Shown in pieces: positions 1 to 64,000 of a stretch of DNA of 64,000 bases. The translations under genes and the position numbers were made by a program. Positions within the stretch are counted from its first letter, which is position 1. Every line of letters starts with the position of its first letter. The stretch spans positions 30,138-94,137 of the forward strand of contig CAYSPB010000001.1 in assembly GCA_964432695.1 (NCBI GenBank). Reading direction: 5' to 3'. The notes beneath the pieces are model-generated. The model saw only the letters and a list, made by a program, of their open reading frames with translations, did not search any database and was not told where the DNA came from. The DNA is from an uncultured Nannocystaceae bacterium. Its GTDB lineage: Bacteria > Myxococcota_A > Polyangia > Nannocystales > Nannocystaceae.

Positions 1-242
1 TTACGGCCAGGGCTGCAACGAGTCGTGAACGCGGAGCGAAGCGAGGGTGGCGAGCGCAGTACATCGTTCAAAACGATGTGTAGTTCGGGTCTTCCCCGGG
101 ATCCAATGATTGTCGGTCCCGATGCCGGCCAGTCGGTCGAATTATTGTAGGTGCAACAGGACGACGTGCGCCCCGAACGCAAGAACGCCAGCACCCGAAT
201 GGATGCTGGCGTCGTGAAGGGCTCCTGCGCAGAAAAGAGGGC

Positions 243-578
243 TCAGGCCGCCTTCGCGAGTGCGTCTTCAACCGAGTCGAAGATCGTGAAGACCTGGTCC
301 AGGCGCGTCAGCTCGAAGATTTTCTTCACCGCTGGACGCAAGCCAGCGAGCGTGACGTCGCCTTTTCCGACGCGAACCTGCTTGAACGTGCCGACCAGGA
401 CCCCCAGGCCCGAGCTGTCGACAAAGTCGACACCTTCGAGGTTGAAGAGGAAGTCGTTGTGGCCTTTCTCCAGAAGACCCGAGAGCTCTTTCTTGAGTGC
501 ACCCGAGCTGAACAGGTCGATGGAGCCCTGGACGGTAACGAGGACGTTGGTTTCTTTGATGTCGACTTCGACGCGCAT
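243..578 (-). CDS. STAS-domain anti-sigma-factor antagonist (SpoIIAA/RsbV/SypA-like)
   Basis: 111-aa ORF with the typical STAS layout and the phosphorylatable-serine motif VDFVDSSGLGVLVG. It is the last gene of the minus-strand operon, 12 nt after the preceding gene. Confidence 0.85.
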   Translation of the reverse strand: MRVEVDIKETNVLVTVQGSIDLFSSGALKKELSGLLEKGHNDFLFNLEGVDFVDSSGLGVLVGTFKQVRVGKGDVTLAGLRPAVKKIFELTRLDQVFTIFDSVEDALAKAA

Positions 579-590
579 TGTGGTGTTCCT

Positions 591-1418
591 TTACGGGTTG
601 GAGCCTCGGGTCATCGCAACGGCTGCGTCGACCAGGGGATAGAGTGACTCTGCGTGTTTGATGTGTTCGACGCTTTCCGCGAATTGCAAGTGGTGGCGGT
701 CGTTGACGCCCAGCGTCTCCAGAATGTCGTTTGTTTTGACCACCTCGACGGTTCCGCCCATGCTGCGGAGAATCTCGGGAACGTCGGTGAGGTAGTACTC
801 GCCCTGCGCGTTGTCGCAGTCGAGCAGTTCGAGGGCCGGGAGCAGCGTGTCGACGCGGAAGCAGTACATGCCCACGTTGATCTCCCGAATCTTCTTCTGC
901 TCGGCGGTGCAGTCCTGCTCTTCGATGACGCGCACGAACTTGCTCTCGTCATCTCGGATGATGCGGCCGGCCGCGGGCGGTGAGTCGAGCTCGATCGTGA
1001 GCAGCGAAGCATCGGCACCTCGCTCGAGCACCGCGGCTCCAAGGTTTCGGACCGACTCGGGGCTCATCATCGGCGCGTCTCCGTAGGCGACGATCACGGC
1101 ACCGCCCATCTCGGCCAGCGTGTCTTTGGCGACCATGACCGCGTGACCGGTTCCGCGCTGCTCGGTCTGGGTGACGTAGCGAAAACCGTCTCCGAGCTCG
1201 GCTTGAACCAGGTCGGCGCGGTAGCCTACGACGCAGCAGACTTCGTCGACGCCGCCATTGCGCAGCGCATCGATGGCGCGCCAGACCATGGGGCGGTCGT
1301 TGACGGGGTGGAGAACCTTCGGCAGGTCCGACTTCATGCGGGACCCTTTGCCGGCTGCCAATACGAGACCTGAAAGCTTCATCGTGTCCGTCGCTCCGAT
1401 ACGGTGTTCATCGGTCAT
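591..1418 (-). CDS. Sugar-1-phosphate nucleotidyltransferase, i.e. the GlmU N-terminal (UDP-GlcNAc pyrophosphorylase) domain only, with no LbH acetyltransferase domain
   Basis: Carries the signature LAAGKGSRMKSDLPKVLHPV, then GTGHAV and YGDAPM motifs. It is only about 275 aa, whereas full GlmU is about 450 aa. The ATG at 1418-1416 overlaps the upstream TGA (1417-1415) as ATGA. The rest of the 531-aa ORF upstream is Arg-rich shadow. An alternative start is the MKLSG ATG at 1382. Confidence 0.8.
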   Translation of the reverse strand: MTDEHRIGATDTMKLSGLVLAAGKGSRMKSDLPKVLHPVNDRPMVWRAIDALRNGGVDEVCCVVGYRADLVQAELGDGFRYVTQTEQRGTGHAVMVAKDTLAEMGGAVIVAYGDAPMMSPESVRNLGAAVLERGADASLLTIELDSPPAAGRIIRDDESKFVRVIEEQDCTAEQKKIREINVGMYCFRVDTLLPALELLDCDNAQGEYYLTDVPEILRSMGGTVEVVKTNDILETLGVNDRHHLQFAESVEHIKHAESLYPLVDAAVAMTRGSNP

Positions 1419-2803
1419 CCGTGGGCCAGCTTGAGCGCCCCGCGCTGGGTGGCCTGAAGCAGCATTTCGCCGACCGCGGCCCAGCTGTAGGGCTGTGCAA
1501 AGGCGCGGAGCGATCCACCCGCGGGACGAGCTTGGGCCGTTTCGAGTGCGGACACGACAGTCTGGGCCAGCTGGGTCACGACGCTGGCCGGGTGTGGGTC
1601 GACCAGCAGCGATCCGAGGGTTGCGTCGTGTTCCTGCACCTGGCGAAGCAGCCAACCCAGGCCCGAGGAGTCCGTGCCCACCGGGATGGCCGCGCAAGAC
1701 ACCGCCTCGAGGATCGAGAGCGGAAACGCCTCGGGCACGAGCGCTGGAAGTACGGCGACGTGGGCGGGGCCCAGGTGCTCGGCGCATCCGACTCGATCCA
1801 GGACACCGACGAAGCTGATCGAGCCGGCGGCCATTCGCGCGCGCTCGGCGTAGTCTCGAGGGGCACCGTTGATGAAGTGCTCCACCGGGTGGATCAAGGC
1901 ATGTCGTCCGGAGTCGACGCCCAGCGTTCTCAGCGGGTCGAGGAAGTCGCTCAGGCTGCCGCGGGTGAGGGCGTCGGCGGCGGCCTGAAGTGCTTCGCCG
2001 TCCTTGCCGCCGCCCGCGAGCCGCAGCTTCGCGTTGGGCACGCTGCGCCGGATCATCGGCCAGGCCGCCAGCAGCGCGTGGATGCCCTTGTCGAGGGTGA
2101 GGCGCCCGGCGTAGGCCACGGTGGGCTCGGCCGCCTTGGTCTGGGGAGAGAATAGCGAGAGGTCGACGCCGGGCGAGACTTCGCACAGCCGCGACTCGTG
2201 CTTGGGGAACAGCTCGACGATGCGCTCGCGAACGGCGTCGTTCAACGCGACCACGGCCGCGGCCGAGTACAGCGCCGCATCGACGCGGGCGGCCAAGGCC
2301 GGGATTCTACGAACGCCGTAGTGCAGTCCGGTGCCGTGGGAGATCACGGCCCAGGCGGTCCCCACCTGCCGCGCGAGGCGGTCCGCGACCTGACACAGCA
2401 GCGCGGTGTGGTTGACCAGGACCACGTCGACGTCGCGCAGCCGCACGATGTCGCGGGAGATCGAGGTCATTCGCGTCACGTAGTCATCCATCTCCTGGGC
2501 GGACCAATCCGCGATGACTCGGCCTCGGGAGAGTTCGGCTCGCGGATACATCACGGGAATCTCGCGGTCGGAGACCGCGTGGATCGTGAGTCGTCCGCCC
2601 GTTGAGCGGAGGTACGCGGTGCTGTTGGTGCCGTGGTTGTGGTGGATGATCGACGCGTTCGGATGCGAGGCGCGAAGGTCCTCGTCGTGGCAAAGCACGT
2701 CGACCGTGTGTCCGTTGCGGGCCAGGGCCTCGGCGAGGTCGCGCGTGTAGATCGCGCTGCCGGAACCGGTGAGGCCGTAGCCGTGAAGGATGAGAACGTT
2801 CAT
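1415..2803 (-). CDS. GT4-family (GT-B, retaining) glycosyltransferase
   Basis: Real start is MNVLILHGYG (ATG 2803-2801), which overlaps the upstream stop as ATGA. Has an EX7E motif (PEAFPLSILEAVSCAAIPVGTD) and an N-terminal glycine-rich GSGSAIY motif. Confidence 0.85.
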   Translation of the reverse strand: MNVLILHGYGLTGSGSAIYTRDLAEALARNGHTVDVLCHDEDLRASHPNASIIHHNHGTNSTAYLRSTGGRLTIHAVSDREIPVMYPRAELSRGRVIADWSAQEMDDYVTRMTSISRDIVRLRDVDVVLVNHTALLCQVADRLARQVGTAWAVISHGTGLHYGVRRIPALAARVDAALYSAAAVVALNDAVRERIVELFPKHESRLCEVSPGVDLSLFSPQTKAAEPTVAYAGRLTLDKGIHALLAAWPMIRRSVPNAKLRLAGGGKDGEALQAAADALTRGSLSDFLDPLRTLGVDSGRHALIHPVEHFINGAPRDYAERARMAAGSISFVGVLDRVGCAEHLGPAHVAVLPALVPEAFPLSILEAVSCAAIPVGTDSSGLGWLLRQVQEHDATLGSLLVDPHPASVVTQLAQTVVSALETAQARPAGGSLRAFAQPYSWAAVGEMLLQATQRGALKLAHG

Positions 2804-4086
2804 GAGGCGGCTCGTGAAGGCGTGGTGGGAAAGGCGTGGAGCAGGGAGAACTCGGTGCGCATGCGGGTCACGTCGAAGTGCCGCTGCACGCGAGTTCGGG
2901 CGGCGCGGCCCCAAACCGCGCGCTGCTGAGGGTTCGTGGCCAGCGTTCGCAGGGCCTCGAGAAGCGCATTGGGATTCCGGCTCACCACGCCACCGGGCGC
3001 GCCGAGGGCCGGATCGGACACCATGCGGCGGACGTCCCCGACGTCGGTCGCAAGGACGGGGATGCCCCGCGCCATGGCTTCGAGCACCGCCAAGGGCTGG
3101 GCCTCCAGATCGCTGGTGAGCACCAGGACCGATGCGTTTGCCAGCGCGTCGGGCATGGCACGTGGCCCCCGCCAGGTCACGGTCGGACTGCGATCGAGCC
3201 GGGCGCGCAGCCGCGCCTCTTCGCACGGCGGGCAGTCGAATGGACCGACTAGCTCACCGCGGATCGTCACATCGCTCGATGCCGCGTCGACGAGGTCCAC
3301 GAAGATGTCGGGACGCTTGATGGGGTTGAGTCGGCCGAGGAAGACGGCGGTGAACCGCTCGGGCGGTGGCGTGGTGCTCGACGGTACTTCCACCCCGTTG
3401 GCGATCACGCGGGCGCGTGCCGGGTCGAGGCCGCGCGCGACCTGGTCGGCCATGCGCTCGGGATACAGCGCCGTGACCATGTCGGCGCCCCGGTAGAGGT
3501 CGTGGCGAATCTGCTCGAAGGTGCCGAGCACGCCTTCGGCCTCGTCCCGCCGGACCATGCGGCCGGACTCGAGAAATGGGCTGCCTGCGCGAAGTTCCTC
3601 CACGTACGAGGCGTGCTCCGACACGATGAGGGGGCAGCCGCGGCGTTGGGCGGCGAGCCCAATCGCGGAAGCCAGGCCCGCACCGATCGCATGCACGACG
3701 CCGCCGGCGGGGATGCGCGCGGCAACGATGCGTGACCAGTCACGGACGCTCTCTTGGCTGAAGTCCGAGGGCTCGTCGACGCCCTCGAGAGACTCTACGG
3801 ACGAGGGGAGCGTGTAGGCCCATGTGTCTTCTGGTGGCAGGGCACCGATTCGAAGCACGCGGGCCGGCATCGAGCCTTGGAGGAGTAGGTCCATCCAGGT
3901 GGAGATGCCGCCCAGGGTCACCGGGTAGGTGCCCTCGAGGACGATCGTGGGTGTGGGTCGAACGAAGCTCACCGGCCACGATCCCTGTAGCGTCGGCTTT
4001 GGAGGCGACCACGGATCGCTGCGATCGAAAACGGGACGCCCCCGCGAGGTCAGGGACCAGGCGGGGGCGGATCGGTGCGTTTCCAT
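2800..4086 (-). CDS. GT4-family glycosyltransferase with a PelF-like N-terminal motif
   Basis: N-terminus has LEGTYPVTLGGISTWMDLL, matching the EGTYP..GG.S.W motif of PelF/DUF3492-type GT4 enzymes (family recalled from memory). Has an EX7E motif (DLEAQPLAVLEAMARGIPVLATDVGD). Start is uncertain: ATG at 4086, or an in-frame GTG at 3972 that would remove an odd R/P/W-rich leader. Confidence 0.8.
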   Translation of the reverse strand: METHRSAPAWSLTSRGRPVFDRSDPWSPPKPTLQGSWPVSFVRPTPTIVLEGTYPVTLGGISTWMDLLLQGSMPARVLRIGALPPEDTWAYTLPSSVESLEGVDEPSDFSQESVRDWSRIVAARIPAGGVVHAIGAGLASAIGLAAQRRGCPLIVSEHASYVEELRAGSPFLESGRMVRRDEAEGVLGTFEQIRHDLYRGADMVTALYPERMADQVARGLDPARARVIANGVEVPSSTTPPPERFTAVFLGRLNPIKRPDIFVDLVDAASSDVTIRGELVGPFDCPPCEEARLRARLDRSPTVTWRGPRAMPDALANASVLVLTSDLEAQPLAVLEAMARGIPVLATDVGDVRRMVSDPALGAPGGVVSRNPNALLEALRTLATNPQQRAVWGRAARTRVQRHFDVTRMRTEFSLLHAFPTTPSRAAS

Positions 4087-4119
4087 CGCGGGCCGCGATG
4101 GGCCAGCACTGAACGAATC

Positions 4120-5301
4120 TCATATCGCGACCGCGAGCAGCGAGAGGTCGTCGGGCGACTCGCGATCCTGCAGCAGCGTGCGTACCGTCAGGTCCACGAC
4201 GTTCTGCAGAGGTTCATCGAGATGGCTCGCAATGAGGTCCGCGAGCCGTGCTTCGCCGAACATCTCTCCATCGACCTCGAGCTCGGTGAGCCCATCGGTG
4301 AAGATGAACAAGCGGTCGCCCGGCTGAAGTGTGGTTTCGCCGTCCTCGAATGGCAGGCCGAGGCCCATGCCCACTGGAGGACCGCCACCGCCTGCAAGGC
4401 GGTCGAGGCTGCCGTCGGCGCGGAACAGCATCGGGGGTGGGTGTCCTCCACAGCAGTACCGCAGCACCCCGGTGCTCCGATCGAGGATGCAGTAGGCGAC
4501 GGTGAGATACGAATCCAGGCCGCGGCTCGAAATCTCATGATCGAGCATCGTGCAGACCTCGGCGGGCCCAGCGATGTCGAATATGTCGCCGACAGAGCGA
4601 CCTTCGAGCAGGGCCGATGCGATCGAGTAGGCCGGCGACAGCGACGTTGCGGCCCACGTCGCGACCAGTGACGCTGCGACCCCGTGTCCGCACACGTCGG
4701 CGACGAAGAAGGCGATCCTGTCGTCGTCGATACGCTGGACGTTGAGAAAGTCGCCTGCGAGTCCCTCGCAGGGTTGATAGGCATACGCTGCAGAAACGCG
4801 CGGAAGCTCGACGGGGTTGGGTGGCAGCAGACCCGCCTGAATCCGGCTCGCACACTCGATCTCTGCTCGCATGCGAGCGTTGGCGGTGAGAAGCTCGCGT
4901 TCGGCTTGCCGAAGACGCGCCAGTCGGCTCACGCGCGTACGGATCTCGGGGATGCGCAGGGGCTTGGGAATGTAGTCGTCGGCACCGCGGCGCAGGCCCG
5001 CTTGAATGTCCTGCGTCGAGCCGAGGGCGCTCGCGAGCAGAATGCGGGGGGCATCGGACCCGATGTTGTCTACGATGTGCGACACCAGGTCGAGTCCGCT
5101 GATGCCCGGCATCATGATGTCGAGCACCGCAACGTCGAACTCGGCGGCTCGTTCGTCGAGGATGGCCTTGGCTTCTTTGCCGTCTTTTGCGACTTCGACG
5201 TCGTAGCCGACCGAGGCCAGCGCCCGGGTGAGGATTTGACGAATGGTCGCCTCATCGTCGGCGATGAGCAGGCGACCGGCAGGCTTGGGGTCGTTGGGCA
5301 T
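4120..5301 (-). CDS. Response-regulator receiver fused to a PP2C/SpoIIE-type serine phosphatase (RsbU-like)
   Basis: N-terminal REC domain (LLIADDE..., VAVLDIMMPGISG, IPKP). C-terminal PP2C motifs are FFVADVCGHGVAASL, LFIFTDGLTE and DDLSLLAVAI. Confidence 0.9.
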   Translation of the reverse strand: MPNDPKPAGRLLIADDEATIRQILTRALASVGYDVEVAKDGKEAKAILDERAAEFDVAVLDIMMPGISGLDLVSHIVDNIGSDAPRILLASALGSTQDIQAGLRRGADDYIPKPLRIPEIRTRVSRLARLRQAERELLTANARMRAEIECASRIQAGLLPPNPVELPRVSAAYAYQPCEGLAGDFLNVQRIDDDRIAFFVADVCGHGVAASLVATWAATSLSPAYSIASALLEGRSVGDIFDIAGPAEVCTMLDHEISSRGLDSYLTVAYCILDRSTGVLRYCCGGHPPPMLFRADGSLDRLAGGGGPPVGMGLGLPFEDGETTLQPGDRLFIFTDGLTELEVDGEMFGEARLADLIASHLDEPLQNVVDLTVRTLLQDRESPDDLSLLAVAI

Positions 5302-5308
5302 GGCGCAC

Positions 5309-5758
5309 CTACGGAAGCGCCTTCTCGAGGATGACCACTTTTCCCAGCGGCTCGATGGTCTCGCGGTAGGAGATCGAGTCGGTCAAACTCTGCATCAAGA
5401 ACAACCCGCGCCCGGACTCCCCGTCCAGATCCGGGACGACGTTCTCGTCGGCCTGGCCGAACGCCTTGTCCGGGTTGGTGTCGTAGACGTAGATCCGCAC
5501 CATCGACTCGGCGCTCTCGAAGACGACCCGCGCGTCCCGTCCGTCCTGGTCGTGGGCGTGCCGAATGACGTTGGAAACGCATTCGGTCAGCGCGAGCATG
5601 AGCCCGAAGCCGACCTCGCCCTCCGCGTCGATGTCGAGCTGTTCCAAGAAGGCGCGGAACTTGTCCCGCACCATTGGGATCGATGCGTATTCGCTGGGGT
5701 ATTCGATCTCTACGCGAATCGCATCATATTCGGGGTCGACCGCACAGTTTGCTGCCAT
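5309..5758 (-). CDS. RsbW/SpoIIAB-like serine protein kinase (anti-sigma-type HATPase)
   Basis: 149 aa. Has an N-box-like ALTECVSNVIRHA and a G-box GESGRGLFLMQSLTD. Lies 7 nt upstream of the REC-PP2C gene. Confidence 0.8.
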   Translation of the reverse strand: MAANCAVDPEYDAIRVEIEYPSEYASIPMVRDKFRAFLEQLDIDAEGEVGFGLMLALTECVSNVIRHAHDQDGRDARVVFESAESMVRIYVYDTNPDKAFGQADENVVPDLDGESGRGLFLMQSLTDSISYRETIEPLGKVVILEKALP

Positions 5759-5818
5759 GAACGTTCCTTCGTGTCTCCTGGTTCTTCGGCCATCAGGACG
5801 CGGCGAACCAGGCTCAGA

Positions 5819-7807
5819 TCAGGCCGCTTCGCCATCTGTTTCGGGCTGCGGCAGGCTCCGCGACCGGCGGCGGATGTACCAAATGCCAGCGAGCACGAGC
5901 GACAGCACCCCGCCGAAGAACACGGGAAGGGGGACGGAACGCCATGCGGCCTGCGTTCTAGCGATCATGCGATCGAGCTCGGGCGTCGAACCGCTTGCGG
6001 AGGCGGCTTCGAGCCTGCCCTTCGCGTCGAACGCGAGCGAGAACCCCGGCGTTCCGAACACGGACACGAGGGCGCGGTGCGCAGCATCCCAATCGTCGGT
6101 GAGGACGACGAGCCCCGCCGCTCGCTCCTTGCTGAAGCGCCTCAGCCAAATGGCACCGACCGGTTCGAACGAGTCGGTCGGGGTGGGGACTTCGAGGGTG
6201 TCGTCGAGCCGCGCTGCGACCTGGGACCAGGCGACGCCGTCCTCCACCACGCCGAACATCATGAGGTGGCCTTCGGTGGGGGCGGGGTCGCTCGCGCTTG
6301 AAAGCTCGAACCGCGGCGCAGTCAGAGAGTCCGTACCGATGCGCATCGCCACGCTCGCCGCAAATCCGAGCGCGCCGTGGGGGCGGTCGTCGGCCAGCAC
6401 CACGTTCGTGGGGTGCTTGAGTCCCGAGCCGTTGAGGGGCGCCGGAAACGACTCGAGGTCGAGCACGGTGGGCTCGATCGGGGCGAGGTGCCAGCGGGAG
6501 CGCGGCTTGATCGTGATGAAGTCGGTTTCGCGCTCGGTGCATTCCTCATCGTCGTTGGAGCCGCCGCCGCCCTCGCTTTCGAACTTGAGCACGAAGTGAC
6601 GCAGAGGCCGGTTGGCGCCGTCTCGGTTGCCGGCTCGACCTCCAGGGAGCTCGAACACCGTCTCGTGAACACCTGGCTCCAGGCGAACGCGACCGAGCAC
6701 TTCGTCGCCGAGCGAGACCACCAGGACAGACCCTTCTGCGACGCCGGTCGGAACCGAGTAGGCGAGCGTGAGCGTGCTGTCCTCGTCGATGAGAATCGCG
6801 GGCGGTCGGTCGAAGTAGAACGTCTTCGGTACGCCCTTGACCAACGGGAAGAGGACATCCTGCAGGCCGAGGTCGGAGAAATGGACCGTCGTTGCAAGCC
6901 ACGGCGAGTTGCTTTCGGGCGGTGGCTCGCTGGCAAAGCGGCGCTGCGTCCCGACGCCGAGCTGGCTGCGACTGAAGATCCATCGCGCGACCAGGGCGGC
7001 AGCATCCGCGGAGTCGGCCTCGACGGTGAAGACCGACCAGGCGTCGTTCTCGGGGTGTGCCCGGACTGACAGCGAGGGGTTCGGGTCGGCGCTGGTGAGG
7101 TCGATGTCGACGAGGTGGCCCTTCGGCAGCGGAGCATCGGGGTCGAGCGGCTCGATGCGTACCGGGTTGGTGCCCGCATGCTTGCCGAGCGCGCCTGCGA
7201 GCTCCAAGAGCGCTCGCCTGTGCTCGTCGTCGGCGACGGCCATGCGCATGGCGACGCGCCGCAAGTCGCGTGCGCGCTGGGTGATGAGCGGGTAGGGGAA
7301 CTCGCCCAAGTTGTGCGCGGGCGGGCGCATGCTGTACTTCACCCGAATCGAAGAGTCTTCGTGCAACACCACGGTGCGCTCGTCGGGTTCGCAGTCCTCC
7401 TCGTGGGCCACGAACGCGACCTGGATGTGCAGGCCTTGCGGTGTAGGGGACTCGGGCGGAATTTCGACCATCAGCCGTCGAAACCGAGCATCTTCGCTTG
7501 GAAGCGCTTCGCGGTGTCGCTCCTTGCCATTGACCGTCACGACGAGTGCACCGGCGGTCTTGTTCGTGGCCTGCGCCAGCTTCGGCACGCTGTAGATCAC
7601 TTCTACCGACGAGCCGCGCTGCATCTCCCAGTCGCTCGGCAGCTCGTACCAGGCTTCGAACAGCGGCTCGTCGGCGGTCAGCATTGCCGCCGGGTACCCC
7701 AGGTCGCGGAAGATGCCGACGTCCTCGTACACGTCGCCTTCGGCGTGGGCCAGCCCGGCGCCAAAGAGCACCCAGACCCCCAGCATCCACGCGATGAGGC
7801 GGGTCAC
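5819..7807 (-). CDS. BcsB-like periplasmic polysaccharide-synthase accessory subunit (signal peptide, duplicated domain, C-terminal TM anchor)
   Basis: A GTG at 7807-7805 overlaps the upstream TGA as GTGA and gives the signal peptide VTRLIAWMLGVWVLFGAGLAHAEG. Two internal repeats share the pattern DLG ... YS.P ... V..NG/LG: FRDLGYP..VIYSVPKL..LVVTVNGKE and FSDLGLQ..LAYSVPTG..LVVSLGDEV. This is the pattern I associate with the two halves of BcsB. A single C-terminal TM (VPLPVFFGGVLSLVLAGIWYI) is followed by a basic tail. Family assignment is from memory only. Confidence 0.55.
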   Translation of the reverse strand: MTRLIAWMLGVWVLFGAGLAHAEGDVYEDVGIFRDLGYPAAMLTADEPLFEAWYELPSDWEMQRGSSVEVIYSVPKLAQATNKTAGALVVTVNGKERHREALPSEDARFRRLMVEIPPESPTPQGLHIQVAFVAHEEDCEPDERTVVLHEDSSIRVKYSMRPPAHNLGEFPYPLITQRARDLRRVAMRMAVADDEHRRALLELAGALGKHAGTNPVRIEPLDPDAPLPKGHLVDIDLTSADPNPSLSVRAHPENDAWSVFTVEADSADAAALVARWIFSRSQLGVGTQRRFASEPPPESNSPWLATTVHFSDLGLQDVLFPLVKGVPKTFYFDRPPAILIDEDSTLTLAYSVPTGVAEGSVLVVSLGDEVLGRVRLEPGVHETVFELPGGRAGNRDGANRPLRHFVLKFESEGGGGSNDDEECTERETDFITIKPRSRWHLAPIEPTVLDLESFPAPLNGSGLKHPTNVVLADDRPHGALGFAASVAMRIGTDSLTAPRFELSSASDPAPTEGHLMMFGVVEDGVAWSQVAARLDDTLEVPTPTDSFEPVGAIWLRRFSKERAAGLVVLTDDWDAAHRALVSVFGTPGFSLAFDAKGRLEAASASGSTPELDRMIARTQAAWRSVPLPVFFGGVLSLVLAGIWYIRRRSRSLPQPETDGEAA

Positions 7808-9795
7808 CGGCCCTTGCGCTTCTCTTCCCAAACCCGCGCCATGACCTCGCGCTCTTCTTCGACCGTACGGTGGATGTGGAACACCACGATCTCCTCGGTC
7901 TCGAAGTACACCGACATGTTGGTGTAGGTCTCCATGTACTCGCGACACCATGATTCCAGCGCAACGTTGTCATCGGCCCGAGCTTCAAAAGCCTGAACCG
8001 ATCGGTAGCGGACGTTGGGCGCGGTCTTCTCGACGAACAGGAACACATGCGCGGTTGGGACCGTCGTAGCGCTGTTCTGCGGGTCCCACTTGTACGACTC
8101 CACGTCGAACTTCTCGAGGAAGTCCCCACGCGGGATCGACCAGCCTTCGCCTTCGACGTGCGTGGACAGCTCGGGGTGCGCAACCATGGTCCACTCGCCT
8201 GCGACGAACTCCTCCTTGATCTGATAGGCGGCGCCCAGGGTCGTTTCGGGCTCCATGCGCGCGTCGACCTCGCTGAACGAGGGGGGCGCGAAGATCAACA
8301 CGCCGATGACACCCGCGATCCCCGGGAGCTGTCGAAGCGGGCGCAGCGTGAGCACCCGGAACATCCGTCCCATCGGCATCGAGACCATGTCGTACAGGAC
8401 GTCGAAACCAAGTCCGACCACGACGGAGGCCAACGGCACGAGCAGCGCCATCACCCCGTCGGTGGACAGCATGGGCAGCCCGGTTTTGGGCAGCGAGAAC
8501 AGGGACCACGCGAAGAGGAATGCGAGGCAGGGGACGTCGATGCGGAAGTCCCGGCCGGCTTTCATCTTCATCTGGCGCACGCGGAAGAGCGTGGCCAGGG
8601 CGAAGGCCCCTGCGGCGAGCATGAGGGGTGCCTGCGCGATCTTGGGATCGGGCGCGCGCGGAGCGAGCGTCTCTCGGACCACGTCGAGGGCACCGTGTCC
8701 GAGGCCGAACCCGAGCACTTCGGCGATGAGGCCCCAACCCAGCGGCACCAGCGTGGCGACGATGCCGTAGCCAGCACACCGCGCGAGCATGCCGACGCCG
8801 CCCTTGCGAAACGACAGTTCACCCGTGGCGGCTGCGGCGAGGGCTGCCAAGCCGAGCGCGAGGCTGAGCGGGTGCACCGAGGCGAGCAGGACCAGCAGGC
8901 CCAGCGAGATGCGCTTGGGCCACGGTCCCTCTTGGCTGCCACTGAGCGATGCGACGAGCATGATGAAGAAGGGCGCTGCGAACGTGTAGGCGTGCAGTGC
9001 GGCTTCGGACTCCAGCACTGGAAGCAGCGGTCCGGACGTCGCAAAAGCACACAGCGCCGCGGCGATGGTGGCCCCACCGCTCCTTCGCGTGGGTGCGCGC
9101 AGGCGCACCGACAGGGCGTACACGGCCGTGGTCGTCAGCAAGGACCACGTGGTTCCCAGCACGCCCCACAGCAACATCTGGTCGACGCGCGAGAGCGTGT
9201 AGACGACCAGCGCAAACGCATGTGCACCCAGCGGGTAATAGCCGGATGCGAGCACCTCACCAGCGCCCAAGCGTTTGAGCCGCATGATGTTCTCGTGTGC
9301 GCGGGAGGAGTCCGGGTACGGATAGTCCAAGAAGGCGCTGTAGCGAACGAACAGCAGCGCACCGAGGATGAGCAGGAACGGTGCGTGATCGATGAGCCCA
9401 CCGACGATGCCCGCGGTGCGGTCGCCCAGTTTGGACCGGATCTTCGCCAGCGCCGCGTCCCGGATGCGGACCAGCTCGGCGCGCCCGCCGTCCAGAAGGT
9501 CGTAAACGACGATCTGAAGGCGGTCGCTGCCACGGAGCTCTCCTTCGGCAGGCTTCTTTCTACGGCTCAGTCCGACGCCGATGATGATGAGCGAACCGAT
9601 GAGCGAAACCCCGTCGAAGAGGTTCAGCAGCGTCAGCACATGCACCAACGCCACCAAGACCAGTACCAGCCGTCCCGCTTGCTGCGGCAAGGTGGCTTTG
9701 GTCAGCTCGCGCTCTTTTCCGAGCACGATTCCGGGTACCACGAAGAGGAGCAGTCCTCCCCAAAGCAGTACGCGGATGATTCCGTTGGCGATCAC
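7804..9795 (-). CDS. Polytopic inner-membrane protein (about 13-15 TM) with a roughly 150-aa C-terminal soluble domain; function unknown
   Basis: 663-aa ORF with a GTG start. Hydrophobic throughout until about residue 500. G/C-rich third positions support this frame over the Arg-rich alternatives. It is the first gene of the minus-strand operon and is translationally coupled to the BcsB-like gene. Confidence 0.75.
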   Translation of the reverse strand: MIANGIIRVLLWGGLLLFVVPGIVLGKERELTKATLPQQAGRLVLVLVALVHVLTLLNLFDGVSLIGSLIIIGVGLSRRKKPAEGELRGSDRLQIVVYDLLDGGRAELVRIRDAALAKIRSKLGDRTAGIVGGLIDHAPFLLILGALLFVRYSAFLDYPYPDSSRAHENIMRLKRLGAGEVLASGYYPLGAHAFALVVYTLSRVDQMLLWGVLGTTWSLLTTTAVYALSVRLRAPTRRSGGATIAAALCAFATSGPLLPVLESEAALHAYTFAAPFFIMLVASLSGSQEGPWPKRISLGLLVLLASVHPLSLALGLAALAAAATGELSFRKGGVGMLARCAGYGIVATLVPLGWGLIAEVLGFGLGHGALDVVRETLAPRAPDPKIAQAPLMLAAGAFALATLFRVRQMKMKAGRDFRIDVPCLAFLFAWSLFSLPKTGLPMLSTDGVMALLVPLASVVVGLGFDVLYDMVSMPMGRMFRVLTLRPLRQLPGIAGVIGVLIFAPPSFSEVDARMEPETTLGAAYQIKEEFVAGEWTMVAHPELSTHVEGEGWSIPRGDFLEKFDVESYKWDPQNSATTVPTAHVFLFVEKTAPNVRYRSVQAFEARADDNVALESWCREYMETYTNMSVYFETEEIVVFHIHRTVEEEREVMARVWEEKRKGR

Positions 9796-9955
9796 GGACG
9801 AGGGTTCCGAATCGATCCATCGGCTTTTCCCGGGGGTACCGCGAGCCCAGATCTGAAACCTTCAAGACTCGAATCGGGCCGCGGGATCTCGAAACGACCC
9901 CTTGCCGGTCGGCTGTCCGATCCACACGAGAGGTTCTCCCCAGGAGGACACCACC

Positions 9956-11803
9956 ATGTGCGGCATCGTTGGATACATCGGATTTCGGAACGGCGTGACC
10001 GAGTGCCTCAAGGGCCTCGAGCGCCTCGAGTACCGCGGCTATGACTCGTCGGGCGTTGCGGCCATCGACATGAGCGGTCAGCTCGAGGTCAATCGAGCGG
10101 TCGGCGGCGTCGCAAACCTCACCGAGAAGGTCGAGCAAGCCCAGCAGCTCGGTCGCACGGCGATTGGCCACACCCGCTGGGCCACGCATGGCGAGCCGGC
10201 GGAGCACAACGCCCACCCTCATGTGGACTGCACCGGCCAGTTCGCGGTCGTGCATAACGGCATCATCGAGAACCACGCTGCGCTGCGCGCCGAGCTGAAG
10301 CTCAAGGGGCATCAGTTCCAATCCGACACCGACACCGAGGTCATCGCGCACCTCGTCGAGGAGAACTACGACGGGGACCTGCTTGAGGCGGTCAAGGTCT
10401 CGGCCGAGCGTCTGCGTGGGACCTACGGTTTTGCGGTCGTGCACGCCACCGACGACGACGAGTCGGAGATCGTCACCACTCGCCGTGGCAGTCCGCTCGT
10501 GGTTGGGCTCGGTGATGACGAGGCGTTCCTCGCTTCGGACGTGGTCGCGGTTCTCAACCGCACCCGTCAGGTCCTCTTCTTGGAGGATGGGGACTTCGCG
10601 GTGCTCAAGCGCAACTCGGTCGAGCTGTTCGACCAGAGCGGCGCAAAGGTTTCGCGCGAGATCACCGAGGTGGAATGGTCGGCCGAAGCGGCGGAGCGCG
10701 GGGGCTACGAGCACTTCATGCGCAAGGAGATCGGCGAGCAGCCCAGCACCCTCGAGCGGATCTGTACCGGCCGCGTCAGCACCGACGAAGCCGGTCGCCG
10801 GAGTGTCGACCTGCCCGAGATGAAGGCGCTGTTCGACGACGCCGAGCCGCCCACCCGCATGGCGGCGGCATCTTGCGGGACCTCGTATCACGCCAGCCTC
10901 GTGGCCAAGTGGTACATGGAGCGACTCGCGAAGATCCCGACGGACGTCTATATCGCCTCGGAGTTTCGGTACGAAGAACCGCTGCTCGAGCAGACCGACG
11001 CCTTCTTGTCGGTCAGCCAGTCCGGCGAAACCGCGGACACGCTCGCCTCGCTCGACCTCGCACGCGGGACCGAGCTCAAGTCGCTGGCGATCTGCAACGT
11101 CATCGGGAGCCGGCTTTGTCGCGAAGCCGATGCGACCATCTTGACGCAGGCGGGTCCGGAGGTTGGGGTCGCATCGACCAAGGCGTTCTCGTCGCAGGTC
11201 ATCGCCGGCCTGCTCGTTGCGCTCGACCTCGGCCTTCGCAAGGGCACCGTCACCCCGGATCAGGCGGACACGGTTCTCGCCGACCTCGAGAAGCTGCCCG
11301 ACTATGTCCGCGCGGTCCTCGACCAGGAGGCGCACATCGAAGCCATTGCCAAGAAGCACGCGAACGCCCGAGCGTTCCTGTTCCTCGGCCGCGGTGTGCA
11401 GGTGCCCGTTGCGCTGGAGGGTGCGCTCAAGCTCAAGGAAATCTCCTACACCCCGGCCGAAGGCGGGGCGGCCGGAGAGATCAAGCACGGGCCCATCGCC
11501 CTCATCGACCCTGAGGTGAGCACCATCTTCCTGGCCACGCCCTCGCCCACGCACGACAAGCTCATGGCGAACATATCGGCGATTGCTGCGCGCAAAGGTC
11601 CGATCATCGCCGTGGCCGTCGAGGGCACCCAAAACCTCGAAACGCTGGCTGAAGACGTCATTACTGTGCCGCACGCCAGCGCAGAGCTCCAGCCGGTCGT
11701 GAACACGGTCGCGCTGCAGCTGCTCAGCTATCACGTCGCGCGGGCACTCGACCGCGAGATCGACAAGCCTCGCAACCTCGCCAAGAGCGTCACGGTAGAG
11801 TAG
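9956..11803 (+). CDS. glmS: Glutamine--fructose-6-phosphate aminotransferase
   Basis: Starts MCGIVGYIG (Cys2 nucleophile) with the SD sequence CAGGAGGA 8 nt upstream. Has SIS-domain motifs (SQSGETADT) and the C-terminal KPRNLAKSVTVE. 615 aa. Confidence 0.97.
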   Translation: MCGIVGYIGFRNGVTECLKGLERLEYRGYDSSGVAAIDMSGQLEVNRAVGGVANLTEKVEQAQQLGRTAIGHTRWATHGEPAEHNAHPHVDCTGQFAVVHNGIIENHAALRAELKLKGHQFQSDTDTEVIAHLVEENYDGDLLEAVKVSAERLRGTYGFAVVHATDDDESEIVTTRRGSPLVVGLGDDEAFLASDVVAVLNRTRQVLFLEDGDFAVLKRNSVELFDQSGAKVSREITEVEWSAEAAERGGYEHFMRKEIGEQPSTLERICTGRVSTDEAGRRSVDLPEMKALFDDAEPPTRMAAASCGTSYHASLVAKWYMERLAKIPTDVYIASEFRYEEPLLEQTDAFLSVSQSGETADTLASLDLARGTELKSLAICNVIGSRLCREADATILTQAGPEVGVASTKAFSSQVIAGLLVALDLGLRKGTVTPDQADTVLADLEKLPDYVRAVLDQEAHIEAIAKKHANARAFLFLGRGVQVPVALEGALKLKEISYTPAEGGAAGEIKHGPIALIDPEVSTIFLATPSPTHDKLMANISAIAARKGPIIAVAVEGTQNLETLAEDVITVPHASAELQPVVNTVALQLLSYHVARALDREIDKPRNLAKSVTVE

Positions 11804-11808
11804 TCGCC

Positions 11809-12753
11809 ATGTACATCATCACAGGCGGCGCAGGCTTCATCGGTTCGCAGCTCGTCCGCGACTTGCTCGCGGAAGGCGAGCGAGTGGTGGTGCTGGACAA
11901 CTTTTCCACGGGGCAGCGGTCGAATCTCGCAGGGCTCGACACCGAGCGGCTCGCGACCATCGAGACGAACATTGCCGATGGCCTCTGGCCGGGCATGTCC
12001 CAAGTGGACCCCTCGTGGGGCAAGCCCAAAGCGATCGTGCACCTTGCGGCCCAGGTCGCGGTGGTGGCTTCGGTCGCCAACCCGCTCGACGATGTGCGGC
12101 TCAACTACGCCACCACGATGCACGTCCTCGAGTACGCGCGCTTCTCGGGGGCACCGCGCATCGTGTTCGCCTCTTCGGCGGCGACGTACGGCAACCTCGA
12201 TACCGTCCCGCTCACCGAAGAGATGGCGCGATGGCCCGTGAGCCCCTACGGCATCAACAAGTTCGGGTCGGAGATGTGCCTTCGGTACTACGCCGAAGTC
12301 CACGGCGTGCCCACGGCGTCGCTTCGATTCTTCAACGTCTACGGACCGCGTCAGGACCCCAGCAACCCATACTCGGGCGTCATCTCGATCTTCATGCAGC
12401 GCGCCCTCGACGGGGAGCGCATCACGATCTTCGGGGATGGCGAGCAGACCCGCGACTTCGTCTACGTCGGCGACGTGTCCCAGGCGATTCGGCGTGCGGC
12501 CTCCGAAGACTTCGGCGGCGACGTGTTCAACGTCGGGACTTCCACCGAAACCACGGTCAACCAGCTCGCGCAGACCATTGCGCGACAGTGCAACAGCACG
12601 TCCGAGATCCTCCACGCGCCTGCACGCAAGGGCGAGATTCTGCGTTCCAGCGCCAACATCTCCGCCGCCCGCGAAAAGCTCGGCTTCGATCCCAAGATGA
12701 GCCTCGAATCGGGCCTGCAGCACACGTTGGACTGGTTTCGCAGCACGCGCTGA
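11809..12753 (+). CDS. NAD-dependent SDR epimerase/dehydratase, probably a UDP-hexose/UDP-HexNAc 4-epimerase
   Basis: Has the Rossmann motif ITGGAGFIGS and a YGINK catalytic Y-x3-K. 314 aa, 5 nt after the glmS stop. Substrate is not determinable from sequence alone. Confidence 0.85.
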   Translation: MYIITGGAGFIGSQLVRDLLAEGERVVVLDNFSTGQRSNLAGLDTERLATIETNIADGLWPGMSQVDPSWGKPKAIVHLAAQVAVVASVANPLDDVRLNYATTMHVLEYARFSGAPRIVFASSAATYGNLDTVPLTEEMARWPVSPYGINKFGSEMCLRYYAEVHGVPTASLRFFNVYGPRQDPSNPYSGVISIFMQRALDGERITIFGDGEQTRDFVYVGDVSQAIRRAASEDFGGDVFNVGTSTETTVNQLAQTIARQCNSTSEILHAPARKGEILRSSANISAAREKLGFDPKMSLESGLQHTLDWFRSTR

Positions 12754-12768
12754 CCCAGATGATCTTCG

Positions 12769-14394
12769 ATGCCTCCCGACGGCACGATCGGCGAACTCGA
12801 TGAACGTCAGCGGGCGTTCGAAGAGCGGCGCGCAGAGACCCGGGAGAAGGTGATCGAAAAAGTCGGGTGGCCGCTCGATGCCTGGGCGGTCGCCGCGACG
12901 CTGGAGAGCTTCGGTCTGCGAGACGTCGATGCCGAGGAGCAGTTCGGCTCCGGGAGCATCTTCCACCTCGCAGAGACCATCTACGAGGAGATTTACAGCG
13001 GGCCTTCGGAGGCGACCGAGCTCAAGGCGATGGAGTCCCTCACGCCGTGGGCCCGCCTCAAGTCGTTCGTCGTGCACTACTGCAAGGGCACGTTGTTCGC
13101 GATGCCCATGGCGACGCAGATCGCCGCGGTACTCATTCTTCGCTACTCGCTGTGGGCGTGGCTCGACTTCTCGAACCTCGAAGCGACGCTGGTGGCGCTG
13201 GGCACGATCGCGAGTTTCGTCGTCACGGGGGGCTTCATTCAGGCGATCGGCCGCGAGGGCACCTTCTACTCCGGGCAGAAGAACTGGAAGCTGCTCGAGG
13301 AGGTCTGTCGTCTCATCATCCTGACGGGCACCGGATTGATGCTCGCGGTCGTGATCGGCTTCTGCGTGTTCAACCTGTTCGTGCCGGTGCTCGCGTGGCG
13401 CTACGCGGTGGTCTCGCTGACCTACTTCGTGCTGCTGTCACCGATGTGGTTGTTTCTCGGCGTGTTGTTCATGCTTCAGGACAACCTCGCGATCGTCATC
13501 ACGACGTCCGTCGGCACCGTCGCCGTGCACCTGATGATGACGTACACCTCGTTCGGGATCTACGCTGCGCACTGGGTCGGCTTGGCCGTGACGAACACGG
13601 TTGCCTGTGGCTACGGCGCGTTCCGCATTCGCAAGCGCCGCAAAGAGCTCGAGAAGCGCTTCGAGAAATCGCTGCTGCCTCGTTCTTCGGTGCTGCTGTA
13701 CATCGTGCTGCCGTTCCTCGTGTACGGGGTGCTGTACTTTACCTTCCTCAATGCCGACCGGATCATCGGCTGGTCGGCGGCGCGGGGGTACTTGCCGCTG
13801 GTGATCTGGTTTCGCACCCCGTACGAGCTGGGCATGGACTGGGCGCTGCTCAGCCTCGTGTTCACGATCGCCGTCCTCGAGTATTCGGTCAACGAGTTCA
13901 GCCGCACGATCATCCCGGTGCAAGAGTCGACGAAGGCTGCCGACTACAAGGAGCACAATCGACACTATCAGCGCTTCTACAACCGGCAGCGCATCATGCT
14001 GGCCGTTGTCGCGGTGATCAGCATCGCCATCACCTACTTTGGCGTGCGGTCGCTGGAGCGCTTCGATCACATCAAGGAGGTGCGTGACTTCTTCGCCAGC
14101 CCGATCACCTATGAGGTGTTCTGGTATGCGGCCATTTCGTACTCCTTGCTCGCGCTGGGCCTACTCAACTCACTGTTCTTTTTCTCGTTGGCCCGCCCGA
14201 ACGTCGTGGTGGCCTGCATTTGGCCGGCGTTGTTGACGAATGTGGTGGTCGGCTACGTCGCCAGTCGCATGATCTCTTTCGAGTACAGCGTGCTCGGCTT
14301 GCTCGCCGGGAGTCTGGTGTTCGCGATTCTCACCTCCCGCCGCGCCGCGACGCTCTTCCGCACGCTCGACTTCTACTACTACTCCGCTTTCTGA
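12769..14394 (+). CDS. Polytopic membrane protein (about 12 TM); candidate polysaccharide exporter from context (PelG/flippase-like role is a guess)
   Basis: 541 aa. A roughly 90-aa cytoplasmic N-terminus is followed by hydrophobic segments to the C-terminus. Sits between the epimerase and the GAF-HD-GYP gene. I recognised no catalytic motif. Confidence 0.6.
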   Translation: MPPDGTIGELDERQRAFEERRAETREKVIEKVGWPLDAWAVAATLESFGLRDVDAEEQFGSGSIFHLAETIYEEIYSGPSEATELKAMESLTPWARLKSFVVHYCKGTLFAMPMATQIAAVLILRYSLWAWLDFSNLEATLVALGTIASFVVTGGFIQAIGREGTFYSGQKNWKLLEEVCRLIILTGTGLMLAVVIGFCVFNLFVPVLAWRYAVVSLTYFVLLSPMWLFLGVLFMLQDNLAIVITTSVGTVAVHLMMTYTSFGIYAAHWVGLAVTNTVACGYGAFRIRKRRKELEKRFEKSLLPRSSVLLYIVLPFLVYGVLYFTFLNADRIIGWSAARGYLPLVIWFRTPYELGMDWALLSLVFTIAVLEYSVNEFSRTIIPVQESTKAADYKEHNRHYQRFYNRQRIMLAVVAVISIAITYFGVRSLERFDHIKEVRDFFASPITYEVFWYAAISYSLLALGLLNSLFFFSLARPNVVVACIWPALLTNVVVGYVASRMISFEYSVLGLLAGSLVFAILTSRRAATLFRTLDFYYYSAF

Positions 14395-14403
14395 GTTCCG
14401 CCA

Positions 14404-15942
14404 ATGAGCTTCTTCCAAGCCGTTGTTCCTCTGTCCGAGAGCGTCGCTCGCCTGCTGACCAAGCAGCGCGGCGAGCCTTCGTTCGAGGACGTGCTCGAAG
14501 CGTTTCGCAAGGAGCTCGACGTGCTCGCGATCGGTTGGTACCGACGCAACCGTGGCTCATATGAGCTGGTCGTCGGCCTGCAGCCCGAGCCTGAACCCGA
14601 GGAGGCCGGGCCGAAGGAAGTTCCCGGTGGGCGGTTCTTTGCCCGCCGAGAGCCGCCCCCGATGCACGAGGAGAACGACCAGCACCCGCTGATCGATGGC
14701 GATGCGGAGCTGCGGCTCCAGCTGCCGGGCAGCGACGACTATCTGGGTCTCAACCTCGTCGGCGCCCTTGCGCGACCGCACCTTGTCACCCCGTTTGCGG
14801 GTGGGCTGCTGGTGATGGGCAGCTTCGCCTCACGCTCGCTGGCCAAGAAGGCCAAGCAGCGCTGGGACGAGAGCGCCGCAACGCTGCAGATCATCGGCAG
14901 GAGTGCGCTCGACCGTGCCGACCACCAAAGTGAAGTGACTCGACTCGAGGGTCGACTGCGCACCGCGAATCGAACCATTGCCTCCGCGCTCGACATGGGC
15001 GCTCTGTTCAAAGCGTTGTTGTCTGTAGCCGCCCGGGCGAGCCGTCACCAAGGGGCCTTCATCGGACGACGCGATGGCGACGGTTTCGTGCTTCGGACCC
15101 AGTACGGCCTCGACGACGTCGTTGGTGGCCTGGTCGGGCAACGTGTCGACGGCACGCTGTTCGACCTCGAGATGGTGATGGACGAGCCGATCATCGTCCC
15201 CAAGGACCTCTCGGAGCTGACGGGGATGGGTGTGGATTCGCTGCTGGCCTTTCCCATCCTCAACGACGGAGAGCTGGCCGGCGTGCTCGGACTGGTGAAC
15301 TCCAAGCGCAAGGCGGGCGTGCAAGACGGCGACTACGGCCTATTGGCGTCGTTCACCGAGCAGATCTCACGGGTGATGGCCCGCGAGATCGAGGTCGTCG
15401 CGTTCGGGAACACCTACTTCGACACGCTGCAGGCGCTGTGTCGCGCCCTCGACTTGGCGCGCGGTTGTGAAGGGCACCACGAGCGCGTCTCCAACCTCGC
15501 GGCTCAGATGGCTGCCGCCGACGGTCTCGACGAACGCAGCGTCGATTTGCTGCGCCGCGCGGGTTTGGTGCACGACGTCGGACTCGTGCAAGCCGCCGGC
15601 GGTTCTCGCGACGTGCAGACCGAGTTCGGTCACCCCACGCTCGGCGCACTTCTGGCTGGCCCGCTGCGCGACGGGGCGGAGCTCGCAGCGCTCATTCGCG
15701 AGCACCACGAGACCGACGACGGCTTCGGGTTTCCCGACGCGCTCGAGCAAGACAACCTGGCGCCGCTCGGGCGGTACCTCGCTTTGTCCGAGTACATCGT
15801 CGAACGCATGACGGGCAACCAGATTTCCGAAGGGCTCGATGCCGACGCGATGCGGGCCGAGCTTCTGCGAGCCGATGCACGCTTCAGCAAGCATCTGCGC
15901 GAGGTGGCAGCCAAGCAGCTGCGTGCACTCAAGGTGGCCTGA
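14404..15942 (+). CDS. GAF-domain protein with a C-terminal variant HD-GYP domain (c-di-GMP phosphodiesterase or receptor)
   Basis: HD-GYP metal-ligand pattern is present: HHERV ... LVHDVGL ... GHPTLGALL ... EHHETDDGFGFPDAL. The usual HDxGK lysine is Leu and GYP reads GFP. A central GAF-like region is present (AFPILNDGELAGVLGLVN). Confidence 0.75.
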   Translation: MSFFQAVVPLSESVARLLTKQRGEPSFEDVLEAFRKELDVLAIGWYRRNRGSYELVVGLQPEPEPEEAGPKEVPGGRFFARREPPPMHEENDQHPLIDGDAELRLQLPGSDDYLGLNLVGALARPHLVTPFAGGLLVMGSFASRSLAKKAKQRWDESAATLQIIGRSALDRADHQSEVTRLEGRLRTANRTIASALDMGALFKALLSVAARASRHQGAFIGRRDGDGFVLRTQYGLDDVVGGLVGQRVDGTLFDLEMVMDEPIIVPKDLSELTGMGVDSLLAFPILNDGELAGVLGLVNSKRKAGVQDGDYGLLASFTEQISRVMAREIEVVAFGNTYFDTLQALCRALDLARGCEGHHERVSNLAAQMAAADGLDERSVDLLRRAGLVHDVGLVQAAGGSRDVQTEFGHPTLGALLAGPLRDGAELAALIREHHETDDGFGFPDALEQDNLAPLGRYLALSEYIVERMTGNQISEGLDADAMRAELLRADARFSKHLREVAAKQLRALKVA

Positions 15943-15945
15943 CCC

Positions 15946-17640
15946 ATGGCGGAGCCCGACCAGGAAAAGCTCTCCGTTCTGTTCACCACCGAGGGCACCT
16001 ACCCGTTCATGGGTGGCGGGGTGAGTACGTGGTGCCACATCCTGTGCGAGTTCCTGCCCGAGATCGACTGGGAGATCTTTGCGGTGGTCGCCGACCCGGG
16101 CGGCGAAGACAAGTACGCCACCCACGAGTTTCCCCAGATTCGCTCGATCATGAAGGTGCCGCTGTGGGGCGCTGAAGAGCAGGCCGAATACATCGACACG
16201 CGACCGTTTCGATTCTCTTTCCGCCGCAAGGTCACCACGACGCAACGGGTCATCAAGACCAAGTTCGTGCCGCTGTTCCAGGAGCTGCTCGAGGGCTTCG
16301 AAAACCCCGGCATCGACATGTGGAAGTACGGCAAGACCGTCCACGAGATCTACAAGTACTTTCAGGCCTACGACTACCGCGAAACCATGCGGTCCGAGGC
16401 TACGTGGAACTGCTGGCGGGACTTTCACAATAACGTTGCTGCCACCGACCCCACGTTTCGCGAATGTGATCGGCCGTGCCTGTTCGATCTCACGACGGCG
16501 CTGCGGTGGATGTTCAACATGTTCATGCCCATCGTCGCGACCATCCCCGAGACGGACGTCAGTCACGCGTCGATCGCCGCGTCCACGGCATTGGCAAACA
16601 TCGTCGCCAAGTTCGAGTACGGCACGCCGTTCTTGCTCACCGACCACGGTGTGTACATTCGCGAGCGTTACATCGCGTGCTCGGCCGCCGAGATGAGCTT
16701 CTTTTGCAAGCGCTTCTTGGTGAAGCTTGCCGGCTTCTACACCAAGCTTTGCTACTTATTCGCCGATCAGATCAGCCCGTGTGCGCACTTCAACGCGCGG
16801 TGGGAGCTGCCGTTCGGATGTGTCCGCGACCGCCCCGAGACCATCGACTTCAGTGATTGGGACGGCACCGGCATCGTGCCCAACATCGGCTCGTTTCCAT
16901 TCATCGAGCCCACGTACAAGGCGCTCGTCGACAAGGACCTCATGGGGGTCTACGAGCAGGAGACCGAGTTTCCCTGGGTGCGAACGATCTACAACGGGGT
17001 GGACTGCGAGAAGTTCAAGCCCGGAGAAAAGCCGGAGCACCTTCGCGGACGGCCGACGTGCGTCGCGCTGGCGCGCGTCTTTCCGCTCAAGGACGTGCTC
17101 ACGATGATCCGCTCGTGTGCCGTCGTGCGGAAGGAACTCGAGAACATCAAGTACATCGTCTACGGCTCGCTCAAGGCCGACCCGCCGTACGTCGAAAAGT
17201 GCAACAAGCTGATCGCCGAGCTCGGTCTCGAAGAGAACTTCGACCTTGCTGGCTATCACTCCAAGCCGGCCGAGGCGTTCTGGGAAGGTGACATCAGCGT
17301 GCTGTCGAGCATCTCGGAGGGTTTCCCGTTCACCGTCCTCGAGAGCATGGCCGCCGGGGTGCCTGTGGTCGGCACTGACGTGGGCGGATGCAAAGAGGCG
17401 ATCGGCACGGGCGCAGACTCGTGCGGCGTCGTGGTGCCGCCGCAGAACCCCGAAGCCTTCGGCCAGGGGGTTCTCAAGATGCTCACCAACGAAGATCTCC
17501 GCCTCGAGATGGCGCGGAAAGGTCGGGAGCGGGTGCTGCGACTCTTCCAGACCTCGACCTCGGTCGATGCCTACGCGGAAAGCTATCGCCGGTTGGCGCA
17601 GGTGAAGCGAGCCCGCAACGCCGCGACCGAAGCCGCCTGA
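15946..17640 (+). CDS. PelF-like GT4 glycosyltransferase (DUF3492-type N-terminal region plus Glycos_transf_1)
   Basis: N-terminus has LFTTEGTYPFMGGGVSTWCHIL. Has an EX7E motif (SISEGFPFTVLESMAAGVPVVGTDVGG). 564 aa. ATG lies 3 nt after the preceding stop. Confidence 0.85.
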   Translation: MAEPDQEKLSVLFTTEGTYPFMGGGVSTWCHILCEFLPEIDWEIFAVVADPGGEDKYATHEFPQIRSIMKVPLWGAEEQAEYIDTRPFRFSFRRKVTTTQRVIKTKFVPLFQELLEGFENPGIDMWKYGKTVHEIYKYFQAYDYRETMRSEATWNCWRDFHNNVAATDPTFRECDRPCLFDLTTALRWMFNMFMPIVATIPETDVSHASIAASTALANIVAKFEYGTPFLLTDHGVYIRERYIACSAAEMSFFCKRFLVKLAGFYTKLCYLFADQISPCAHFNARWELPFGCVRDRPETIDFSDWDGTGIVPNIGSFPFIEPTYKALVDKDLMGVYEQETEFPWVRTIYNGVDCEKFKPGEKPEHLRGRPTCVALARVFPLKDVLTMIRSCAVVRKELENIKYIVYGSLKADPPYVEKCNKLIAELGLEENFDLAGYHSKPAEAFWEGDISVLSSISEGFPFTVLESMAAGVPVVGTDVGGCKEAIGTGADSCGVVVPPQNPEAFGQGVLKMLTNEDLRLEMARKGRERVLRLFQTSTSVDAYAESYRRLAQVKRARNAATEAA

Positions 17641-17662
17641 CCCAGCCGCTTGGAATCCGGCC

Positions 17663-18058
17663 TTGCAGTTCGAAATGGACGGCGTCTCGACGTGGTACTT
17701 GCACTCGATGACACGTCCTTACGGTCCGATTCTGCTCAAGGCGCTCGTGGCCGCTGCGGTCTTCGGTGGCGTCTACGTCCTGCTCGCGCCCGCTTTCAAC
17801 GCGTCGCCGGAGTGGGTTTGCGAGGCGCCGCGTGAAGGCAGCGACGAACCGCGCAAGTGTTACCGAATGGCGGAGTACTGCGAGGGACCGTGCGTTCCAG
17901 CCACGTCTGTCCAGTGCTTCGAACACGGGTTCGTCGGTGCGCTCGACCGTCGACTTGGCCCAGACCGCGACTGCTTCGCGTCAGGCGAGGACTGCAAACG
18001 CGCCCAGGCCAAGAGCAACGAATCGAGCAAGACCGCGTGCGGACCGGCCTGGGAATGA
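17663..18058 (+). CDS. Small membrane-anchored Cys-rich hypothetical protein
   Basis: 131-aa ORF. One TM (ILLKALVAAAVFGGVYVLLAP) is followed by a domain with 8 Cys. An alternative start is MTRPYG at 17708. No family recognised. Confidence 0.5.
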   Translation: MQFEMDGVSTWYLHSMTRPYGPILLKALVAAAVFGGVYVLLAPAFNASPEWVCEAPREGSDEPRKCYRMAEYCEGPCVPATSVQCFEHGFVGALDRRLGPDRDCFASGEDCKRAQAKSNESSKTACGPAWE

Positions 18059-18076
18059 GCGTTTCGCAGCAGGCTG

Positions 18077-18262
18077 CTAGGTTCGGAGGGCCGGGTGTCC
18101 AAGCTCGACACCGAAGTGCGTGTTCACGCTTTGGTACCAAGCTTGCGCTCGCCCCTCGCTGAGGACAGTTCTCAGACGGGGGTAGTCGGAAAGGTCGAAG
18201 CCGATCGTATCGGCGGGATCGAGCGCTGAGCCGAGCGAAATGTCGGCGATGCCGCCGGCCAA
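18077..18262 (-). pseudogene. Possible glutathione-S-transferase C-terminal fragment
   Basis: The translation GGIADISLGSAL..DTIGFDLSDYPRLRTVL resembles the GST C-terminal helix pattern (..ADI.L......g.dl..yP.L). No N-terminal thioredoxin-like half exists upstream. It overlaps the LysR fragment by about 30 nt, so one of the two may be spurious in the overlap. Confidence 0.3.
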
Positions 18263-18655
18263 GCGCTCGTGGCTTCACCCAGGCTTCCTGGTGTCGATCG
18301 GCTGACGCACCCCCACGAGCTTCGGAAGATGCCCGGTCTCGTGCTCGGTGGCTCAGACCGTCTGGGTTGGATGCTGCAGTGCGGCAAGAACCGAGAGCTG
18401 ATCGAGCCGCAGGTCCGTCTGTGATGTCCGTCCGCGAGCGTGATTCTGGACGCGGCGCTGGCGGACCAGGGGATATGTCTGCTTCCTCAACACATCGCCG
18501 CGCCGTACCTCGCACGCGGAGCGTTGGTCCCGGTGCTCGAGAGCGCATGGCTGCCGCCACTGCCTCTGCATGCGGTCTTCCCGAGTCGCAGCGGTGGAAA
18601 CCCGACGCTCGCGGCCTTTCTGGCCGTCGTTCGAGAGGGGCTTCACATTTCGTAG
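18230..18655 (+). pseudogene. LysR-family regulator remnant: C-terminal effector domain only, interrupted by an in-frame TGA
   Basis: One reading frame gives ..ALVASPRLPGVDRLTHPHELRKMPGLVLGGSDRLGWMLQCGKNRELIEPQVRL-TGA(18422-18424)-CPSASVILDAALADQGICLLPQHIAAPYLARGALVPVLE..PLHAVFPSR...LAAFLAVV. This is a typical LysR substrate-binding-domain pattern. The N-terminal HTH (about 150 aa) is absent. Confidence 0.6.
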
Positions 18656-18738
18656 CCCCCGCCGCATCGCCGAGCGCGCGCACCCGGTGGTCGTGACGAG
18701 TGTCGCGAGCCGGCTGCACCTGCTTGCGTAGCGCTGCG

Positions 18739-19344
18739 TCAGCGACGACCGAGGGCGGTCTTCATCAGGAGCAGCGCTTCGCGCCCGGCGTTGGCCACGA
18801 GCTGGCTCTCCTCGGACTCGCCTTCGACCGGCTTCAGGCCGCTCTTGCCCATCGTGAAGTCCGAGTCGAGCGTGCGACCCTTGAGCTGGTCGAGGAAGGC
18901 GTCCTTGGTGAGGTCGAGGTTGCCGCGATAGTCGTACACGCGCACGCGGCTGATCTCGCCCTTGGTGTTCACGCCGATGCCGACCTCGAGGGTGAGGATG
19001 CCTCCGTTGAGCACCTTGGGCTTCGTTCGTGGGTCGATGAAGATCGCGACCCCGAGGAAGCGACCTTCGGCATCGTGGGCGAGGAAGAACTCGGGCGCCT
19101 TGTCCTCGGGGTACAGGTCGAAGCCGAGCTGCTTCTCGAGGAACTTCACTTCCTCTTCGGAGTACTGGTACCGCTTGATCTTCCAGCCGTTGGGGTCGGC
19201 TTCGGGGAAGAGCTTCATCAGGTTGCGGTGGGTGATCTCCCAGCTCCCCCACTTCGCCAGGTGCGCTTGGGCCGGCGCGGGCGGAGCGACGAACAGCCCG
19301 CCGAGGGCAACGGCGAGGACGAGGTGCTTGAGCGTTCGCAGCAT
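18739..19344 (-). CDS. Secreted hypothetical protein (possible FMN_bind-like fold without a flavinylation motif)
   Basis: 201 aa. Signal peptide is MLRTLKHLVLAVALGGLFVAPPAPAQA. The segment LTLEVGIGVNTKGEISRVRVYDY loosely resembles FMN-binding-domain proteins. Fold assignment is weak. Confidence 0.6.
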   Translation of the reverse strand: MLRTLKHLVLAVALGGLFVAPPAPAQAHLAKWGSWEITHRNLMKLFPEADPNGWKIKRYQYSEEEVKFLEKQLGFDLYPEDKAPEFFLAHDAEGRFLGVAIFIDPRTKPKVLNGGILTLEVGIGVNTKGEISRVRVYDYRGNLDLTKDAFLDQLKGRTLDSDFTMGKSGLKPVEGESEESQLVANAGREALLLMKTALGRR

Positions 19345-19457
19345 GATGAGCGGACCGATGGTCTCGGTCGTGGGCCTATGACGTCAACGGCCCGCGATCG
19401 CTTCAAATCCAGCGATGCCGGCTCCGGTGGGGACTAGTGCAACATCCGCGTGCGCGG

Positions 19458-19952
19458 CTACGTCGCGTACTTGATCTCGATGACGAGGTCGTTGTCGATT
19501 GCAACCTGCGTCTCGTCCGAGGTGCCATCGCAGTCGAGGTTGTTGCGGACGTACTTGCCCCGCTTTGGGCCGCTGGAGCATCGGATGTACGTGTGGATCA
19601 AGGCGTTGCGGCCGTTGCGGTCCCTCTTGAGCGTGTCGGCGGGCGGACCCCAGGCCATGAACAGCGCAAACTCGTGAAAGCCGACTTCGACTTCACCGCG
19701 CTCGGCCGCCTTGCGCTCTTCGGGCGGGAGGGCCGACCACTGGTCCCAGAGTCCGTTGCCCTCGAGATACGCCTGCCGGTTCTCCGCCACGAGGAACGCG
19801 GACTGGTCTTCTGGCGTCTCCATGACGTCATAAAAACGCCGGTCGAGGCTGGGCAGGCGGTCGGGCGTCATGGCGCAGGCCACCGCCATCAGACCGGCGA
19901 GCAGCGGCGCGTGGAGCAAGCGCAACTGGTCGTAAATGCTGCCGAATCGCAT
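19458..19952 (-). CDS. Hypothetical lipoprotein
   Basis: Starting at M44 of the ORF gives MRFGSIYDQLRLLHAPLLAGLMAVAC with a lipobox (MAVAC). The upstream part of the ORF is non-protein-like. Confidence 0.6.
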   Translation of the reverse strand: MRFGSIYDQLRLLHAPLLAGLMAVACAMTPDRLPSLDRRFYDVMETPEDQSAFLVAENRQAYLEGNGLWDQWSALPPEERKAAERGEVEVGFHEFALFMAWGPPADTLKRDRNGRNALIHTYIRCSSGPKRGKYVRNNLDCDGTSDETQVAIDNDLVIEIKYAT

Positions 19953-20239
19953 TGCGGCGGAGCCTAGCATGTCGATCGCCGATGCCCGCGATTCCGGTGG
20001 ATTGTCGGGTGCAAACCCGAACTGCGAACTCTGCGCAGCCCGCTGCGGCGCGAACGCTCGCAGGTGCAGTCGATTTGGCATCTGCTTCGGGGCCTCGGTC
20101 GGGCTACAATGTGGGGACGCCTCGCGCGTTTGCCCGCCCCCTCATGGTTTTGTTTTCGCGCACGCAGCCGCTCGCCGCCCCGGTGCAACCGGATGGTGAC
20201 TCGAACGATCGGCGCGGAAGACTCGGGCTCCACCGGGGA

Positions 20240-20268
20240 TTGACTGGAATCGCGGCCGCTGCTAAGAA
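20240..20268 (+). promoter_or_regulatory. Candidate sigma70-type promoter for cdnL
   Basis: TTGACT (20240-20245), a 17-nt spacer, then TAAGAA (20263-20268), about 100 nt upstream of the cdnL ATG. The -10 is weak. Confidence 0.25.
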
Positions 20269-20369
20269 CACGCCGCCTACGTTGCCGTTCGTGCGGCGTG
20301 ATTTGCGCGCTGCAGCGCGCACCAATCTGCGTTGGGTTCACAGGAGCCCCGCAAAGGAAGCGACTCGAC

Positions 20370-20861
20370 ATGGCCGATAACTCGTTCAATGTAGGCGAAA
20401 AGACGGTGTACCCCGGACACGGGGTTGCCGAGGTCGTCGGCCTCGAAGAGCAGGAGATCTCCGGACACGCGCTGGTCTTCTACGTGCTTCGCGTTCTCGA
20501 AAACAACATGACCGTCCGCGTACCCAAGCACAAAGCTGCGGCGGTCGGGTTGCGACGCCTCGTCAAAGACGAAGAGGTCGGCCAGGTCTACGAAGTGCTC
20601 AAGCACCGCGGCGACAAGATTTCCACCGCGACGTGGAACCGCCGCTACCGCGAGTACATGGAAAAGATCAAGACGGGCTCGCTCGTCGAGATCGCGACCG
20701 TGCTGCGCGACCTCTGCCTGCTTCGCAGCGACAAAGAGCTTTCGTTCGGCGAGCGCAAGATGCTCGACACGGCGCGCTCGCTGCTCGTGCAGGAGCTCGC
20801 CCTCGCCAAGGGTGAGGACGAGCCCACGGTGGCCAAAGAGCTCGACGAGCTCTTCGCCTAG
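20370..20861 (+). CDS. cdnL: CarD/CdnL-family RNA-polymerase-binding transcription factor
   Basis: Starts MADNSFNVGEKTVYPGHGVAEVVG (CarD_CdnL_TRCF N-domain) with the SD sequence AAAGGAAG upstream. 163 aa with no HMGA-like tail, so it is CdnL-type rather than CarD-type. Confidence 0.9.
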   Translation: MADNSFNVGEKTVYPGHGVAEVVGLEEQEISGHALVFYVLRVLENNMTVRVPKHKAAAVGLRRLVKDEEVGQVYEVLKHRGDKISTATWNRRYREYMEKIKTGSLVEIATVLRDLCLLRSDKELSFGERKMLDTARSLLVQELALAKGEDEPTVAKELDELFA

Positions 20862-20873
20862 CCCAAGCCGCCC

Positions 20874-22967
20874 TCAGGCGGGAAAGACACACAGCTGCTC
20901 CTGAAGGCAAACCATGCCCTCGGGACACTGCCCTTGTGCGTCACAGTCGACGACGCACTCGCCGACGCCGTCGGAGGTGAAGTCGCGGCAATCGAGGTCC
21001 ACGTCCGGTTCGCCGGGCAGGGCCGGGCAGTCGGAGTCCACGTGGCAACCCTGCGGCGCACACACCCCTGCGTCGAGGGCGGAGGACTGAAGGCAGATGT
21101 TGCCCTCGGCGCACACCGTCTGCGGGTCGCTCACGCAGTCGCCGTAGGGATCGATCTCTTCGGGCTCGACGGGTTCGTCGACGTCGTCTTCACCGGCGTC
21201 GTCCCCGGGCTGCACGGCGCACGCTGGGTCGTCGGTGATGCCGAGGTTGAGTGCGCATGTCGTCTCCGCGAATCGAGCGGTCCACGTGTCTCGCTTCACG
21301 CTGGTCGTTGCCAGCGGGGCGAGCACGGGATTGAGCGTACCGATGTTGGTGAGCAGCACGTCGGGTGAGAGGCCGAGTTCGGCCGCCGCCCGCTCGAGTG
21401 TCACGCTCTCTTCGAAGCGCGCGTTGCTCGTGGACACGGGTTCCAGCATGGAGGTCACGTCGACGCCCGCGAGCTGTTGGCTGCCCAAGAACGTCGCCGA
21501 GTCGTCGTCGACCAAGGCAGCGAACGCGGCCTGGTTCGGATACAGCGACTCGACGTGGTCCTTCGTTTGCGCGTCGAAGGCAACGCCCCCGAGTACGTAG
21601 TCCCGCACGTCGTCTTGGGCCCCGAGCACGTGCGAGTGGCAGCCGATGCATGAGGCGCCCGCACGCAGGCGTCCGTCCGGTTGAAGCGGGTCGCCGCTGA
21701 TGGCTGGGTCGCCCTCGTTGATGCGACCGCCGGCGCCGTCGAACAGCGCGTACGCCTGAAACCCGTTGGGCAGCGCGAAGATGACCGACCGCTGCGTCTC
21801 CTGAAAGTCGATGGGGCTCGTGAAGATGTTGCCCTCGGCGTTGCTGTCGTCGTTCACGTCGTACGCGATCCACAGCCCGCGGTCGGCACCGACGGCGGTC
21901 TCGTGACGCTCGATGATGCGGTTTTGCAGCGACGCTTCGGAGTCGAGCACGCCCGCGCGTGCGGCCTCCGCCGACGCGATGTTGTCGTTCACGTCGACAC
22001 CCAACCGGGCTTCGAGCTCTTGGAACGTGACGGGAATGTCGAGCAACTCGTAGTACGTGGGGGGGAGCAGCGCGACGTTGGCGAACGCGGTGTACATCAT
22101 CACCGGGACGTCGGATCCGGTCAGCTCGCGGAGCACGTCGCCGTCGTCGCCTGGCCGAATGAACGCGTACGGGTTGGCGTTGACCAGCAGCTCCCACTTG
22201 TTGGAGAGGTCTGCCACCGGTTGATCCCAGCCGTAGTCACGCAGGTCGACGCGGAAGACCGTCTCGGCTTCGTCGACGGCTTCGGGATTGGTGACACCCG
22301 GCTCGATCGACAGCGCGTTCACGGTCTTCCGCAGTGCCATCCGATGCAGCTCCAAGCTCTTCTGGCAGTCTGCATCGATGCCCAGCTCGACGAGCGTCAG
22401 GTAGCGGATGAAGGGTCGGTCATCGGCGTCGATTGCCAGCAGGTCGGCGGTCAGGGTCTTCAAGAGCGTGTCACCGCTCATGGCCACGCTCTCGGTACAG
22501 GTGGAATCGTCCCCAACGCACGCTTCGACGAACGACCCCAACCGTTCGGCGCTCCCCTCGGGGAGTGGTGCTGCCTCGGCTGGAGGCATCTCCCCAGCGA
22601 CGATGCGTTCCAGCAGAGGCGACGCATCAGGTGCGCCGGGGACGATCCACCCACCATCGACGAGACCCGCCACTCCACCACCCTCTGCGAGCGTCAGCTC
22701 CGCATGGCAGCCGCCGCAGTGGGTATCTAGGCTCGCAAGGGTCCAGGTGGCCTCCTGCGTGCAGTTCGTGGGTGGGGGCTCAGCATCGGGATCGGGTATC
22801 TCGGGATCGAGCGGGTCACCGGAGGAGTCTGCGTCCCCGGTGTCGGGTGTCGCACTCGTGGCTTCGTCATCGACGCCCGCGTAGGGAACGCCCGAGTAGC
22901 AGCCGGTCGAAAGTCCGGCGAGGACGAGCGTGGCGTGAAGGGGGCGTCGGAAGATCGAGTTGTGCAT
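20874..22967 (-). CDS. Lipoprotein with two CxxCH heme-binding motifs (N-terminal Planctomycete-cytochrome-c-like domain) and a Cys-rich C-terminal tail
   Basis: Starting at M15 gives MHNSIFRRPLHATLVLAGLSTGC (lipobox). HCGGCHAEL...GAPDASPLLERIVAGEMPP matches the PSCyt1-type pattern. A second site is SCIGCHSHV. The C-terminal roughly 90 aa hold 14 Cys. Paralog of 23058-24845. Confidence 0.75.
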   Translation of the reverse strand: MHNSIFRRPLHATLVLAGLSTGCYSGVPYAGVDDEATSATPDTGDADSSGDPLDPEIPDPDAEPPPTNCTQEATWTLASLDTHCGGCHAELTLAEGGGVAGLVDGGWIVPGAPDASPLLERIVAGEMPPAEAAPLPEGSAERLGSFVEACVGDDSTCTESVAMSGDTLLKTLTADLLAIDADDRPFIRYLTLVELGIDADCQKSLELHRMALRKTVNALSIEPGVTNPEAVDEAETVFRVDLRDYGWDQPVADLSNKWELLVNANPYAFIRPGDDGDVLRELTGSDVPVMMYTAFANVALLPPTYYELLDIPVTFQELEARLGVDVNDNIASAEAARAGVLDSEASLQNRIIERHETAVGADRGLWIAYDVNDDSNAEGNIFTSPIDFQETQRSVIFALPNGFQAYALFDGAGGRINEGDPAISGDPLQPDGRLRAGASCIGCHSHVLGAQDDVRDYVLGGVAFDAQTKDHVESLYPNQAAFAALVDDDSATFLGSQQLAGVDVTSMLEPVSTSNARFEESVTLERAAAELGLSPDVLLTNIGTLNPVLAPLATTSVKRDTWTARFAETTCALNLGITDDPACAVQPGDDAGEDDVDEPVEPEEIDPYGDCVSDPQTVCAEGNICLQSSALDAGVCAPQGCHVDSDCPALPGEPDVDLDCRDFTSDGVGECVVDCDAQGQCPEGMVCLQEQLCVFPA

Positions 22968-23057
22968 GGGTCGGATCCGAGAAATAGAGGGGACGTACGC
23001 TCGGACCATTCCGACCGCACGCCCCTCGGGGATGAGTGATGCTGGAAAAAGAAACTC

Positions 23058-24845
23058 CTATTCGCACTCGGGGTCGTCGGCGATCCCGAGGTTCAGCCGG
23101 CAGATTGTGTCGGCGAAGAGCGATGACCACGTGTTGCGTTTGACGCCGGTCGAAGCCAGAGGCGTGAGCGCCGGGTCGAGTGCGCCGAGCTGCGTGAGCA
23201 AGACCTCGGGCGCAATGCCCAGCTCCGCGGCCGCGACTTCGATGCTCACGTTGAACTGGAACCGCGCGAACGTATCCGAGACCGGTTCTTCCTCGAGACC
23301 CGGGTTGATGTCGAGCCCCGTGACCGCAGCCTGGTAGGTCTGCGTATCCGCAGCGACGACGTCGTCGAAGGAGGTCTGCGGCAGGTAGAGCGCCGCAACT
23401 GTGTCCTTCGTCTGTGCGTCGAACTCCACGCCGTTGAGCACGTAGTCACGCACCGAGTCCACTGCCGGGATGATGTGCGGGTGGCACCCGAAGCACGAGA
23501 CCCCGTTGCGGACGTTGTCGTCGTCCTGGGACGGATCGGTGACGATGGCGTCCGGAGCAACGTCGAGCCGATTGCCCGCCGCGTCGGTGAGCATGTACGC
23601 GTGCAACCCGTTGGGCAGCGAGAAGATGACCTCTCCGCCGGCCTCTTCGAAGTCGAGCGGGCTCGCGTAGATGTTCTCGGCCTCGTTGCTGTCGTCCTCG
23701 AAGTCGTAGCTGATCCAGAAGGCACGGTTCGACGCGAGCGGAATGTCGTGCCGCTCGATGATGCGGTTCTGGGTCGACACGCCCGAGTCGAGCACCCCTG
23801 CGCGGGCGACCTCTTCATCCTCGATGTTGTTGTTGATGTTCACGCCCAGCTGCGCCTGCAGCTCCTGCAGCGTCTCGGGAATGCCGACGAGGTCGTGGTA
23901 CAGGGGCGGCTGCGATGCAATGTCGATGAAAGCGTCTGCAGCGAGCATGGGGATGTTGGTACCCGAGAGCTGCTTGACCGTTTCCGCCTGGTCCTCGAGG
24001 CGTTCGACCGAGTAGGGACTCGCGTCGACGAGTGCTTCCCATTTGTCCGAGAAGCCCGCGACCGGAAGATCCCAGCCGTAGTCTCGAAGGTCGACCCGAA
24101 GGATCGTCGCGTCGGTGTCGATGGGGACGAGGCGGGCCAGCTGCGCTTCGTTGGAAAGCGCGTTGATGAGCTTCGTCGTCGCGTCGCGGTACGTCCGAAG
24201 GTCGTCTTCGCACAGACCGGCGTTGTAGAGGTGGGTCAGAGAGAGGTAGCGAATGAACTGTCGGTCGTCCGCATCGATCGTGGTGAGGTCCGCGATCATC
24301 AGCTCGAGGCTGTCGATGAGAGACAGCGACTGATCCGTGCAGTCGAGGTCCGGGCCAGACGGTCCGCATTCATCGATGTAGTCGCCGAGGCGGTCGATGG
24401 CAGTATCACTGGGCCGCGGCATCACGCCTGCGGGCGGCATCGTGCCCGCCTCTACGCGGGCGAACAGCGGCGAGCCGGCGGCGTCGCCGGGCACGATCAG
24501 TCCTAAGTCGATCAGGCTGTCGTAGTCGTCGATGTTGGCCAGACCGCCCTGGTCGGCCCCGTTGGCGTGGCAGTTCCCGCAATGCTCGATGACGAACTCT
24601 TCGAGCCACTCGGCTTCATCTTCACATGCCGCCTCGGGTGGGGGGTCGGAGTCCGGGGCGTCCGAGTCCGACGAGCCCGCGCTCACGCCCCCGCTCTCTT
24701 CGGCGCTGTCCGTCCCTTCGATGATTTCGCCATCGCCTTCGGTATCCGCAGAATCCGTGTCCGTCTCGAGCACGACGTACTCGATTGGGGCGCATGCGGT
24801 GAGCGCGGAGAGGGCAGCGATAGAAAAGCGTGAGGGGGTCGACAT
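23058..24845 (-). CDS. Lipoprotein with two CxxCH motifs; paralog of 20874-22967
   Basis: MSTPSRFSIAALSALTAC (lipobox). HCGNCHANGADQGGLANIDDYDSLIDLGLIVPGDAAGSPLFARVEAGTMPP and SCFGCHPHI are present. It aligns with its neighbour across the central region (DADDRQFIRYLSLTHL vs DADDRPFIRYLTLVEL; IIERHD vs IIERHE). It lacks the Cys-rich tail. Confidence 0.75.
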   Translation of the reverse strand: MSTPSRFSIAALSALTACAPIEYVVLETDTDSADTEGDGEIIEGTDSAEESGGVSAGSSDSDAPDSDPPPEAACEDEAEWLEEFVIEHCGNCHANGADQGGLANIDDYDSLIDLGLIVPGDAAGSPLFARVEAGTMPPAGVMPRPSDTAIDRLGDYIDECGPSGPDLDCTDQSLSLIDSLELMIADLTTIDADDRQFIRYLSLTHLYNAGLCEDDLRTYRDATTKLINALSNEAQLARLVPIDTDATILRVDLRDYGWDLPVAGFSDKWEALVDASPYSVERLEDQAETVKQLSGTNIPMLAADAFIDIASQPPLYHDLVGIPETLQELQAQLGVNINNNIEDEEVARAGVLDSGVSTQNRIIERHDIPLASNRAFWISYDFEDDSNEAENIYASPLDFEEAGGEVIFSLPNGLHAYMLTDAAGNRLDVAPDAIVTDPSQDDDNVRNGVSCFGCHPHIIPAVDSVRDYVLNGVEFDAQTKDTVAALYLPQTSFDDVVAADTQTYQAAVTGLDINPGLEEEPVSDTFARFQFNVSIEVAAAELGIAPEVLLTQLGALDPALTPLASTGVKRNTWSSLFADTICRLNLGIADDPECE

Positions 24846-24958
24846 CGTTCATCCCGTTCCTTCCAAGAGGCTTCCGGGTAGTCGCGATGGCGGCCCTGTT
24901 GTCAGCGGCTACTTCGATCTTTTTGGACGGATCGACCGTTCGGTCGCGCTCGCAAGCG

Positions 24959-26179
24959 TCAGCACGCTTCGGGCAAACCCCACGGCCCACGCAGGGTTTC
25001 GTCGAGTTCGTCGTTCGTTGCTGCATTGATCGCGTCGACCAGCCCACAAAGTGCAGTGGTCGGATCACGCGCGATCGGCTGTTCGGCAACCGCGTCGAAG
25101 ACCGAAACCACTGCGGTCGTGCCGTAGTCGGTCCGTACGCGCAGCAGCATCGCTGCAATGAGCTGGTCGGCGAAGAACCCCTCTGCGCTCCACCCCTCGG
25201 CGAACGTGGTTGCAAACCTCGATGGTGAACGTTCCCAGCGGGCGAGCTGTTCGAGCAACCGCCCCGGCTGATGGGCGTCGCTCGGCACGAGCAAAGCCGC
25301 GTCTGCGTCGGTCAGGCACATCGCGGAGATGGCGTGCGGTACCACCGAACGCCATGCATCGGTGGGCCAAACCGCCCGACCGTCGAGGGTGTCGGTCGAA
25401 AGACCTCGACCGATTCCAAAGAGAAGCGGCCAATGAGGCACGGGGCTGTCCGGATGCGCACGCATGTCGTCGCCGGAGGCCCGCGCGCCCTGAACGACGC
25501 CGCCTTCGGCACATATGCTCGCCGTACCCGTTTCGCAGTTCATCGGCTCGACATCCACGACGGCGAAGATGCGGCCCGAGCCGAGGTTCGAGTCTTCAGC
25601 GAGCGGGATCTCCTGTTGAAGCGTCATCGCGTAGGTGTCGACGCAGTCTGCGTACCACTGGCTCCACCGTGCGACCTCGTCGGGTGCAAGGTCGTCGACC
25701 CATGTGAAGAAGAGGACCTCGTCGTACCGCCACGCGTGCAGCGAGAGGTCGCCGTCGTACAGAGACGCGAAGGTCCGCACACCTTCGTAGGTGGCCGCAT
25801 CGCCCGTGGTGCTCGCTGTTGCGCTCGAACTCGAGCCGCCGCTCGCCTCGCCCGTCGACGTTTCGGAGCCCGTGGTGAGCGGCGGGGTTGGGGGGTCGTC
25901 CTCCGGGGGTACGCATCGTCCCGCGATGCTCATGGCCGCGTGGTTGCCGAACCGTCGTCCCGAGTCGCAGGTGTCGCTGGGGTAGCTGCAGTATGGAGGG
26001 CTAGCCTCACACCAGCCCTGCACACCACTGATGACGCACTGCGTGTCGTCGTCACAAGGGAAGAGGATGTGCTCGTTGCAACCGGTGAGTGGAAGGCACG
26101 CGACGGCAAGCCGCAGCGCGAGGTCTCGCAACCCCGCAGCGCCGCGGTTCCGGTGGCACCCTCTCGTGCGGTCGTTCAT
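24959..26179 (-). CDS. Hypothetical lipoprotein
   Basis: The ATG at 26179-26177 overlaps the upstream TGA as ATGA, giving MNDRTRG...LAVACLPLTGC (lipobox). This is followed by a Cys-rich segment, a Ser/Thr/Gly linker and a roughly 280-aa domain with no recognised family. Confidence 0.65.
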   Translation of the reverse strand: MNDRTRGCHRNRGAAGLRDLALRLAVACLPLTGCNEHILFPCDDDTQCVISGVQGWCEASPPYCSYPSDTCDSGRRFGNHAAMSIAGRCVPPEDDPPTPPLTTGSETSTGEASGGSSSSATASTTGDAATYEGVRTFASLYDGDLSLHAWRYDEVLFFTWVDDLAPDEVARWSQWYADCVDTYAMTLQQEIPLAEDSNLGSGRIFAVVDVEPMNCETGTASICAEGGVVQGARASGDDMRAHPDSPVPHWPLLFGIGRGLSTDTLDGRAVWPTDAWRSVVPHAISAMCLTDADAALLVPSDAHQPGRLLEQLARWERSPSRFATTFAEGWSAEGFFADQLIAAMLLRVRTDYGTTAVVSVFDAVAEQPIARDPTTALCGLVDAINAATNDELDETLRGPWGLPEAC

Positions 26180-26856
26180 CGTCGATGGCGTCGACGCCAA
26201 AGAGCTCGGGCGGTCGACGTGATGATGAGCGTACTGCCCACGGCGACGAACGTGGAGCCGATTGCGATCTCGGCTCGGCCTCGTCGAACTCGGCGGACGT
26301 AGTCGCTCTCGCTTTCGCCCCGCGGAGTTTGCTCCGCATCACGAAGGCCGACGGCCAGGAGCGGTGCGCCCACCGCCAGCGCTCCCACACCGCCCCCGAG
26401 CATGGCCCACGTTGCGCGGTCGGCGACGCGATCGGGACGGTCCGCCGTGCGCGTCGTGGCCGACGTCGGGGTCGGTTTCGGTCGCTCGACGATGGGGGGA
26501 GGAGGCTGCGGCTGCTCTTCGGGAGGCCGCTCTGGGTCTCCGCCGCAGCGCTCGATGTTCCGGGCTGCCTGAAAGCGATCGCGCTCGTCGAGCTCGGGCT
26601 CTTCGAGGAACTCGAAGTACGTTGGAATCGCGGCGTCGCAGTCGCCGGCAAGCCGGAGCGCCTGGGCCTCGTTGTACAGCGCCCAGCGGTCACCGGTGCG
26701 GTCGTGGAGCTCCGAGAACAGGGCCGCGGCCCGCTCGAACTGCTCGTCCTGCATGAAGGCGCTGGCTTTCTCGTAGATGGCCTCGTTCACCAGCTCGTCG
26801 GAGGCGTGCTCCGGCCCGGCGGAGCCGAGGAGGGCTGCAACGATCGCGGTGAGCAT
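26176..26856 (-). CDS. Membrane protein with a TPR-like N-terminal domain, a Pro-rich linker and two C-terminal TM segments
   Basis: 226 aa, starting 3 nt after the kinase stop. Contains a TPR-like helix pair (FERAAALFSELHDRTGDRWALYNEAQALRLAGDCDAAIPTYFEFL), PPEEQPQPPPP, then hydrophobic segments. Confidence 0.65.
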   Translation of the reverse strand: MLTAIVAALLGSAGPEHASDELVNEAIYEKASAFMQDEQFERAAALFSELHDRTGDRWALYNEAQALRLAGDCDAAIPTYFEFLEEPELDERDRFQAARNIERCGGDPERPPEEQPQPPPPIVERPKPTPTSATTRTADRPDRVADRATWAMLGGGVGALAVGAPLLAVGLRDAEQTPRGESESDYVRRVRRGRAEIAIGSTFVAVGSTLIITSTARALWRRRHRR

Positions 26857-26859
26857 CGC

Positions 26860-28407
26860 TCAGGCTCCCCCGCGGTAGGGCCGAACGCTGTCGAGGGTGG
26901 AGTCCCAACCCTTTCTGCGCTTCTTCGGCCGGCGTCTCTTTCGGCGGCGCTTGGGCTTCGAGGTCTTCGAAGCGGTGGCTCGTTTGGTTTCCGCATCGTC
27001 CTCGGACGGCGTAGACGACGTGTCGGGCGCGGGTTCCGGCGGCGACGGTGGGGCAACCTTGCCGACCGATGTCGGCTTGGTGCGCGCCGATGCGGGCGCC
27101 CGCTCCATGGGGGGCGGCGCACCGACGGACACCTCCGGGGCGACCGACGCGGGCCGGGTCTCGACCGGGATGTCGTCTGGCACCGCCCGTCGTTCGGGAC
27201 CTTTACTCGCGAGACTCAACCCGGCGGCGCAGACGAGGGACGCTGGGATGATCGCCCGGATCCACCAGTTGATTCGACCGCGGTGACGATAGACCGGCGG
27301 CCGACGAATCGGAAACTCGACCGTCTGCATTGCCGACAGACTGATCTCGTCCCCGTCGTCGTCCGCAATCCCCGGCTCGTACTCGGGCGGGAGAACTTCT
27401 GTGTCTCGCAGCTCGAGTGGATCGTGAGGCGCTGGGACTTCGTACGCAGCGATCCGCTCTTCGTCCGGGAACCATCGATGCAGGGCCCGTTGGATCGACG
27501 CTTCAGAGATCTCCAGGCCGGCGTCGTCGGCAAACGCCTCGAGCGCCTCGCAGATTTCCAAGGTGGTGCTGTAGCGGTCGCGTCGTTCGGTGGCCATTGC
27601 CCGCACGACGATGTCGTTGAGGCCGGCGGGGCATCGCGGATCGATGTCGCGGGGCGTGGGAATGTCGCCTCGGAGGATTCGCCCCATGGTGCGGAACTCG
27701 TCACTGCCGGGGAGCAGCCGTCGCCCGAGCATCATCTCGGCCATGACCACGCCCAGGCTGAAGATGTCCGCCCGGCGATCCATCGGCTCGCACCGGTACT
27801 GCTCCGGCGCCATGTAGCCGAACTTGCCCTTGATCGCGCCTCCGATGGTGGTGAGGGATCGGGCGGTCGCCTTGGCGATGCCGAAGTCGGCGAGCTTCAC
27901 CTGGCCATCGAATGTCAGGAGGATGTTCGATGGCGTGACGTCGCGATGCACCAGCCCCAGCGGGATGCCGTCGGAGTCCTTCGCTTCGTGGGCGAGATGG
28001 AGTGCCTGGCAAAGGTGGTACGCGATCGAGACCGTCGCCGCGAGCCCGGGCCCGCCCGACGATGCGCTGCGACGCAGGAGCTCGCGCAGGCCGGGGCCCG
28101 ACACGTATTCCATCGCGATGTAGCCCTCGATCTCCGAGAACCCCTCCACCCGCACGATGTTCGGATGGTCGAGCCCTTCGGCAACCGTGGCTTCGCGCCG
28201 CAGCATCGCCTCGAAGCCCGGCTCGTCCCGCAGCGACGGGTGCAGGACCTTGATGGCGAACAGTTTTCCGACCGCGTCGGGCGCGATCGAACGGGCCAGG
28301 TACACCTCGGCCATCCCGCCATGCCCGATCCGTCGCAGGAGACGGTACGGACCGATGTGGATAGGCTGGTTGGCGAGGCTGTCGAGATCTGCAAGCGGGC
28401 CGATCAT
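26860..28407 (-). CDS. Hanks-type Ser/Thr protein kinase with one TM and a Pro-rich, polybasic C-terminal tail
   Basis: The ATG at 28407-28405 overlaps the sigma-factor TGA as ATGA. Motifs are GHGGMAEVY, FAIKVL, HRDVTPSNILL, DFGIAKA and GYMAPEQ. TM is WWIRAIIPASLVCAAGLSLA. The tail ends KPKRRRKRRRPKKRRKG. Confidence 0.9.
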   Translation of the reverse strand: MIGPLADLDSLANQPIHIGPYRLLRRIGHGGMAEVYLARSIAPDAVGKLFAIKVLHPSLRDEPGFEAMLRREATVAEGLDHPNIVRVEGFSEIEGYIAMEYVSGPGLRELLRRSASSGGPGLAATVSIAYHLCQALHLAHEAKDSDGIPLGLVHRDVTPSNILLTFDGQVKLADFGIAKATARSLTTIGGAIKGKFGYMAPEQYRCEPMDRRADIFSLGVVMAEMMLGRRLLPGSDEFRTMGRILRGDIPTPRDIDPRCPAGLNDIVVRAMATERRDRYSTTLEICEALEAFADDAGLEISEASIQRALHRWFPDEERIAAYEVPAPHDPLELRDTEVLPPEYEPGIADDDGDEISLSAMQTVEFPIRRPPVYRHRGRINWWIRAIIPASLVCAAGLSLASKGPERRAVPDDIPVETRPASVAPEVSVGAPPPMERAPASARTKPTSVGKVAPPSPPEPAPDTSSTPSEDDAETKRATASKTSKPKRRRKRRRPKKRRKGWDSTLDSVRPYRGGA

Positions 28408-29102
28408 GACGTCGCGCCCGAAGCCAGCGCCCGGCTCCAGTCTTGCGTTGCGTGGATCGATCGCGTCCACGCGGTGAGGTCCTGCATCACGAGACTCGCC
28501 AGTTGATTCGACGGCCGCAGCTCATCCATGAAGGTGCGCAGCAGTACGCGCGTTCGGGCGAGCCGGGTCGTGACGGTGGTGACCGTGATGTTGAGTGCCT
28601 CGGCGATCTCTCGGCTGGACTTTCCGTCCGCGTAGTACAGCTCGAAGACGGCTCGCTGTGGTGCTGGCAGTTGGGAGATCGCGTAAAGCAGGAGCTGCTG
28701 CTCCTGGCGTCGGGCCACGAACCGACTCGGCGTCGTCATCGAGGGGGGCTCGTATTGGCTCTCGTCGAAGGCGTCCTGTGATGGGCCTCGGTATCGATCG
28801 CGTCGCTGCTGCGCGAGCTGGCGGCGTGCAATCGAGAACACCAGCGTTCGAAACGACGAACGTCCTTCGAACCCATCGAGCGCCTTCAGGCAGCCGATCA
28901 GAGTTTGCTGCGTGAGGTCGGCGGCGTTCTCGGGATCCCTCGCCTCGAAGTACCGCCGAACGGCCGCGTAGTGGCGTTCGAAGAGAACACCTCGCGCTCG
29001 TGCATCGCCTTGCTGAACTCGCCGTACGAGTTCAGCGTCCTTGACTGTGCCGGTGCCCCTCCCCGCACCGGTCCTACCCGGTTTGCAATCAGACTCGAAC
29101 AT
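28404..29102 (-). CDS. ECF-type sigma-70 family sigma factor with a roughly 45-aa C-terminal extension
   Basis: Region 2 (RRVQQGDARARGVLFERHYAAVRRYF ... DLTQQTL) and region 4 HTH (SSREIAEALNITVTTVTTRLARTR) are present. No anti-sigma ORF is adjacent. Start position is approximate. Confidence 0.85.
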   Translation of the reverse strand: MFESDCKPGRTGAGRGTGTVKDAELVRRVQQGDARARGVLFERHYAAVRRYFEARDPENAADLTQQTLIGCLKALDGFEGRSSFRTLVFSIARRQLAQQRRDRYRGPSQDAFDESQYEPPSMTTPSRFVARRQEQQLLLYAISQLPAPQRAVFELYYADGKSSREIAEALNITVTTVTTRLARTRVLLRTFMDELRPSNQLASLVMQDLTAWTRSIHATQDWSRALASGATS

Positions 29103-29416
29103 CCCCGCTACCCCAGCAAGGATGGTTACGCGCCGGGAGCAGCGGTGTCATCCTCCATTCGCGCAGATACGAAGAGATCCTCGGTTCTGTTCGAGCAGTA
29201 GTTGTGTCGCTCCTCGCGGGGAGATCAGTTCCGTCGATTTTCGAGCTATCTTCGGCCGACCTGGATCCGAACCTGCGGCCGCAACGCGAACGACCGGCCG
29301 GTGAAGATCGACCGCGACACCACGTGCATCGTGCCATCACGGCCGGAGGGTCGCCTGTCTCCCGAGGGCATGCCGCGGCGGGTCGATCCGGCCGCGGCAC
29401 GTCCTCGTCGTCGACG

Positions 29417-30910
29417 TCAGCCGAGCTGGATGTCCCCGAGCAGCATCTCGAGGATCGTGGCCACGGGGAAGCCGCTGCCGCCTGGCGTGGTCACGCCGTG
29501 GGCCTTGTTCGCCATCGCCGGGCCCGCGATGTCGACGTGCATCCATCGTTTACCTTCGATGAACTCGCTAAGGAACAGTCCGGCCGTGAGCGCGCCGCCA
29601 AACCGCTCTCCGGTGTTCTTCATGTCGGCGATCTTGCTTTGGAGCTGCTCCTTGAGCTTCGCCTGCAGTGGAAGGCGCCACATCAGCTCGCCGCTTCGGT
29701 CTGCTGCAGACATCCAATCGGCTGCCAGACGCTCGTCCTCGGTCATCACGCCCGCGATGTACGGCCCGAGCGCCACGATGCAGGCGCCGGTCAGCGTCGC
29801 GAAGTCGATCATCAGGTCCGGTTCCAGCTTGGAGCCGTAGACCAACGCGTCGGCCATGGTGAGTCGGCCCTCGGCGTCGGTGTTGTTGACCTCGACGGTC
29901 TTGCCGTTGGAGGCGGTGAGAACGTCGCCAAGCCGGTACGCATGGCCGCTCACCATGTTTTCGGTCGCTGCGACGAGGACGTGCACTTCGTACGAGACGC
30001 CGAGCTTCACCAGGCCCTGGAACGCACCGATCACCGCGGCCGAACCGGACATGTCCAGCTTCATGTCGAGCATGCCCGCGGTCGGCTTGATCGAGTAGCC
30101 GCCGGAGTCGAAGGTGACCCCCTTGCCGATCAGGACGATGCGCCCCTTGGAAGTGCCTTTTGGCGTATAGCTGAGGTGGATGAACTTGGGGGGTTCGGCG
30201 CTGCCTTTCGCGACCCCGAGGTAACAACCCATGTTCCGGGCTTCGCACTCGGCCTTGTCGAGCACGGTCAGCGAGACGTTCGCGTCACCGGCCGCGTCGA
30301 CGATTTCCTTGGCTGTGTCGGCGAGGAACGTCGGCGTCACGAGCTCGGCCGGACCGTTGGAAAGGTCGCGCGCGCGGGCAATCGCCGCTGCGATGACCTG
30401 TCCCGAATCCGTCCCTTCGGCGGGCGCTGTCGTCGAAGCCCACACGGTGACGGTCGCAACCGAGCTGGGCTTCGCTTCGCTCAGGAAGCGGTCGTACGCG
30501 TACGTGCCGAGCTCGAGGCCCTGCGCAAACAAGCGACCGTCACGCTGCGCATCGTCGCTCGGGCTCCAGTCGATGCTCGATGACTGCAGATCGAGCACAA
30601 CATGCGTGCCACCGGTCTTGGCGGCTTCTCGGACCGCGTCGTGTCCGACCTGACGCAGCGACTCGGCGTCGACGAGACCGTCACCCGTGCCGAGCAAAAG
30701 AACCCGCTCGAGCACGTCACCATGCGCACGGGTGAAGTCGAAGACCTCGGATGCTTTGCCTTTGAAACGTGCGGCTTCGATCGCAGCCCGCACGCCTGCC
30801 CCGAAACGGGCCTCGAGAACGGAAGGATCGAACTCGGCTCGCACGGGAACGGCGAGCACCTGACCTGCCGCAGGCTGCGGCTCTTCGGTGGTCCACTGAA
30901 TTTTGAGCAT
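29417..30910 (-). CDS. pepA: Leucyl aminopeptidase (M17 family)
   Basis: 497 aa. Has the NTDAEGRL signature, VLIGKGVTFDSGGYSIKP, and metal/bicarbonate site residues in the typical order. Confidence 0.93.
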   Translation of the reverse strand: MLKIQWTTEEPQPAAGQVLAVPVRAEFDPSVLEARFGAGVRAAIEAARFKGKASEVFDFTRAHGDVLERVLLLGTGDGLVDAESLRQVGHDAVREAAKTGGTHVVLDLQSSSIDWSPSDDAQRDGRLFAQGLELGTYAYDRFLSEAKPSSVATVTVWASTTAPAEGTDSGQVIAAAIARARDLSNGPAELVTPTFLADTAKEIVDAAGDANVSLTVLDKAECEARNMGCYLGVAKGSAEPPKFIHLSYTPKGTSKGRIVLIGKGVTFDSGGYSIKPTAGMLDMKLDMSGSAAVIGAFQGLVKLGVSYEVHVLVAATENMVSGHAYRLGDVLTASNGKTVEVNNTDAEGRLTMADALVYGSKLEPDLMIDFATLTGACIVALGPYIAGVMTEDERLAADWMSAADRSGELMWRLPLQAKLKEQLQSKIADMKNTGERFGGALTAGLFLSEFIEGKRWMHVDIAGPAMANKAHGVTTPGGSGFPVATILEMLLGDIQLG

Positions 30911-31176
30911 GGGAATCGTCGTCGACGGTCGGGATGAGAATCGCGCGCGTTTTTCGCACTGTGCGCGATGCGGGGGTCACTTTAGCGCACGGCGCTGCAT
31001 GTGCGAAACGCGCGTCAAGAGGAAAAAACTCAGCATCTTGGGCAGGTTGCGCGATTCCCGACGTTGTGCGCTGATGTGAGATATCAGTGATGCTTAACTC
31101 GCTATCACGATCACTCAACTTCCCACCACGATCCATTACCTTCGCCTAATTGCATGACAAAGATGGCTAATTATTA

Positions 31177-31205
31177 TTGACATGCGCTGATCCCGACCGT
31201 AAGGT
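31177..31205 (+). promoter_or_regulatory. Candidate sigma70-type promoter with an AT-rich UP-like tract for the H1-like gene
   Basis: TTGACA (31177-31182), a 17-nt spacer, then TAAGGT (31200-31205). It is preceded by the most AT-rich stretch in the window (ctaattattat), about 40 nt upstream of the ATG. Confidence 0.4.
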
Positions 31206-31246
31206 CCGGACGTACCGTTGCCCCTTTGAAGGAGGGCCAGATTTCT

Positions 31247-31645
31247 ATGTCCGCAGCAGCAACAGGGGCCAAAAAGGCCACCCGCCGAAAGACCACCAAG
31301 AAAAAAGCCGCCAAGAAGAAGGTGGCCAAGAAGGCCGCCAAGAAGAAGGTCGCCAAAAAAGCTACCAAGAAGAAGGTAGCTAAGAAGGCTGCCAAGAAGA
31401 AGGCCGCGAAGAAAAAGGTCGCCAAGAAAAAGGCCGCCAAGAAGAAGACCGCCAAGAAAAAGGTGGCCAAGAAGAAGGGCGCCAAGAAGAAGGTGACCAA
31501 GAAGAAGGCGGCAAAAAAGAAGGTGGCCAAGAAGAAGGTCGCCAAAAAGGCGGCGAAGAAGAAGGTGGCCAAGAAGAAGGTCGCCAAGAAGGCCGCCAAG
31601 AAGAAGGTCGCCAAGAAGACCGCAAAGCGCCGCACCAAGAAGTAG
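31247..31645 (+). CDS. Histone H1-like lysine/alanine-repeat nucleoid protein
   Basis: The ATG at 31247 has the SD sequence GAAGGAGG about 11 nt upstream; the track start at 31226 is a TTG inside the SD region. The 132-aa product is almost entirely KKAAKKKVAKK repeats. Confidence 0.8.
   Translation: MSAAATGAKKATRRKTTKKKAAKKKVAKKAAKKKVAKKATKKKVAKKAAKKKAAKKKVAKKKAAKKKTAKKKVAKKKGAKKKVTKKKAAKKKVAKKKVAKKAAKKKVAKKKVAKKAAKKKVAKKTAKRRTKK
31270..31630 (+). repeat. Coding short-period repeat (AAGAAGGyssCCAAG units encoding KK[AV]AKK)
   Basis: Direct reading of the sequence. The antisense frame yields the artefactual FFLAAFLATFF ORF. Confidence 0.85.
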
Positions 31646-31672
31646 GCCTCAGGCCTCGCATCTGTGCGAATC

Positions 31673-31715
31673 CCGCCGCCGCGCTCCGGTCTCCGGAACG
31701 GCGGCGGATGCTTTT
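31673..31715 (+). terminator. Rho-independent terminator downstream of the H1-like gene
   Basis: A 9-bp GC stem ccgccgccg (31673-31681) pairs with cggcggcgg (31699-31707). An inner 5-bp stem is tccgg/ccgga. It is followed by atgcTTTT. A second hairpin (agcgccc 31717-31723 with gggcgct 31744-31750, then TTTG) follows. Confidence 0.55.
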
Positions 31716-31822
31716 AAGCGCCCTCCCTTCACGCTGCGGACGGGGGCGCTTTTGCGTTGTTGGCTCGCTTGGCCTTGGGCCCGCTGGCGGTGTTCGCGGG
31801 AGCTAGGTTCCGGAGATGCGCT

Positions 31823-32581
31823 CTAGCCCAGCTCGAGGGCGTCGGCAGCGGCGCTGAGGTTGGAGAGCGCCTTGGGTCCAGCGAACACGAGCGTGGCAGC
31901 TCCGACCACATCGACATGGTCTGCCAGTGCGTCGAGCTGGTCGGCGGAGAGACGTGGACGGCGCCCCATCGCGTCAACGCGGAGCCATGCCTGCGGATGG
32001 TAGAGGACTTCGGGATCCGCACCCTCGTTGTTGGGCCGACCGGCCACGAACGCAGGCCCCATGGGCGTCACGCCGAGCGACCGCGCGAGCGCCGTCGTCT
32101 CGGTGGGGCCCCAAAGACCCTCGGGCTCCCAGACGAGCTCGAAGCCGTCGGCGCGGCGGGCCTCGGTGAACGCTTGCAGGCGTTTTCGCCCGATGGCGCC
32201 CGGGGTGATCGAGGTGGGCGTGCGAACGACGATGCGTTTGGCACCCAGCGCGTCGTAGCAGGGGCGCACGGCTTCCCAGGCGCGCGCGACCTCATCGGAG
32301 GCCTGAAGTCCACCGAACTTGCGCGGCTCGCCTTCGAGGGTGCGGGAACTGAGACCGCGGAGGCCGTCATCGGGGCCGTGCGAGAGCAAGTGCCACGCGT
32401 AGGGAATGACCTCGGCGTTGGGGAACAAGCGGCGGACCTGGGTGGCCCATCGCATGGCGGCGCTGGCTCGTGGGGGCTCGAACAGCGTGCGCTCGAGCAG
32501 GACGTGCGAGACGTCCGGCAGCGGTTTTCGCTGACGACGGGCGTTGTTGTCGGACAGCAGGACGGCGAGAGAAACGGCCAT
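31823..32581 (-). CDS. DUF72-like (UPF0759) protein
   Basis: 252 aa. The segment IVVRTPTSITPG..RLQAFTEARRADGFELVWEPEGLW resembles the DUF72 pattern (QlPpsf ... vEfRh.sW). Family assignment is tentative. Confidence 0.45.
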   Translation of the reverse strand: MAVSLAVLLSDNNARRQRKPLPDVSHVLLERTLFEPPRASAAMRWATQVRRLFPNAEVIPYAWHLLSHGPDDGLRGLSSRTLEGEPRKFGGLQASDEVARAWEAVRPCYDALGAKRIVVRTPTSITPGAIGRKRLQAFTEARRADGFELVWEPEGLWGPTETTALARSLGVTPMGPAFVAGRPNNEGADPEVLYHPQAWLRVDAMGRRPRLSADQLDALADHVDVVGAATLVFAGPKALSNLSAAADALELG

Positions 32582-32667
32582 GCGGAGCCGGGCACGCTAG
32601 CAGCCTCGGATGCGACCCGCCACGCCGACGCACCGGTTTTTTTCCCCGGCGAGGAAGCCCGTAGACG

Positions 32668-34230
32668 TCAGTTTCCGGGCTTGTAGCGGGGGACCCACAC
32701 GGTGACGACGGTGCCGCAGTCCCCGTTCTTGTCCAGCGTCACGCGGCCCTTGAGGCTGCGCACGATGTCGTGGACTACGGGTAGACCCAAGCCGGTGCCG
32801 CCCGAGCCCTTCGTGGTGAAGAACGGCTCGAAGACCCGCGCTCGCAACTCGTCGTCGATTCCTGCGCCGTCGTCTCGAACTTCGAGCACCCCCCAGTCGT
32901 GCTCGTACCAGGTGGAGACTTGGATCGACCCGCGCTCTCCTCCGTCGCCATCACCCAGGGCGTCGATGGCGTTGGTCAGGAGGTTCAACGCGATCTGGTG
33001 CACCTCGTCCTTGTCGGCGTGCACGATCACGTCGTCGTCACCGCGCTGTTCGAAGGTGAGCTTGATGCGCCGCAGCCGACCTGCTCGACGAAGCAGGACG
33101 AGGATGCCGTCGATCGAGTCCGCCAGCACCACGGCGCCCCGCGTACGCACCCGAGGCCGCAGAGGTTCGAGGATCTGCTCGACGTGCTCGTGCACCCGCC
33201 GAACGCTCTCCCGCATGATGCCGATCATGCCCGAGCCGACCGGATCGGCTTTGCCCTTCTCGATCATCGTCAGGTAGCCGATGAGGGGGCCCAGCTCGTT
33301 CTTGATCTCATGGGCTGCGCTGCCTGCGAGCAGCCCGATCGTCGCGAGACGGTCGGCTTGCTGCAGCTGCCGGCTGAGCTGCTCGTACGCCGTCTCGTAG
33401 TAGAGCAGCGCGATGACGTAGCGCGTTCGCGTCTCGCCATCGACGGCCGGCGTCTCGCAGACCGAGAGGCTCATCTTCGCGGGCAGGTGCCGGCCGCGTC
33501 CGGCGTGCACCGTAATCTCGCCCCGCCAGTGCCCATTGCCCAAGGGGCCGCGCGCCAGCTCGATGACGCGGTCCTGAATGTCGCCCTCGGTCGGGTGGGG
33601 CTCGAACAGCACCCGGATGTCGATGTCGAGTAGCTCGTACAGCGGTTCTCCGACCAGCGCGACGAAGCTCTCCGAGGCGTCAACGAGCCGACCGTGTTCG
33701 TCGAGCACCAAGATGCCCTCGACCGCCCGGTTGTAGAGCACCGAGAGCAGCATCGCGGTTCGCTGGTGGCGAATGGCGAGCTGGCGGTGCTCCTCTTGAA
33801 GCCGCTGCTGCGCGTGACGTTCGACCGCAGACTCGACCCGCTTCGCGGCCGCCCGCGCGACCGTCTCCAGCAGCTGTGCCCGCGAGACAGGCTTGGTCAG
33901 GTAGTCGAACGCGTGCTCCCGTACGGCTTCGGCAGCCGCCTGCACGCTCTGGTCTGCAGTCACAATGATGACCGGGAGATCGGGATCCTGCGCTTCGATG
34001 TGCTTGAGCAGATCGAGTCCCGTGCCGCCGGGCATGAGCAGGTCGGTGACGACGACGTCGAAGCCCTCGGCCTCTGCGAACTTCTCCTTCGCTTGATCGA
34101 GATCCCGCGCGACCGTGACCTCGTAGTCCGCCTTGCGCAACGACAGCGCCAGGGCGTGTACGACGAGCTGGTCGTCTTCGACCAGGAGGACCGAGCCGAT
34201 GGCTTTGGGCGCGTCGATCAGTTCATTCAC
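32668..34230 (-). CDS. Hybrid sensor: N-terminal receiver, PAS, HisKA and HATPase_c histidine kinase
   Basis: The GTG at 34230-34228 overlaps the upstream TGA as GTGA. REC motifs are VLLVEDD, VVVTDLLMPGGTG and LTKP. A PAS-like middle region is present. H-box is SAAHEIKNELGPL, N-box LNLLTNAIDA, G-boxes RDDGAGI and GTGLGLP. Confidence 0.9.
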   Translation of the reverse strand: MNELIDAPKAIGSVLLVEDDQLVVHALALSLRKADYEVTVARDLDQAKEKFAEAEGFDVVVTDLLMPGGTGLDLLKHIEAQDPDLPVIIVTADQSVQAAAEAVREHAFDYLTKPVSRAQLLETVARAAAKRVESAVERHAQQRLQEEHRQLAIRHQRTAMLLSVLYNRAVEGILVLDEHGRLVDASESFVALVGEPLYELLDIDIRVLFEPHPTEGDIQDRVIELARGPLGNGHWRGEITVHAGRGRHLPAKMSLSVCETPAVDGETRTRYVIALLYYETAYEQLSRQLQQADRLATIGLLAGSAAHEIKNELGPLIGYLTMIEKGKADPVGSGMIGIMRESVRRVHEHVEQILEPLRPRVRTRGAVVLADSIDGILVLLRRAGRLRRIKLTFEQRGDDDVIVHADKDEVHQIALNLLTNAIDALGDGDGGERGSIQVSTWYEHDWGVLEVRDDGAGIDDELRARVFEPFFTTKGSGGTGLGLPVVHDIVRSLKGRVTLDKNGDCGTVVTVWVPRYKPGN

Positions 34231-34832
34231 GGTGTCATGCCCTCGTACTTGATCGTCAGGGTGTCGCCGTTGACGACACACGCGCCCTCGGTGTCGAGGA
34301 TGGCCGCGATGTTGTCGAGTGCGGGCGCGGGCCATTCGACCAGCTCGCCGCCGGGTCGGTGTAGCTGTAGCGTGATCGCAGGGGAGATGATGACCACGCG
34401 GGCGGTGCAGGGGCCGGGGCCGTTCGTGCCCACCGCTTCGATCATGCCCAAGAACAGCGCGACCAGCGAGAACTCGAGGCAGCCGGGTCCCTCGAAGTCG
34501 ACCTCGACATGCGTCCCGAGCTCAATGCGATGTCGCTCGAGTCGGCGACCGAACATCGGCGTAATCCGGCCGAGCGATGCCGACACCTTGCCGGTTCGTC
34601 CCACGTTGCGGACGACCGACGCGTACGAGTGGAGCAGCGTTCGCATGCGCTCGGTGGCCTCCAAGCACTGGCGCGCGCGCCGGGGCCCTTCCTCGGGATC
34701 GTCGTCATCGAGCCCGAGCTCACACAGGACCGTGATCGACTGAAGCGGATTGCTCAGGTCGTGCGTGAGGATCGCGGCGAGGCCGAGCAGGGCACTCCGT
34801 TCCGCGCTTGCTTTCCGTCCGTCCCCGTCCAC
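34227..34832 (-). CDS. DHp (HisKA) protein with a degenerate CA-like domain; candidate ChpT/Spo0B-type histidine phosphotransferase
   Basis: An in-frame GTG at 34832 gives a roughly 201-aa product. The rest of the 344-aa ORF overlaps trmB antisense and is non-protein-like. H-box is AAILTHDLSNPLQSI. I find no N-box Asn and no G1/G2 glycine motifs in the C-terminal half. Start position is uncertain. Confidence 0.55.
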   Translation of the reverse strand: MDGDGRKASAERSALLGLAAILTHDLSNPLQSITVLCELGLDDDDPEEGPRRARQCLEATERMRTLLHSYASVVRNVGRTGKVSASLGRITPMFGRRLERHRIELGTHVEVDFEGPGCLEFSLVALFLGMIEAVGTNGPGPCTARVVIISPAITLQLHRPGGELVEWPAPALDNIAAILDTEGACVVNGDTLTIKYEGMTP

Positions 34833-34893
34833 CGCCGAACTGTATCGGAGGCCCCCTCGTCGGCACCAGCGGGTGTATGGTCGCTGGCCGACA

Positions 34894-35541
34894 ATGGGCC
34901 GCCGCGTTCGACAACACGTGAACCCGCTGGGGATCAAGTACAGCACCCCGCGCGCGGTTGCCGTGGATCGTCCGGCCCACCTTGGTCCCGACTGCGAGGT
35001 CGATGTCGAGCTGGGATGCGCAGACGGCCAGTTCAGTTTCCAGCTAGCAGAGGCCGATCCCACGCGGTTCGTGGTCGGACTGGAAATTCGCGACAAGGTC
35101 GTCGAGATCAACCGCCGCAAAGTCGCCGCGGCCGGTTTGCGCAACCTCGAGTTCGCGTACGTGAACATGGGCGTCGATCTGGATCGCGTCTTCGGCCCTA
35201 CGAGCGTCGACCGATTCCACATTCTGTTTCCCGACCCCTGGTTCAAAGCCCGGCACCACAAGCGGCGGGTTGTGGAGCTGGGACTCTGCGAGACGATGGC
35301 GACGCAGCTGCGCCCAGGAGGTGAGCTGCACTTCGCATCCGACGTGTACGAGGTGGCTCTCGAAGCGCTCTACGAGCTCGAAGCGCCCGAGGTCGCGGCG
35401 ATGGGCTTCGACAACATGGCCGGGCCGTGGAGCTTCTGGCGCGGCAACCCGTATCCGGCGGCGTCCAAGCGCGAAGACACCACCCACAAACGCGGGCAGC
35501 GAGTGTGGAGAATCCGGTATCGCTACACCCCGCCGGCTTGA
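34894..35541 (+). CDS. trmB: tRNA (guanine-N7)-methyltransferase
   Basis: Starts MGRRVRQHVNPL. SAM motif is VELGCADGQF. Has the hallmark HILFPDPWFKARHHKRR. Confidence 0.9.
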   Translation: MGRRVRQHVNPLGIKYSTPRAVAVDRPAHLGPDCEVDVELGCADGQFSFQLAEADPTRFVVGLEIRDKVVEINRRKVAAAGLRNLEFAYVNMGVDLDRVFGPTSVDRFHILFPDPWFKARHHKRRVVELGLCETMATQLRPGGELHFASDVYEVALEALYELEAPEVAAMGFDNMAGPWSFWRGNPYPAASKREDTTHKRGQRVWRIRYRYTPPA

Positions 35542-35547
35542 GTTCGG

Positions 35548-36066
35548 CTACTCGTACGGTGGCGCGAGCGTAGACGCGGGCGGAAGCTCGAACGCATCGG
35601 GAAGTGCTTCGCAGTTCTCGTATGCGTTCGCGGCGCTGCGAACGGCCGCCACGTCGTCGCCGGCGGCCGCCATCTTGTCGCCGATCGCGTCGACGCAGGT
35701 GCAGTACGACAGCGAGGCCTTGCGCGTGTCCTCATCGCCGCAGGGCACCGCCTGCACGTCCGCGGCCCAGGCATTGAAGTGGGGCCGACAGTCCAGGCTG
35801 GGGAACTCGACGCCGATGACGCAGCCGCACAGCCCCTCGTCTCGGTCCATGTCAATTTGGCCAGCGCACAGCTCCTTCATGTAGCCGTCCGTGGCGCGCA
35901 GGCGCGCGTCGAGGTCCTTCGCGCCTCCGAGGATGACGCCGACGAAGGTCGGGATGACGAAGTAGGCGATGACACCCACCAGCGGCAGGGCCAGCACGGC
36001 ACCCAAAATCAGCCCGGGCACCCGCGACCGCGGCGGATCCTCGATGTCGGCCAGCATCGGCATCAT
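35548..36066 (-). CDS. Membrane-anchored Cys-rich hypothetical protein
   Basis: 172 aa. One TM (GLILGAVLALPLVGVIAYFVIPTFVGVILGG) is followed by a domain with 9 Cys. No family recognised. Confidence 0.55.
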   Translation of the reverse strand: MMPMLADIEDPPRSRVPGLILGAVLALPLVGVIAYFVIPTFVGVILGGAKDLDARLRATDGYMKELCAGQIDMDRDEGLCGCVIGVEFPSLDCRPHFNAWAADVQAVPCGDEDTRKASLSYCTCVDAIGDKMAAAGDDVAAVRSAANAYENCEALPDAFELPPASTLAPPYE

Positions 36067-36194
36067 GGGCAGTCTAACGGGCGAGCCGGTCCTTCGCTTT
36101 CTGTGTGCAGATCGCGCAGCTGGGGAATGGTCCCTCGAATGTGGAAGCTGACCACCCCCGCGACGTTCGTGTGACAGCTGCGCCCCGCACCCCC

Positions 36195-36223
36195 TTGTTT
36201 ACGCAAGGGCCGCGTACGATACT
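36195..36223 (+). promoter_or_regulatory. Candidate sigma70-type promoter for 36259-36996
   Basis: TTGTTT (36195-36200), a 17-nt spacer, then GATACT (36218-36223), about 35 nt before the ATG. A 6-bp inverted repeat cccttg/caaggg overlaps the -35. Confidence 0.25.
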
Positions 36224-36258
36224 CCGCCACCAGCTTCGGCGCCGAGGCTTCCAGACCC

Positions 36259-36996
36259 ATGCGTACCCACGCCCTCATCGCGAATCTGACGTCTCCTACC
36301 CTCTCTTTGGCCCTTGCTCTGGCGCCCAGCGCCGCGATGGCGGCGCCGGCCGAGGGTGAAGCCGCCGCGCCGGCCGAGGGTGAAGCTGCTCCCGCCGAGG
36401 CCGAAGCTGCTCCCGCCGAGGGCGATGCCGCAGCTGCGGACGCGCCGACCGAGGGTGAAGCCGCGCCAGCCGAGGGCGATGCCGCTCCGCCGGCCGAAGG
36501 CGAGGTTCTCCCCGATCCTCCGCCCGAAGAGCCCGAGCCCGAGCCGGAACCGGAACCGGAACCGGTCGCGGAACAGCCGCCCCCACCGGAGGTTGCGGAA
36601 CCCGAGTACGACCCCGAAGAGGACCGTCCGGACGAGCCGACCATCAATGGCAAGCCGCGCACCGGCAAGGGCATGATGATCGCTGGCGGTGCCGTGATGG
36701 CCGCAGGCATTGGTGCGACCGCGGGCTTCGCCGCGATGACCCGCGGCTGCAGCCTCGATGGGCCGCTGCAGTGTCGTTACGAGTCGCAGGACCAGTTCCT
36801 GATCCCGCTCGGCGTGGCGGTGCTGCTCACGGGCACCATCCTCCTGTCTGTCGGCGTCGGCTACCACTTCAACTACAAGAAGTGGAAGGCATGGACGCCC
36901 GAGGCCGACAAGAAGAAGAAGCGACGTCGTGCAACCGTCGTCGCGCCGACCTTGGTCAAGGGCGGTGCGGGCCTCGGCTGGGCCGGGCGCTTCTAG
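36259..36996 (+). CDS. Secreted/membrane protein with acidic APAEGEA and EP repeats and two C-terminal TM segments
   Basis: 245 aa. Has a signal-like N-terminus (LSLALALAPSAAMA), repeats of AEGEAAP, (EP)n, then a TM pair and a KKKKRRR stop-transfer. Confidence 0.65.
   Translation: MRTHALIANLTSPTLSLALALAPSAAMAAPAEGEAAAPAEGEAAPAEAEAAPAEGDAAAADAPTEGEAAPAEGDAAPPAEGEVLPDPPPEEPEPEPEPEPEPVAEQPPPPEVAEPEYDPEEDRPDEPTINGKPRTGKGMMIAGGAVMAAGIGATAGFAAMTRGCSLDGPLQCRYESQDQFLIPLGVAVLLTGTILLSVGVGYHFNYKKWKAWTPEADKKKKRRRATVVAPTLVKGGAGLGWAGRF
36343..36570 (+). repeat. Coding imperfect tandem repeats (about 21-nt GCCGAGGGTGAAGCYGC units, then GAGCCS/GAACCG hexamers)
   Basis: Read directly from the sequence. Encodes the APAEGEA and EPEPEP tracts. 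Confidence 0.7.
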
Positions 36997-37015
36997 GTCC
37001 GATCGCGCGTCGACC

Positions 37016-37053
37016 AAAAACGGCCAGTCTCCGCCCGGATTCTGGCCGTTTTT
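37016..37053 (+). terminator. Rho-independent (potentially bidirectional) terminator
   Basis: Perfect 12-bp stem aaaaacggccag (37016-37027) with ctggccgttttt (37042-37053), and a 14-nt loop. It lies 20 nt after the stop at 36996. Confidence 0.7.
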
Positions 37054-37105
37054 GCGTGGTTTGCCGCGGCCTACGGCCGTCCGGTACACCAAGGTCGTGG
37101 CTTGG

Positions 37106-38569
37106 ATGAATCGGGCGTGGAGGATGGGAGTTGCGGCGCTGGTGCTGTCCGGCGGTTGCTTTGCCGAGCCCTCCGAGATCGACCCTGAAGGCTCGACGTC
37201 CCAAGCGGATACCGGGTCCGCGACGCAGGTGAACCCCAGCACGACGTCGGTCGGCGACGGCGAGCCTGACTCGAGCAGCACGACGCTCGCAACGGAGACG
37301 ACCGGCACTGGCTCAACCGGCTCGACCGGCGATGACGCGACGGGCGGAGGGCCGCCGGTGCCCTCGATGCTTCGATTCACGCCCGAGCCCGAGGTTCTCT
37401 TCAACGATGCCGCCCGGGTCGGCTCTCGACTCATCGCCGTCGGAACGTCCCTGAACGACGGCCAGGACTTCGGCCAGTCGGTCATCGCATACATCGACGG
37501 CCCCGGGACTGCCCGTTTCGACGAGCCGCTCGAGGACGACGTTGCGGACGAACTCTACGCGATCGCCACCAACGACGACGCGACGAGCTATGCCGCGGTC
37601 GGGCGGGCTGGCGACGCGCAAACCTTCGGTGCATCCGTGATTCTCGGGGATGAAGGCGGCGAGGACTTCGTCATCGACATCCGGACGCAGTTTGGCGAAG
37701 ACCTGTCCTTGGAGGCCACCGCGGTAGCACGCGGGGAGAATCACTGGCTCGTGGCGGGTACCGTTCAAGACGGCTCCATGTTTCTCGCCCAGGTCGACGA
37801 TGAGGGTGGGGTCCCGACCATCGATCAGTACACCAGCGTGGACGCAGATGCGATGTTGCGCCCACTGGCGATCGCGGTCGGCGAGAACGACTTTGTCCTC
37901 TCGGCCGTCGAGGTCGGCGTTGCAGGACGCCGCGCGGTGGTCGCTCGAGGCAATGCCGCGACGTCGGCGCTGACGAATGCGTTCGTCCTGTCGGGAACGA
38001 CCTCGATGCGGATCTTCGACATCGTGCCCAGCCCGTGGCGCATGGACGAGTGGCTGCTCGTCGGCGAGTACGACGACGGCATGCTCGTCGGCGGCTTCGA
38101 TCCCAACAACGAACCGATGTTCTCGTTCGTCTCGAACGCGTCGCTGCCTCCGGCACGGGCGGCAGAAATGGACGCTGGCACCGTTTGGATCGCCGGCGAG
38201 AGTGTCGAGGGCGCTGGCGGTGCCGTGTTCGTCGGCACGGTCACCGACAGGGGAGCCGTCACCGCGCTCGAGCTGTCGGGTCTGACGCTGAATCCGGGCG
38301 GCCGTGCTCCGTTGGAAGCCGGGGCGGGCCGGGCAACGCTCGTCGCCGCAGGTCCAAGCGGGAGTGCCACCGTCGTCCCGGTGTCCGGCATGCTGAGCAC
38401 GTCCTGCGAAGGCGAGCCGTTCGGGGAGGCCGAGCGTGGCGCACTGGCGGAGGTGAGCCCAGTGGTCCTGGGCTACCCGTTCAGCGCTGGAACGGTTCCC
38501 GTCATCGGCTTCCCCCTGGTCCCCCGGAGCATGTCGACTCCCCAGGACCCCGAAGATCTTTGTCCGTGA
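37106..38569 (+). CDS. Hypothetical lipoprotein (repetitive beta-rich body, possibly propeller-like)
   Basis: The ATG at 37106 gives MNRAWRMGVAALVLSGGC (lipobox). An acidic S/T/G/D linker follows, then about 400 aa with no recognised family. Confidence 0.65.
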   Translation: MNRAWRMGVAALVLSGGCFAEPSEIDPEGSTSQADTGSATQVNPSTTSVGDGEPDSSSTTLATETTGTGSTGSTGDDATGGGPPVPSMLRFTPEPEVLFNDAARVGSRLIAVGTSLNDGQDFGQSVIAYIDGPGTARFDEPLEDDVADELYAIATNDDATSYAAVGRAGDAQTFGASVILGDEGGEDFVIDIRTQFGEDLSLEATAVARGENHWLVAGTVQDGSMFLAQVDDEGGVPTIDQYTSVDADAMLRPLAIAVGENDFVLSAVEVGVAGRRAVVARGNAATSALTNAFVLSGTTSMRIFDIVPSPWRMDEWLLVGEYDDGMLVGGFDPNNEPMFSFVSNASLPPARAAEMDAGTVWIAGESVEGAGGAVFVGTVTDRGAVTALELSGLTLNPGGRAPLEAGAGRATLVAAGPSGSATVVPVSGMLSTSCEGEPFGEAERGALAEVSPVVLGYPFSAGTVPVIGFPLVPRSMSTPQDPEDLCP

Positions 38570-38588
38570 TGGATATCCGCGGCGTCTA

Positions 38589-39005
38589 TCACCGGCGCCG
38601 ATTGACGACCGAGTTCGCAATGTCGGCGAGCAGCTCGAGGTCTTCGAGACGAGCTCGGTGCACCACCGTGCTGAGTTTCGCGCGGGCGATACCCTCCGGC
38701 GTGGCTTGGCTGACCTCATGCGCTTCGGGCAGCATCGCGCCGACGGAGATGCCCATCCCGTCCGCGATCCGAAGCAGCGTACGGAGCCCCGGACTGCTGT
38801 AGTGACCGTTTTCGAGCCGAGAGACCATGTCCGTCGCGATGCCAGCCGACTTTGCGAGCGCGTTTTGGGTCAGGCCACGTTCTTCTCGGAGCGAACGCAC
38901 GCGCTGCCCGAGTTCGAACATGTATGTGCGTTCGTGGTGACGCCGGCTGAACCCTTCGTCCGTTTCGTCCGCGGGGGGTTCGCCAAATTTCGGCTGCTCC
39001 GCCAT
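38589..39005 (-). CDS. XRE-family helix-turn-helix transcriptional regulator
   Basis: Starting at MAEQPKF (39005). HTH is LGQRVRSLREERGLTQNALAKSAGIATDMVSRLENG. 138 aa. Confidence 0.8.
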   Translation of the reverse strand: MAEQPKFGEPPADETDEGFSRRHHERTYMFELGQRVRSLREERGLTQNALAKSAGIATDMVSRLENGHYSSPGLRTLLRIADGMGISVGAMLPEAHEVSQATPEGIARAKLSTVVHRARLEDLELLADIANSVVNRRR

Positions 39006-39073
39006 GAGCCGCGCAGGATGCCATACCTCAACCGGCGGAGGGCCCGCGGGCCGGTGTGTCGGCACGCGCTAGA

Positions 39074-40039
39074 TCACTGGAACAAAAACAATGTGGCCTC
39101 ACCGGTGACCGCCCATCTTCCGCGCACCTTGCAGTCCAGACCTCGGTCGAGCCCGTAGTTGTAGACCGACACGGCCTGCGTATCGACCTGACCTCCATTG
39201 ACGGCCAGCGGGACGAACGTTTCGACCGGCACGCCGTCTGGGAGCGCGAGGTCTTGGCCGATCCCGAACCGGACGCCCAGTGAGCCGGGGTCGAGGCAGC
39301 CGTTGTCCTCACCGCAGGGCGATGGGGCCACGGGCTCGGTCTCGTTGAGCACCGGCCCGGCGGGGGAGGGGACCGGCGGAAGCGCTTCCCCGGGAATGTT
39401 GCTCAGCCCGAACCACAGTTCGCCCTCGTCTCCCCAGAACATCATCGCGTCCCAGTAGCAGGCGTCACCGCCGGAGGCGTACCCGTAGAGCCACATTTCG
39501 CCGCAAACCGAAGTCGCGTCATCCTCGAACAGCGCGGGGAGCGGCAGCTGAGGAATGAACAGTCGGACGGAAGGCGCGTCGTTGGCCGACGTGCATTCCA
39601 CGCCCGGGTCGTCGCAGCCTTCGGCGAGGGTCACGATGACGTCGCCGTCATCGCTTGGCCCGATGCGCACGCATGCCGCGGGATTCACGGGGGTGCCCCG
39701 CGGCTGGCCGCACGCATCGAGAAACGCCGGAAAGTCGATGAACCACTGTTCGTCCTCGCATGAGGGCGGAGGCTCGTTGCCGGTTTCATCAACACCATCA
39801 ACGCCGGTCGCCGAAGGGGGGGCCGCCGTCGTGCCGTCCTCGGCACTCGTCTTTGCGTCCCCCGAGGCGCCCGTGCCTGTGGCGACCGCGCTGGACGTGC
39901 TGGGCGCGGCGCTGCTCACGGATGCGGGCGGGGACCCGGTCTCGCCCGACCTCTCGGTGTCACCGAACGCCGCGTTCTCGCGCACGCAGCCGGTCACCAT
40001 GCCCGCGACCAGCACCCCCAACCCCCAGCGCTCCATCAC
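39074..40039 (-). CDS. Hypothetical lipoprotein
   Basis: MMERWGLGVLVAGMVTGC (lipobox), then a Ser/Thr/Ala/Gly-rich linker and a Cys-containing roughly 220-aa domain. No family recognised. Confidence 0.65.
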   Translation of the reverse strand: MMERWGLGVLVAGMVTGCVRENAAFGDTERSGETGSPPASVSSAAPSTSSAVATGTGASGDAKTSAEDGTTAAPPSATGVDGVDETGNEPPPSCEDEQWFIDFPAFLDACGQPRGTPVNPAACVRIGPSDDGDVIVTLAEGCDDPGVECTSANDAPSVRLFIPQLPLPALFEDDATSVCGEMWLYGYASGGDACYWDAMMFWGDEGELWFGLSNIPGEALPPVPSPAGPVLNETEPVAPSPCGEDNGCLDPGSLGVRFGIGQDLALPDGVPVETFVPLAVNGGQVDTQAVSVYNYGLDRGLDCKVRGRWAVTGEATLFLFQ

Positions 40040-40060
40040 GCTCAGTATGCCGCGACGGGC

Positions 40061-42214
40061 TCAGGCATCAAACTCCAGCGTCCGCGCCTCGAGCACGTGA
40101 ATCCGATCGCGGATGCGCGCGGCTTCTTCGTAGCGGAGGTCCTTCGCCAGCGCCGCCATTTGCTCCTTGAGCTCTTTGACCCGCTCCGCGATTTCGCTGG
40201 GCAGCAGATCCTCGTCGCGGATCTCACCGACGCCCACAGGCATCGCATCCGCGTCCTTCTTCTTGCCGCGACCCTTCCCGCGTCCGCGACCCTTGGCGGC
40301 CGGGACGTTCGCGGGTTCGTCCGATTTTTCGTTCGAAACCCTCGAGATGGACCGCTTCACCGTCGTAGGCGTGATGCCGTGCTCGGCGTTGTATTCCTCC
40401 TGCACGGCGCGACGCCGATCGGTCTCGTCCATCGCCTGCTGCATGCTGTCGGTGATGCGATCCGCGTACATGATTACGCGGCCGTCGGCATTTCGCGCAG
40501 CGCGGCCGATGGTCTGAATCAGGCTGCGTGCCGATCGCAAGAAGCCTTCTTTGTCGGCGTCGAGAATCGCGACGAGGCTGACCTCGGGAATGTCGAGGCC
40601 CTCGCGCAGCAGGTTGATGCCGACGAGGACGTCATACTCGCCTTGGCGCAGCGCTCGGATCAGCTCGATGCGCTCGAGGGTATCGATGTCGGAGTGCAGG
40701 TACCGAACGCGGATGCCGAGGTCCGCGTAGTACTCCGTGAGGTCCTCGGCCATGCGCTTGGTCAGCGTCGTCACGAGGATTCGCTCTTCGCGATCGATCC
40801 GGATCTTGATCTCGTCGAGCAGGTCGTCGATCTGCCCTTGGATGGGTCGCACCTCGATCGGTGGGTCGAGCAGACCGGTTGGGCGGATGATCTGTTCCAC
40901 GACTGCGCCACCGGTCTTCTCGAGCTCGTAGTCACCCGGCGTTGCGCTCATGAACACGGCTTGGCCGATGCGGTCTTCCCACTCGCCGAACTTGAGCGGG
41001 CGGTTGTCCATGGCGCTGGGCAGACGGAAGCCGTGGTCGACGAGCGTCTCCTTGCGGCTGCGGTCGCCGCGGAACATGGCGCCGATCTGCGAGATGGTCT
41101 GGTGCGACTCGTCCACGACCATGAGAAAGTCGTCGGGGAAGTAGTCGATGAGGGTTGGCGGTGCCTCGCCCTGTTTGCGACCCGTGAGATGGCGCGAGTA
41201 GTTCTCGATGCCGGAGCATCGGCCCATCTCCTGCATCATTTCGATGTCGAACATCGTGCGCTGCTCGAGACGCTGGGCTTCGAGCAGTTTCTCGCCGCCG
41301 CGAAGCTCGGTCAGCCGCACCTGGAGCTCCTCTTGAATGCCTTTGACCGCGCGGCGTAGACGGGCTCCGGGCGTGACGTAGTGGCTTGCGGGGAACAGGG
41401 TGACCCGAGGTAGCGACTGCTTCGGATGGCCGCGTAGCGGGTCGATCTCTCGAATGGCCTCGACGTCATCGCCGAAGAACTCGATGCGAATGGCCGTGTC
41501 GTCTTCGTACGCGGGGAACACCTCGACCACGTCACCCCGCACGCGGAACGTCCCGCGGTGAAAGTCGATGTCGTTCCGCTCGTACTGCATCTGCACGAGG
41601 CGCCGCAGCAGCTGGTCACGGTCGAGCTCGTCACCCACGGTGATCTGCGCGACCATGCCCAGGTACGCCTCGGCGGCACCGATGCCGTAGATGCACGACA
41701 CCGAGGCGACGATCAGCACGTCGCGACGACTCAGCAGCGAGTACGTCGCGGCGTGGCGCATGCGATCGATCTGCTCGTTGATCGTCGAGTCCTTCTCGAT
41801 ATACGTGTCCGTCGACGCGACGTACGCCTCGGGCTGGTAGTAGTCGTAGTAGCTGACGAAGTACTCGACCGCGTTGTTGGGAAACAGCGAGCAGAACTCG
41901 GAGTACAGCTGAGCGGCGAGGGTCTTGTTGTGCGCGAGCACCAGCGTCGGTCGCTGAATCTTCTCGACCACGTTCGCGATGGTGAACGTCTTGCCGCTTC
42001 CCGTGATGCCCAGCAGCTGCTGGTACGCCTCGCCTCCCTCGATGCCCTGCACGAGCGCGTCGATGGCGGCGGGTTGACCGCCCGCAGGCTTGAACTCCGA
42101 GACCAACTCGAACGGGCGGTCGAGCGGTTCGGGCAGCTCGACGAGGTTGGCGTCCCAATCGTCGACGTTGGGGTCTACGGCGGCGGGGGCCGCGAGGCGC
42201 TGGCGGGGCGGCAT
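40061..42214 (-). CDS. uvrB: Excinuclease ABC subunit B
   Basis: 717 aa. Has Walker [11 protein letters not shown], helicase motifs (DESH, TATPG-like SATPGDYE) and the C-terminal UVR domain ([13 protein letters not shown]). Confidence 0.97.
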
Positions 42215-42350
42215 GGCCCGGGCAGTCTACGGTGCGTCGCTCGTCGGCGCTCGACCGCACAGCACGTCTTCTGACAGCAGGTTGTCAGGTATGTCCGTGG
42301 GAACGGCCACCCCAACACCGCGGCGCGTCGAACCCGTCAAATGACCTGGG

Positions 42351-42944
42351 TCAGCCGATCAGGTCGGCGGCTTCGCCGAGCGCCCAGAGCGTTTTTCGCA
42401 CGGGCCACGTCACGACGCTGGCAACGTCGCTGATGGGGATCATCACGGCATCGACGACGTCGTGAGCGACGGTTCGCTGCGGAACCGGGTCGGCCTGGCG
42501 CCGGGTGTCGATCCGGGGGAGCCGACTCGGCGGGGGCGGCGTCCACATGCCGGCGGTCGCCGGAGCTCGTGGGACCGACGTCGGTTGAGGGTTCACCGCG
42601 GTGAGCGTCTCGGGTACCGGCTTGCCGAGGGCTTCGGCCACCGCCGTCAGCAGCCGGGGCAGGTCGCCGGCGTCGAACCAGACACCGTGCGCCTTGCAGG
42701 TCTCGGCCTGGACCGGACCCGCCATGACGCTTCGCAGGGCCTGTCGGCATACCGGGCAGCGAGGGCCTTCCCCTCGCCTGCGGGCGCCGACCTCCGGGCG
42801 CAGGGCTGCAAGCAGGCGTAGACCGAAGCCGGACCCCACGAATGCCCCGGCACAACTGGGGCAGGTGAGGACGGTGTGCTCGCCGAGTGTGCTCGGCTCG
42901 AGGACGGCGTCGGCGCATCGAGGACAGCGGCAGCCGGCGAACAT
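42351..42944 (-). CDS. Tandem zinc-ribbon (zf-TFIIB-type) protein with a Pro-rich linker
   Basis: The ATG at 42944 gives MFAGCRCPRCADAV...LTCPSCAGAFV and CPVCRQAL...CKAHGVWFDAGDLPRLL. The second matches the C..C...C...G.W.D..EL pattern. 197 aa. Confidence 0.65.
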   Translation of the reverse strand: MFAGCRCPRCADAVLEPSTLGEHTVLTCPSCAGAFVGSGFGLRLLAALRPEVGARRRGEGPRCPVCRQALRSVMAGPVQAETCKAHGVWFDAGDLPRLLTAVAEALGKPVPETLTAVNPQPTSVPRAPATAGMWTPPPPSRLPRIDTRRQADPVPQRTVAHDVVDAVMIPISDVASVVTWPVRKTLWALGEAADLIG

Positions 42945-43105
42945 GCAGGTACAGCGTAGGTTGCATGGCCGCCGCCGGCCACGGCGCAACGCTCGGCGGT
43001 GTTTCGATGGCGATGCAACGGCGTTCCCGGCCCGCAGCATCCCGAGAAGGCCGAACAGCTTGCCCAGGCCGTCCCCATATGGTTCCTTTGCCCCGCGTTT
43101 GCTCC

Positions 43106-46100
43106 ATGAGCTCGACGCCGCACTCTCTCCGCCTCGACGCCTTGCTCCCTTTTGGGAGTTCGTCCGCGTTCGACTCCAGCGTGCCGCCGTCGCGCACGGC
43201 CACCGAGTCCGCGCCGGCGCTTCCGGGCGTTCCACAGCCCATCCCGGACGGCGCCACGCCCTCGCGTCCCAACGTTCCCCTGAAGGTCGGTCGCTATCGC
43301 GTACTTCGCTTCCTCGGGGCCGGTGGCATGGGCGAGGTGTACTCGGCCTGGGACCCGCACCTCGAACGACGTGTTGCGGTGAAGTGGCTCAACCGTCCTC
43401 CGAAGGACCGCGAGGCCGCGCATCCGCTGCTGCGGGAAGCCCAGGCGATGGCCCGTGTCTCTCACCCGAACGTGGTCGCGGTCTATGACGTCGGAGAGGC
43501 CGATGGTCGCGTCTTCATTGCAATGGAGTACGTATCGGGCAGCACCCTGCGTCGCTCGCTGTCGGGGCTTTCGACGGAAGCCATCGTTGCGGCCTACGTC
43601 GACGCAGGATGCGGTTTGGCCGCGGTGCACGAAGGGGGCCTCGTGCATCGGGACTTCAAGCCCGAGAACGTCTTGCGCGGCAAGGACGGACGCGTTCGCG
43701 TGCTGGACTTCGGCATCACCGTGCATGCGTCGATCTGCGGCATCACTTCGGCGGGCACGCTGGAGTACATGGCGCCCGAGCAGTTTTCGTCGAAGACCTC
43801 CGACGCTCGCTCGGACCAGTTCTCCTTCTGCGTCGCGCTGTACGAAGCACTCGAGGGCAAGCGACCGTTCACCGGAGCCTCTGCGCCCACGATCATCGCG
43901 TCGGTTTGCAAGGACCCGCCTCGACCCTTCAACCGGGTCAGCGCACCCCACGTGCGAGCCGCGATCGAGCGCGGGTTGTCCAAGGCGCCCGATGACCGGT
44001 TTCCCTCGATGCGCGCGTTGGTGGAGGCGCTGCAGACGCCCGATCTCGCGCCGCCCGAGCCCAAGCACTGGCTGTGGCTGGGCGGCGTTGGGTTGGTGAT
44101 GGGGGGCGTGGTCCTGGCGGCCACTCGCTCTGCCGGGCCGTGCGATCCGTCCAACGCGCCTTCCACGGAGACCTGGACCTCGCAGCGCGCGGAGGCGGTG
44201 CGCGAGGCGTTCGCCAAGACTCGTCTGCCGTTCGCGAGGCGATCCGCCGACGATGTCATCGGCTCGCTGGACGCGTACGCCTCGTCATGGAGCGGCGAGT
44301 GGGCAGCGGTCTGCGAGGCGACGCGAAACGCCGTCGGTACCGAACGCATGCTCGACCGCAGTCGGGTGTGCTTGGAGCGTGGTCGCTCGCACCTCGCATC
44401 TCTGGTTGCGGAGCTGGTGCAGCCCGAGCCCATGACGGTCGAACGCGCCGGTCGTGCTGCGGCCGCGTTGCCCGACGTGGCGCGGTGTCGGAACGTCGCT
44501 GCTCTCGACGAGCTTGCGCCGCTGCCTCCACGCGAGTCCGACCGAGCCGACGTTGCCCGGGCGATGTCTGCCGTCGACGAAGCGACCACGCTGATCGAGC
44601 TCGGGCGCCCACAGGACGCGGATGAACTCTTGCGCACCGCGGCGTCTGTTGTCGACCACGTCAGTCATGGGCCGCTGCACGCCGAGCTGGCGCGCGCTCG
44701 GGGCCGAGCCGCGCGGGTTGATCACGACCTGCACCGCGCGCGGACCTGGCTCGAAGAGGCCTACTACGCGGCCTACGCAGCACAGGACCGCGGTCTCGAG
44801 GCCGACGTTGCCGTGCGCCTGGCCACGCTCATCGGCCGCGACCTCGACGAGCCGACCCATGGCCGGGCGTGGCTCCGGCATGCCGAGGCTGCGGTGGCGG
44901 TCGTGGGCACGCCGCGGCGTGAACGGGTCGAGCTCGCCCTGGCTTCCGCGATCCTCGACGATGCACATGGGCAGACCACGCGCGGTCTCGAGACGGTCGA
45001 GCGTGCGCTCTCGACCATGCAACCCGACGAGGACCAGCGCGACCGTCTGCTCCGTTCGCGCGGCTCGATGCTCCGCCGCGCGGGCCGCTTTGGTGAGGCG
45101 CTCTCCGTGCAGCAAGAGCGCCTTCGGCACGCGAGCCAACGCCTGGGTCCCGAGCACCCCGAAGCCGTCCGTCTGCTGGTCGAGATCGCGGCGATTCACT
45201 ACGGAACGCGTGCGCTCGACGATGCGCGAACGCTGCTGGACGAGGCGATGGAGCTGCACCTTCGTGCGGGGGGAGAGCGCTCGTTGGACCTCGCGAACGC
45301 GCGACAGCTGCTCGCGGCCATCGAAGTCGAACACGGCAACTTCGAAGAGGCGACCCGACTGATTCGTCGCGTGGTTTCGGTGCGCCGTCGTCGACTCGGT
45401 GAAGCGCACGACGGCACCTTGGGCGCGCTGAACACCCTGGGAGCGCTGTACACGATGCGTGGAGAGCCCGAACGGGCCATCGAGATCCACACGCGCGCGC
45501 TCAAGCTTCACGAGGAGACCGACGGTGCTGACTCGCTCGGGGCCGCCGAGATGCTGATCAATCTCGCGAACGCCCTCGACGAGGTCGACAGGCTCGACGA
45601 AGCGATCGTCTCGCTCGAGCGAGCGTGTGAAGTCTTCGCGACGCGACGAGGCGGGGAGCATCCGCAGACCGCGATGTGTCGTCACAACCTGGGCAACCAG
45701 CTCGCGCGCGCCGGTCGGCCGAGCGAAGCGTTGGTGGAACTCGACGCTGCCCTCCACGTTTGGTCCGAGACGTTCGATGCCGGCGACCCACGCTCGTGCT
45801 CGACCTCGCGGGTTCGGGCTTCAACCCTGCTCGCGCTCGAGCGGGTCGAGGAAGCCGGAGCCGCGGCCGATTTCTCGTGGACCTGCGATCTGCGACAGCC
45901 GCGGCCGTCTAGTGTTGCGCTCATGGCCGACGCCGAGCTTCAGATCGAAGCGCACCTTCGCCGCGACGATGCTTCCGCAGCATGGGCGCATCTCGAGACG
46001 ATGCAGGCCCACGCCACCCCGGAGCAGGCCCTCGAGCTGCAGCTGATGCGCGTCCGGATTCACGCCCGGTCCGGCCACGTGCCCGACGCGGCACGAACGC

Positions 46101-46174
46101 TCGACGCCATGACCCCGCAGAGCGACGACGAGCGCGCTCGAATCTCGCAGACCCGCGACGCGCTCGGCCTATAG
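43106..46174 (+). CDS. Hanks-type Ser/Thr protein kinase, one TM, long C-terminal TPR region
   Basis: Starts at ATG 43106 (alternative 43079). Motifs are GAGGMGEVY, VAVKWL, HRDFKPENVL, DFGI and LEYMAPEQ. TM is WLWLGGVGLVMGGVVLAA. About 700 aa of TPR-like repeats follow (e.g. LNTLGALYTMRGEPERAIEIHTRAL). The first 73 aa of the track ORF overlap the divergent gene and are rejected. Confidence 0.9.
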   Translation: MSSTPHSLRLDALLPFGSSSAFDSSVPPSRTATESAPALPGVPQPIPDGATPSRPNVPLKVGRYRVLRFLGAGGMGEVYSAWDPHLERRVAVKWLNRPPKDREAAHPLLREAQAMARVSHPNVVAVYDVGEADGRVFIAMEYVSGSTLRRSLSGLSTEAIVAAYVDAGCGLAAVHEGGLVHRDFKPENVLRGKDGRVRVLDFGITVHASICGITSAGTLEYMAPEQFSSKTSDARSDQFSFCVALYEALEGKRPFTGASAPTIIASVCKDPPRPFNRVSAPHVRAAIERGLSKAPDDRFPSMRALVEALQTPDLAPPEPKHWLWLGGVGLVMGGVVLAATRSAGPCDPSNAPSTETWTSQRAEAVREAFAKTRLPFARRSADDVIGSLDAYASSWSGEWAAVCEATRNAVGTERMLDRSRVCLERGRSHLASLVAELVQPEPMTVERAGRAAAALPDVARCRNVAALDELAPLPPRESDRADVARAMSAVDEATTLIELGRPQDADELLRTAASVVDHVSHGPLHAELARARGRAARVDHDLHRARTWLEEAYYAAYAAQDRGLEADVAVRLATLIGRDLDEPTHGRAWLRHAEAAVAVVGTPRRERVELALASAILDDAHGQTTRGLETVERALSTMQPDEDQRDRLLRSRGSMLRRAGRFGEALSVQQERLRHASQRLGPEHPEAVRLLVEIAAIHYGTRALDDARTLLDEAMELHLRAGGERSLDLANARQLLAAIEVEHGNFEEATRLIRRVVSVRRRRLGEAHDGTLGALNTLGALYTMRGEPERAIEIHTRALKLHEETDGADSLGAAEMLINLANALDEVDRLDEAIVSLERACEVFATRRGGEHPQTAMCRHNLGNQLARAGRPSEALVELDAALHVWSETFDAGDPRSCSTSRVRASTLLALERVEEAGAAADFSWTCDLRQPRPSSVALMADAELQIEAHLRRDDASAAWAHLETMQAHATPEQALELQLMRVRIHARSGHVPDAARTLDAMTPQSDDERARISQTRDALGL

Positions 46175-46672
46175 CTTGGCGGCGATGGTCTCAGCCAGCG
46201 TGCGCCGGGTTTCGGCCTTCGCCGCCGAACCATCGGCGTTCAGTACGTTGAGCGTGACGAGTCGATCGTTGACGTTCCAGACGATGGACCCGTCGGATTG
46301 CGCGACCGCGTAGTTGCCTCGAACGTCGTCGGTGTTCACCACGGCGGCATGCTCCGCGAGTCGTGGCCCCGCGCGTGACATCGAGTCTGCGCGAACTTTG
46401 AGCCGACGGAAGGCGCGGGCTCCGACATCGGGAATGAGGGTCAGGGTGACCCGGTTCCGACCCTCGACCTGCCACGCGCACTGCGACTCCACGTTGCCGA
46501 ACACTTCGAGCGCGTCGGTCTTGGCTTCGACTGCGCCTTGGACCTCGAGCACGGTGGCGACCCGCTCGGCGTCGAGCAAGGTGCAGGCCTCGATGCGCGG
46601 CCCATTCGTTCCTGCCATCGCACCGTCGCAGCCGAGAACGCCGAGTAGTCCCGCCAGTGCAAGTCGCCGCAT
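46169..46672 (-). CDS. Hypothetical lipoprotein
   Basis: MRRLALAGLLGVLGC (lipobox). 167 aa. No family recognised. Confidence 0.65.
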   Translation of the reverse strand: MRRLALAGLLGVLGCDGAMAGTNGPRIEACTLLDAERVATVLEVQGAVEAKTDALEVFGNVESQCAWQVEGRNRVTLTLIPDVGARAFRRLKVRADSMSRAGPRLAEHAAVVNTDDVRGNYAVAQSDGSIVWNVNDRLVTLNVLNADGSAAKAETRRTLAETIAAKL

Positions 46673-46742
46673 GAAAGGTCCGTATCACAGATGGGGGAAT
46701 CCCGGTGCGCGGTTGCAGTCGCGCCTACGGTAGCCTTCCGCC

Positions 46743-47234
46743 GTGTCCATCGAACGCTTGTCGTCGAACGCGTGGCAGCGACTGCGAGCCGTTCGGCTTG
46801 CTGCCCTCACGGACGCGCCAGAGGCATTCTGTTCCACCTTGGAACAGTGTCGCGGTTGGGAGGAAGCGCGGTGGCGGGTGCAGCTCGATGAGCTCGCCAC
46901 GTTCGTCGCGACGCACGAGGGCAGCGACGTCGGCCTCGTTCGCGGTGCTCATCATGAGGCTCATCCGTCGGTCGCCTGGTTGTTGTCGATGTGGGTCGCG
47001 CCCCAGGCCCGTCGCCTCGGGCTGGGACGCGCGCTCATCGAAGCCGTGGCTGACTGGGCCGAGAGTGTCGGCAAGACGGAACTCTGGCTCGACGTGCGAG
47101 AAGGAAACGACCGGGCGGCGGTTTTGTACCGCGCGGAGGGCTTCGTCCAGGACCCCAAGCCGGTTGGGTCGACGCGTGGTGGAGTCCCCGAATTCCGGTA
47201 CCGCCGCTCGCTCACCGCAACTCGAGCGCGATAG
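46743..47234 (+). CDS. GNAT-family N-acetyltransferase
   Basis: GTG start. Acetyl-CoA motif is WVAPQARRLGLGRALIEAV. 163 aa. Confidence 0.8.
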   Translation: MSIERLSSNAWQRLRAVRLAALTDAPEAFCSTLEQCRGWEEARWRVQLDELATFVATHEGSDVGLVRGAHHEAHPSVAWLLSMWVAPQARRLGLGRALIEAVADWAESVGKTELWLDVREGNDRAAVLYRAEGFVQDPKPVGSTRGGVPEFRYRRSLTATRAR

Positions 47235-47244
47235 CTCGCGTCCT

Positions 47245-47706
47245 TCAGCCGCCGGACATCATTGCCGCGAAGCGCCGCTGAAGCTCCTCGGGGCTGACTT
47301 CTTCGAGCTGCTGGTGAATGAACCACCGGTGGCCGAACGGGTCGGTCACCTTTGCGCTGCGGTCACCGAAGAACTCATCCTTCGTTTCGCCCTGTTGGGT
47401 GCCGCCGGCTTCGACCACCTTGGCGACGATGGTGTCGACATCCTCGACGTACAGCATGAGTGCCATCGTCGAGTGCCCTGCGGTCTTGGGTCCGACGATT
47501 CCCATGTCGGGGAACTCGGAGGACAGGTACAGGTGGTCGTTTCCCAGTGCGACTTCTGCGTGGACGATGCTGCCGTCAGGCATGGCGAGCCGAGCGACCT
47601 CGGTCATGCCGAACACCGACGTGTAGAAGTCGATCGCCGCGGCCGCGTCGTGACACGCGAGGTAGGGACGAAGACGTGGGCCGGGGGGAATCGGAGGCAC
47701 GCTCAC
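47245..47706 (-). CDS. VOC-family (glyoxalase/bleomycin-resistance, PhnB-like) protein
   Basis: 153 aa. The pattern PYLACHDAAAAIDFYTSVFG ... HAEVALGNDHLYLS ... FGDRSAKVTDPFGHRWFI is typical of PhnB-like VOC proteins. Confidence 0.8.
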   Translation of the reverse strand: MSVPPIPPGPRLRPYLACHDAAAAIDFYTSVFGMTEVARLAMPDGSIVHAEVALGNDHLYLSSEFPDMGIVGPKTAGHSTMALMLYVEDVDTIVAKVVEAGGTQQGETKDEFFGDRSAKVTDPFGHRWFIHQQLEEVSPEELQRRFAAMMSGG

Positions 47707-47836
47707 ACCGACATGGTCTCCGTCCGCACTGCGAGGAGCAACTGGGCGCGGAGCCAGCCCTACAGCCGGGTTGATTGCCGAAAAAAACTACGCGGCGTCG
47801 GATCGAAAGGTCTCCAAACGGCACTGCGCCTTCGAC

Positions 47837-48775
47837 ATGACCCAACACAATGACTGCAACTGTGCTGCACCGTCCTCGCGGCTGGAAACCATCCTCGTGC
47901 AGGAGCTCGTCCGTGTCGACGCGATCGAGGCGTCGGACGCGTTCGAGGTCTTTCTGGCGCTCAACGGGTCCGCAATCGCGTCGCGGATTGGAAAGCTCGT
48001 ATGGCCACCCGACTTCAACCACCCCTGCCTTTCGAAGAATCCCCCTCGTTGGTGCTGGGCCGCCTCCGACGGGTGGGTGGACCTTGTGTCCCGCCAGATT
48101 CTGATCGAGTCCCTCATCGGAGCCGAGCTGCTCGATCGCCATGACGCGTTTCACACTCAGGCACGCGCGGTCGACCTTGCTACGGTCGTCGTCCGTCGCG
48201 CGATTCGAACCGAGCGTCTGTCCATCGAGCAGGGCTACGCCATGCTCGACTTCGTGGCCTCCGTCGGTTCTCCGTGCGGCAAGATCGTCGAAGGCAGCCC
48301 GCTCGCCGCGTTCTGTCGGAAGTACCCCACCGCCAAGATCTGCATGCTGGCGAGTGCACCCTTGCATCCGATCCTGCGTGATGGGCTCGCCTGGCTCGCC
48401 TTCGTGCAGCAGTCCGTACATCACGCCCTGATGGGAATCGAAACCGGCAACGCCGTGCTCGCTGCGACGCTCGACGAGGCGGCGCGGGACGCTGCGCTCA
48501 CGGTTCGGCTGGACGATGCGTCCGTCATCCTTCGCGGCGCCGGTGTCGACTCGAAGCTGCTGACGGAGAACCACCGGGCTGTGGTGGGGATGTACGGCCC
48601 CGGCGGCTTTTGGGGGAAGATCTGTGCCCTTCGGCCAATCCCCGAGATTTGCAAGTACATCCGCGGCGGATTTGGGGGACCGTTGATCGACATCCTCTCC
48701 CAGAAGACGGCGCTGGATCTCGAGACCCTGGCCCCGGCGCTCGATCACCGCTTGGGTGGCGTTGGCTGGGAATAG
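47837..48775 (+). CDS. Hypothetical protein, no recognised domain
   Basis: The plus frame has G/C-rich third positions, while the competing 390-aa minus ORF is Arg-rich shadow. Start is taken at MTQHNDCNC; the track start is 47771. 312 aa with 9 Cys. Confidence 0.55.
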   Translation: MTQHNDCNCAAPSSRLETILVQELVRVDAIEASDAFEVFLALNGSAIASRIGKLVWPPDFNHPCLSKNPPRWCWAASDGWVDLVSRQILIESLIGAELLDRHDAFHTQARAVDLATVVVRRAIRTERLSIEQGYAMLDFVASVGSPCGKIVEGSPLAAFCRKYPTAKICMLASAPLHPILRDGLAWLAFVQQSVHHALMGIETGNAVLAATLDEAARDAALTVRLDDASVILRGAGVDSKLLTENHRAVVGMYGPGGFWGKICALRPIPEICKYIRGGFGGPLIDILSQKTALDLETLAPALDHRLGGVGWE

Positions 48776-48804
48776 CGCGCCATGCTCCAGGTTACCCTCC
48801 CCAC

Positions 48805-50616
48805 GTGGAGGGACTACGGCTCGGTGAGGAGCTCGGCGCAGGTGCGGTCGCGGCCGTCCGTCGTGTGACCGATGCAGCCGGGAACGCGTTTGCGGGGAAG
48901 ATCCTGCACGCGTCTCGGCAAGGAGAGGCAGCTGCGGCGGAGCGGTTCGCTCGCGAGGCAGAGCTGGTGCGGGGCGTGGACCACCCCAACGTAGTTCGCG
49001 TGTACGGGCGCCGTGAGGTCGAAGGGCACGACGTCCTGTTGATGGAGCTCGTCGACGGACCGACGCTCGAGACCCACATCGCGCGTGAAGCTCCGCTGTC
49101 TTCGGCGGCCATCGTCACGATTGGACGTGGCATCGCACACGGGCTCGCGGCGGCGCACGAGGAGGGCGTCGTGCATCGGGATCTCAAGCCTGCCAACATC
49201 CTCGTCGCTCCCGACGGCACGCCGAAAATCGCCGACTTCGGGATGGCACGCGCGTCTTCGCTGGCAGGGGTCGATCGCGACGCGATGACCGTACTCGGGA
49301 CGCCGGACTACATGGCGCCGGAGAGCATCGAGCCGCTCGATGTCGACGCCCGCTCCGACCTCTACGCGCTGGGTTGCATCCTCTTCGAGATGGCGACGGG
49401 GCGGCCACCCTACGACGGTGCGACTTCGTTTGCCGTGCTCGAGCAGCACCGCACTGCGCCGATCCCCTCGCTCGAGCATTCCGGTTTGCCCAATGGCCTC
49501 CGGGCGACCATCGAGCGACTCTTGGAAAAGACCCCGGCCGACCGCATTCAGAGCGCGTCCGCCGTTGCCGAGGCGCTCGAGCAGGCCGACGCTCCGGGGG
49601 CGCTTGCGCTTCCTGAGAGTGCGGTTGCAACGGTCGGCCGCTGCGCATCGTGCAACGCACCCCTGGTCGAAGGCCTGAGCATCTGCTTGTCGTGTCAGGC
49701 GACCGTGCCGCGGCTCGCGGCTGGGGACCATACGGTGTTCGTGACCGGGCCTGGTGAGGTTGCAGCCAAGATGGACAGCCAGGTTCGCGGCAGGCTCGTC
49801 GACTGGCTGCGTTCGAACCCCACCCTGGGCATCGATCCTGCATCGCTGGAGAAGAAAATCCCGCGGCTTCCTTTTGCGCTGTTGGGCAATGTCGACGCCG
49901 AAGGCGCCAGCCAGCTCGTGACGTCCTTGGGCTCGTTGGGGTTGCAGGCGAAGGCCGTTCGCGGAGGTGCATTGGCTTTGCCGGAGGCCCGCAAGAAGGC
50001 GCAGGTCCTGGGCGTGCGAACGCTTGCGATCGTCGGCGTCTCGATGGCCAGCGTGCTGGGCAACCTGCTCAACGGGATCTGGCCCCTGGGTCTGGCGCTC
50101 GGGGCTGCCGTCATCGTGCCCACGGCCGTCGCCCTGCAGTCGACCCGCCCCAAGTCGAAGCTGGCAGGTGCACGATCTTCGCTGCCGCCGGCGCTGGGCG
50201 AACGCATGAAGTCCGTTGCGATCGTCGGTGCCGGCATGCAATCCAAGCGGCACCGCGAATCACTTCGTGGCGTGGTGTCTCGAGCGCTCGCGCTGCGATC
50301 GGCGGTCGGTTCAGATGCAAGCCTCGACGCAGAGGTCGCCGAAGCGATCGACCATGCCGTCGTGGCCACGGGTCGACTCGACACGATCGACCACGCCCTT
50401 GCCCACGCCGACCTGCAGCGGCCCACCGACGCGCAACACGCACTGATGCACGAACGAGACACCTGGACCGCGCGCCTGCACGACCTCGTCGGCACGCTCG
50501 AGTCTCTGCGGACGCGCTTGGCCGCCGCGGACGGTGCCGCGGGTGAGTCGCAGGCCGTCCTGGACCGACTACGGGCCAAGGTAGAGGCACTCGAGGAGGT
50601 CCAAGCCGATGTCTGA
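48805..50616 (+). CDS. Hanks-type Ser/Thr protein kinase with zinc ribbon, TM segments and a helical C-terminal domain
   Basis: Motifs are LGAGAVAAV, AGKIL, HRDLKPANILV, DFGMARA and DYMAPE. The ribbon is CASCNAPLVEGLSICLSCQ. Start is uncertain. An in-frame GTG at 48805 has no SD. An ATG at 48782 lies in another frame that would join after ...WRDY if one base were restored. Confidence 0.8.
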   Translation: MEGLRLGEELGAGAVAAVRRVTDAAGNAFAGKILHASRQGEAAAAERFAREAELVRGVDHPNVVRVYGRREVEGHDVLLMELVDGPTLETHIAREAPLSSAAIVTIGRGIAHGLAAAHEEGVVHRDLKPANILVAPDGTPKIADFGMARASSLAGVDRDAMTVLGTPDYMAPESIEPLDVDARSDLYALGCILFEMATGRPPYDGATSFAVLEQHRTAPIPSLEHSGLPNGLRATIERLLEKTPADRIQSASAVAEALEQADAPGALALPESAVATVGRCASCNAPLVEGLSICLSCQATVPRLAAGDHTVFVTGPGEVAAKMDSQVRGRLVDWLRSNPTLGIDPASLEKKIPRLPFALLGNVDAEGASQLVTSLGSLGLQAKAVRGGALALPEARKKAQVLGVRTLAIVGVSMASVLGNLLNGIWPLGLALGAAVIVPTAVALQSTRPKSKLAGARSSLPPALGERMKSVAIVGAGMQSKRHRESLRGVVSRALALRSAVGSDASLDAEVAEAIDHAVVATGRLDTIDHALAHADLQRPTDAQHALMHERDTWTARLHDLVGTLESLRTRLAAADGAAGESQAVLDRLRAKVEALEEVQADV

Positions 50617-52513
50617 ACCGACGCAGAGCTCTCATGTGGCCGAAGTTCTGGGCGCGCCCGAGCGTGTTGGATCCGAACAGCGGTGGCAGGTTCGCTTGAG
50701 CGACGGCCGCCGCGGTTGCTTCGCCCAGCTCCTTCCCGAACTCGCACGCGATGAAGCGGTGCGGCAGCGATACGTCGGAGACCTCCGGCGACTGCGAGGG
50801 GTTCAAGGTCCGGGGCTGGCGGCACTGCTCGATACGTCGGGCGACGACGCTGCGCAGCCGTGGCGGCTCCGGGTTGAACCGGAGGGCGAGACGCTCGAAG
50901 TGTGGATCGAGCGCCGCGCACCGGCTCCGGTTGCCGAGGTCTCGCGTTGGGGAGCTCAGCTAGCCGATGCCTTGGGGCGGCTGCACCGGCGCGGCGTGGT
51001 CGTGCGAGACCTGCATCCGCAGGTGATCGTGCTGACGGAGGCGGGACCGGTGCTCACCGATGTCGGTCTTGCGCGCGTCGACCTGTTGTCCACGCGGACG
51101 GCTGCCAGTCTCGTGCTCGAGGGCTCCCCCTTCGCGTCGCCCGAGCAGCTGCGCAAGACGGTGCTCGACCAGCGCTCCGATCTGTACGGGTTCGGCGTCC
51201 TGCTGTGGTTCGCGCTCACGCAGACCAAGCCTTTCGGCGACGACATCGCCTTGCTCGCCGACCCCGACCGCAGGCCCGCGTTGCGAAGTCTTCGCGCCGA
51301 GCTTCCCGCCGCCCTCGCTGCGTGCCTGGAGCGATGCGTCGATCACGATCCGGAGCGACGCCCGGAGTCTGCGTCCGCCGTTGCGGCCGTGCTCCGCGGA
51401 GAGGCCGAGGATTTCGCTGGGGTGGCCCGCGTCGCGTGCCAGAACTGCGGGGCGTCTCTTCTACAGGGGCAGCGGATCTGCTTGTCTTGCGGAAAAGAAG
51501 CCGTCGCCTTCACCAGTGATGCCGGGTTGGGTGCCAGGAGCTACCGCGTAATGCTGCGCAAGGTGGAGGAGACGGTCGAGACACATGCCCGGCTGCGGGA
51601 GAAGCTGGAGCTGTTCTCTGCCGGGCCCGTGCGGCCGTTGAACTTCATCAGCGGTGACATGCGCATGTACTCCAAAGAAGAGCGCGAGCGCAGCATCCCG
51701 CTGCCGAAGGCGATGTTCGCTGGACTGAGCGCGGAGACGGCCAACCGTCTTGCCACCGAGTTGGCGGTGCCGGGGGTCAAAGCGGTCGTACGCAAGGAGC
51801 GGCCGTCGTGGATGCCGGGTCTCATCGTCGCATCGGTCGTCCTTGCGTCGCTGGGCATCGTCATGCTCGCGGCCGGAGGTGCGGCGGCGATCGTGCCCAT
51901 CTTCGGCATGCTGGTCATCGCGTTCGGCGTCGGCTTCGCCGTGCACAAGAAGAAAAAGAAGAAGGTCGATGCTCGAAAGGCACCGCTGCTGAAGCTGCGT
52001 GCTGGGCCCGCGGCGCTGCCGGCCTCCAACCCTCTGGTGGCTCGGCTGGCGGACCTCAGCGCAACCGCAGCACCCGACGTTCGCGAGCGGCTCGGTCACG
52101 TCGCGCTCACGCTGCAGCAGCTCATCGACCACCGCGCCACCCTTCCGGCCGTGGAACGCAAGGAGGTCGACCTCGTCACGGAGCCTGTCGCTGCGCTGGT
52201 CGATCTTCTCGAGGCCGAAGTGGCTCGCATTGCGGGCATCGACGCTGCGTTGCCCACGCTGGACGAAGGGGTGCTGGTCCGCTCGCTCGCCTCGGCCCGG
52301 GCGCGGGGGGCGACCTCGGCCGAACGCAACGAACTGCTTGCGGGTCTACAGCGCTTGCGTGACCTCGAAGAGTCCCGGGCGGCAGCGCTGCATCGTCTGC
52401 TCGAGGCCACGGTGCTGCTGCGGCGTGCTGCTGAACTCGGCCTTTCGGTTCGGGACGAGCAGTCCGCGGCCGACGCCCAGGTCAAACAGGCGTTGGCGGC
52501 TCTGGGGGGCTGA
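50609..52513 (+). CDS. Predicted pseudokinase paralog of the preceding kinase (same zinc-ribbon/TM/helical architecture)
   Basis: The ATG overlaps the upstream stop by 8 nt (ATGTCTGA) and has a strong SD (GAGGAGG) 8 nt upstream. The catalytic loop reads VVRDLHPQVIVL (HRDLKPxN lost), DFG reads DVG, and there is no Gly-loop or beta3 Lys. The ribbon is CQNCGASLLQGQRICLSCG. TM segments are followed by KKKKKKV. Confidence 0.8.
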   Translation: MSEPTQSSHVAEVLGAPERVGSEQRWQVRLSDGRRGCFAQLLPELARDEAVRQRYVGDLRRLRGVQGPGLAALLDTSGDDAAQPWRLRVEPEGETLEVWIERRAPAPVAEVSRWGAQLADALGRLHRRGVVVRDLHPQVIVLTEAGPVLTDVGLARVDLLSTRTAASLVLEGSPFASPEQLRKTVLDQRSDLYGFGVLLWFALTQTKPFGDDIALLADPDRRPALRSLRAELPAALAACLERCVDHDPERRPESASAVAAVLRGEAEDFAGVARVACQNCGASLLQGQRICLSCGKEAVAFTSDAGLGARSYRVMLRKVEETVETHARLREKLELFSAGPVRPLNFISGDMRMYSKEERERSIPLPKAMFAGLSAETANRLATELAVPGVKAVVRKERPSWMPGLIVASVVLASLGIVMLAAGGAAAIVPIFGMLVIAFGVGFAVHKKKKKKVDARKAPLLKLRAGPAALPASNPLVARLADLSATAAPDVRERLGHVALTLQQLIDHRATLPAVERKEVDLVTEPVAALVDLLEAEVARIAGIDAALPTLDEGVLVRSLASARARGATSAERNELLAGLQRLRDLEESRAAALHRLLEATVLLRRAAELGLSVRDEQSAADAQVKQALAALGG

Positions 52514-52560
52514 GCAACAACCGAACGCTCGGACTCGGCCGGTGTCGAGCGACGTCGGCC

Positions 52561-53898
52561 CTACGAAGGGGGCTTCGGAAGGAGGCGGACCGCGAGGACC
52601 CAGACGGACAGGCCCGTGACGACGTTTGCGATGGCGATGCCGACGAATGCGACCCGGACGTCGTCGAACAACAGGCTGACGCTCGCGAGGGGGACATAGA
52701 GGACGCCGCTCCGCAGCAGCGTGAGCCCGAGACCGCGAACGGCATGGTCGATCGCGTTGTACGTTGCCGAGGCGACGATGAGGATGCCGTAGCCTGCGAG
52801 CGTGCCCGTCACGATGCGCAGGTACAGCGCGCCGGTTTCGAAGACGACCGGATCGTCCGTGAACAGACCCATCACCGGTTCGGCTGCGAACGCGAGGACG
52901 CCGAAGCCGAGTGCCGAATAGCCCAGGCAGAACGAAAAGGAGGTCCGCATGGCAAGCCGGGTGCGGTCGGGCGCGCCGCAGCCCCAGTTTTGTCCTGCGA
53001 TCGGTCCAATGGCCGAGGATAGGGCCAGCATCGGGATCGCGGCGAACGATTCGATCCGCGTCGCGACACCGAACGCCGCGACGGTGTCCTTGCCGAACGT
53101 GGCGAGGATTGCCGTCACGAGCGTGATGGCGGCGGGGTTGATCATGTTGCTGACCGCCGCCGGGACGCCGACGGCGAGCAGCTGGCCCCACGAAGCCCGA
53201 AGCGTGCTCCATGACGGGATCGTGAACGCCAGCAGCTTCTCTCGGACGACGAGCAGTGCGGCCGTGGCCACGAGCGTGAGGGCTCGCGATGCGAGACTTG
53301 CCCACGCGGCGCCTGCAACCCCGAGCTCGGGTATTGGGCCACCCCCGTGAATGAAGATCGGGTCGAGGATCACGTTCGTGATCGCTGCGAACACCATGAT
53401 CAAGCTCGGTGCGACGCTGTCCCCGTTGGCGCGAATCAGGCCACCGCCGACCATCGGCACGACCAGGAACGGCATGCCGAGAAACCAGATGTGCATGTAC
53501 TCGACGACCACGTCGAGCACGCGACCGTCGGCCCCGAGGGCACCGAACAGTGGCCGAACGGTGAGGAACCCGAGGGCGCATGCGATCGCGACGACGAGCA
53601 ACGCCAGCGCGAGGCTGTCGGTCGCCAGCCGCTTGGCCCCCTCGTCATCGCCGCGCCCGATCGCCCGGCTGACGATCGAGCTCGAGCCCGCCGAGAGGCC
53701 GATGCTCAGACTCGTAATGGTCAAGACGACAGGGAACGTGAAACTCAGTGCCGCAAGCTCATCGGTGCCGAGCTGGCCGACGAAGTAGGCGTCGGCCAGG
53801 TTGATCGACAGGACTGCGAGCACGCCGAGCACCATCGGTGCGCTGAGCCGGAGCAGATGGGCGGGTACGGAACCGTGGGTCAGATCGCGGGCGGACAT
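52561..53898 (-). CDS. MATE-family efflux transporter
   Basis: Starts at MSARDLTHGSVPAHLLRLSAPMVLGVL (53898). About 12 TM with the typical MATE N-terminal motif. 445 aa. Confidence 0.85.
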   Translation of the reverse strand: MSARDLTHGSVPAHLLRLSAPMVLGVLAVLSINLADAYFVGQLGTDELAALSFTFPVVLTITSLSIGLSAGSSSIVSRAIGRGDDEGAKRLATDSLALALLVVAIACALGFLTVRPLFGALGADGRVLDVVVEYMHIWFLGMPFLVVPMVGGGLIRANGDSVAPSLIMVFAAITNVILDPIFIHGGGPIPELGVAGAAWASLASRALTLVATAALLVVREKLLAFTIPSWSTLRASWGQLLAVGVPAAVSNMINPAAITLVTAILATFGKDTVAAFGVATRIESFAAIPMLALSSAIGPIAGQNWGCGAPDRTRLAMRTSFSFCLGYSALGFGVLAFAAEPVMGLFTDDPVVFETGALYLRIVTGTLAGYGILIVASATYNAIDHAVRGLGLTLLRSGVLYVPLASVSLLFDDVRVAFVGIAIANVVTGLSVWVLAVRLLPKPPS

Positions 53899-54096
53899 GG
53901 CCTTCGCTGGCGGGTGTCCCCGTCGCGCGGAGCCGTCGTACCCCACCTGCGGCGGACCGTCCCGACCCAGGGTCTGTTTCCCCCGTCGCAACGCTCACGG
54001 CGCGAGTGACCCGCGGTCTGCCCGCTTGGATCCAAAATGCGACCCTGGGTCGCGGGACTCATGGTTCTAGGACCGATCCGGCCACACGATGAATGT

Positions 54097-55461
54097 ATGG
54101 ATTGGTCGAAACGGGTGCATGCCAAGGAATGGCTCCTGCTGTGCTTCCTTGGAGCAGGGTGTGGGCGAGGTGGGTGTTGCGACCCCTTCGGCGAACCGGA
54201 CGAATCCGAGCCGGTCGGATGTGGGTACGGCGATCCTTGCGATGAGCTGACCGGCGAAGGCTGCGACGAAGAGGTGGAGCCCGAACCTGAACCGGAGCCG
54301 CTGCCCGATCCGTCTCAGTTCGGATGCGAACAGTACGGCGCAGCGACGCTCGACCGAGCCACGGAGGTGCTCGAGACGGTTCATGCCGCGGTGCAGGGGA
54401 TTCGGAGCGCGGGAAACTGGCGCGAGCGGCTGGCGTGGGAGGCGATGGCACGAACACGCCAAGCCCTCATCACCCCGCCGAGGGACGGCGATGCGGACCC
54501 AGGGTCCGACACGGACACGGGGGCAACGGACCCAGGGACGACGGACCCAGGGTCCGATACGGACGCGGGGGCAACGGACCCAGGGACGACGGACCCAGGG
54601 TCCGACACGGATCCGGGTGAAACGGACCCAGGGACGGCGGACCCAGGGCTCGATACAGACACTGGCACGACGGACTCAGGGTCCGGCACGGACGGCGGCG
54701 ATACCGACGGAGATCCGGAGCCTCCCCAGGCTCCGCCCGAATGGACCTTCGACGCGGGGAACTACGCGCTGACGGATGGCGGCCTGACGATCGAAGCCCG
54801 CTGGCGCACGACGGAGCCCACCGACTTCGGGATCCCGAGCGAGCCGCTGCAGGCTGATCTCCGCCAGCCGGCCACATACTTCGTCGACCACGCGTTCGTC
54901 GTCACCGAAGACGGGATGCCACCGCTGCTGCCTCGGGCCGGGGAAATCACCTTCTCCGAGCCCACGGCCTACGCGGTGCTCCTCGGCCTGCCCGAACCGC
55001 TCCCCAACCCGTACGCGATCATGCGCGCCGAGTTCTTGGACCTCTCGGGCGTATTCGACGACGCCGCCTTTGCGCCAACGAAGCTGATCGAGGACGAAAC
55101 GCAGATCTCGGTGAGCGCGCTCGGCGAGGACGCGGCCTGGATTTCACTGGAGGCCGCACCCGACGAGCCATCGACCCTGTGGCAGCTCTTGGTGGGGACG
55201 TTGAGCCGCTGGACCGTGTCGTCCCTCGAGGGGGGCTCGCCATCCCGGGGCCAGACCGTCGCGTTCAAGGACGCACGCATCTTCTATCAGGGCGTCGGAG
55301 GCGACCAGCTGCCGTACCCCAACGAGCCGAACTACGCCGTCAGCGGCCAATTTTATGGGTGGTTCGAAGTCGCGGTCGATGGCGGCGACGTGAACTACGA
55401 CGCGCGACTCGAATACGTCATCGGCGCCGAGCGTCCCGCGGTTTCGATCGAGTGCCGCTGA
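54097..55461 (+). CDS. Hypothetical lipoprotein with a DPGSDTDxGATDPGTT tandem-repeat linker
   Basis: The ATG at 54097 gives MDWSKRVHAKEWLLLCFLGAGC (lipobox). A Cys-rich segment and an acidic repeat follow, then a roughly 250-aa domain with no recognised family. Confidence 0.65.
   Translation: MDWSKRVHAKEWLLLCFLGAGCGRGGCCDPFGEPDESEPVGCGYGDPCDELTGEGCDEEVEPEPEPEPLPDPSQFGCEQYGAATLDRATEVLETVHAAVQGIRSAGNWRERLAWEAMARTRQALITPPRDGDADPGSDTDTGATDPGTTDPGSDTDAGATDPGTTDPGSDTDPGETDPGTADPGLDTDTGTTDSGSGTDGGDTDGDPEPPQAPPEWTFDAGNYALTDGGLTIEARWRTTEPTDFGIPSEPLQADLRQPATYFVDHAFVVTEDGMPPLLPRAGEITFSEPTAYAVLLGLPEPLPNPYAIMRAEFLDLSGVFDDAAFAPTKLIEDETQISVSALGEDAAWISLEAAPDEPSTLWQLLVGTLSRWTVSSLEGGSPSRGQTVAFKDARIFYQGVGGDQLPYPNEPNYAVSGQFYGWFEVAVDGGDVNYDARLEYVIGAERPAVSIECR
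54496..54690 (+). repeat. 48-nt in-frame tandem repeat, about 4 copies
   Basis: Units start at 54496, 54544, 54592 and 54640 (GACCCAGGGTCCGAYACGGA...). The first three units are near-identical and the fourth is degenerate. Confidence 0.85.
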
Positions 55462-55486
55462 GTCCACGCTCGGGTACAACCGCCGC

Positions 55487-56428
55487 ATGCAGGGCCTCTA
55501 CGCGATCGTCAACGTTCCCGAGCCCCACGGCCACGGCGTCGCCGAGTTGACGCGTGCCGTCTTGGCCGGCAAGGGGCGAGGCGGTCCGGGAGCGTCAGTC
55601 GTCCAGCTGCGGGCCAAGCATGCTTCGACGGCCGAGCGCATCGCGATGCTCGAGGCGATGGCGCCCATTTGTGCGGGCGCAGGCGCGCAGCTTTACGTCA
55701 ACGACGACCTCGATGCAGCGCTGGCTTCGGCAGCGAACGGGCTTCACGTCGGGCAGGGCGATCCAGGGGCGGACGAGCTTCTGGCTCTGCGAAGGCGCGC
55801 AGCCGAGGCTGGCAAGCCGACGCTGCGTCTGGGTCTGTCGACCCACGACAGTGCCCAGCTGGTGGCCGGCTGTCGACAGCGCCCGGATTACGTCGCGCTC
55901 GGACCGATCGCGCCGACGGTGTCCAAAGCCAACCCCGACCCCGTCGTTGGCTTCCCCGGACTTCTCGAAGGCTGCCGCCTCGCGACTCGACCTCTGGTCG
56001 CCATCGGTGGACTCGATCGCGAGACCGGTGCGGAGGCGATCTCTCTCGGAGCGACGGCCGTTGCCATGATCGGCGCGCTGCAGCACGCCGACCTGCGGGA
56101 GATCGAGGCCCGTGCTGCTTCGCTGGCGGAGGCGTTCGATCGCGCGGCAGCGCCGCTCCCGTTCGACCGGGTCTGTTCCGAGGTTCCGATCTTGGCACCC
56201 GATCAGCTCCTCGAGATCGCCAAATGGTCGGACGACCTGAGCGTGCACATCGGTCTCGGGCTGCCCGCCCGTTTTCGGCCCCGGTTCGAAGGCGGCGCGG
56301 CTCACTATCGGCCCTGCGACTTGCTCGATCTGTTGTATGTACTCGATAAGCGAGCGGATGAAACCTGGGCTGAGTGGACAGAGCGCGGTGGCGACGTCCC
56401 GACCGGGCTCGTTCAGCTTCGTCGGTAA
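55487..56428 (+). CDS. thiE: Thiamine-phosphate synthase with a roughly 100-aa C-terminal extension
   Basis: ThiE-like pattern: LYAIVN ... VVQLRAK ... LYVNDDLDAALASAANGLHVGQGD ... GLSTHD ... DYVALGPIAPTVSK ... LVAIGGL. 313 aa, whereas ThiE is usually about 210 aa. Confidence 0.75.
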   Translation: MQGLYAIVNVPEPHGHGVAELTRAVLAGKGRGGPGASVVQLRAKHASTAERIAMLEAMAPICAGAGAQLYVNDDLDAALASAANGLHVGQGDPGADELLALRRRAAEAGKPTLRLGLSTHDSAQLVAGCRQRPDYVALGPIAPTVSKANPDPVVGFPGLLEGCRLATRPLVAIGGLDRETGAEAISLGATAVAMIGALQHADLREIEARAASLAEAFDRAAAPLPFDRVCSEVPILAPDQLLEIAKWSDDLSVHIGLGLPARFRPRFEGGAAHYRPCDLLDLLYVLDKRADETWAEWTERGGDVPTGLVQLRR

Positions 56429-57201
56429 AAAGAACGAAGCGCGATGATCGTCTCGCGCGAGGCGGGCACTCATGAGGCGTGACGCGTCGCGCTACCAGCT
56501 TCGTCGTGCCCGACTCGAGGCGCCCGAGTCCGGACGTTCCCGGTCGCCTGCGGCGCCGATTCCCGCATGTTTCCGTCGCGAGGAACGTCGAGGCCGCCTC
56601 TCGAACCCTCGGCTGGCCCGAACCCGGCCGCGTTCGGAACGGCAGTGCGGGCGCCTCGAACTGAACCGCAGACGATCGACGTGCGTTCGGTGTCACGTCG
56701 ACTTCAATGCGAGGACGACATCGACGTCGCGGTGGGGCGGGATGCCTCGGAAACGCCTCGGACAGGGATGTCGGGGGCGTCGTGCCCCGACGCAAGAAGG
56801 CGTCCCGATCTGCGAACTTTTTTTGCGTCGGGCTCCGACATCCGTCACGCTGAATTTGTCGGTAGGGGAATGAGACGTTCAAACGCAGGCATTGCACGCG
56901 CGAAGCGAGTGACCACCGGTCCACTCCCCCGCGTGCCGGTGGCCGCGATGCGACGCGCTCAGACTCTCGAATCACGCATGCCGTTGATGTTCGCGTCGGC
57001 CTTCTTGGGGCTGATTGCGATTCAGGCATGGCTCGCGATGGGCTGAACCGCCGTTCTCGTGGGGCCGGTGGCCGGGCTCGCCGGCTGATGGCGGGTCCGC
57101 TTTCGTTTTTTTGCCACTCCGGTGCGCCCGGTAGCGCCGCCGCCGAGCCGAGCCGTATCATCTGAAGGCCTGCGGAACGCGGGCGACCGGAGAGATCTCT
57201 T

Positions 57202-60200
57202 TTGGCCGCAAACGACGACGCGCCGCCCAAGCCTCCTTCGCCTCGTCTTCCGCCGCCGCCGCCGAAGCGGCGCACCGGAAACACGCCCGCCGCGAGCGGA
57301 AAGCTGCCGCCGCCGCCGCGAAAGCGGTCGACGGGTGAGACCACCAAAGCGGGTGCGAAAGCCAAGCGCAGCAGCGGAGAGACGCCGAAGGCGGGAGGTT
57401 CCACCTCCAAGCCGAGAACTCGGCCGTTGCCCGAGCTGAAGCAGCGGATCGCAAAGGGGCGCAACGAATCGCCCAAGCCCGAACAAAAGGCACAGCCGCT
57501 CAAGGCCACGCCCAAGCCACGTCGCCTCGGTGCCGAGGCGCGCGGCAACGTGGTCGCCCCCGTCGCTGGCGAGATGCTGATCGGTCCCGGCGATGAAGAC
57601 CGAACCAAGCTGCACCGAATCCCACCTGGTCTCGGAGCGGCCGACGTCGGAGAAGAGAGCCGAACGCTCGCAATGCACCGACCGGGATCCGGCGGGACGA
57701 TGCCGGCCACGGGTTCGGCCAGCGTTCTCGAAGACTACGCCGACGAGGCCCGCCTCGCGATTCAAGACTACGAGCGCAAGCTCGACGGAGAGACGGACTC
57801 CGAACGTGTCGGTCGACTCCACTACGAGATCGCTCGTCTGGCCGAAACGGTGCTCGGAGATCTCGACCGTGCCTCCAAGCATTACGCACGGGCCCTCGAA
57901 GCCACGCCGGAGCGCTTGCCTGTCATCACGGGGGCCCGTCGCGTCATGCTGGCGCGCGACGAAAACGGCAATGCGCTCGAGCTCTTCGATCGAGAGCTTC
58001 GCGTCACGGCAGATCGCGGGACCCGTGCGTCACTGATGTTCGCCAAGGCACGGGTGCTCGAGCACCACCTCGGTCGCGCGAAGGAAGCTCGCGAGCTGTA
58101 CGAAGCCGCCTCCAATCTGGTGCCCAGCGACCCAGTGCTGATCAAGGCCGCCGAGCAGGCCGATTGGACGCTCCGGGACTGGGAACACTTGGCCGAAGCC
58201 TACGCCCGGCACGCGAACGCCGTCGGCGGGGACGCGAAGCACCGCGCTGCCTTGGTCGTGCGCAGGGCTCGACAGATCGAAGTCCATCGCGACGACGCGG
58301 ACGCGGCGGCACAGCTGTACGAAGACGCACTCGATATCGACCATCGTACGCCGGGAGCACTCGAGTCCCTCAAACGCCTGCACTACGACCGCCGTCGGTG
58401 GCGCGAGCTCATCCGCGTGCTCGAAACCGAGGGCGAGATGTCGAAAGATGCAGCGGGTCGCGTCGCGGCTCGCTATCGCGTGGGCCAGATTCACGCGGAG
58501 CGGCTCGGCAACCGCAAGGAGGGCATTGCGGCGTTCGAATCCGCTGCCCGAGAAGCGCCCGAGGAACCCTTCGTGCTCGACGCGCTGGCCCGCCTGTACG
58601 AGCGTGCCGGGGCCCATCCGGCGCTGGCCAACACGCTGACGCGGCTCGTCGACATCGCCACGGACGCCCGGGAGCGGCTGGGCTATCTGCACCGCATTGG
58701 TGAACTCTGTCGCGACGAGCTGCACGACGATGACGCGGCAATTCAGGCGTACGAAGCCGCGTTGGAAATCGACGCGACCTACGTCCCGGCGCTTCGGTCT
58801 CTCGCCCCGATGTATGCTCATCGGGAGAAGTGGGACCTGCTCGTGCAGATGCATGAGCACGAAGCCCAGGCCACGCATGAGCCGGGTCGGCGCGCCGTCG
58901 CCCACGCTCGCGCGGCCGAGATCCTCGAGCGCGCGGGTCGTCGCATCGAGTCGATCGGCCACCACGAACACGCGCTCGCCCTGGATCCCGGCCTCGCGTC
59001 GTCATTCCGCGCGCTGCTGCGTCTATACGCGCAGACCGACGAGCATCACAAGCTCGTCGAGCTGTACGAGCGCGCGCTCGACCATGTCGACACGCCGCGC
59101 CGGGTCGAATACCTGTTTTCGATCGGCGACCTGCATCGCGGTCCGCTCGATGACCCCGAGCAAGCCGAATCCGCGTACAAGCGGATCCTCAAGGTCGAGC
59201 CGAAGCATCTCGGTGCCGTGCACGCGCTGCAACGGACGGCCGAGCAAGCGTCCCGGTGGCGGCAGCTCGTCGACGCACTCGAGCTCGAGTCGCGCATCGT
59301 CAAAGATCGCAAAGAGATCGTTGCGCTGCTCTATCGCGCCGGCTGCGTTCTGCACGAACAGCTCAAGTCGCGAAACGAAGCGGTGGCGCGGTTCAAGCGG
59401 GTCTTGGAGATCGACCCGGTTCACAAGCAGACCCTGGCCAGCCTCGGGCGCATCCACCACGGCGAAGGCCATTGGGCAGACCTGGTCGATGTCTACGCGC
59501 GCGAACTCAACATCTGTGAGCCCGCCAGCAAGGTGGCGCTGCTGCACAAGATGGGGGAGGTCTACAGTCGGTACCTCTCCAACCCTACCAAGGCGGTCGA
59601 TTGCTTCCGCAAGGCGCTGGCCATCGAGCCGCGTCACGTACCTTCGTCGCATGCGCTCGCGCGCATCTTTTCGGATCGGAGCGAATGGACCGACCTGGTG
59701 CAGTTGGTCGAGCGCGAGGAGAAGCAGGCCAAGGATCCCAAGTCCGAGGCAACGGCGGCATTTCGCGTCGGGGAAATCTACGAGGAGCGGCTCGACGACC
59801 CCGCCAAAGCCGAGGCGGCTTTCGTACGGGCGGTTCGACTGCGGCCCCACGACGACGCCGCTGCCGAAGCGCTCGCGCGAGTTCGAACGCGGCTGTCGCA
59901 CTGGAAGGCGCTTGCTGAAGAACTCGAAGCTCGGGCATCGCGGACCGACGACCTCACCCGCCGCCTGGCGCTGCTGCTGCGGGCTGCCGAGGTCTGGTTC
60001 GACCGCGTCACCTCGGTGGACAAGGCCACGGCCTGCTACGAGCGAGTGCTGGAGGCGCAAGCAGACCACGTTGGGGCGCTTCTGAGTATCGAGCCGCTGT
60101 ACCGCAAGGCGGAGCGTTGGGAAGACCTCGCGGAGATGTACGCCCGGCAGGTGCAGGTTTTCTCGGACCCTGGCGCCAAGGCGGCCGCGCTCACCGAACG

Positions 60201-62691
60201 CGCGCGCGTGCTCGAACTGCACGCGCTCGGTACGCCCGCAGACCTCGTCGACTGCTACATGGCGGTCCTCGCGTTCCGACCCGCAGACCGAGGCGTGCTC
60301 GAGGGCCTCGAGCGGGTGGCGATGGGTACCGGCGACGCACGCATTCTCGTCGACGTGTACGCCCGGCTCGCCGACGCGGTGTCCGACGCCGAACTCAAGT
60401 CCGCGTACCTCACACGGCAAGCCGAGGCGATGGAAACCGCCGGGCAGCCTCAGGCGCTCGACGTCTATCGCAAGGCGCTGCGCCAAGATGCGGGCAACCG
60501 CGGCGCGGTGCGGGGCTTGGCTCGGGTCGCCGACCTGATCGGTCACGGGCCCGCAACGGTCGAGGCCTCGGCCGCGATGGCGAATCTCGCGAAGGATCCC
60601 GCGGTCGCGGCTGGCCACTGGGTGCGCGCTGGCGTGGTGAAGCTCGACCAGCTCGACGACCGCGATGGCGCGGTACAGGCGTTCGAAACGGCGCTGTCAC
60701 TGTGGCCGGATCACGTGGCCGCTGCCGACCGACTCAGTGCCGTGCTCACGCACAACGGCACGTTCGAAGTCCTGGTCGAGCGACTCAGCCGAGCCGCGAG
60801 CGAGGCGAACGAGCCCGAGCGTCAGCACATTCTCTGGGTCGAGGCTGCGCGGATCCATCAGCGCGAGCTTGCGAACCTCGGCGCGGCGCTTTCTGCCCTG
60901 CGCAAGCTCGTCGACCTGCAGCCCAACAACGGCGCCGCGTTGTTCGAGCTGGGCGCGCTCCTGCATTCGGACCGCCGCTTCGAGGAGGCCGTCGACCTGC
61001 TCAACGGCAGTCTCGAGACCGACCCCGATAGCGAGACCGCACAACAGGCCCACGCGCTCCTGGCTGCCAGCCACGAGGCGCTCGGGGACAGCGCCCGAGC
61101 GTACCGTCACTACGAGATGGCGCTCGAGCTCGCGCCCGATGACCACGAGCTGCTCCAGCGCGTCGTCAACCTTCAGATGGCGGATGAGGCCTACGACCGT
61201 GCCACTGCCACGGCGACACGGCTCGTGCAGGTGGCTCGCAACGATGGTGAGCGGTGCCGCAGCTTGGTGCTGCTGGCACGGGCCAAGCAGAACAACGATG
61301 CGCTGCCGGACGCGATCGGCCATCTCGCAGAGGCGGTGGCAATCGAGGGGCCCAGCGGGCGCGCCCGGGCCGAACTGGCCAGGGTGATCGAGGATGCCGA
61401 GGGGTGGCAAGCCTACGTCGACGCGCTTCGGTCTCAGCTTCGCCGGTTGTCTCTCGAGAAGGATGAGGCCACGCCGCTCCACCTCGAGATCGCGCGGATC
61501 CAGCGAGAGCGCCTCGAAGACGAGGCGGCTGCCATGAAGACGCTCTCCGACGGCCTGCGTGAGTGTGGCTCTGCGCCGCCGTTGCGCTTTGCTCTGGCGC
61601 AGAGCCTTCGTCGGGCGAATCGCAATAGCGAGGCGATCGAGCAGTTCCAGTATCTGCTGATGGAGGAAGTCGACCGCGCGGATGCCTGGCGCGCGCTCTC
61701 GGAGACCTACGGCGTCGTCGGTCAGGAGCGGCAGCAGAAGATGGCGATGGCATCGGTTGCGGTGCTCGGGGCAACCGGGTCCGACGAGCAAGCGCTGCTT
61801 CGGTCGTGGTCGCCGCTTACCGGCGCGGTCGGTGCAGAGATGCTCCGCGATGACGTGCTGGCGGAACTCTTGGTGGCGCGGGAGCAACAAGCCCCCGCGG
61901 CCGCCCTCATCGGTGCGATGTCCGAAGGCCTTGGTCGCATTCGCACGCCCGACCTCAGCATGTACGGGGTGTCCTCGCGGGATAAACTCTCGCCACGGTC
62001 TGAGCACCCGATGCGTTCCTTGGTGGATCGCTTGGCGCTCTCGTTTGGCGTCGAAGAGTTCGATCTGTACCTGCACAGCATGGTCGACCGTCCTGCGGTG
62101 GTCGAGAACACGCCTCGACCCTCGCTGATCCTCCCGAACTGGATGATCGAACTGCCGCGGGCCGGACAGGTCTTCATCATCGCGCACTCCCTCTTTCTGT
62201 TGTCGCGCGGGCTGTACCCGATCACGTTGTTCACTGCGCGTGAGCTGGAGATCATGCTCGCCGCAGCGGCACGGCACGTCTCTCCCAGCTACGGTCGCGA
62301 CGTCGCGCCGCGAGACGTTCTCGACGAGAACCTCCGGCTCCTTCTCAAGGGCCTACCTCGGCGTCGGCGTCGTGGCTTCGAAGCGGCGGCCGAGGTGTAT
62401 GCACGAGCTCGCCCGCTCGATGTGAACACTGCAGTGCAGTGGACGCGGCAGACCGCACGCCGCGTCGCCCTCCTCGTTGCTGACGATCTTCATGCCTCGC
62501 TCACCGCGCTCGGGCGCATCGAGGACCTCGGCCTGCCGATGGGTGCCGAGCTGGCGCGTAGCAATCCCGTGGTCGGCGACCTCATGAAGGTTTGGGTCTC
62601 GAAGCCGGCTATGACCGTGCGTCGGCGCTTGGGGTTGTTGCCCAACGCCTCGCCACGTACGGGACCGCCACGGCCGCCGGGTTCACGATGA
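57202..62691 (+). CDS. Giant (1829-aa) TPR-repeat protein with a Pro/Lys/Arg-rich N-terminus and a non-TPR C-terminal domain
   Basis: TTG start with the SD sequence GGAGAG 7 nt upstream. There are more than 30 TPR-like helix pairs (recurring ...A...YE.AL..DP....AL..L..LY). The last roughly 350 aa are non-repetitive. The opposite-strand ORFs are Arg-rich shadows. Confidence 0.85.
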   Translation: MAANDDAPPKPPSPRLPPPPPKRRTGNTPAASGKLPPPPRKRSTGETTKAGAKAKRSSGETPKAGGSTSKPRTRPLPELKQRIAKGRNESPKPEQKAQPLKATPKPRRLGAEARGNVVAPVAGEMLIGPGDEDRTKLHRIPPGLGAADVGEESRTLAMHRPGSGGTMPATGSASVLEDYADEARLAIQDYERKLDGETDSERVGRLHYEIARLAETVLGDLDRASKHYARALEATPERLPVITGARRVMLARDENGNALELFDRELRVTADRGTRASLMFAKARVLEHHLGRAKEARELYEAASNLVPSDPVLIKAAEQADWTLRDWEHLAEAYARHANAVGGDAKHRAALVVRRARQIEVHRDDADAAAQLYEDALDIDHRTPGALESLKRLHYDRRRWRELIRVLETEGEMSKDAAGRVAARYRVGQIHAERLGNRKEGIAAFESAAREAPEEPFVLDALARLYERAGAHPALANTLTRLVDIATDARERLGYLHRIGELCRDELHDDDAAIQAYEAALEIDATYVPALRSLAPMYAHREKWDLLVQMHEHEAQATHEPGRRAVAHARAAEILERAGRRIESIGHHEHALALDPGLASSFRALLRLYAQTDEHHKLVELYERALDHVDTPRRVEYLFSIGDLHRGPLDDPEQAESAYKRILKVEPKHLGAVHALQRTAEQASRWRQLVDALELESRIVKDRKEIVALLYRAGCVLHEQLKSRNEAVARFKRVLEIDPVHKQTLASLGRIHHGEGHWADLVDVYARELNICEPASKVALLHKMGEVYSRYLSNPTKAVDCFRKALAIEPRHVPSSHALARIFSDRSEWTDLVQLVEREEKQAKDPKSEATAAFRVGEIYEERLDDPAKAEAAFVRAVRLRPHDDAAAEALARVRTRLSHWKALAEELEARASRTDDLTRRLALLLRAAEVWFDRVTSVDKATACYERVLEAQADHVGALLSIEPLYRKAERWEDLAEMYARQVQVFSDPGAKAAALTERARVLELHALGTPADLVDCYMAVLAFRPADRGVLEGLERVAMGTGDARILVDVYARLADAVSDAELKSAYLTRQAEAMETAGQPQALDVYRKALRQDAGNRGAVRGLARVADLIGHGPATVEASAAMANLAKDPAVAAGHWVRAGVVKLDQLDDRDGAVQAFETALSLWPDHVAAADRLSAVLTHNGTFEVLVERLSRAASEANEPERQHILWVEAARIHQRELANLGAALSALRKLVDLQPNNGAALFELGALLHSDRRFEEAVDLLNGSLETDPDSETAQQAHALLAASHEALGDSARAYRHYEMALELAPDDHELLQRVVNLQMADEAYDRATATATRLVQVARNDGERCRSLVLLARAKQNNDALPDAIGHLAEAVAIEGPSGRARAELARVIEDAEGWQAYVDALRSQLRRLSLEKDEATPLHLEIARIQRERLEDEAAAMKTLSDGLRECGSAPPLRFALAQSLRRANRNSEAIEQFQYLLMEEVDRADAWRALSETYGVVGQERQQKMAMASVAVLGATGSDEQALLRSWSPLTGAVGAEMLRDDVLAELLVAREQQAPAAALIGAMSEGLGRIRTPDLSMYGVSSRDKLSPRSEHPMRSLVDRLALSFGVEEFDLYLHSMVDRPAVVENTPRPSLILPNWMIELPRAGQVFIIAHSLFLLSRGLYPITLFTARELEIMLAAAARHVSPSYGRDVAPRDVLDENLRLLLKGLPRRRRRGFEAAAEVYARARPLDVNTAVQWTRQTARRVALLVADDLHASLTALGRIEDLGLPMGAELARSNPVVGDLMKVWVSKPAMTVRRRLGLLPNASPRTGPPRPPGSR

Positions 62692-63770
62692 CGCGTGTAG
62701 AACTGGTCGCGCTGTGTCTCGCCCTCGGCTGTGCGCCGGAGGCGTCGGACGCGATCGAGCCGGAACCGGTCGATCTCGACATCGATGCGTACCCTTTCGA
62801 GACGCTGTCCGAGTACGGTTTCTTTGCGGGGTCGATGGTCGATCTCGTGCCTAGTCCAGGCGTTGTGGGCTACACCGTCGCGTCGCCGCTGTGGGCCGAT
62901 GCGGCGGAGAAGGGCCGATTCTTCGCCATGCCCGAGGGCGCCGCGATCGAGCGTACGGACGAGGGCGCATGGGAGTTCCCCACCGGTTCGGTTTTCATCA
63001 AGACCTTCTACTTCGACCAAGACCGCGGCGAGGCTGAAGACCTGCGCATCGTCGAGACGCGCCTGCTCGTGCGTGAAGACGACGGGCACTGGCAGAGCTA
63101 TGGCTACCTTTGGAACGACGAGCAGACCGATGCCGTGCGCACCAAGGCCGGTGCCGACGTCGTCCTGGACGTTCTCGACGAAGGCGGGACGCCGGGATCG
63201 CAGCTGTACTTGGTGCCCGACCAGCTCGCGTGCGAGACGTGCCACGACCGCGATGACGTGGCGGTGCTGCTGGGGCCGTCCACACGGCAAATGAACACGA
63301 CCTGGCCAATCGGTGGCGCAGAGGAAGCGGTCAACCAGATCGACTGGCTCGCCGAGCATGGGTACTTTGCGGCCGACGTTCCGGCCGCTGAGACGTTGCC
63401 CGCGCTCGCGCGCCCGACCTCGGACGCGTCGCTGAATGACCGAGCGCGTTCCTACCTGCACGGAAACTGCTCGCATTGCCATCGGCGCGGTGGCCTGGCT
63501 GGGGGCACAGGCTTACGGCTATCGGCGTACATCGACGACCCGCCCCAGTACGGGGTCTGCAATGGACTGGGTCCGTTGTCGCCCTCGGGCCAGGGCCGGA
63601 CATACGGCATCTGGCCGGGCCGGCCCGACAAGAGCTTTGTGCCGTTCCGCATGGCCAGCACCGACCCCGCGGTGAAGATGCCCGAGCTGCCGAATCTGCG
63701 CCCGGACGACTTCGGGGTGTCGCTGATCGAGGCGTGGATCACCGAGCTGCCCGGTCCGGCTTGTGAATAG
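62688..63770 (+). CDS. Diheme c-type cytochrome lipoprotein (SO_2930/HNE_0200-like family, from memory)
   Basis: The ATG at 62688 overlaps the TPR gene TGA as ATGA. MTRVELVALCLALGC (lipobox). Has two CxxCH motifs (CETCH, CSHCH). LSEYGFF...SPLWADAAEKGRFFAMP...FPTGSVFIKTFYF...IVETRLLVREDDGHWQSYGYLWNDEQTDA matches my recollection of that family. Confidence 0.7.
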   Translation: MTRVELVALCLALGCAPEASDAIEPEPVDLDIDAYPFETLSEYGFFAGSMVDLVPSPGVVGYTVASPLWADAAEKGRFFAMPEGAAIERTDEGAWEFPTGSVFIKTFYFDQDRGEAEDLRIVETRLLVREDDGHWQSYGYLWNDEQTDAVRTKAGADVVLDVLDEGGTPGSQLYLVPDQLACETCHDRDDVAVLLGPSTRQMNTTWPIGGAEEAVNQIDWLAEHGYFAADVPAAETLPALARPTSDASLNDRARSYLHGNCSHCHRRGGLAGGTGLRLSAYIDDPPQYGVCNGLGPLSPSGQGRTYGIWPGRPDKSFVPFRMASTDPAVKMPELPNLRPDDFGVSLIEAWITELPGPACE

Positions 63771-63824
63771 GCCGATTCGAGGCCTGCATGACGGGTGTGG
63801 GGCGTACCGGCCATAGCACCGGGT

Positions 63825-64000
63825 ATGCTTAACCTACGAAATGCTCCCGTTGGGTTGATGGTCTTCGCACTCGGCGCCTGTGGTCCCGAGGTCGGGGAGG
63901 CGACGAGCCGGGGAGAGGGTGCAGGACAGAGCGAGACCGCGGACGACGATTCGCGCGGTACCGAGGACGACGGCGAAACGGAAGCCGACGAGGCCGAATC
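63825..64000 (+). CDS. Hypothetical lipoprotein, 5' partial (runs off the window)
   Basis: The ATG at 63825 gives MLNLRNAPVGLMVFALGAC (lipobox), followed by an acidic D/E/T/G linker. There is no stop before 64000. Confidence 0.5.
   Translation, partial: MLNLRNAPVGLMVFALGACGPEVGEATSRGEGAGQSETADDDSRGTEDDGETEADEAE

Follow-up and report, generated by a model that had tools for sequence, protein, structure and literature searches.

A myxobacterial polysaccharide locus as a probable version of a widespread Pel-type cassette with a GT-C-fold glycosyltransferase

Does a myxobacterial exopolysaccharide locus that mixes Pel-like, Bcs-like and Syp-like genes stand alone, or does it belong to a system found elsewhere? 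The locus occupies positions 243–18058 of the window, which is the whole 64,000-nucleotide stretch of metagenome-assembled DNA that was analysed, and consists of 14 ORFs with checked coordinates and strands. The layout of two divergent operons described in an earlier note was confirmed from the sequence. The operons are separated by a 160-nt intergenic region (9796–9955), read from the sequence and bounded by a minus-strand GTG start at 9795 and the glmS ATG at 9956, and no sigma-70-type promoter and no Rfam family was matched within it. An acidic, secreted-looking protein of 1174 aa is encoded just beyond the left end of the window. Pfam and NCBIfam profiles were searched against all 14 ORFs on both strands, as the earlier note had proposed; the domains it had assigned were present in 13 of the 14, and the ORFs at 7804–9795, 12769–14394 and 17663–18058 gave no family match. 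Three identifications were revised, the 541-aa protein to PelG-type, the 663-aa protein to GT-C and the short-chain dehydrogenase (SDR) to PelX-like.

The main PelF-type GT4 (PelF1, 564 aa) is encoded at 15946–17640 on the plus strand and contains a full DUF3492, a GT1 domain and the EX7E motif. It matched NCBIfam PelF at 169.4 bits (cut-off 100) and Pfam DUF3492 at 131 bits, and its orthologues in the related loci L004–L006 are 40–63% identical. The second PelF-type GT4 (PelF2; 2800–4086, minus strand) has a partial DUF3492 with N-terminal EGTYP..GG.STW and EX7E motifs and gave 128.5 bits with NCBIfam PelF (cut-off 100) and 67 bits with Pfam DUF3492; an alternative start at the GTG at 3972, taken from the gene call in locus L087, would give 390 aa. 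An accessory GT4 of 462 aa without DUF3492 (1415–2803, minus strand) carries Pfam Glyco_trans_4_4 and Glycos_transf_1 domains and the EX7E motif. The earlier description of an amino-sugar polysaccharide locus with Pel-like GT4s is upheld.

The protein of 541 aa encoded at 12769–14394 on the plus strand, previously left unassigned as a 12-transmembrane protein, is a divergent PelG-type transporter of the MOP superfamily, as identified from its homologues, an AF2 model and Foldseek. At least 268 homologues were found, some of them named PelG or carrying PF16933, and 13 of 41 aligned relatives matched Pfam PelG; the window's own protein fails this model, which counts against a Pel-type reading. 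Foldseek matched the AF2 model (pLDDT 83.3) to MATE transporters, WzxE and MurJ. The claim that the locus lacks Wzx is thus untrue at the level of fold, since the PelG-like protein has the MOP/Wzx/MurJ fold. It also contains an extra conserved N-terminal helical domain of approximately 90 aa with invariant residues. The assignment as a divergent PelG makes the locus more Pel-like than the earlier note held.

The 663-aa product of 7804–9795 (minus strand) had been described as a polytopic membrane protein; the AF2 model and Foldseek revealed a GT-C fold in a protein without Pfam or NCBIfam family match. The model (pLDDT 87.4, pTM 0.89) shows approximately 14–15 transmembrane helices followed by a C-terminal α/β domain, and the best 22 Foldseek matches in the PDB were all GT-C enzymes, with STT3, DPY19, AftA, ArnT, PglB, ALG9, AglB, Pmt4 and ALG3 represented. 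On the basis of this model the protein is firmly assigned as a GT-C-fold glycosyltransferase. Weak sequence links were also obtained, with the family profile matching the protein O-mannosyltransferase TMEM260 (E 5e-4) and 3 of 63 relatives matching Pfam PMT_2. Residues D/E61, D/E102, R151, K174 and G190 are kept in nearly all lineages sampled.

Relatives of the PelG-like protein led to 80 related loci, of which 51 were classed as long (at least 18 kb). The close relatives of the window locus are all from metagenome-assembled genomes, and the sampling is dominated by Balneolaceae, which supply 38 of the 57 loci tabulated by phylum. PelF1, the PelG-like protein and the GT-C family occur together in 51 of 51 long loci, nearly all of which carry a second DUF3492 GT4, and the GAF-HD-GYP protein is present in 49 of the 51. 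The core of the cassette consists of two PelF-type GT4 enzymes, the divergent PelG-type MOP transporter, the GT-C protein and the GAF-HD-GYP protein. The long loci span Myxococcota, Chloroflexota, Actinomycetota, Bacteroidota, Acidobacteriota, KSB1 and Bdellovibrionota, with shorter loci adding Calditrichota to give at least eight phyla. The pattern also holds phylum by phylum, and a reverse check from distant GT-C relatives again recovered PelF and PelG-like or DUF2194 neighbours. The gene order PelF2-PelF1-PelG-GT-C, with PP2C-REC-GAF/HD-GYP-STAS alongside, was found in Ignavibacteria, KSB1, Cytophagia, Bacteroidota, Anaerolineae and Actinomycetota. What had been taken for a unique mixed locus, with neighbours that might not be conserved, is instead one arrangement of a gene set conserved together across phyla, in which the GT-C is the most distinctive conserved part.

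This distribution makes it highly improbable that the locus is a lineage-specific mosaic, in which chance or recent shuffling has brought together genes of separate processes, with glmS and glmU from housekeeping, a partner switch from stress control and unrelated glycosyltransferases. The occurrence of the core set in 49–51 of the 51 long loci, all from other genomes, indicates more than chance, and in many of the phyla the core operons also include STAS, RsbW and PP2C genes. Co-occurrence across phyla and operon structure refute such a mosaic for the core genes and leave it viable for the add-on genes alone. In its favour, the lineage of the window is the only one with glmS, the BcsB-like gene and a small ORF, and the two divergent operons differ from the single-operon order of other phyla.

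In most phyla the core is joined by PelA-like genes, a DUF2194 deacetylase (57 of 80 loci) and a GH114 hydrolase (51 of 80); the window has none of them. The PelA of Gram-positive bacteria contains a DUF2194 domain (PMC7890745). Some GT-C relatives are fused to a C-terminal coiled coil resembling membrane fusion proteins, which places the GT-C C-terminus outside the cytoplasm and ties it to envelope-spanning export. Both features argue against a product other than exopolysaccharide, as the deacetylase and endo-hydrolase of most versions act on polymers and the coiled coils are export-adaptor-like. If instead the target of glycosylation were a protein, or a lipid or polymer of the envelope, the GT-C would be a PglB/PMT/ArnT/YfhO-like transferase and the GT4s and MOP protein would just prepare and flip its donor. 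The TMEM260 match favours this, as do the protein and lipid glycosyltransferases among the best fold matches (STT3, PglB, DPY19, Pmt4 and ArnT) and the large protein adjoining the left end of the window; the last has no Pfam match and no such Myxococcota-specific neighbour was found among the conserved clusters. Overall this explanation is considered improbable.

A lipid-carrier pathway is harder to dismiss, and is regarded as possible if rather unlikely. The GT4s would build a glycan on polyprenyl phosphate or a glycerolipid, the PelG-like MOP protein would flip it in the manner of Wzx or MurJ, and the GT-C would polymerise the glycan or ligate it to a final acceptor at the outer face, following a Wzx-plus-GT-C logic that is not synthase-dependent. 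Characterised GT-C enzymes use polyprenyl-phosphate-linked donors, which together with the modelled GT-C fold supports this route, and the PelG-like model matches the flippases of lipid-linked glycans as well as MATE transporters. The PelG-like and GT-C genes adjoin or overlap in most phyla, and one variant (L090) also encodes a flippase of the MurJ type and a small GT2 with DUF2304, a pairing of the type that makes polyprenyl-phosphate sugars. Against this, L090 is only one, distantly related locus, and no GT4 enzyme is known to make polyprenyl-phosphate sugars. Neither the window nor the conserved core contains an initiating phosphoglycosyl transferase, Wzy, chain-length regulator or OPX protein. 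The cassette encodes no polyprenyl-phosphate-sugar synthase either, and this counts, with the missing initiating transferase, against the Pel-type reading too.

Further absences weigh on the Pel-type reading. Profile searches of the window found no PelA, PelB, PelC, PelD or PelE, bearing out the earlier note for the four of these that it had named, and no BcsA-type GT2 or ABC transporter, again as it had stated. Although the host is presumably diderm, neither the locus nor its immediate surroundings yielded a component for outer-membrane export. A BcsA or PelDEG set just outside does not explain the locus, as none is present in the left flank and the approximately 13 kb to the right contain unrelated genes.

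The precursor genes and other additions set the lineage of the window apart; it adds glmS, the GlmU uridylyltransferase, the PelX-like 4-epimerase, the third GT4 and the BcsB-like protein. GlmS (glutamine–fructose-6-phosphate transaminase, 615 aa; 9956–11803, plus strand) matched NCBIfam models at 767.8 and 758.7 bits, above their cut-offs; among the 80 loci, only L008 shares with the window a glmS inside the cassette. The GlmU-like sugar-1-phosphate uridylyltransferase (275 aa; 591–1418, minus strand; NCBIfam GlmU 259.6 bits, Pfam NTP_transf_3) comprises the N-terminal pyrophosphorylase half only (model positions 3–236 of 447), without the acetyltransferase domain, and has homologues in 8 of 80 loci, from Myxococcota, Chloroflexota, Actinomycetota and Bdellovibrionota; the accessory GT4 has homologues in 4 of 80. 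The predicted SDR nucleotide-sugar 4-epimerase (314 aa; 11809–12753, plus strand; Pfam Epimerase 181.6 bits) matched PDB entry 4zrm at 221 bits, followed by the PelX entries 6wjb (216 bits) and 6wj9 (213 bits), and in loci of Ignavibacteria, KSB1 and Cytophagia its homologues sit between the two PelF genes.

The BcsB-like periplasmic protein (5819–7807, minus strand) has a signal peptide and a C-terminal transmembrane anchor, and there is a 4-nt overlap between its start and the stop of the GT-C gene. The Pfam BcsB match (65.8 bits, cut-off 21, profile positions 56–378 of 606) upholds the Bcs-like label for the protein itself, but not as part of a conserved system: its only homologue among the 80 loci is in the sister MAG L008, a word-index search gave no relative beyond this, and no PDB sequence was matched. 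It is also unrelated to DUF2194, the family that holds the same position elsewhere. The 131-aa ORF (17663–18058, plus strand), previously counted as a small Cys-rich membrane protein of the locus, lies in a 1.1-kb segment (17634–18734) missing from L008, the closest relative (DNA 86% identical), and none of the 80 loci contains a homologue. The ORF is thus no conserved component of the locus and probably lies outside the system. Like this ORF, the BcsB-like gene and glmS are add-ons of the lineage and stand outside the conserved system.

The claimed Syp-like module was borne out by Pfam and NCBIfam domains. It comprises a single-domain STAS protein of the SpoIIAA/SypA type (111 aa; 243–578, minus strand; Pfam STAS 84.5 bits, NCBIfam anti-sigma factor antagonist 88.6 bits) with a DSSG phosphorylation motif (S56) read from the translation, an RsbW/SpoIIAB-like serine kinase (149 aa; 5309–5758, minus strand; Pfam HATPase_c_2 60.2 bits, NCBIfam RsbW/SpoIIAB matches weak and below cut-off) and a fusion of REC with a SpoIIE-type PP2C serine phosphatase (393 aa; 4120–5301, minus strand; Pfam SpoIIE 141.5 and Response_reg 83.5 bits). 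STAS, RsbW-like and PP2C(-REC) genes recur outside Balneolaceae, often joining the core, with STAS genes in the cassettes of Chloroflexota, Actinomycetota, Ignavibacteria, Bdellovibrionota and Myxococcota. The cytoplasmic GAF-HD-GYP-like protein (512 aa; 14404–15942, plus strand; Pfam GAF and HD/HD_5) has the HD-GYP enzymes 4mcw and 4r8z as closest PDB sequence matches. Its family keeps H, HD, H and HHE.DG.G.P and departs from the canonical HDxGK/GYP, as the HDxGK Lys is missing and the last Asp is replaced by Glu, a departure that counts against the main reading; the HD-GYP assignment is based on the PDB matches and the conserved family-wide metal-ligand pattern.

Taken together, the region probably represents a widespread cassette for a Pel-type polysaccharide in its myxobacterial version, with a GT-C acting outside the membrane. 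GlmS, the GlmU N-terminal half and the PelX-like epimerase would raise the supply of UDP-GlcNAc and UDP-GalNAc, and the retaining GT4s, with PelF1 as main polymerase, would work on the inner side of the membrane to produce an α-linked chain rich in HexNAc; judged from the precursor genes and the PelX and PelF similarities only, the polymer is probably rich in GalNAc/GlcNAc. The PelG-like protein would translocate the chain across the membrane, either as such or linked to a lipid. We infer that the GT-C works at the outer face, where it may transfer the chain from a lipid carrier or add sugars to it, while the BcsB-like protein may handle the chain in the periplasm. Output would be controlled post-translationally, with a histidine-kinase signal reaching the REC-PP2C phosphatase, which would dephosphorylate STAS in opposition to the RsbW-like kinase; free STAS may then have as its target either the GAF-HD-GYP protein or the conserved N-terminal PelG domain. 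Such partner switching is supported by L004 and L007, where a single SypE-like protein of 583 aa unites kinase, REC and PP2C domains and its gene adjoins that for STAS.

Neither the cassette nor this component combination was found described in targeted literature searches, in agreement with the earlier view that the combination differs from described secretion pathways. Compared with other versions of the cassette, the window lacks the PelA-like DUF2194 and GH114 genes and contains glmS and the BcsB-like gene. Compared with classical Pel, it lacks PelA, PelB, PelC, PelD and PelE while having PelF-type GT4s, a divergent PelG and a PelX-like SDR, and the GT-C would hold the place that PelD and PelE occupy in classical Pel complexes.

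The gene content of the locus was examined by running Pfam and NCBIfam profiles on its 14 proteins. The ORF map and translations reproduced the layout claimed in the earlier note, with two gene sets diverging from a 160-nt spacer (9796-9955), and the domain calls made there were all confirmed. The plus-strand set comprises GlmS (9956-11803), an SDR epimerase (11809-12753), a 541-aa membrane protein (12769-14394), a GAF-HD protein (14404-15942), a full-length DUF3492 GT4, here called PelF1 (15946-17640), and a 131-aa ORF (17663-18058). On the minus strand lie a 663-aa membrane protein (7804-9795), a BcsB-family protein (5819-7807; PF03170, 65.8 bits against a cut-off of 21), an RsbW-like kinase (5309-5758), a REC-PP2C protein (4120-5301), a second DUF3492 GT4, PelF2 (2800-4086), a plain GT4 (1415-2803), a GlmU-like protein consisting of the N-terminal uridylyltransferase half only (591-1418) and a STAS protein (243-578) with a DSSG serine motif in its translation. 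The 663-aa protein, the 541-aa protein and the 131-aa ORF gave no family match, and PF16933, the Pfam family of the 12-TM MOP/PST-type inner-membrane protein PelG, was not detected in the 541-aa protein at E ≤ 0.01. PelF1 and PelF2 are both cytoplasmic GT4 enzymes with the N-terminal DUF3492 domain that defines PelF, and both exceed the cut-off of 100 bits for the NCBIfam PelF equivalog (169.4 bits for PelF1, with 131 bits for DUF3492; 128.5 and 67 bits for PelF2). The EX7E motif is kept by all three GT4s of the window. The closest PDB sequences to the SDR protein are the UDP-hexose 4-epimerase 4zrm, followed by the PelX entries 6wjb (216 bits) and 6wj9 (213 bits). A search of the whole window with Rfam gave zero matches, so a glmS ribozyme is absent, and a sigma-70 promoter scan of the divergent spacer (9796-9955) gave nothing.

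The 541-aa membrane protein has at least 268 homologues, many of which carry the Pfam PelG domain or PelG as their NCBI name, and it is 40-45% identical to proteins with PF16933 or the PelG name. Pfam PelG was matched by 13 of 41 aligned relatives, with a best E-value of 8.6e-12. The AF2 model of the protein (pLDDT 83) matches members of the MOP superfamily, including MATE transporters and the flippases WzxE (for lipid III) and MurJ (for lipid II). On balance the protein is taken to represent a family that is sister to PelG. At its N-terminus it has an additional helical domain of approximately 90 residues (residues 1-90, window 12769-13050) with many invariant positions, among them P35, V41, A42, A43, E46, S47, G49, R51 and D54. 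To our knowledge classical PelG is without such a domain, at which PelF or a regulator might dock.

A word-index homology search with the 663-aa membrane protein returned near-identical sequences only, while a full HMMER search recovered its family, which comprises 198 representative clusters with proteins of comparable length. The AF2 model of this protein (pLDDT 87.4, pTM 0.89) was compared with the PDB using Foldseek, and ranks 1-22 were all GT-C enzymes, with E-values of 8e-6 to 3e-2 and folds that included STT3, DPY19, AftA, ArnT, PglB, ALG9, AglB, Pmt4 and ALG3. The highest TM-score, 0.55, was to ArnT. The family profile weakly matched the O-mannosyltransferase TMEM260, and a few family members matched Pfam PMT_2. 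Nearly all lineages sampled have acidic residues at positions 61 and 102, along with R151, K174 and G190. Known GT-C enzymes have a catalytic acidic residue in the first extracytoplasmic loop, a role for which either acidic position may be a candidate. An apparent loss of conserved residues in the window protein (D165R, R263S and E271T relative to alignment A1) was dropped, since a phylum-balanced alignment left these positions unconserved outside one subclade.

In some relatives of the GT-C protein the C-terminus continues into a long coiled-coil domain resembling membrane fusion proteins (MFP). This places the C-terminal domain of the GT-C enzyme on the extracytoplasmic side, where known GT-C enzymes also have it. 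The fused members are P0134 (1379 aa), P0137 (1264 aa) and a gene at 620-4759 of L088, the locus of a distant GT-C relative; their match to CzcB_C is weak. Two DUF2194 genes and a GH114-like gene come after the fusion gene in L088. These observations hint at a physical link between the GT-C enzyme and an export structure that spans the envelope. A 556-aa protein, P0213, matches the C-terminal halves of the GT-C membrane region and of PelF1, in this order; it may be a genuine fusion, or else result from misassembly or a frameshift.

The conservation of the locus was assessed by scanning the PelG-like alignment against one genome per species, which gave 265 relatives. Eighty loci were taken from Myxococcota, Chloroflexota, Actinomycetota, Bacteroidota (Balneolaceae, Ignavibacteria, Kryptonia and Cytophagia), Acidobacteriota, KSB1, Calditrichota and Bdellovibrionota, and their six-frame ORFs were searched with HMMs and with the window proteins. 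Counts are given for the 51 loci of at least 18 kb, from a sample in which Balneolaceae predominate and most relatives are metagenome-assembled genomes (MAGs). The GT-C family and PelF1 were present in every one of the 51 long loci, the GAF-HD protein in 49 and a gene assigned as PelF2 in 42. As most loci lacking a PelF2 assignment contain a pair of PelF1-type genes, hardly any locus is without a second DUF3492 GT4. The locus is one arrangement of a conserved cross-phylum cassette, the core of which consists of two PelF-type GT4s, a PelG-like MOP protein, a GT-C-fold enzyme and a GAF-HD-GYP protein. Outside Balneolaceae a STAS/RsbW/PP2C(-REC) set recurs with this core, and in most phyla PelA-like genes do so. 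The order of the genes is conserved, in two recurring forms: RsbW-PelF2-(SDR)-PelF1-PelG-GT-C-PP2C-REC-GAF/HD-GYP-STAS, and one in which the regulatory block comes first.

Clustering of the unassigned ORFs revealed a GH114 protein of approximately 287 aa in 51 of the 80 loci, GH114 being the Pfam family of the PelA hydrolase domain, and a DUF2194 protein of approximately 1300 aa in 57 of the 80. DUF2194 is a domain of the Gram-positive PelA_DA protein (PMC7890745), and its gene was present in all sampled lineages with long loci except Myxococcota and Actinomycetota. When the search was started in reverse from distant GT-C relatives the same neighbours were recovered (L088 and a second such locus, L090). 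In L090 the region 995-16236 contains PelF1, two unknown genes, a PelG-like gene and two GT-C paralogues, followed by ATP-grasp, CE4 deacetylase, B12/radical-SAM, MurJ-type flippase, 242-aa GT2 and DUF2304 genes; the product of this variant may be a modified polymer, and the variant may also provide the GT-C enzyme with a lipid-linked sugar donor. The second PelF of Balneolaceae (for example at 7254-8435 of the Balneolaceae locus L005) is approximately 390 aa long, with DUF3492 and a weak Glyco_transf_4 match and no GT1 C-terminal domain, and may be a non-catalytic partner.

The closest PDB sequences to the GAF-HD protein are the HD-GYP enzymes PmGH (4mcw) and PA4781 (4r8z). HD-GYP c-di-GMP phosphodiesterases are characterised by H..HD..H..HH..D metal ligands, the lysine of HDxGK and the GYP motif. 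The family of the GAF-HD protein retains the H, HD, H and HHE.DG.G.P residues, lacks that lysine, reads GFP, GYP or GTP where the GYP motif is expected and has the last Asp replaced by Glu. The protein carries an HD-GYP-type domain in place of GGDEF, and no obvious transmembrane segment was read from its sequence. In many phyla the gene for it is flanked by those for PP2C/REC on one side and STAS on the other. By domain content, the STAS protein with its phosphorylatable serine forms a Syp-type partner switch together with the RsbW-like kinase and the REC-PP2C protein enclosed in the locus. The Polyangiales relative L004 combines the three enzyme domains in one SypE-like protein. In Balneolaceae loci REC-containing proteins take the place of the partner-switch genes. 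The window PP2C matches the SiaA model weakly, with 56.6 bits against a cut-off of 700. No sigma factor is encoded in the locus, and, following the logic of the SiaABCD system, the target of the switch would most plausibly be the HD-GYP protein. The mode of action of SypA in Vibrio fischeri was still open in a 2015 study (PMC4517449), and an HD-GYP protein embedded among partner-switching genes offers a candidate target for STAS-only proteins.

The BcsB-like protein was found in one of the 51 long loci, that of the sister Myxococcota MAG (L008), and the same holds for glmS. The BcsB match of 5819-7807 covers the first half only (profile positions 56-378 of 606), and a signal peptide and a C-terminal transmembrane anchor were read from the sequence. 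A word-index homology search returned near-identical sequences only, and a sequence search of the PDB gave zero relatives, BcsB entries included. The gene directly follows the GT-C gene in the window, a position held by a DUF2194 gene in L005 and L088; that the BcsB-like protein is a diverged DUF2194/PelA_DA protein was ruled out by an hhalign probability of 0.2%.

None of the 14 proteins of the locus has a GGDEF domain such as that of PelD, a membrane-anchored GAF protein with a degenerate GGDEF. In Pel systems PelE is a small TM protein with TPRs, PelB joins TPRs to a porin and PelC forms a lipoprotein ring; no TPR, porin or PelC-type match was obtained in the locus, in the next ~13 kb to the right or in the left flank. 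PelA supplies deacetylase (CE4, or DUF2194 in Gram-positives) and α-1,4-N-acetylgalactosaminidase (GH114/GH166-type) activities. DUF2194 and GH114 HMMs built from related loci gave nothing significant for PelA in the 64-kb window or in L087, an identical contig that extends beyond its left end. An ORF of approximately 1842 codons with high third-position GC (57166-62691, plus strand) gave a marginal DUF2194 E-value of 0.0045, which is regarded as noise. No GT2 or PilZ match that would indicate BcsA was found in the locus and flanks, and Pfam and NCBIfam revealed no phosphoglycosyl transferase, Wzy, Wzz or Wza domains among the locus proteins, so that the Wzx-like fold of the PelG-like protein is the sole likeness to the Wzx/Wzy pathway. 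The earlier note had raised a BcsA or PelDEG set encoded just outside the window as an explanation of the locus; this was checked and ruled out for both flanks, as neither L087 on the left nor the next ~13 kb on the right contains such a set. The right flank encodes CarD, PSCyt1 proteins, a Ser/Thr kinase and an M17 peptidase, unrelated to the locus. Just left of window position 1, on the strand of the minus operon, L087 encodes an acidic protein of 1174 aa (L087 15224-18748), whose gene starts 305 bp past the STAS gene and is followed by a further ORF. This protein has no Pfam match and could be a surface or secreted protein tied to the locus.

Contigs identical to the window were found in metagenomes only. 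The closest named genome is the "Myxococcota bacterium" MAG that contains L008, with 86% DNA identity, and the next is an uncultured Polyangiales MAG (L004/L007). Two segments of the window are missing from L008, one of 1.1 kb (17634-18734) and one of 8.5 kb (20862-29412), and both differences are probably recent insertions or deletions. As the shorter segment includes the 131-aa ORF, that ORF is not a conserved member of the locus. The longer one encodes two PSCyt1-domain proteins, a 459-aa ORF without a family and a Ser/Thr kinase. Further right, the ORF at 32668-34521 (minus strand) resembles, with an E-value of 2e-24, a group of clustered proteins of ~527 aa that occur close to the cassette in seven loci from several phyla.

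From the precursor genes and the similarity to PelX and PelF we infer an α-linked polymer rich in GalNAc and GlcNAc. The Pel product, a partially de-N-acetylated α-1,4-GalNAc polymer, would fit indirectly through GlmS, the GlmU N-terminal half, the PelX-like epimerase and the retaining GT4s. The PelG-like protein would export the polymer and the GT-C enzyme would work on the outer face. The partner switch would act most plausibly on the syntenic HD-GYP protein, or else on the conserved N-terminal domain of the PelG-like protein, and switch and target together would stand in place of PelD. The main rival is that the pathway may be truly lipid-linked, following flippase-plus-GT-C logic. Characterised GT-C enzymes use lipid-linked donors; a phosphoglycosyl transferase and a polyprenyl-phosphate-sugar synthase are both missing from the cassette core. 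Most of the evidence is common to this rival and to PelG-type export with the GT-C enzyme on the outer face, and the two differ in export chemistry only. A hybrid fourth route between synthase-dependent and Wzx/Wzy export, in which PelF/PelG-type polymers would not be made in a purely synthase-dependent way and the chain would be built on a lipid or passed to one, flipped by the PelG-like protein and finished outside by the GT-C enzyme through transfer, polymerisation or anchoring, seems rather unlikely. We know of no settled mechanism for Pel priming and inner-membrane crossing, nor of a lipid substrate for PelG, which has a flippase fold; if true, the hybrid route would hint at how classical Pel crosses the inner membrane.

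A Pel-type cassette that lacks PelD and PelE and has a GT-C-fold enzyme in all 51 long loci points to lipid-linked chemistry on the outer face, which is testable. The cassette marks a widespread polysaccharide system whose carriers are environmentally abundant (Balneolaceae, Anaerolineae, Ignavibacteria, Acidimicrobiales and Polyangiales), and surveys based on Pel, Bcs or Pga may overlook or mislabel them. The published pel-locus surveys consulted are silent on an arrangement of this kind, and targeted literature searches found no description of the cassette.

When the locus was compared with known systems, the likeness to BcsA-BcsB was found to consist of a BcsB-family periplasmic protein that has a signal peptide and a C-terminal transmembrane anchor and whose gene start overlaps the stop of a polytopic membrane glycosyltransferase gene by 4 nt. 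The partner in the window is however a GT-C enzyme and not a GT2 BcsA with PilZ, and the BcsB-like gene occurs in this lineage only. Three-component GT-C systems combine an Und-P-sugar synthase of the GT2 type with a flippase and a GT-C enzyme (for example ArnC/ArnEF/ArnT and CsbB/GtcA/YfhO). The cassette shares with them the pairing of a GT-C-fold enzyme with a flippase-fold membrane transporter, and L090 additionally has the small GT2 with DUF2304 and a MurJ-like protein. The cassette core differs in having no GT2 polyprenyl-phosphate-sugar synthase, a PelG-like transporter and PelF-type GT4s in the cytoplasm. SiaABCD of P. aeruginosa consists of the PP2C SiaA, the kinase SiaB, the STAS-like SiaC and the diguanylate cyclase SiaD, and is a partner switch that controls matrix polysaccharide with a c-di-GMP-metabolising enzyme as its output. 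The likeness of the cassette to it comes from gene context, and the putative output is an HD-GYP-type hydrolase rather than a GGDEF cyclase.

Syp is a Wzx/Wzy-type locus. The window shares with the SypA (STAS) and SypE (RsbW-like kinase-REC-PP2C) proteins of Vibrio fischeri (PMC4517449, PMC10120452) a STAS protein bearing a phosphorylatable serine motif, genes for an RsbW-like kinase and a REC-PP2C phosphatase within a polysaccharide locus, and the absence of a sigma factor gene there. The biosynthetic genes are unrelated, the kinase and phosphatase are two genes in the window, and the GAF-HD-GYP gene is syntenic with the switch. Pseudomonas aeruginosa pelABCDEFG with pelX has in common with the window a PelF above the NCBIfam cut-off, a PelG-like protein, a PelX-like epimerase and a GalNAc/GlcNAc-rich product, which is predicted for the window. 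The window differs in having no PelA-PelE, outer-membrane porin or TPR scaffold, and in its extra GT-C enzyme, BcsB-like protein, HD-GYP protein and partner switch. Among known systems the Gram-positive pelDEA_DA FG type of Bacillus cereus ATCC 10987 (PMC7112168, PMC7890745) comes closest. A DUF3492 PelF-type GT4, a distantly related PelG-like MOP membrane protein, a UDP-hexose/HexNAc 4-epimerase and a GAF-containing nucleotide-signalling protein with a predicted role in regulation are common to both; most versions of the cassette also share the DUF2194 PelA_DA-like protein and a separate GH114 PelA_H-like hydrolase, whereas both PelA-like genes are missing from the version in the window. In contrast to the Gram-positive system the cassette is without PelD, a TM-GAF-GGDEF receptor, and PelE, and its PelG-like protein, a distant sister of PelG, has the additional domain at the N-terminus. 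The cassette also encodes a GT-C-fold enzyme, another PelF paralogue, a partner switch and, as its GAF protein, a soluble GAF-HD-GYP protein.

Follow-up and report, generated by a model that had tools for sequence, protein, structure and literature searches.

In Vibrio fischeri, SypE both phosphorylates and dephosphorylates the STAS protein SypA, and a sigma-factor partner has not been reported (PMC8256260). SypA is an experimental precedent for a partner-switch output that is not a sigma factor and that lies below transcription (PMC8256260, PMC4517449). SypE is in turn fed by HnoX-HahK/SypF (PMC12369376). A second system was described in June 2026 in Anabaena PCC 7120, where HenR (REC-SpoIIE) and Alr3423 (RsbW-like) set the STAS serine phosphorylation of All4160 (PMC13555669; preprint 10.64898/2026.04.08.717354). 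The STAS phosphorylation state directly governs All4160, a polysaccharide glycosyltransferase, without a sigma factor; the cognate histidine kinase of HenR is unknown, and the STAS-Bac_transf fusion is rare outside cyanobacteria according to the authors (PMC13555669).

The HptB-HsbR-HsbA, SiaABCD and PA2798/PA2797 (RssB/RssC) systems of P. aeruginosa are likewise sigma-independent or non-canonical switches made of a PP2C phosphatase, a GHKL kinase and a STAS-like protein, with biofilm matrix as their output. They exert their effect by way of FlgM, diguanylate cyclases or RpoS, and their genes are not known to lie in a polysaccharide operon.

We analyzed a 64-kb stretch of DNA, referred to here as the window, from an uncultured Myxococcota bacterium. 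An earlier note had placed a STAS gene at 243-578, a REC-PP2C gene at 4120-5301 and an RsbW-like kinase gene at 5309-5758, all in one operon with three sugar-pathway enzymes. The gene map returned the three genes at exactly these positions and, together with the domain scan, confirmed a shared minus-strand operon. The features of this operon and of its divergent partner were as follows.

177-230, minus strand: GC-rich hairpin 3' of the STAS stop codon, with a 12-bp core at 185-212
243-578, minus strand: single-domain STAS protein of 111 aa, encoded by the final gene of the operon (Pfam STAS, E 5e-24)
591-1418, minus strand: GlmU-N-type sugar-1-phosphate uridylyltransferase, 275 aa, without the acetyltransferase half (Pfam NTP_transf_3/NTP_transferase)
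1415-2803, minus strand: GT4 glycosyltransferase, 462 aa, EX7E present (Pfam Glyco_trans_1_4, Glycos_transf_1, Glyco_trans_4_4)
2800-3972, minus strand: short PelF-type GT4, 390 aa in the public gene call (Pfam GT4 and partial DUF3492)
4120-5301, minus strand: PP2C/SpoIIE phosphatase of 393 aa with a fused response-regulator receiver (Pfam Response_reg, 1.5e-23; SpoIIE, 4e-41)
5309-5758, minus strand: RsbW-like GHKL serine kinase, 149 aa (Pfam HATPase_c_2, 2.7e-16)
5819-7804, minus strand: BcsB-like protein of the periplasm, 661 aa, carrying a signal peptide and, at its C-terminus, a TM anchor (Pfam BcsB, 4e-18; hydropathy)
7804-9795, minus strand: Mem663, an integral membrane protein of 663 aa, first gene of the operon (hydropathy)
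9956-11803, plus strand: GlmS (glutamine-fructose-6-phosphate aminotransferase), 615 aa, divergent, start at MCGIVGY (Pfam GATase_6/7 and SIS)
11809-12753, plus strand: GalE-like NAD-dependent sugar epimerase/dehydratase (Pfam Epimerase, 2e-53; NCBIfam GalE, 177 bits, below cut-off)
12769-14394, plus strand: Mem541, a polytopic membrane protein of 541 aa without a family, 50-66% identical in related clusters
14404-15942, plus strand: soluble GAF and HD-GYP-type protein, with a motif that reads GFP (Pfam GAF, HD, HD_5)
15946-17640, plus strand: full-length PelF-type GT4, 564 aa (Pfam DUF3492, 9e-38, and Glycos_transf_1)

The minus-strand operon runs Mem663-BcsB-RsbW-PP2C-PelFs-GT4-GlmUN-STAS, and the sugar enzymes beside the switch genes are two GT4 glycosyltransferases, one of the PelF type, and a GlmU-N-type uridylyltransferase. 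Neighboring genes share 4 nt or are separated by 7-60 nt; the one exception, a spacing of 33-147 nt, is found ahead of the PelF-type gene. STAS, RsbW-like and PP2C genes each occur only once in the window. As RNA, the hairpin at 177-230 folds with a dG of -40.8 kcal/mol (z -4.59, with 0 of 200 shuffles equally stable) and probably marks the operon end. It went unscored in a consensus terminator scan because its T tract is weak.

The phospho-serine motif of the STAS protein, described earlier as intact, is indeed so: it reads DSSGLG, is invariant among orthologues and aligns S55 with S58 of SpoIIAA. The protein scored 88.6 bits against the anti-sigma-antagonist superfamily model TIGR00377 (cut-off 53.45) and matched SpoIIAA/RsbV structures with E values of 1e-15 to 7e-14. 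S55 is the predicted phospho-acceptor, and the STAS protein the predicted output of the switch. The phosphatase aligned over its full length with the P. aeruginosa REC-PP2C structure 3eq2 (PA2798; 7e-32). Its receiver residues D15/D16/D61/K113 and its PP2C residues D184, D202-x2-GHG, D336-G and D384-D385 were invariant in 8 homologues, and it is predicted to act on phosphorylated STAS under the control of D61 phosphorylation. With RssB, it shares only architecture (133 bits against the NCBIfam equivalog NF045505, cut-off 700); against NCBIfam SiaA it scored 57 bits, where the cut-off is also 700.

The RsbW-like protein is the predicted kinase of S55. It retains the N-box E59/N63/H67, D93 and the G2 box G116-x-G118, but its match to the RsbW structure 6m36 was weak. 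The G1 box is degenerate, reading DTNPD without the usual glycine, where relatives have DSG or DTGPG; the kinase activity of the window protein may be weak, or its role may be mainly one of binding. It fell below the NCBIfam cut-offs for the RsbW and SpoIIAB equivalogs (NF003144, 26.5 versus 145; TIGR01925, 24 versus 135; TIGR01924, 21.5 versus 155), and its lineage is tiny, with 6 representatives at E<=1e-10 among 1.84 billion.

The earlier note had named syp as the closest precedent. The match is close in parts, but syp is no longer the sole close one, given the Anabaena HenR/Alr3423/All4160 system (PMC13555669). Compared by architecture, the window resembles SypE/SypA in its predicted activities (RsbW-like kinase, receiver and PP2C) and in having a STAS protein of one domain whose serine is of the DSSG type; NCBIfam gave no SypE match. 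In both, STAS and the switch enzymes are encoded inside a polysaccharide locus, as they are in the relatives of the window. The gene order of kinase followed by REC-PP2C is collinear with the domain order of SypE. Unlike SypE, which is one polypeptide, the window enzymes are two adjacent genes. The suggestion that these represent a split SypE was corroborated by the related loci L099/L100, which encode a single HATPase_c_2-REC-SpoIIE polypeptide of 583 aa, followed by STAS. Collinear with both window proteins, the fusion shares 39% identity with the kinase and 36% with the REC-PP2C, and it adjoins the same GT, Mem541, GAF-HD and PelF genes. The tethering of a kinase to its opposing phosphatase argues that the phosphorylation state of STAS is the output. 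Furthermore, operons encoding H-NOX and a histidine kinase adjoin the switch in L006, L007, L106 and L099/L100, in parallel with HnoX-HahK-SypE-SypA of V. fischeri.

The differences from syp lie in the host, which is a myxococcote rather than a Vibrio, and in the machinery. The PelF-type GT4s, the BcsB-like protein and the family-less membrane proteins are unrelated to syp, whose Wza/Wzc-type export and sigma-54 regulator are absent from the window cluster. With the HenR/All4160 module, the window shares a REC-SpoIIE phosphatase and an RsbW-like kinase. The Anabaena genes, however, are scattered, and the STAS domain forms one protein with a Bac_transf phosphoglycosyl transferase, whereas in the window STAS is encoded on its own, in an operon that also includes GT4-type enzymes. 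A Bac_transf domain was found nowhere in the window. The 120 best relatives of the STAS protein were all single-domain, with no GT fusion among them, and therefore give a GT4 target no Rosetta-stone support.

The same three folds, phospho-serine motif and kinase/phosphatase antagonism occur in RsbU-RsbV-RsbW and SpoIIE-SpoIIAA-SpoIIAB of Bacillus. The window could encode a canonical switch, in which the RsbW-like protein is an anti-sigma factor, STAS is its antagonist, and a sigma factor encoded elsewhere transcribes the cluster or a wider regulon. The similarity of the STAS protein to SpoIIAA/RsbV and its passing the superfamily model are in keeping with such transcriptional control, as are the weak matches of the kinase to RsbW and SpoIIAB. 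Moreover, Myxococcota genomes encode many sigma factors, and our view of this genome is one 64-kb window. Unlike the Bacillus systems, however, the window operon is without a sigma gene, its phosphatase is receiver-gated, and its kinase scores of 21-27 bits lie far below the RsbW/SpoIIAB cut-offs of 135-155.

A Pfam scan covered every sizeable ORF in the 64 kb. No sigma factor gene was found in the switch operon or its divergent partner, in agreement with the earlier note. The ECF sigma gene at 28404-29102 was the sole sigma-70-family member in the window; it lies about 20 kb off in a separate unit, directly upstream of genes for a Ser/Thr kinase and a TPR protein on the same strand. Pfam tables listed no sigma gene within 10 kb on either side in L005, L006, L007, L106, L099 or L104, and a phmmer search with the ECF sigma as the query found no match in these loci or in L091. 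None of the related loci has a sigma gene in cis, the kinase lineage is tiny and cluster-specific, and the L099 kinase is fused to REC-PP2C, as in SypE, for which no sigma partner is reported (PMC8256260). Together, these points make the canonical switch unlikely.

Conserved linkage bears on a further possibility, that the switch was inserted fortuitously into a sugar operon and governs something unrelated, for instance general stress or motility. Housekeeping contexts likewise contain STAS/RsbW pairs, as in L102, and REC-PP2C homologues of less than 40% identity are found in unrelated contexts. The latter makes the linkage a property of this orthologue group. Within the group, the three switch genes stay clustered in relatives with 41-55% identical phosphatases, though the gene order is shuffled, and in several independent lineages of metagenomic origin the switch is accompanied by genes for the PelF-type GT, the GT4 and GlmU-N. 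The order in L006/L007/L106 is PelFs-GT4-STAS-Big1174-Cys-RsbW-PP2C-Mem663-GlmUN, and L005 is a minimal four-gene version, RsbW-PP2C-PelFs-STAS only. Altogether, at least five distinct loci combine the three genes with the same set of cluster genes, in three gene orders and one fusion, and the genes are translationally close-packed within the operon. A fortuitous neighborhood is thus very improbable and already disfavored by synteny, which instead supports a switch module dedicated to the sugar cluster. Two loci depart from the pattern: L091 has a PP2C and an RsbW-like gene beside the cluster but no detected stand-alone STAS, and in L004, a contig of only 6.7 kb, a BcsB-like gene is followed directly by Big1174 with no switch in between.

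The short PelF-type GT4 is present in L005, L006, L007, L106, L099 and L091 and is the sole structural enzyme found with the switch in all full-triad loci. It scored 129 bits against NCBIfam PelF NF038011 (cut-off 100, profile positions 167-485) and, when aligned with the long PelF paralogue, proved to be without two insertions of full-length PelF. An alternative ATG at 4086 would extend it to 428 aa. In L005, the PelF-type partner has degenerate motifs, with HX7E and a lost GG loop, so a purely catalytic STAS target is not guaranteed. The second GT4 has orthologues of 33-47% identity in L006, L007 and L099. The GlmU-N protein, 56-66% identical in related clusters, matched NCBIfam GlmU models at profile positions ~3-245 of ~450 only and is predicted to supply UDP-HexNAc. 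The BcsB-like protein had one homologue among 5.8 billion proteins. By hydropathy, Mem663 comprises about 10-12 TM helices and, at its C-terminus, a soluble domain, and it matched no family in Pfam, NCBIfam or PDB; its orthologues in L006, L007 and L091 are 30-35% identical.

These enzymes recall Pel (pelA-G), with which the window shares two GT4s above the PelF threshold, a GAF protein beside the long PelF, and genes for UDP-HexNAc supply. The long PelF-type GT4 scored 169 bits against the NCBIfam PelF model (cut-off 100) and is 63-64% identical in L091 and L099. PelA, PelB, PelC, PelE and PelG had no match in the window by Pfam or NCBIfam, no synthase-type GT2 was found in the cluster, and beyond Pel the cluster adds the BcsB-like, 663-aa membrane and 1174-aa proteins. 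Where PelD, a TM-GAF-GGDEF protein, stands in pel operons, there is here the soluble GAF and HD-GYP protein, conserved in the window, L006, L091 and L099. Its HD region matched a NosR-family c-di-GMP phosphodiesterase in NCBIfam (2e-13), which makes it a candidate c-di-GMP enzyme or receptor.

This protein and its position suggest another route, resembling HsbA-HsbD and SiaC-SiaD of P. aeruginosa, in which STAS, in one of its phospho-forms, would bind a diguanylate cyclase encoded elsewhere or the GAF-HD-GYP protein of the divergent operon, and the resulting level of c-di-GMP would control the PelF-type machinery. The weak similarity of the PP2C domain to SiaA fits such a route, and H-NOX systems classically feed c-di-GMP enzymes. 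Yet the switch and the short PelF-type GT persist in L005 with no GAF-HD gene within 10 kb, and a GGDEF gene was found in none of the loci. We consider control through c-di-GMP quite unlikely.

Because relatives keep the same switch combination, it very probably serves as a dedicated on/off control of the sugar polymer. The specific reading that we favor, and hold to be somewhat probable, is that a SypE/SypA-type, sigma-independent switch exerts this control locally on a PelF-type, HexNAc-based exopolysaccharide cluster. The RsbW-like kinase would phosphorylate STAS on S55, and the PP2C domain would strip the phosphate, its activity being set by phosphorylation of receiver D61 through a histidine kinase or phosphorelay. 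In the relatives, the phosphoryl donor for D61 would most likely be the H-NOX-associated kinase encoded next door. In one phospho-state, STAS would bind a cluster component and thereby permit polymer synthesis after transcription. By analogy, the active form would be the unphosphorylated one, which, as the earlier note had suggested, may act post-translationally on the synthase. As the target, we regard the short PelF-type GT4 as the best candidate, either by itself or together with the second GT4 and the uridylyltransferase in a complex.

A more far-reaching version is possible but doubtful. It holds that the cluster is an undescribed, Myxococcota-type surface-polymer system in which a signal passes from H-NOX to a histidine kinase, a split or fused SypE-like enzyme and STAS, which binds the truncated PelF directly, so that output is gated post-translationally. 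The parts of such a system comprise two PelF-type GT4s, the GAF-HD-GYP protein at the place of PelD, the BcsB-like protein, two polytopic membrane proteins without a family, and the 1174-aa protein with a Cys-rich lipoprotein.

The locus is a real, conserved feature, with a switch of a known kind in a PelF-type cluster that is otherwise undescribed. Since the organisms are uncultured, tests must be heterologous, which limits the immediate impact. Control of matrix polysaccharide by sigma-independent partner switches has so far been known from few model organisms, and the target of SypA is still unknown. The natural variation in this cluster family, with its split and fused enzymes, its four-gene version and the presence or absence of H-NOX input, could narrow the target. 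The 2026 finding in Anabaena of a STAS phospho-switch on a glycosyltransferase, thought to be largely cyanobacterial, would be extended to Myxococcota and to a stand-alone STAS protein. If the more far-reaching version is true, binding of STAS to a truncated PelF would be a candidate answer for the target class of SypA, and the route from NO/O2 to STAS to glycosyltransferase would be a recurrent, phylum-spanning design rather than a peculiarity of Vibrio or cyanobacteria.

The partner switch lies within a single operon of eight genes on the minus strand (243-9795), and the public gene calls for L001, a metagenome contig identical to the window DNA, match the ORFs considered here. The DNA comes from a Myxococcota MAG, judging by the NCBI name of a 393-aa protein that shares a 90%-identity cluster with the REC-PP2C of the window. 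All coordinates and domain calls of the earlier note hold. In order of transcription, the operon encodes the following proteins:

7804-9795, minus strand, gene 1: family-less polytopic membrane protein of 663 aa
5819-7804, minus strand, gene 2: BcsB-like protein with a signal peptide and a C-terminal anchor
5309-5758, minus strand, gene 3: RsbW-like kinase (HATPase_c_2), 149 aa
4120-5301, minus strand, gene 4: Response_reg-SpoIIE/PP2C protein (REC-PP2C), 393 aa
2800-3972, minus strand, gene 5: PelF-type GT4 (NCBIfam PelF) without the two insertions of full-length PelF
1415-2803, minus strand, gene 6: second GT4
591-1418, minus strand, gene 7: uridylyltransferase equivalent to the N-terminal half of GlmU (GlmU-N)
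243-578, minus strand, gene 8 (last): STAS protein, 111 aa

Between neighbors there is either a 4-nt overlap or a spacer of 7 to 60 nt, the exception being the gap 5' of the PelF-type gene, whose product passed the NCBIfam PelF equivalog model with 129 bits versus a cut-off of 100. The 4-nt overlap between the first two genes (5819-9795, minus strand) couples them translationally. The 663-aa protein has about 10 to 12 transmembrane segments; the BcsB-like protein is not accompanied by any BcsA/GT2 synthase and has a single homologue among 5.8 billion proteins, too few to anchor a census. A divergent operon encodes GlmS, a GalE-like epimerase, a 541-aa membrane protein, a soluble protein with GAF and HD-GYP-type domains (GAF-HD), and full-length PelF. 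PDB sequence searches with the two family-less membrane proteins (663 and 541 aa) gave nothing usable. A very stable hairpin with a 12-bp GC-rich core follows the STAS stop codon (177-230, minus strand; -40.8 kcal/mol, z -4.6), but received no score in a consensus terminator scan because the T tract after it is weak. No sigma-70-type promoter was found by consensus scan of positions 1-10100, and no Rfam family matched anywhere in the window, which therefore holds no riboswitch and no glmS ribozyme.

S55 of the STAS protein, in a DSSGLG motif that is invariant across orthologues, aligns with S58, the phospho-serine of SpoIIAA. The receiver has its acidic pocket, D61 and K113, and the PP2C domain has all of its metal-binding aspartates. 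In the kinase, both N-box and G2 box are in place, as is the Asp that binds adenine, but the G1 box (residues 93-97) reads DTNPD, without the usual glycine, where orthologues have DSG, DSA or DTGPG. With the other boxes kept and the glycine missing, catalytic competence of the window kinase is probable but not certain. The kinase family is tiny, with six 50%-identity representatives at E<=1e-10 among 1.84 billion, and its weaker relatives include proteins of about 520 to 590 aa with the kinase domain at either end. The switch enzymes fall outside the NCBIfam equivalog families for RsbW, SpoIIAB and Pseudomonas RssB. No second STAS, RsbW-like or PP2C gene was found in the 64-kb window.

We propose that the RsbW-like kinase would phosphorylate the STAS protein at S55 and that the receiver-gated PP2C would take the phosphate off again. 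The STAS protein, and not a sigma factor, would be the output and would act on the polysaccharide machinery after transcription. We lean, with moderate confidence, towards such a sigma-free switch. Its predicted working is like that of SypE/SypA in Vibrio fischeri and of HenR/Alr3423/All4160 in Anabaena, where a module of the same kind was shown by experiment to act directly on a polysaccharide glycosyltransferase (PMC13555669).

We evaluated the linkage between switch and sugar genes across relatives, starting from REC-PP2C proteins 41-55% identical to that of the window and traced to their own contigs. Three of these loci (L006, L007 and L106) keep the gene families of the window in a changed order: short PelF-type glycosyltransferase, GT4, STAS, a 1100-1190-aa protein, a Cys-rich lipoprotein, RsbW-like kinase, REC-PP2C, a membrane protein of the 663-aa type, and GlmU-N, with the epimerase, 541-aa membrane protein and GAF-HD genes divergent. 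The closest relative, L005, shares synteny with the window on either side and has a reduced set of RsbW-like, REC-PP2C, short PelF-type and STAS genes, with GlmS and epimerase genes divergent. A second tier, reached via STAS proteins about 50% identical, comprises L099 and L100. Here, kinase, receiver and phosphatase form one HATPase_c_2-REC-SpoIIE protein of 583 aa, with STAS next in line, and this fused switch adjoins genes for GlmU-N, GT4, short PelF-type glycosyltransferase, the 541-aa membrane protein (53% identical to that of the window), GAF-HD and long PelF (63%). REC-PP2C homologues at 35-38% identity and a third-tier STAS protein occur in unrelated contexts; thus, the linkage is specific to the orthologue group of the window. 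The central test was positive in that this pattern argues for a meaningful association, and mere coincidence of adjacent switch and sugar genes appears most improbable.

A more distant STAS protein (39% identity) lies in an operon of L104 (3688-6743) ordered REC-PP2C, STAS, RsbW-like and Wza (Poly_export), with two GT4 genes transcribed away from it. Switches of this sort thus also turn up in polysaccharide clusters of other types, here a Wza type. A motif search of the genome contigs with generic receiver and PP2C patterns gave no REC-PP2C orthologue among the matches listed (best, 30% identity), and no STAS-glycosyltransferase fusion was found among close STAS relatives.

Of the structural enzymes, only the short PelF-type GT4 accompanies every full triad of kinase, phosphatase and STAS. 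In L005 (11228-12382), its EX7E motif reads HX7E and the N-terminal EGTYP...GG loop motifs are gone; this enzyme may be catalytically dead, though retained beside the switch.

The fused protein bears on the output. The window kinase shares 39% identity with it and the window REC-PP2C 36%, and both genes are collinear with it. A kinase tethered to its antagonist phosphatase modifies a single substrate in both directions, as SypE has been described to do (PMC8256260), and, of the individual arguments, fusion in this cluster family speaks most strongly for the phosphorylation state of STAS as the output. The single polypeptide that defines SypE, absent from the window version, is thus matched by L099/L100. 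The earlier description of SypE functions split into two genes is correct for the window; the cluster family as a whole also includes the collinear fused form.

Alternatively, the switch could work through a sigma factor encoded in trans, which we regard as unlikely. A Pfam scan of essentially all ORFs in the 64-kb window agrees with the earlier note that neither the operon nor its divergent partner encodes a sigma factor; the sole sigma-70-family gene is that of an ECF sigma at 28404-29102. In the related loci, L104 included, Pfam tables and a phmmer control revealed no gene of the sigma-70 family out to about 10 kb. The ECF sigma itself was rejected as the switch partner: it is about 20 kb away, adjoins Ser/Thr kinase and TPR genes, and nothing equivalent to it lies near any of the related loci. 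It looks like part of a separate unit because the genes for the eukaryote-like Ser/Thr kinase and TPR proteins follow it immediately in the same orientation (26176-29102, minus strand). No RsbW-type anti-sigma is known to control an ECF sigma.

The window contains three more Ser/Thr kinase genes (42887-46174, 48610-50616 and 50609-52513). A small ORF at 31226-31645 (plus strand) is unusually poor in GC at its first and second codon positions (0.40 and 0.38) and has a weak match to histone H1-like protein HC2; it probably encodes a Lys/Ala-rich nucleoid protein.

Likeness to the Pel system is limited to the two PelF-type enzymes, and no PelA, B, C, E or G was detected in the cluster. The position of PelD, which in pel has TM-GAF-GGDEF architecture, is taken here by the soluble GAF-HD protein (14404-15942, plus strand), with motifs HHE...HD...HHEx3DGxGFP in which GFP replaces GYP. 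Its gene lies between those for the 541-aa membrane protein and long PelF, and the protein is conserved in L006, L091 and L099. Output through this protein and c-di-GMP would be a further alternative to direct action of STAS on the polysaccharide machinery, and one we consider rather improbable.

Downstream of STAS, past position 1 of the window, L001 carries genes for a 1174-aa protein and a Cys-rich lipoprotein (15224-19380), a pair that served as an independent anchor for a metagenome scan. The large protein (1100-1200 aa across loci) matches no Pfam or NCBIfam family and has DGDGDPN-like and FAVFGNVF motifs; the lipoprotein is about 200 aa long, with lipobox LLTAC. Across related loci, the two genes come directly after STAS, PP2C-RsbW or the BcsB-like gene. 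The last arrangement is found in the short contig L004, which carries the sole BcsB-like homologue and lacks the six genes from RsbW-like to STAS at that position. L091 (4262-9121) has a variant of the cluster: its PP2C bears an N-terminal domain of about 310 aa and of unknown type, with no REC, and is followed by an RsbW-like gene that immediately precedes the gene for the large protein. A stand-alone STAS gene was not detected in L091, but 1.4 kb upstream there is a gene for a transporter of the SulP family, whose members usually have a C-terminal STAS domain.

In several relatives, the switch is directly bordered by genes for H-NOX (HNOB) and a neighboring histidine kinase:

L006, 14198-16415: H-NOX/histidine kinase genes
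L007, 14204-16409: H-NOX/histidine kinase genes
L106, 14288-16493: H-NOX/histidine kinase genes
L099, 5675-8066: H-NOX/histidine kinase genes
L100, 920-1465: H-NOX/histidine kinase genes

The kinase either occurs with a single-domain receiver or is a HisKA-HATPase-REC-Hpt hybrid. This neighborhood parallels V. fischeri, where the NO sensor HnoX controls the kinase HahK, and SypG and SypE in turn have their activities set jointly by HahK and SypF (PMC12369376). The 64-kb window has no H-NOX gene, and its sole histidine kinase is a REC-HisKA-HATPase protein (32668-34335).

A sigma-less partner switch governing polysaccharide is already established, with direct evidence from 2026 for a glycosyltransferase target, and our literature search found no paper tying PelF-type clusters to STAS or partner switching. 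Direct testing will be hard because the organisms are uncultured. The lead is sound and well supported, and will not surprise specialists; what it adds is the host phylum, the type of cluster, the series of split and fused switches in a single family of clusters, and the repeated presence of H-NOX genes nearby.

Follow-up and report, generated by a model that had tools for sequence, protein, structure and literature searches.

A BcsB-like protein and a predicted GT-C-fold glycosyltransferase encoded by overlapping genes in a putative Pel-related polysaccharide locus of a Nannocystaceae bacterium

Results

Gene content of the locus

The window, which is the whole 64,000-nt stretch analysed here from an uncultured Nannocystaceae bacterium, carries a series of minus-strand genes that begins with one for a SypA-like STAS-domain protein of the anti-sigma antagonist type (243–578; Pfam STAS, 84.5 bits) and one for a 263-aa sugar-1-phosphate uridylyltransferase similar to GlmU's N-terminal half (591–1382). 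The NCBIfam GlmU match of the latter (259.9 bits) covers model positions 3–236 only, and Pfam NTP_transf_3 is matched as well. The gene of a second GT4 glycosyltransferase, of 462 aa (1415–2803; Pfam Glyco_trans_4_4 and Glycos_transf_1), overlaps the gene upstream of it by 4 nt, as checked at start and stop. The upstream gene (2800–4086) encodes a short PelF-like GT4 glycosyltransferase (NCBIfam PelF, 128.5 bits against a cut-off of 100) with partial DUF3492 and GT1 matches in Pfam; its true start may be internal, a relative being called at 390 aa. On the same strand lie a fusion of a response-regulator receiver with a PP2C (SpoIIE) phosphatase (4120–5301; Pfam Response_reg 83.5 and SpoIIE 141.5 bits) and an RsbW/SpoIIAB-type serine kinase of partner-switching type (5309–5758; Pfam HATPase_c_2, 60.2 bits, with NCBIfam RsbW/SpoIIAB matches too).

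On the plus strand, a divergent GlmS, or glutamine-fructose-6-phosphate aminotransferase (9902–11803; Pfam SIS and GATase_6), whose start may lie later than 9902 in view of a relative called at 615 aa, is followed by a GalE-type UDP-hexose (or HexNAc) 4-epimerase (11809–12753; Pfam Epimerase, 181.6 bits), for which the NCBIfam GalE score of 177 bits lies under the cut-off of 262.3. The next gene (12769–14394) encodes a 541-aa polytopic membrane protein, which gave no match in a direct Pfam and NCBIfam search and is called PelG-like by its identity to proteins of two other loci, L010 (31%, E = 8e-82) and L014 (42%), each with a weak PelG match, that of L010 in Pfam. Beyond it lie a GAF and HD(-GYP-type) protein that may sense c-di-GMP or be a phosphodiesterase for it (14404–15942; Pfam GAF, HD_5 and HD; NCBIfam c-di-GMP phosphodiesterase NosR family, E = 2e-13), and a full-length PelF-like GT4 of 564 aa with DUF3492 and GT1 domains (15946–17640; Pfam DUF3492, 131 bits; NCBIfam PelF, 169.4 bits against the same cut-off of 100).

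None of the window ORFs that were scanned showed a GT2, BcsA or PilZ domain. The window yielded neither an initiating phosphoglycosyl transferase nor a polyprenyl-phosphate sugar synthase (a GT2 of the GtrB/ArnC/PpgS type), bcsZ and bcsC are absent, and no equivalent of PelA, PelB, PelC or PelD, and no PelE, was recognised in it. Taken as a whole, the gene content suggests a Pel-related exopolysaccharide cluster whose chemistry would point to HexNAc.

The overlapping gene pair

Between these two groups, the genes of a 662-aa BcsB-like periplasmic protein (5819–7807) and a 663-aa polytopic membrane protein (7804–9795) both lie on the minus strand, within the span given in the first-pass annotation. 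The start and stop check shows that the stop codon TGA of the 663-aa gene and the start codon GTG of the 662-aa gene share the sequence GTGA (7804–7807, minus strand), and a Shine-Dalgarno-like AAGGG stretch is located just 5' of it. The 4-nt overlap is retained in a sister MAG at a dS of about 0.7, and the identical overlap occurs in genuine bcsA-bcsB pairs, where it is seen in plasmid operons. Judging from this arrangement, the two genes are translationally coupled, and it is the gene overlap alone that suggests a partnership between their products. The 662-aa gene occupies an operon-internal position, with the 663-aa gene on one side and the regulatory genes on the other.

The 662-aa protein is a BcsB homologue, as seen in its HMM match and its topology. 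Pfam BcsB (PF03170) matches it with 65.8 bits (E = 3.3e-18; cut-off 21), residues 84–381 being aligned with profile positions 56–378 of 606. Its N-terminus, MTRLIAWMLGVWVLFGAGLAHA followed by EGD, is a Sec signal with an AXA cleavage site (AHA), and its sole other hydrophobic segment (residues 624–645), the C-terminal membrane anchor, is followed by a basic tail, RRRSRS. In an hhalign comparison with BcsB, the common motifs 'C ... DS(S/T)I ... DL..FP.P' were found, with a weak profile-profile probability of 14%; the pairwise comparison with E. coli BcsB gave no significance, and the structure prediction for this protein had a pLDDT of 36.5. Relative to the sister MAG, the gene is under purifying selection (dN/dS 0.109) and evolves at about double the rate of its neighbours (0.03–0.07).

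The 663-aa protein is predicted to cross the membrane with about 14 helices and to end in a soluble domain of 155 aa on the periplasmic side. Pfam and NCBIfam searches gave no match for it, and hence no GT2 or PilZ domain. The AF2 model (pLDDT 87.3, pTM 0.89) identifies it as a GT-C-fold glycosyltransferase of an unnamed family: the Foldseek PDB matches at ranks 1–21 are GT-C enzymes throughout, with a probability of 1.00, and the matches include STT3, PglB, AglB, ArnT, AftA, DPY19 and ALG9. The Foldseek scores do not separate the oligosaccharyltransferases from ArnT, AftA and DPY19. At the sequence level, the sole PDB match of the family profile is a marginal one to TMEM260, a protein O-mannosyltransferase (E = 0.002), and PMT_2 and DUF6541 are matched by 4 and 3 of 69 relatives, respectively.

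The family amounts to about 200 sequence clusters (198 relatives were found) and conserves D/E61, D102, R151, K174, YPxGxH (187–192), D205 and H308. Position 61 is acidic in all 69 aligned sequences, and R151, K174, YPxGxH, D205 and H308 are 78–100% conserved. The strictly conserved polar residues are located in loops predicted to be periplasmic, and a hairpin with a conserved YDxLDG motif, in which D102 is acidic in 99%, is predicted to be cytoplasmic. None of the conserved residues was assigned as the canonical GT-C catalytic Asp, whose usual place is the first periplasmic loop. The conserved residues, together with purifying selection on the gene (dN/dS 0.056 relative to the sister MAG), can be read as signs of an active enzyme.

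Much of the first-pass annotation is borne out by these results, namely the BcsB-like character of the 662-aa protein, its signal peptide and single anchor with a basic tail, the GTGA coupling, the count of 13–15 membrane segments with a C-terminal domain of about 150 aa in a partner that is not a GT2/PilZ synthase, and the PelF-like GT4 enzymes at the same locus. The internal duplication it described stands in part: the pattern 'DLG ... YS.P ... V..G' is present in both halves of the 662-aa protein, but the BLASTP comparison of the halves was not significant (E = 0.2).

Neighbourhood of the family in other genomes

The 663-aa family was found with a PelF-like GT4, a PelG-like membrane protein or both in 10 informative loci, and this neighbourhood is conserved. 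The GT-C gene adjoins PelG-like and/or PelF-like genes in L001, L003, L004, L005, L006/L007, L010, L013, L014 and L015, and is directly adjacent to the PelG-like gene in L010 and L014. Most of the 10 loci also carry a GAF/HD protein, a GlmU-like uridylyltransferase and a STAS/kinase/PP2C partner switch; in L005, L015 and L016, all three enzyme parts of the switch are fused in a SypE-like manner. In L010, a small GT2 gene stands beside a DUF2304 gene, which we take to be the PpgS/Rv3632 arrangement, and GH114 and CE4 genes are present. A gene for DUF2194, the PelA domain of Gram-positives (PMC7890745), immediately precedes the GT-C gene in L006 and is located downstream of it in L008. A large protein of about 1150–1200 aa with weak IgGFc_binding, DUF7507 and FG-GAP matches is encoded in L001, L003, L005 and L013; within the range examined it was not found in L006, L010 and L015, where the GT-C and PelF/PelG-like genes are kept. 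Among the examined loci of the GT-C family, the BcsB-like gene was found in this window and one sister genome only, and at none of the others.

Discussion

The locus shares features with several known systems. As in BcsA-BcsB of Rhodobacter sphaeroides and E. coli, the protein matched by the BcsB HMM begins with a signal peptide, is largely periplasmic and is held in the membrane by one C-terminal anchor, and its gene lies directly downstream of that of a polytopic partner with a 4-nt overlap. However, the partner there has a GT2 fold and PilZ instead of a GT-C fold, bcsZ and bcsC are missing here, proteobacterial BcsB has about 750–810 aa compared with 662, and the sugar is glucose, whereas the chemistry of this locus would point to HexNAc.

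With the Pel systems (pelABCDEFG of Pseudomonas aeruginosa and pelDEA_DAFG of Bacillus cereus), the locus shares PelF-type GT4 enzymes with DUF3492, a PelG-like protein, a UDP-HexNAc epimerase (PelX-like) and a GAF-containing regulator, and related loci carry DUF2194 (the PelA_DA domain), CE4 and GH114 genes. PelA, PelB, PelC, PelD and PelE are, in contrast, unrecognised here, and GAF is joined to HD(-GYP) instead of a degenerate GGDEF domain. Beyond Pel, the window has two extra GT4 enzymes, the GT-C enzyme, the BcsB-like protein and the partner switch. A PelDEFG complex is cited in PMC10553843.

In ArnC/ArnT, CsbB/GtcA/YfhO, GtrABC and mycobacterial PpgS/Rv3632/Rv3779, too, a polymer of the cell envelope is modified outside the cytoplasm by a GT-C enzyme. 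Unlike these three-component systems of periplasmic glycosylation, the window lacks both a GtrA-type flippase and a GT2 that makes polyprenyl-phosphate sugars, and its GT-C protein has no above-threshold match to any of their named families. In the mycobacterial arabinosyltransferases EmbA/B/C and AftD, the GT-C membrane domain is accompanied by periplasmic carbohydrate-binding modules, by which the acceptor glycan is held. AftA is among the top structural matches; the binding domain is fused in EmbA/B/C and AftD, whereas here it would be a separate BcsB-type polypeptide. The combination of a STAS protein, an RsbW-like kinase and a receiver-PP2C phosphatase inside a polysaccharide locus resembles SypA/SypE of the Vibrio fischeri syp locus, although kinase and phosphatase are separate genes here and fused in SypE. 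The syp locus belongs to the Wzx/Wzy type; PelF/PelG and a GT-C protein of this family are not known from it.

The explanation we favour, to which we give somewhat less than an even chance as a whole, is that a Pel-related HexNAc polymer is the substrate of the GT-C protein on the periplasmic side, with the BcsB-like protein holding the glycan. The pair would form the periplasm-facing module of an N-acetylhexosamine-rich Pel-related exopolysaccharide locus, for which GlmS, the GlmU-like uridylyltransferase and the GalE-like epimerase would supply UDP-GlcNAc and UDP-GalNAc. To our knowledge, all characterised GT-C enzymes use polyprenyl-phosphate carrier donors. By analogy, the GT-C protein may take a sugar (or glycan) off such a carrier and transfer it on the periplasmic side of the inner membrane; this presumed donor has no visible source nearby, because neither a GT2 sugar synthase nor a phosphoglycosyl transferase was found in the window. 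The acceptor would most likely be the product of the PelF-like GT4 enzymes, a polymer that would be exported via the PelG-like protein. BcsB holds the glycan for BcsA, as fused carbohydrate-binding modules do in the GT-C enzymes EmbC and AftD. In like manner, the BcsB-like protein, produced in a fixed ratio to the GT-C protein through the GTGA overlap and tethered by its C-terminal helix, might keep the acceptor glycan in or close to the active site of the GT-C protein by its BcsB-type carbohydrate-binding domains, and the output would be controlled by the partner switch of STAS protein, RsbW-like kinase and receiver-PP2C phosphatase together with the GAF-HD protein.

Block transfer is an unlikely alternative, in which an oligosaccharide is assembled on polyprenyl diphosphate by the GT4 enzymes, flipped by the PelG-like (MOP/flippase-like) protein and then polymerised or ligated by the GT-C protein (like Wzy, WaaL or PglB), while the BcsB-like protein keeps hold of the growing chain. 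The presence of STT3, PglB and AglB among the top structural matches, of three GT4 enzymes without a processive GT2, and of GT-C genes directly beside PelG-like genes in L010 and L014 is consistent with it, but those structural scores also fit ArnT, AftA and DPY19, and the initiating enzyme is missing from the window. Moreover, Pel synthesis is regarded as synthase-dependent and free of a lipid carrier.

It is quite improbable that the GT-C protein O-glycosylates proteins in the manner of PMT/TMEM260, with a secreted protein of the locus, such as the 1150–1200-aa one, as its target and the BcsB-like protein as an unrelated periplasmic lectin-like addition. The TMEM260 and PMT_2 matches and the recurrence of the large protein at four loci argue for it, whereas the marginal E value of the former, the three loci at which the large protein is missing and the embedding of the GT-C gene in strings of PelG/PelF genes argue against it. 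The first-pass annotation had also reckoned with a known GT-C family of unrelated role; the fold is indeed predicted to be GT-C, yet the family is unnamed, and an unrelated role does not fit, given that PelF/PelG-like genes are its constant neighbours.

The confinement of the BcsB-like gene to one lineage and its faster evolution would also fit an origin by recent insertion behind the GT-C gene, with no functional connection and an incidental overlap, which we consider very improbable, as the gene is intact and under purifying selection, retains the GTGA overlap at the divergence given above and lies inside the operon.

Least probable of all is the model of the first-pass annotation, in which the 663-aa protein is a non-catalytic channel threading the polymer of cytosolic PelF-like GT4 enzymes beneath a periplasmic BcsB-like crown: the usual BcsB partner is channel-forming, the catalytic Asp is unassigned and the YDxLDG hairpin could dock a cytosolic enzyme, but the structural matches are enzymes throughout with no polysaccharide channel among them, the strictly conserved polar residues face the predicted periplasm, and the PelG-like protein, the presumed Pel exporter, is already at the locus. 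The designation of the 663-aa protein as an unknown channel was rejected on the Foldseek matches and the weak links to TMEM260, PMT_2 and DUF6541.

The BcsB-like gene is lineage-specific, and it is dispensable for the core function of the GT-C family because it is absent from all other loci of that family examined. The new synthase-dependent export arrangement once proposed is therefore not a general design of the family but at most a local elaboration.

Gene Pair and Operon Organization

The G+C content of the window is about 65%, and its nearest public relative is the Myxococcota metagenome-assembled genome (MAG) GCA_039024335.1, hereafter the sister MAG, in which the proteins are 86–96% identical and the gene order is collinear. 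Codon-position G+C and domain searches delimit two divergent operons, one on the minus strand from 9795 to 243 and the other on the plus strand from 9902 to 17640. The long minus-strand ORFs at 9560–11734 and 11731–13077 were rejected as genes, since they run antisense to the GlmS and epimerase genes and their G+C by codon position is not that of coding sequence.

The gene of the 663-residue protein (7804–9795, −) stops at TGA, and the gene of the 662-residue protein (5819–7807, −) begins at GTG, the four nucleotides GTGA being common to both; AAGGG is located just 5′ of the GTG start. The sister MAG has the identical overlap despite a dS of about 0.7 between the two genomes, and both genes are under purifying selection in this comparison, with dN/dS values of 0.056 for the 663-residue protein and 0.109 for the 662-residue protein. 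Both are real genes. A second 4-nt overlap, ATGA at 2800–2803, joins the gene of the short PelF-like GT4 enzyme (2800–4086, −) to the next GT4 gene, so that the operon makes use of translational coupling at more than one junction.

The 662-Residue BcsB-like Protein

The 662-residue protein carries an N-terminal Sec signal peptide ending in AHA and one further hydrophobic helix at residues 624–645, which is followed by the basic tail RRRSRS. This is the topology of BcsB, namely a secreted, periplasmic protein with a single C-terminal membrane helix. The Pfam profile BcsB (PF03170) matches the protein at 65.8 bits (E = 3.3e-18), where the curated cut-off is 21 bits. The match spans residues 84–381, collinear with profile positions 56–378 of 606, and covers only about 1.5 of the two tandem units of BcsB, each consisting of a carbohydrate-binding domain (CBD) and a flavodoxin-like domain.

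Further comparisons gave weak results. BLASTP against E. coli BcsB gave no significant similarity (E = 0.54), and a shallow hhalign comparison of a two-sequence profile with a profile of seven proteobacterial BcsB proteins gave an E value of 0.0019 but a probability of 14%. The latter alignment pairs residues 307–525 with the first of the CBD/flavodoxin-like units of BcsB, where the motifs 'L.L.Y..SP', a Cys, and 'DL..FP.P' are matched. On the basis of the profile match and the predicted topology, we accept the 662-residue protein as a homologue of BcsB with a BcsB-like topology. The first-pass annotation was right in its observation of a BcsB-like protein coupled through GTGA to a polytopic protein. 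It had also proposed an internal duplication; the repeated pattern is present in both halves, but a self-BLASTP comparison was non-significant (E = 0.2). The AlphaFold2 single-sequence model was unusable (pLDDT 36.5), and the two-unit architecture is putative.

BcsB is regarded as an obligate partner of BcsA, a GT2 cellulose synthase with a PilZ domain whose gene lies beside that of BcsB. The 662-residue protein departs from this defining partnership, as its coupled partner has a predicted GT-C fold without a GT2 or PilZ domain. The earlier statement that no GT2 synthase stands beside the BcsB-like gene holds for all the window ORFs scanned, none of which showed a GT2, BcsA, or PilZ domain.

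The distribution of the BcsB-like protein appears narrow. In tblastn searches it was present in the lineage of the sister MAG only, and a pattern-based search of genome contigs, with patterns drawn from the signal peptide, likewise returned only the sister MAG; two metagenome scans found none. For both proteins of the pair, a sequence search of the PDB gave nothing meaningful and tblastn against plasmids gave no match. Word-indexed homologue searches, using either single proteins or a 69-sequence profile, returned near-identical proteins only.

The 663-Residue Protein and Its Family

The 663-residue protein has no match in Pfam, NCBIfam, or the PDB sequence search. An exhaustive HMMER search, counted at E values up to 0.001, yielded 198 relatives, all of them unnamed and almost exclusively from metagenomes. 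Most of them are 640–690 residues long and align end to end, and the loci that encode them have G+C contents of 32% to 73%. The protein belongs to no named family.

The AlphaFold2 model, for which 69 of the relatives served as the alignment input, has a pLDDT of 87.3 and a pTM of 0.89. In the Foldseek comparison of this model with the PDB, ranks 1–21 were all GT-C glycosyltransferases (probability 1.00, E = 2e-5 to 3e-2), namely STT3, DPY19, AftA, ArnT, PglB, AglB, ALG9, and ALG3, and matches below rank 21 were noise. The highest TM-score was 0.55, against ArnT. The predicted structure of the 663-residue protein therefore has the GT-C membrane fold. At the level of profiles, the family gave a match of marginal scale to the O-mannosyltransferase TMEM260 (E = 0.002); PMT_2 was matched by 4 of the 69 relatives (best E = 3.6e-6) and DUF6541 by 3 of 69.

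The positive-inside rule, together with the alignment to TMEM260, predicts an N-terminus of three extra helices and a cytoplasmic helical hairpin that carries YDxLDG, then about 11 helices that form the GT-C core, and lastly a periplasmic C-terminal domain. In the 69-sequence alignment, position 61 is acidic in 100% and D102 in 99% of the sequences, R151 is kept in 91% and K174 in 96%, and the motif Y187-P188-x-G190-x-H192 is conserved at 78–100%. D205 is conserved at about 86–88% and H308 at 93%. About 77% of the family has an acidic residue at positions 154 and 165; the protein in the window has D158 and D163. GT-C enzymes have a conserved acidic catalytic residue in the first extracytoplasmic loop, for which the acidic positions 61, 154, 158, 163, 165, and 205 are candidates. 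The hairpin with the YDxLDG element is helical and connects membrane helices 3 and 4 (residues 89–136, about 9390–9530, −); its D99 is acidic in 81% of the family. A hairpin predicted to be cytoplasmic by the positive-inside rule is unusual for a GT-C enzyme.

Pel-related Character of the Locus

On the minus strand, the genes 3′ of the pair encode an RsbW-type kinase (5309–5758, HATPase_c_2 60.2 bits), a phosphatase with a receiver domain and a PP2C domain (4120–5301, Response_reg and SpoIIE), and the short PelF-like GT4 enzyme (NCBIfam PelF 128.5 bits, cut-off 100). The second GT4 gene follows at the 4-nt overlap, and 3′ of the GT4 genes are those of a uridylyltransferase like the N-terminal half of GlmU (260 bits) and a STAS protein (243–578, Pfam STAS 84.5 bits). 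The divergent plus-strand operon encodes GlmS, a GalE-type epimerase, a PelG-like membrane protein of 541 residues (12769–14394), a protein with a GAF domain and an HD domain of the HD-GYP type (HD/HD_5), and a full-length PelF-like enzyme (15946–17640; NCBIfam PelF 169.4 bits, cut-off 100; DUF3492 131 bits). The UDP-GlcNAc/UDP-GalNAc supply line of the locus is complete.

The scores of the two PelF-like enzymes identify GT4 enzymes of the PelF type, for which the N-terminal DUF3492 is characteristic. The 541-residue protein has no direct PelG match in Pfam or NCBIfam, and its assignment as PelG-like comes from homology, at E = 8e-82, to proteins that themselves match the Pfam PelG profile weakly. 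The locus is a Pel-related system, as judged from the PelF-type GT4 enzymes, the PelG-like protein, and the nucleotide-sugar supply line. PelA (deacetylase/hydrolase), PelB and PelC (outer-membrane export), PelD, and PelE were not recognised among the window ORFs scanned; the locus continues past the left edge of the window. As for PelD, a membrane protein with GAF and degenerate GGDEF domains, the sole GAF protein has an HD/HD_5 domain and no GGDEF domain.

The remainder of the window encodes functions outside polysaccharide synthesis, such as CarD, Ser/Thr kinases, UvrB, and a MATE transporter, and no RNA genes were found in it. Just outside the polysaccharide locus, at 20874–24845 (−), two adjacent ORFs of 711 and 595 residues each show a marginal match to Planctomycete cytochrome c (PSCyt1).

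Loci of Relatives

The gene context was read for twelve members of the GT-C family. The genes recurrent with the GT-C gene are those of the long PelF-like enzyme, the short PelF-like GT4, the second GT4, the GlmU-like transferase, the PelG-like protein, the GAF/HD protein, and the STAS protein with its kinase and phosphatase, which are often fused in the manner of SypE. The GT-C protein is a conserved extra component. The gene adjoining it differs among the loci: it is the transferase gene in L003, the CofD gene in L005, a DUF2194 gene, located upstream, in L006/L007, the PelG-like gene in L010 and L014, and in L013 an epimerase gene, followed by the PelG-like, HD, and PelF genes. The DUF2194 protein of L006, which occupies the neighbouring position, was considered as a divergent BcsB-like protein and rejected, since it shows no similarity.

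DUF2194 is a domain of Gram-positive PelA (PMC7890745). Genes for DUF2194, CE4, and GH114 proteins occur in the loci of the relatives only and are absent from the window ORFs scanned. Two family members, P0015 (1379 residues, L008 620–4759) and P0018 (1264 residues), carry a C-terminal HlyD-type periplasmic adaptor (HlyD_3, Biotin_lipoyl_2), and two DUF2194 genes lie 3′ of the HlyD-fused genes in L008 and L009. This fusion is another case of the GT-C family being joined to a periplasm-spanning partner.

L010 additionally carries CE4, GH114, and MurJ-like genes, together with a gene for a GT2 protein of 237 residues and then a DUF2304 gene (11659–12782, in a locus of 32% G+C) near the GT-C gene. 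This pair resembles PpgS/Rv3632 of mycobacteria, the source of polyprenyl-phosphate-GalNAc for a GT-C enzyme there, and would be in keeping with a lipid-linked donor for the present GT-C family.

The Myxococcota-like loci share a protein of about 1150–1216 residues (L001 19920–21992, beyond the left edge of the window; L003 3947–8154; L005 14116–18179; L013 19081–21929) and a small protein of 147–210 residues. The large protein has weak IgGFc_binding, DUF7507, and FG-GAP matches and no others; candidate roles for it are those of a surface protein, a target of glycosylation, and a component of export.

The STAS protein, the HATPase_c_2 serine kinase, and the PP2C phosphatase encoded together in the window form a partner switch embedded in the polysaccharide operon, similar to SypA/SypE of Vibrio fischeri. 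A single fused protein, like SypE, unites the three enzyme parts in L005, L015, and L016. As the STAS gene is located directly 5′ of the GT-C gene in L005, L012, and L016 (partner-switch genes at 5408–7331, 69–386, and 204–2186, respectively), the switch may have the GT-C protein as its target. Possibly, the YDxLDG hairpin, predicted to be cytoplasmic, is where the STAS protein acts directly.

Discussion

To our knowledge, all characterised GT-C enzymes use polyprenyl-phosphate-linked donors and act on the outside of the membrane. In the most economical model, accordingly, the GT-C enzyme would act on the exported polymer in the periplasm, decorating, extending, or attaching it, and the BcsB-like protein would supply glycan binding in trans. 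Models for glycan binding beside a glycosyltransferase are BcsB over BcsA, where BcsB binds the nascent beta-1,4-glucan, and EmbC and AftD with their fused carbohydrate-binding modules. A weak point is that the window contains no donor-forming GT2 for the GT-C enzyme.

The same fold could instead serve block transfer or polymerisation, to which we give lower weight than to action on an exported polymer. Protein O-glycosylation, towards which the marginal TMEM260 match would point, is also given lower weight; the GT-C gene recurs with PelF- and PelG-like genes. A passive channel receives lower weight as well, and the proposal in the first-pass annotation of an unknown channel with no synthase is replaced by that of a GT-C enzyme with a BcsB-like partner in a Pel-type locus, given the GT-C structures at Foldseek ranks 1–21. 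That the BcsB-like gene is an unconnected insertion would agree with its narrow distribution, and it too is weighted lower; the GTGA overlap is kept in the sister MAG. The BcsB-like protein is a lineage-specific addition coupled to the GT-C enzyme, and the proposed contact between the two is based on the overlap of their genes.

We put forward, tentatively and as a reading that has somewhat less than an even chance of being correct, that this undescribed GT-C family is a core subunit of a widespread PelF/PelG-type machinery, acting extracytoplasmically from lipid-linked donors, and that a BcsB-type subunit was recruited to it in this Myxococcota lineage. Searches of the literature turned up neither a BcsB-like/GT-C pair nor a pel locus described as containing a GT-C enzyme. 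An unassigned transmembrane protein has been reported in pel-like operons of sulfate reducers (PMC10553843).

If the GT-C reading is true, part of the assembly or decoration of the Pel-related polymer happens extracytoplasmically, from lipid-linked donors. For Pel, we know of no account of the passage of the PelF product through the membrane or of any part that a lipid carrier has in it. A GT-C enzyme encoded with PelF- and PelG-like genes in genomes of 32% to 73% G+C is a testable candidate for a periplasmic step dependent on a lipid donor. Likewise, we know of no target of SypA, and the position of the STAS gene in the three related loci suggests one for a SypA-like switch. The BcsB-like/GT-C pair, if true, would be the first case in which a homologue of BcsB serves a partner other than a GT2 enzyme. 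With such a link to a GT-C enzyme, the glycan-guiding role of BcsB would prove transferable to another class of membrane glycosyltransferase, and BcsB would then be a portable periplasmic module for glycan handling.
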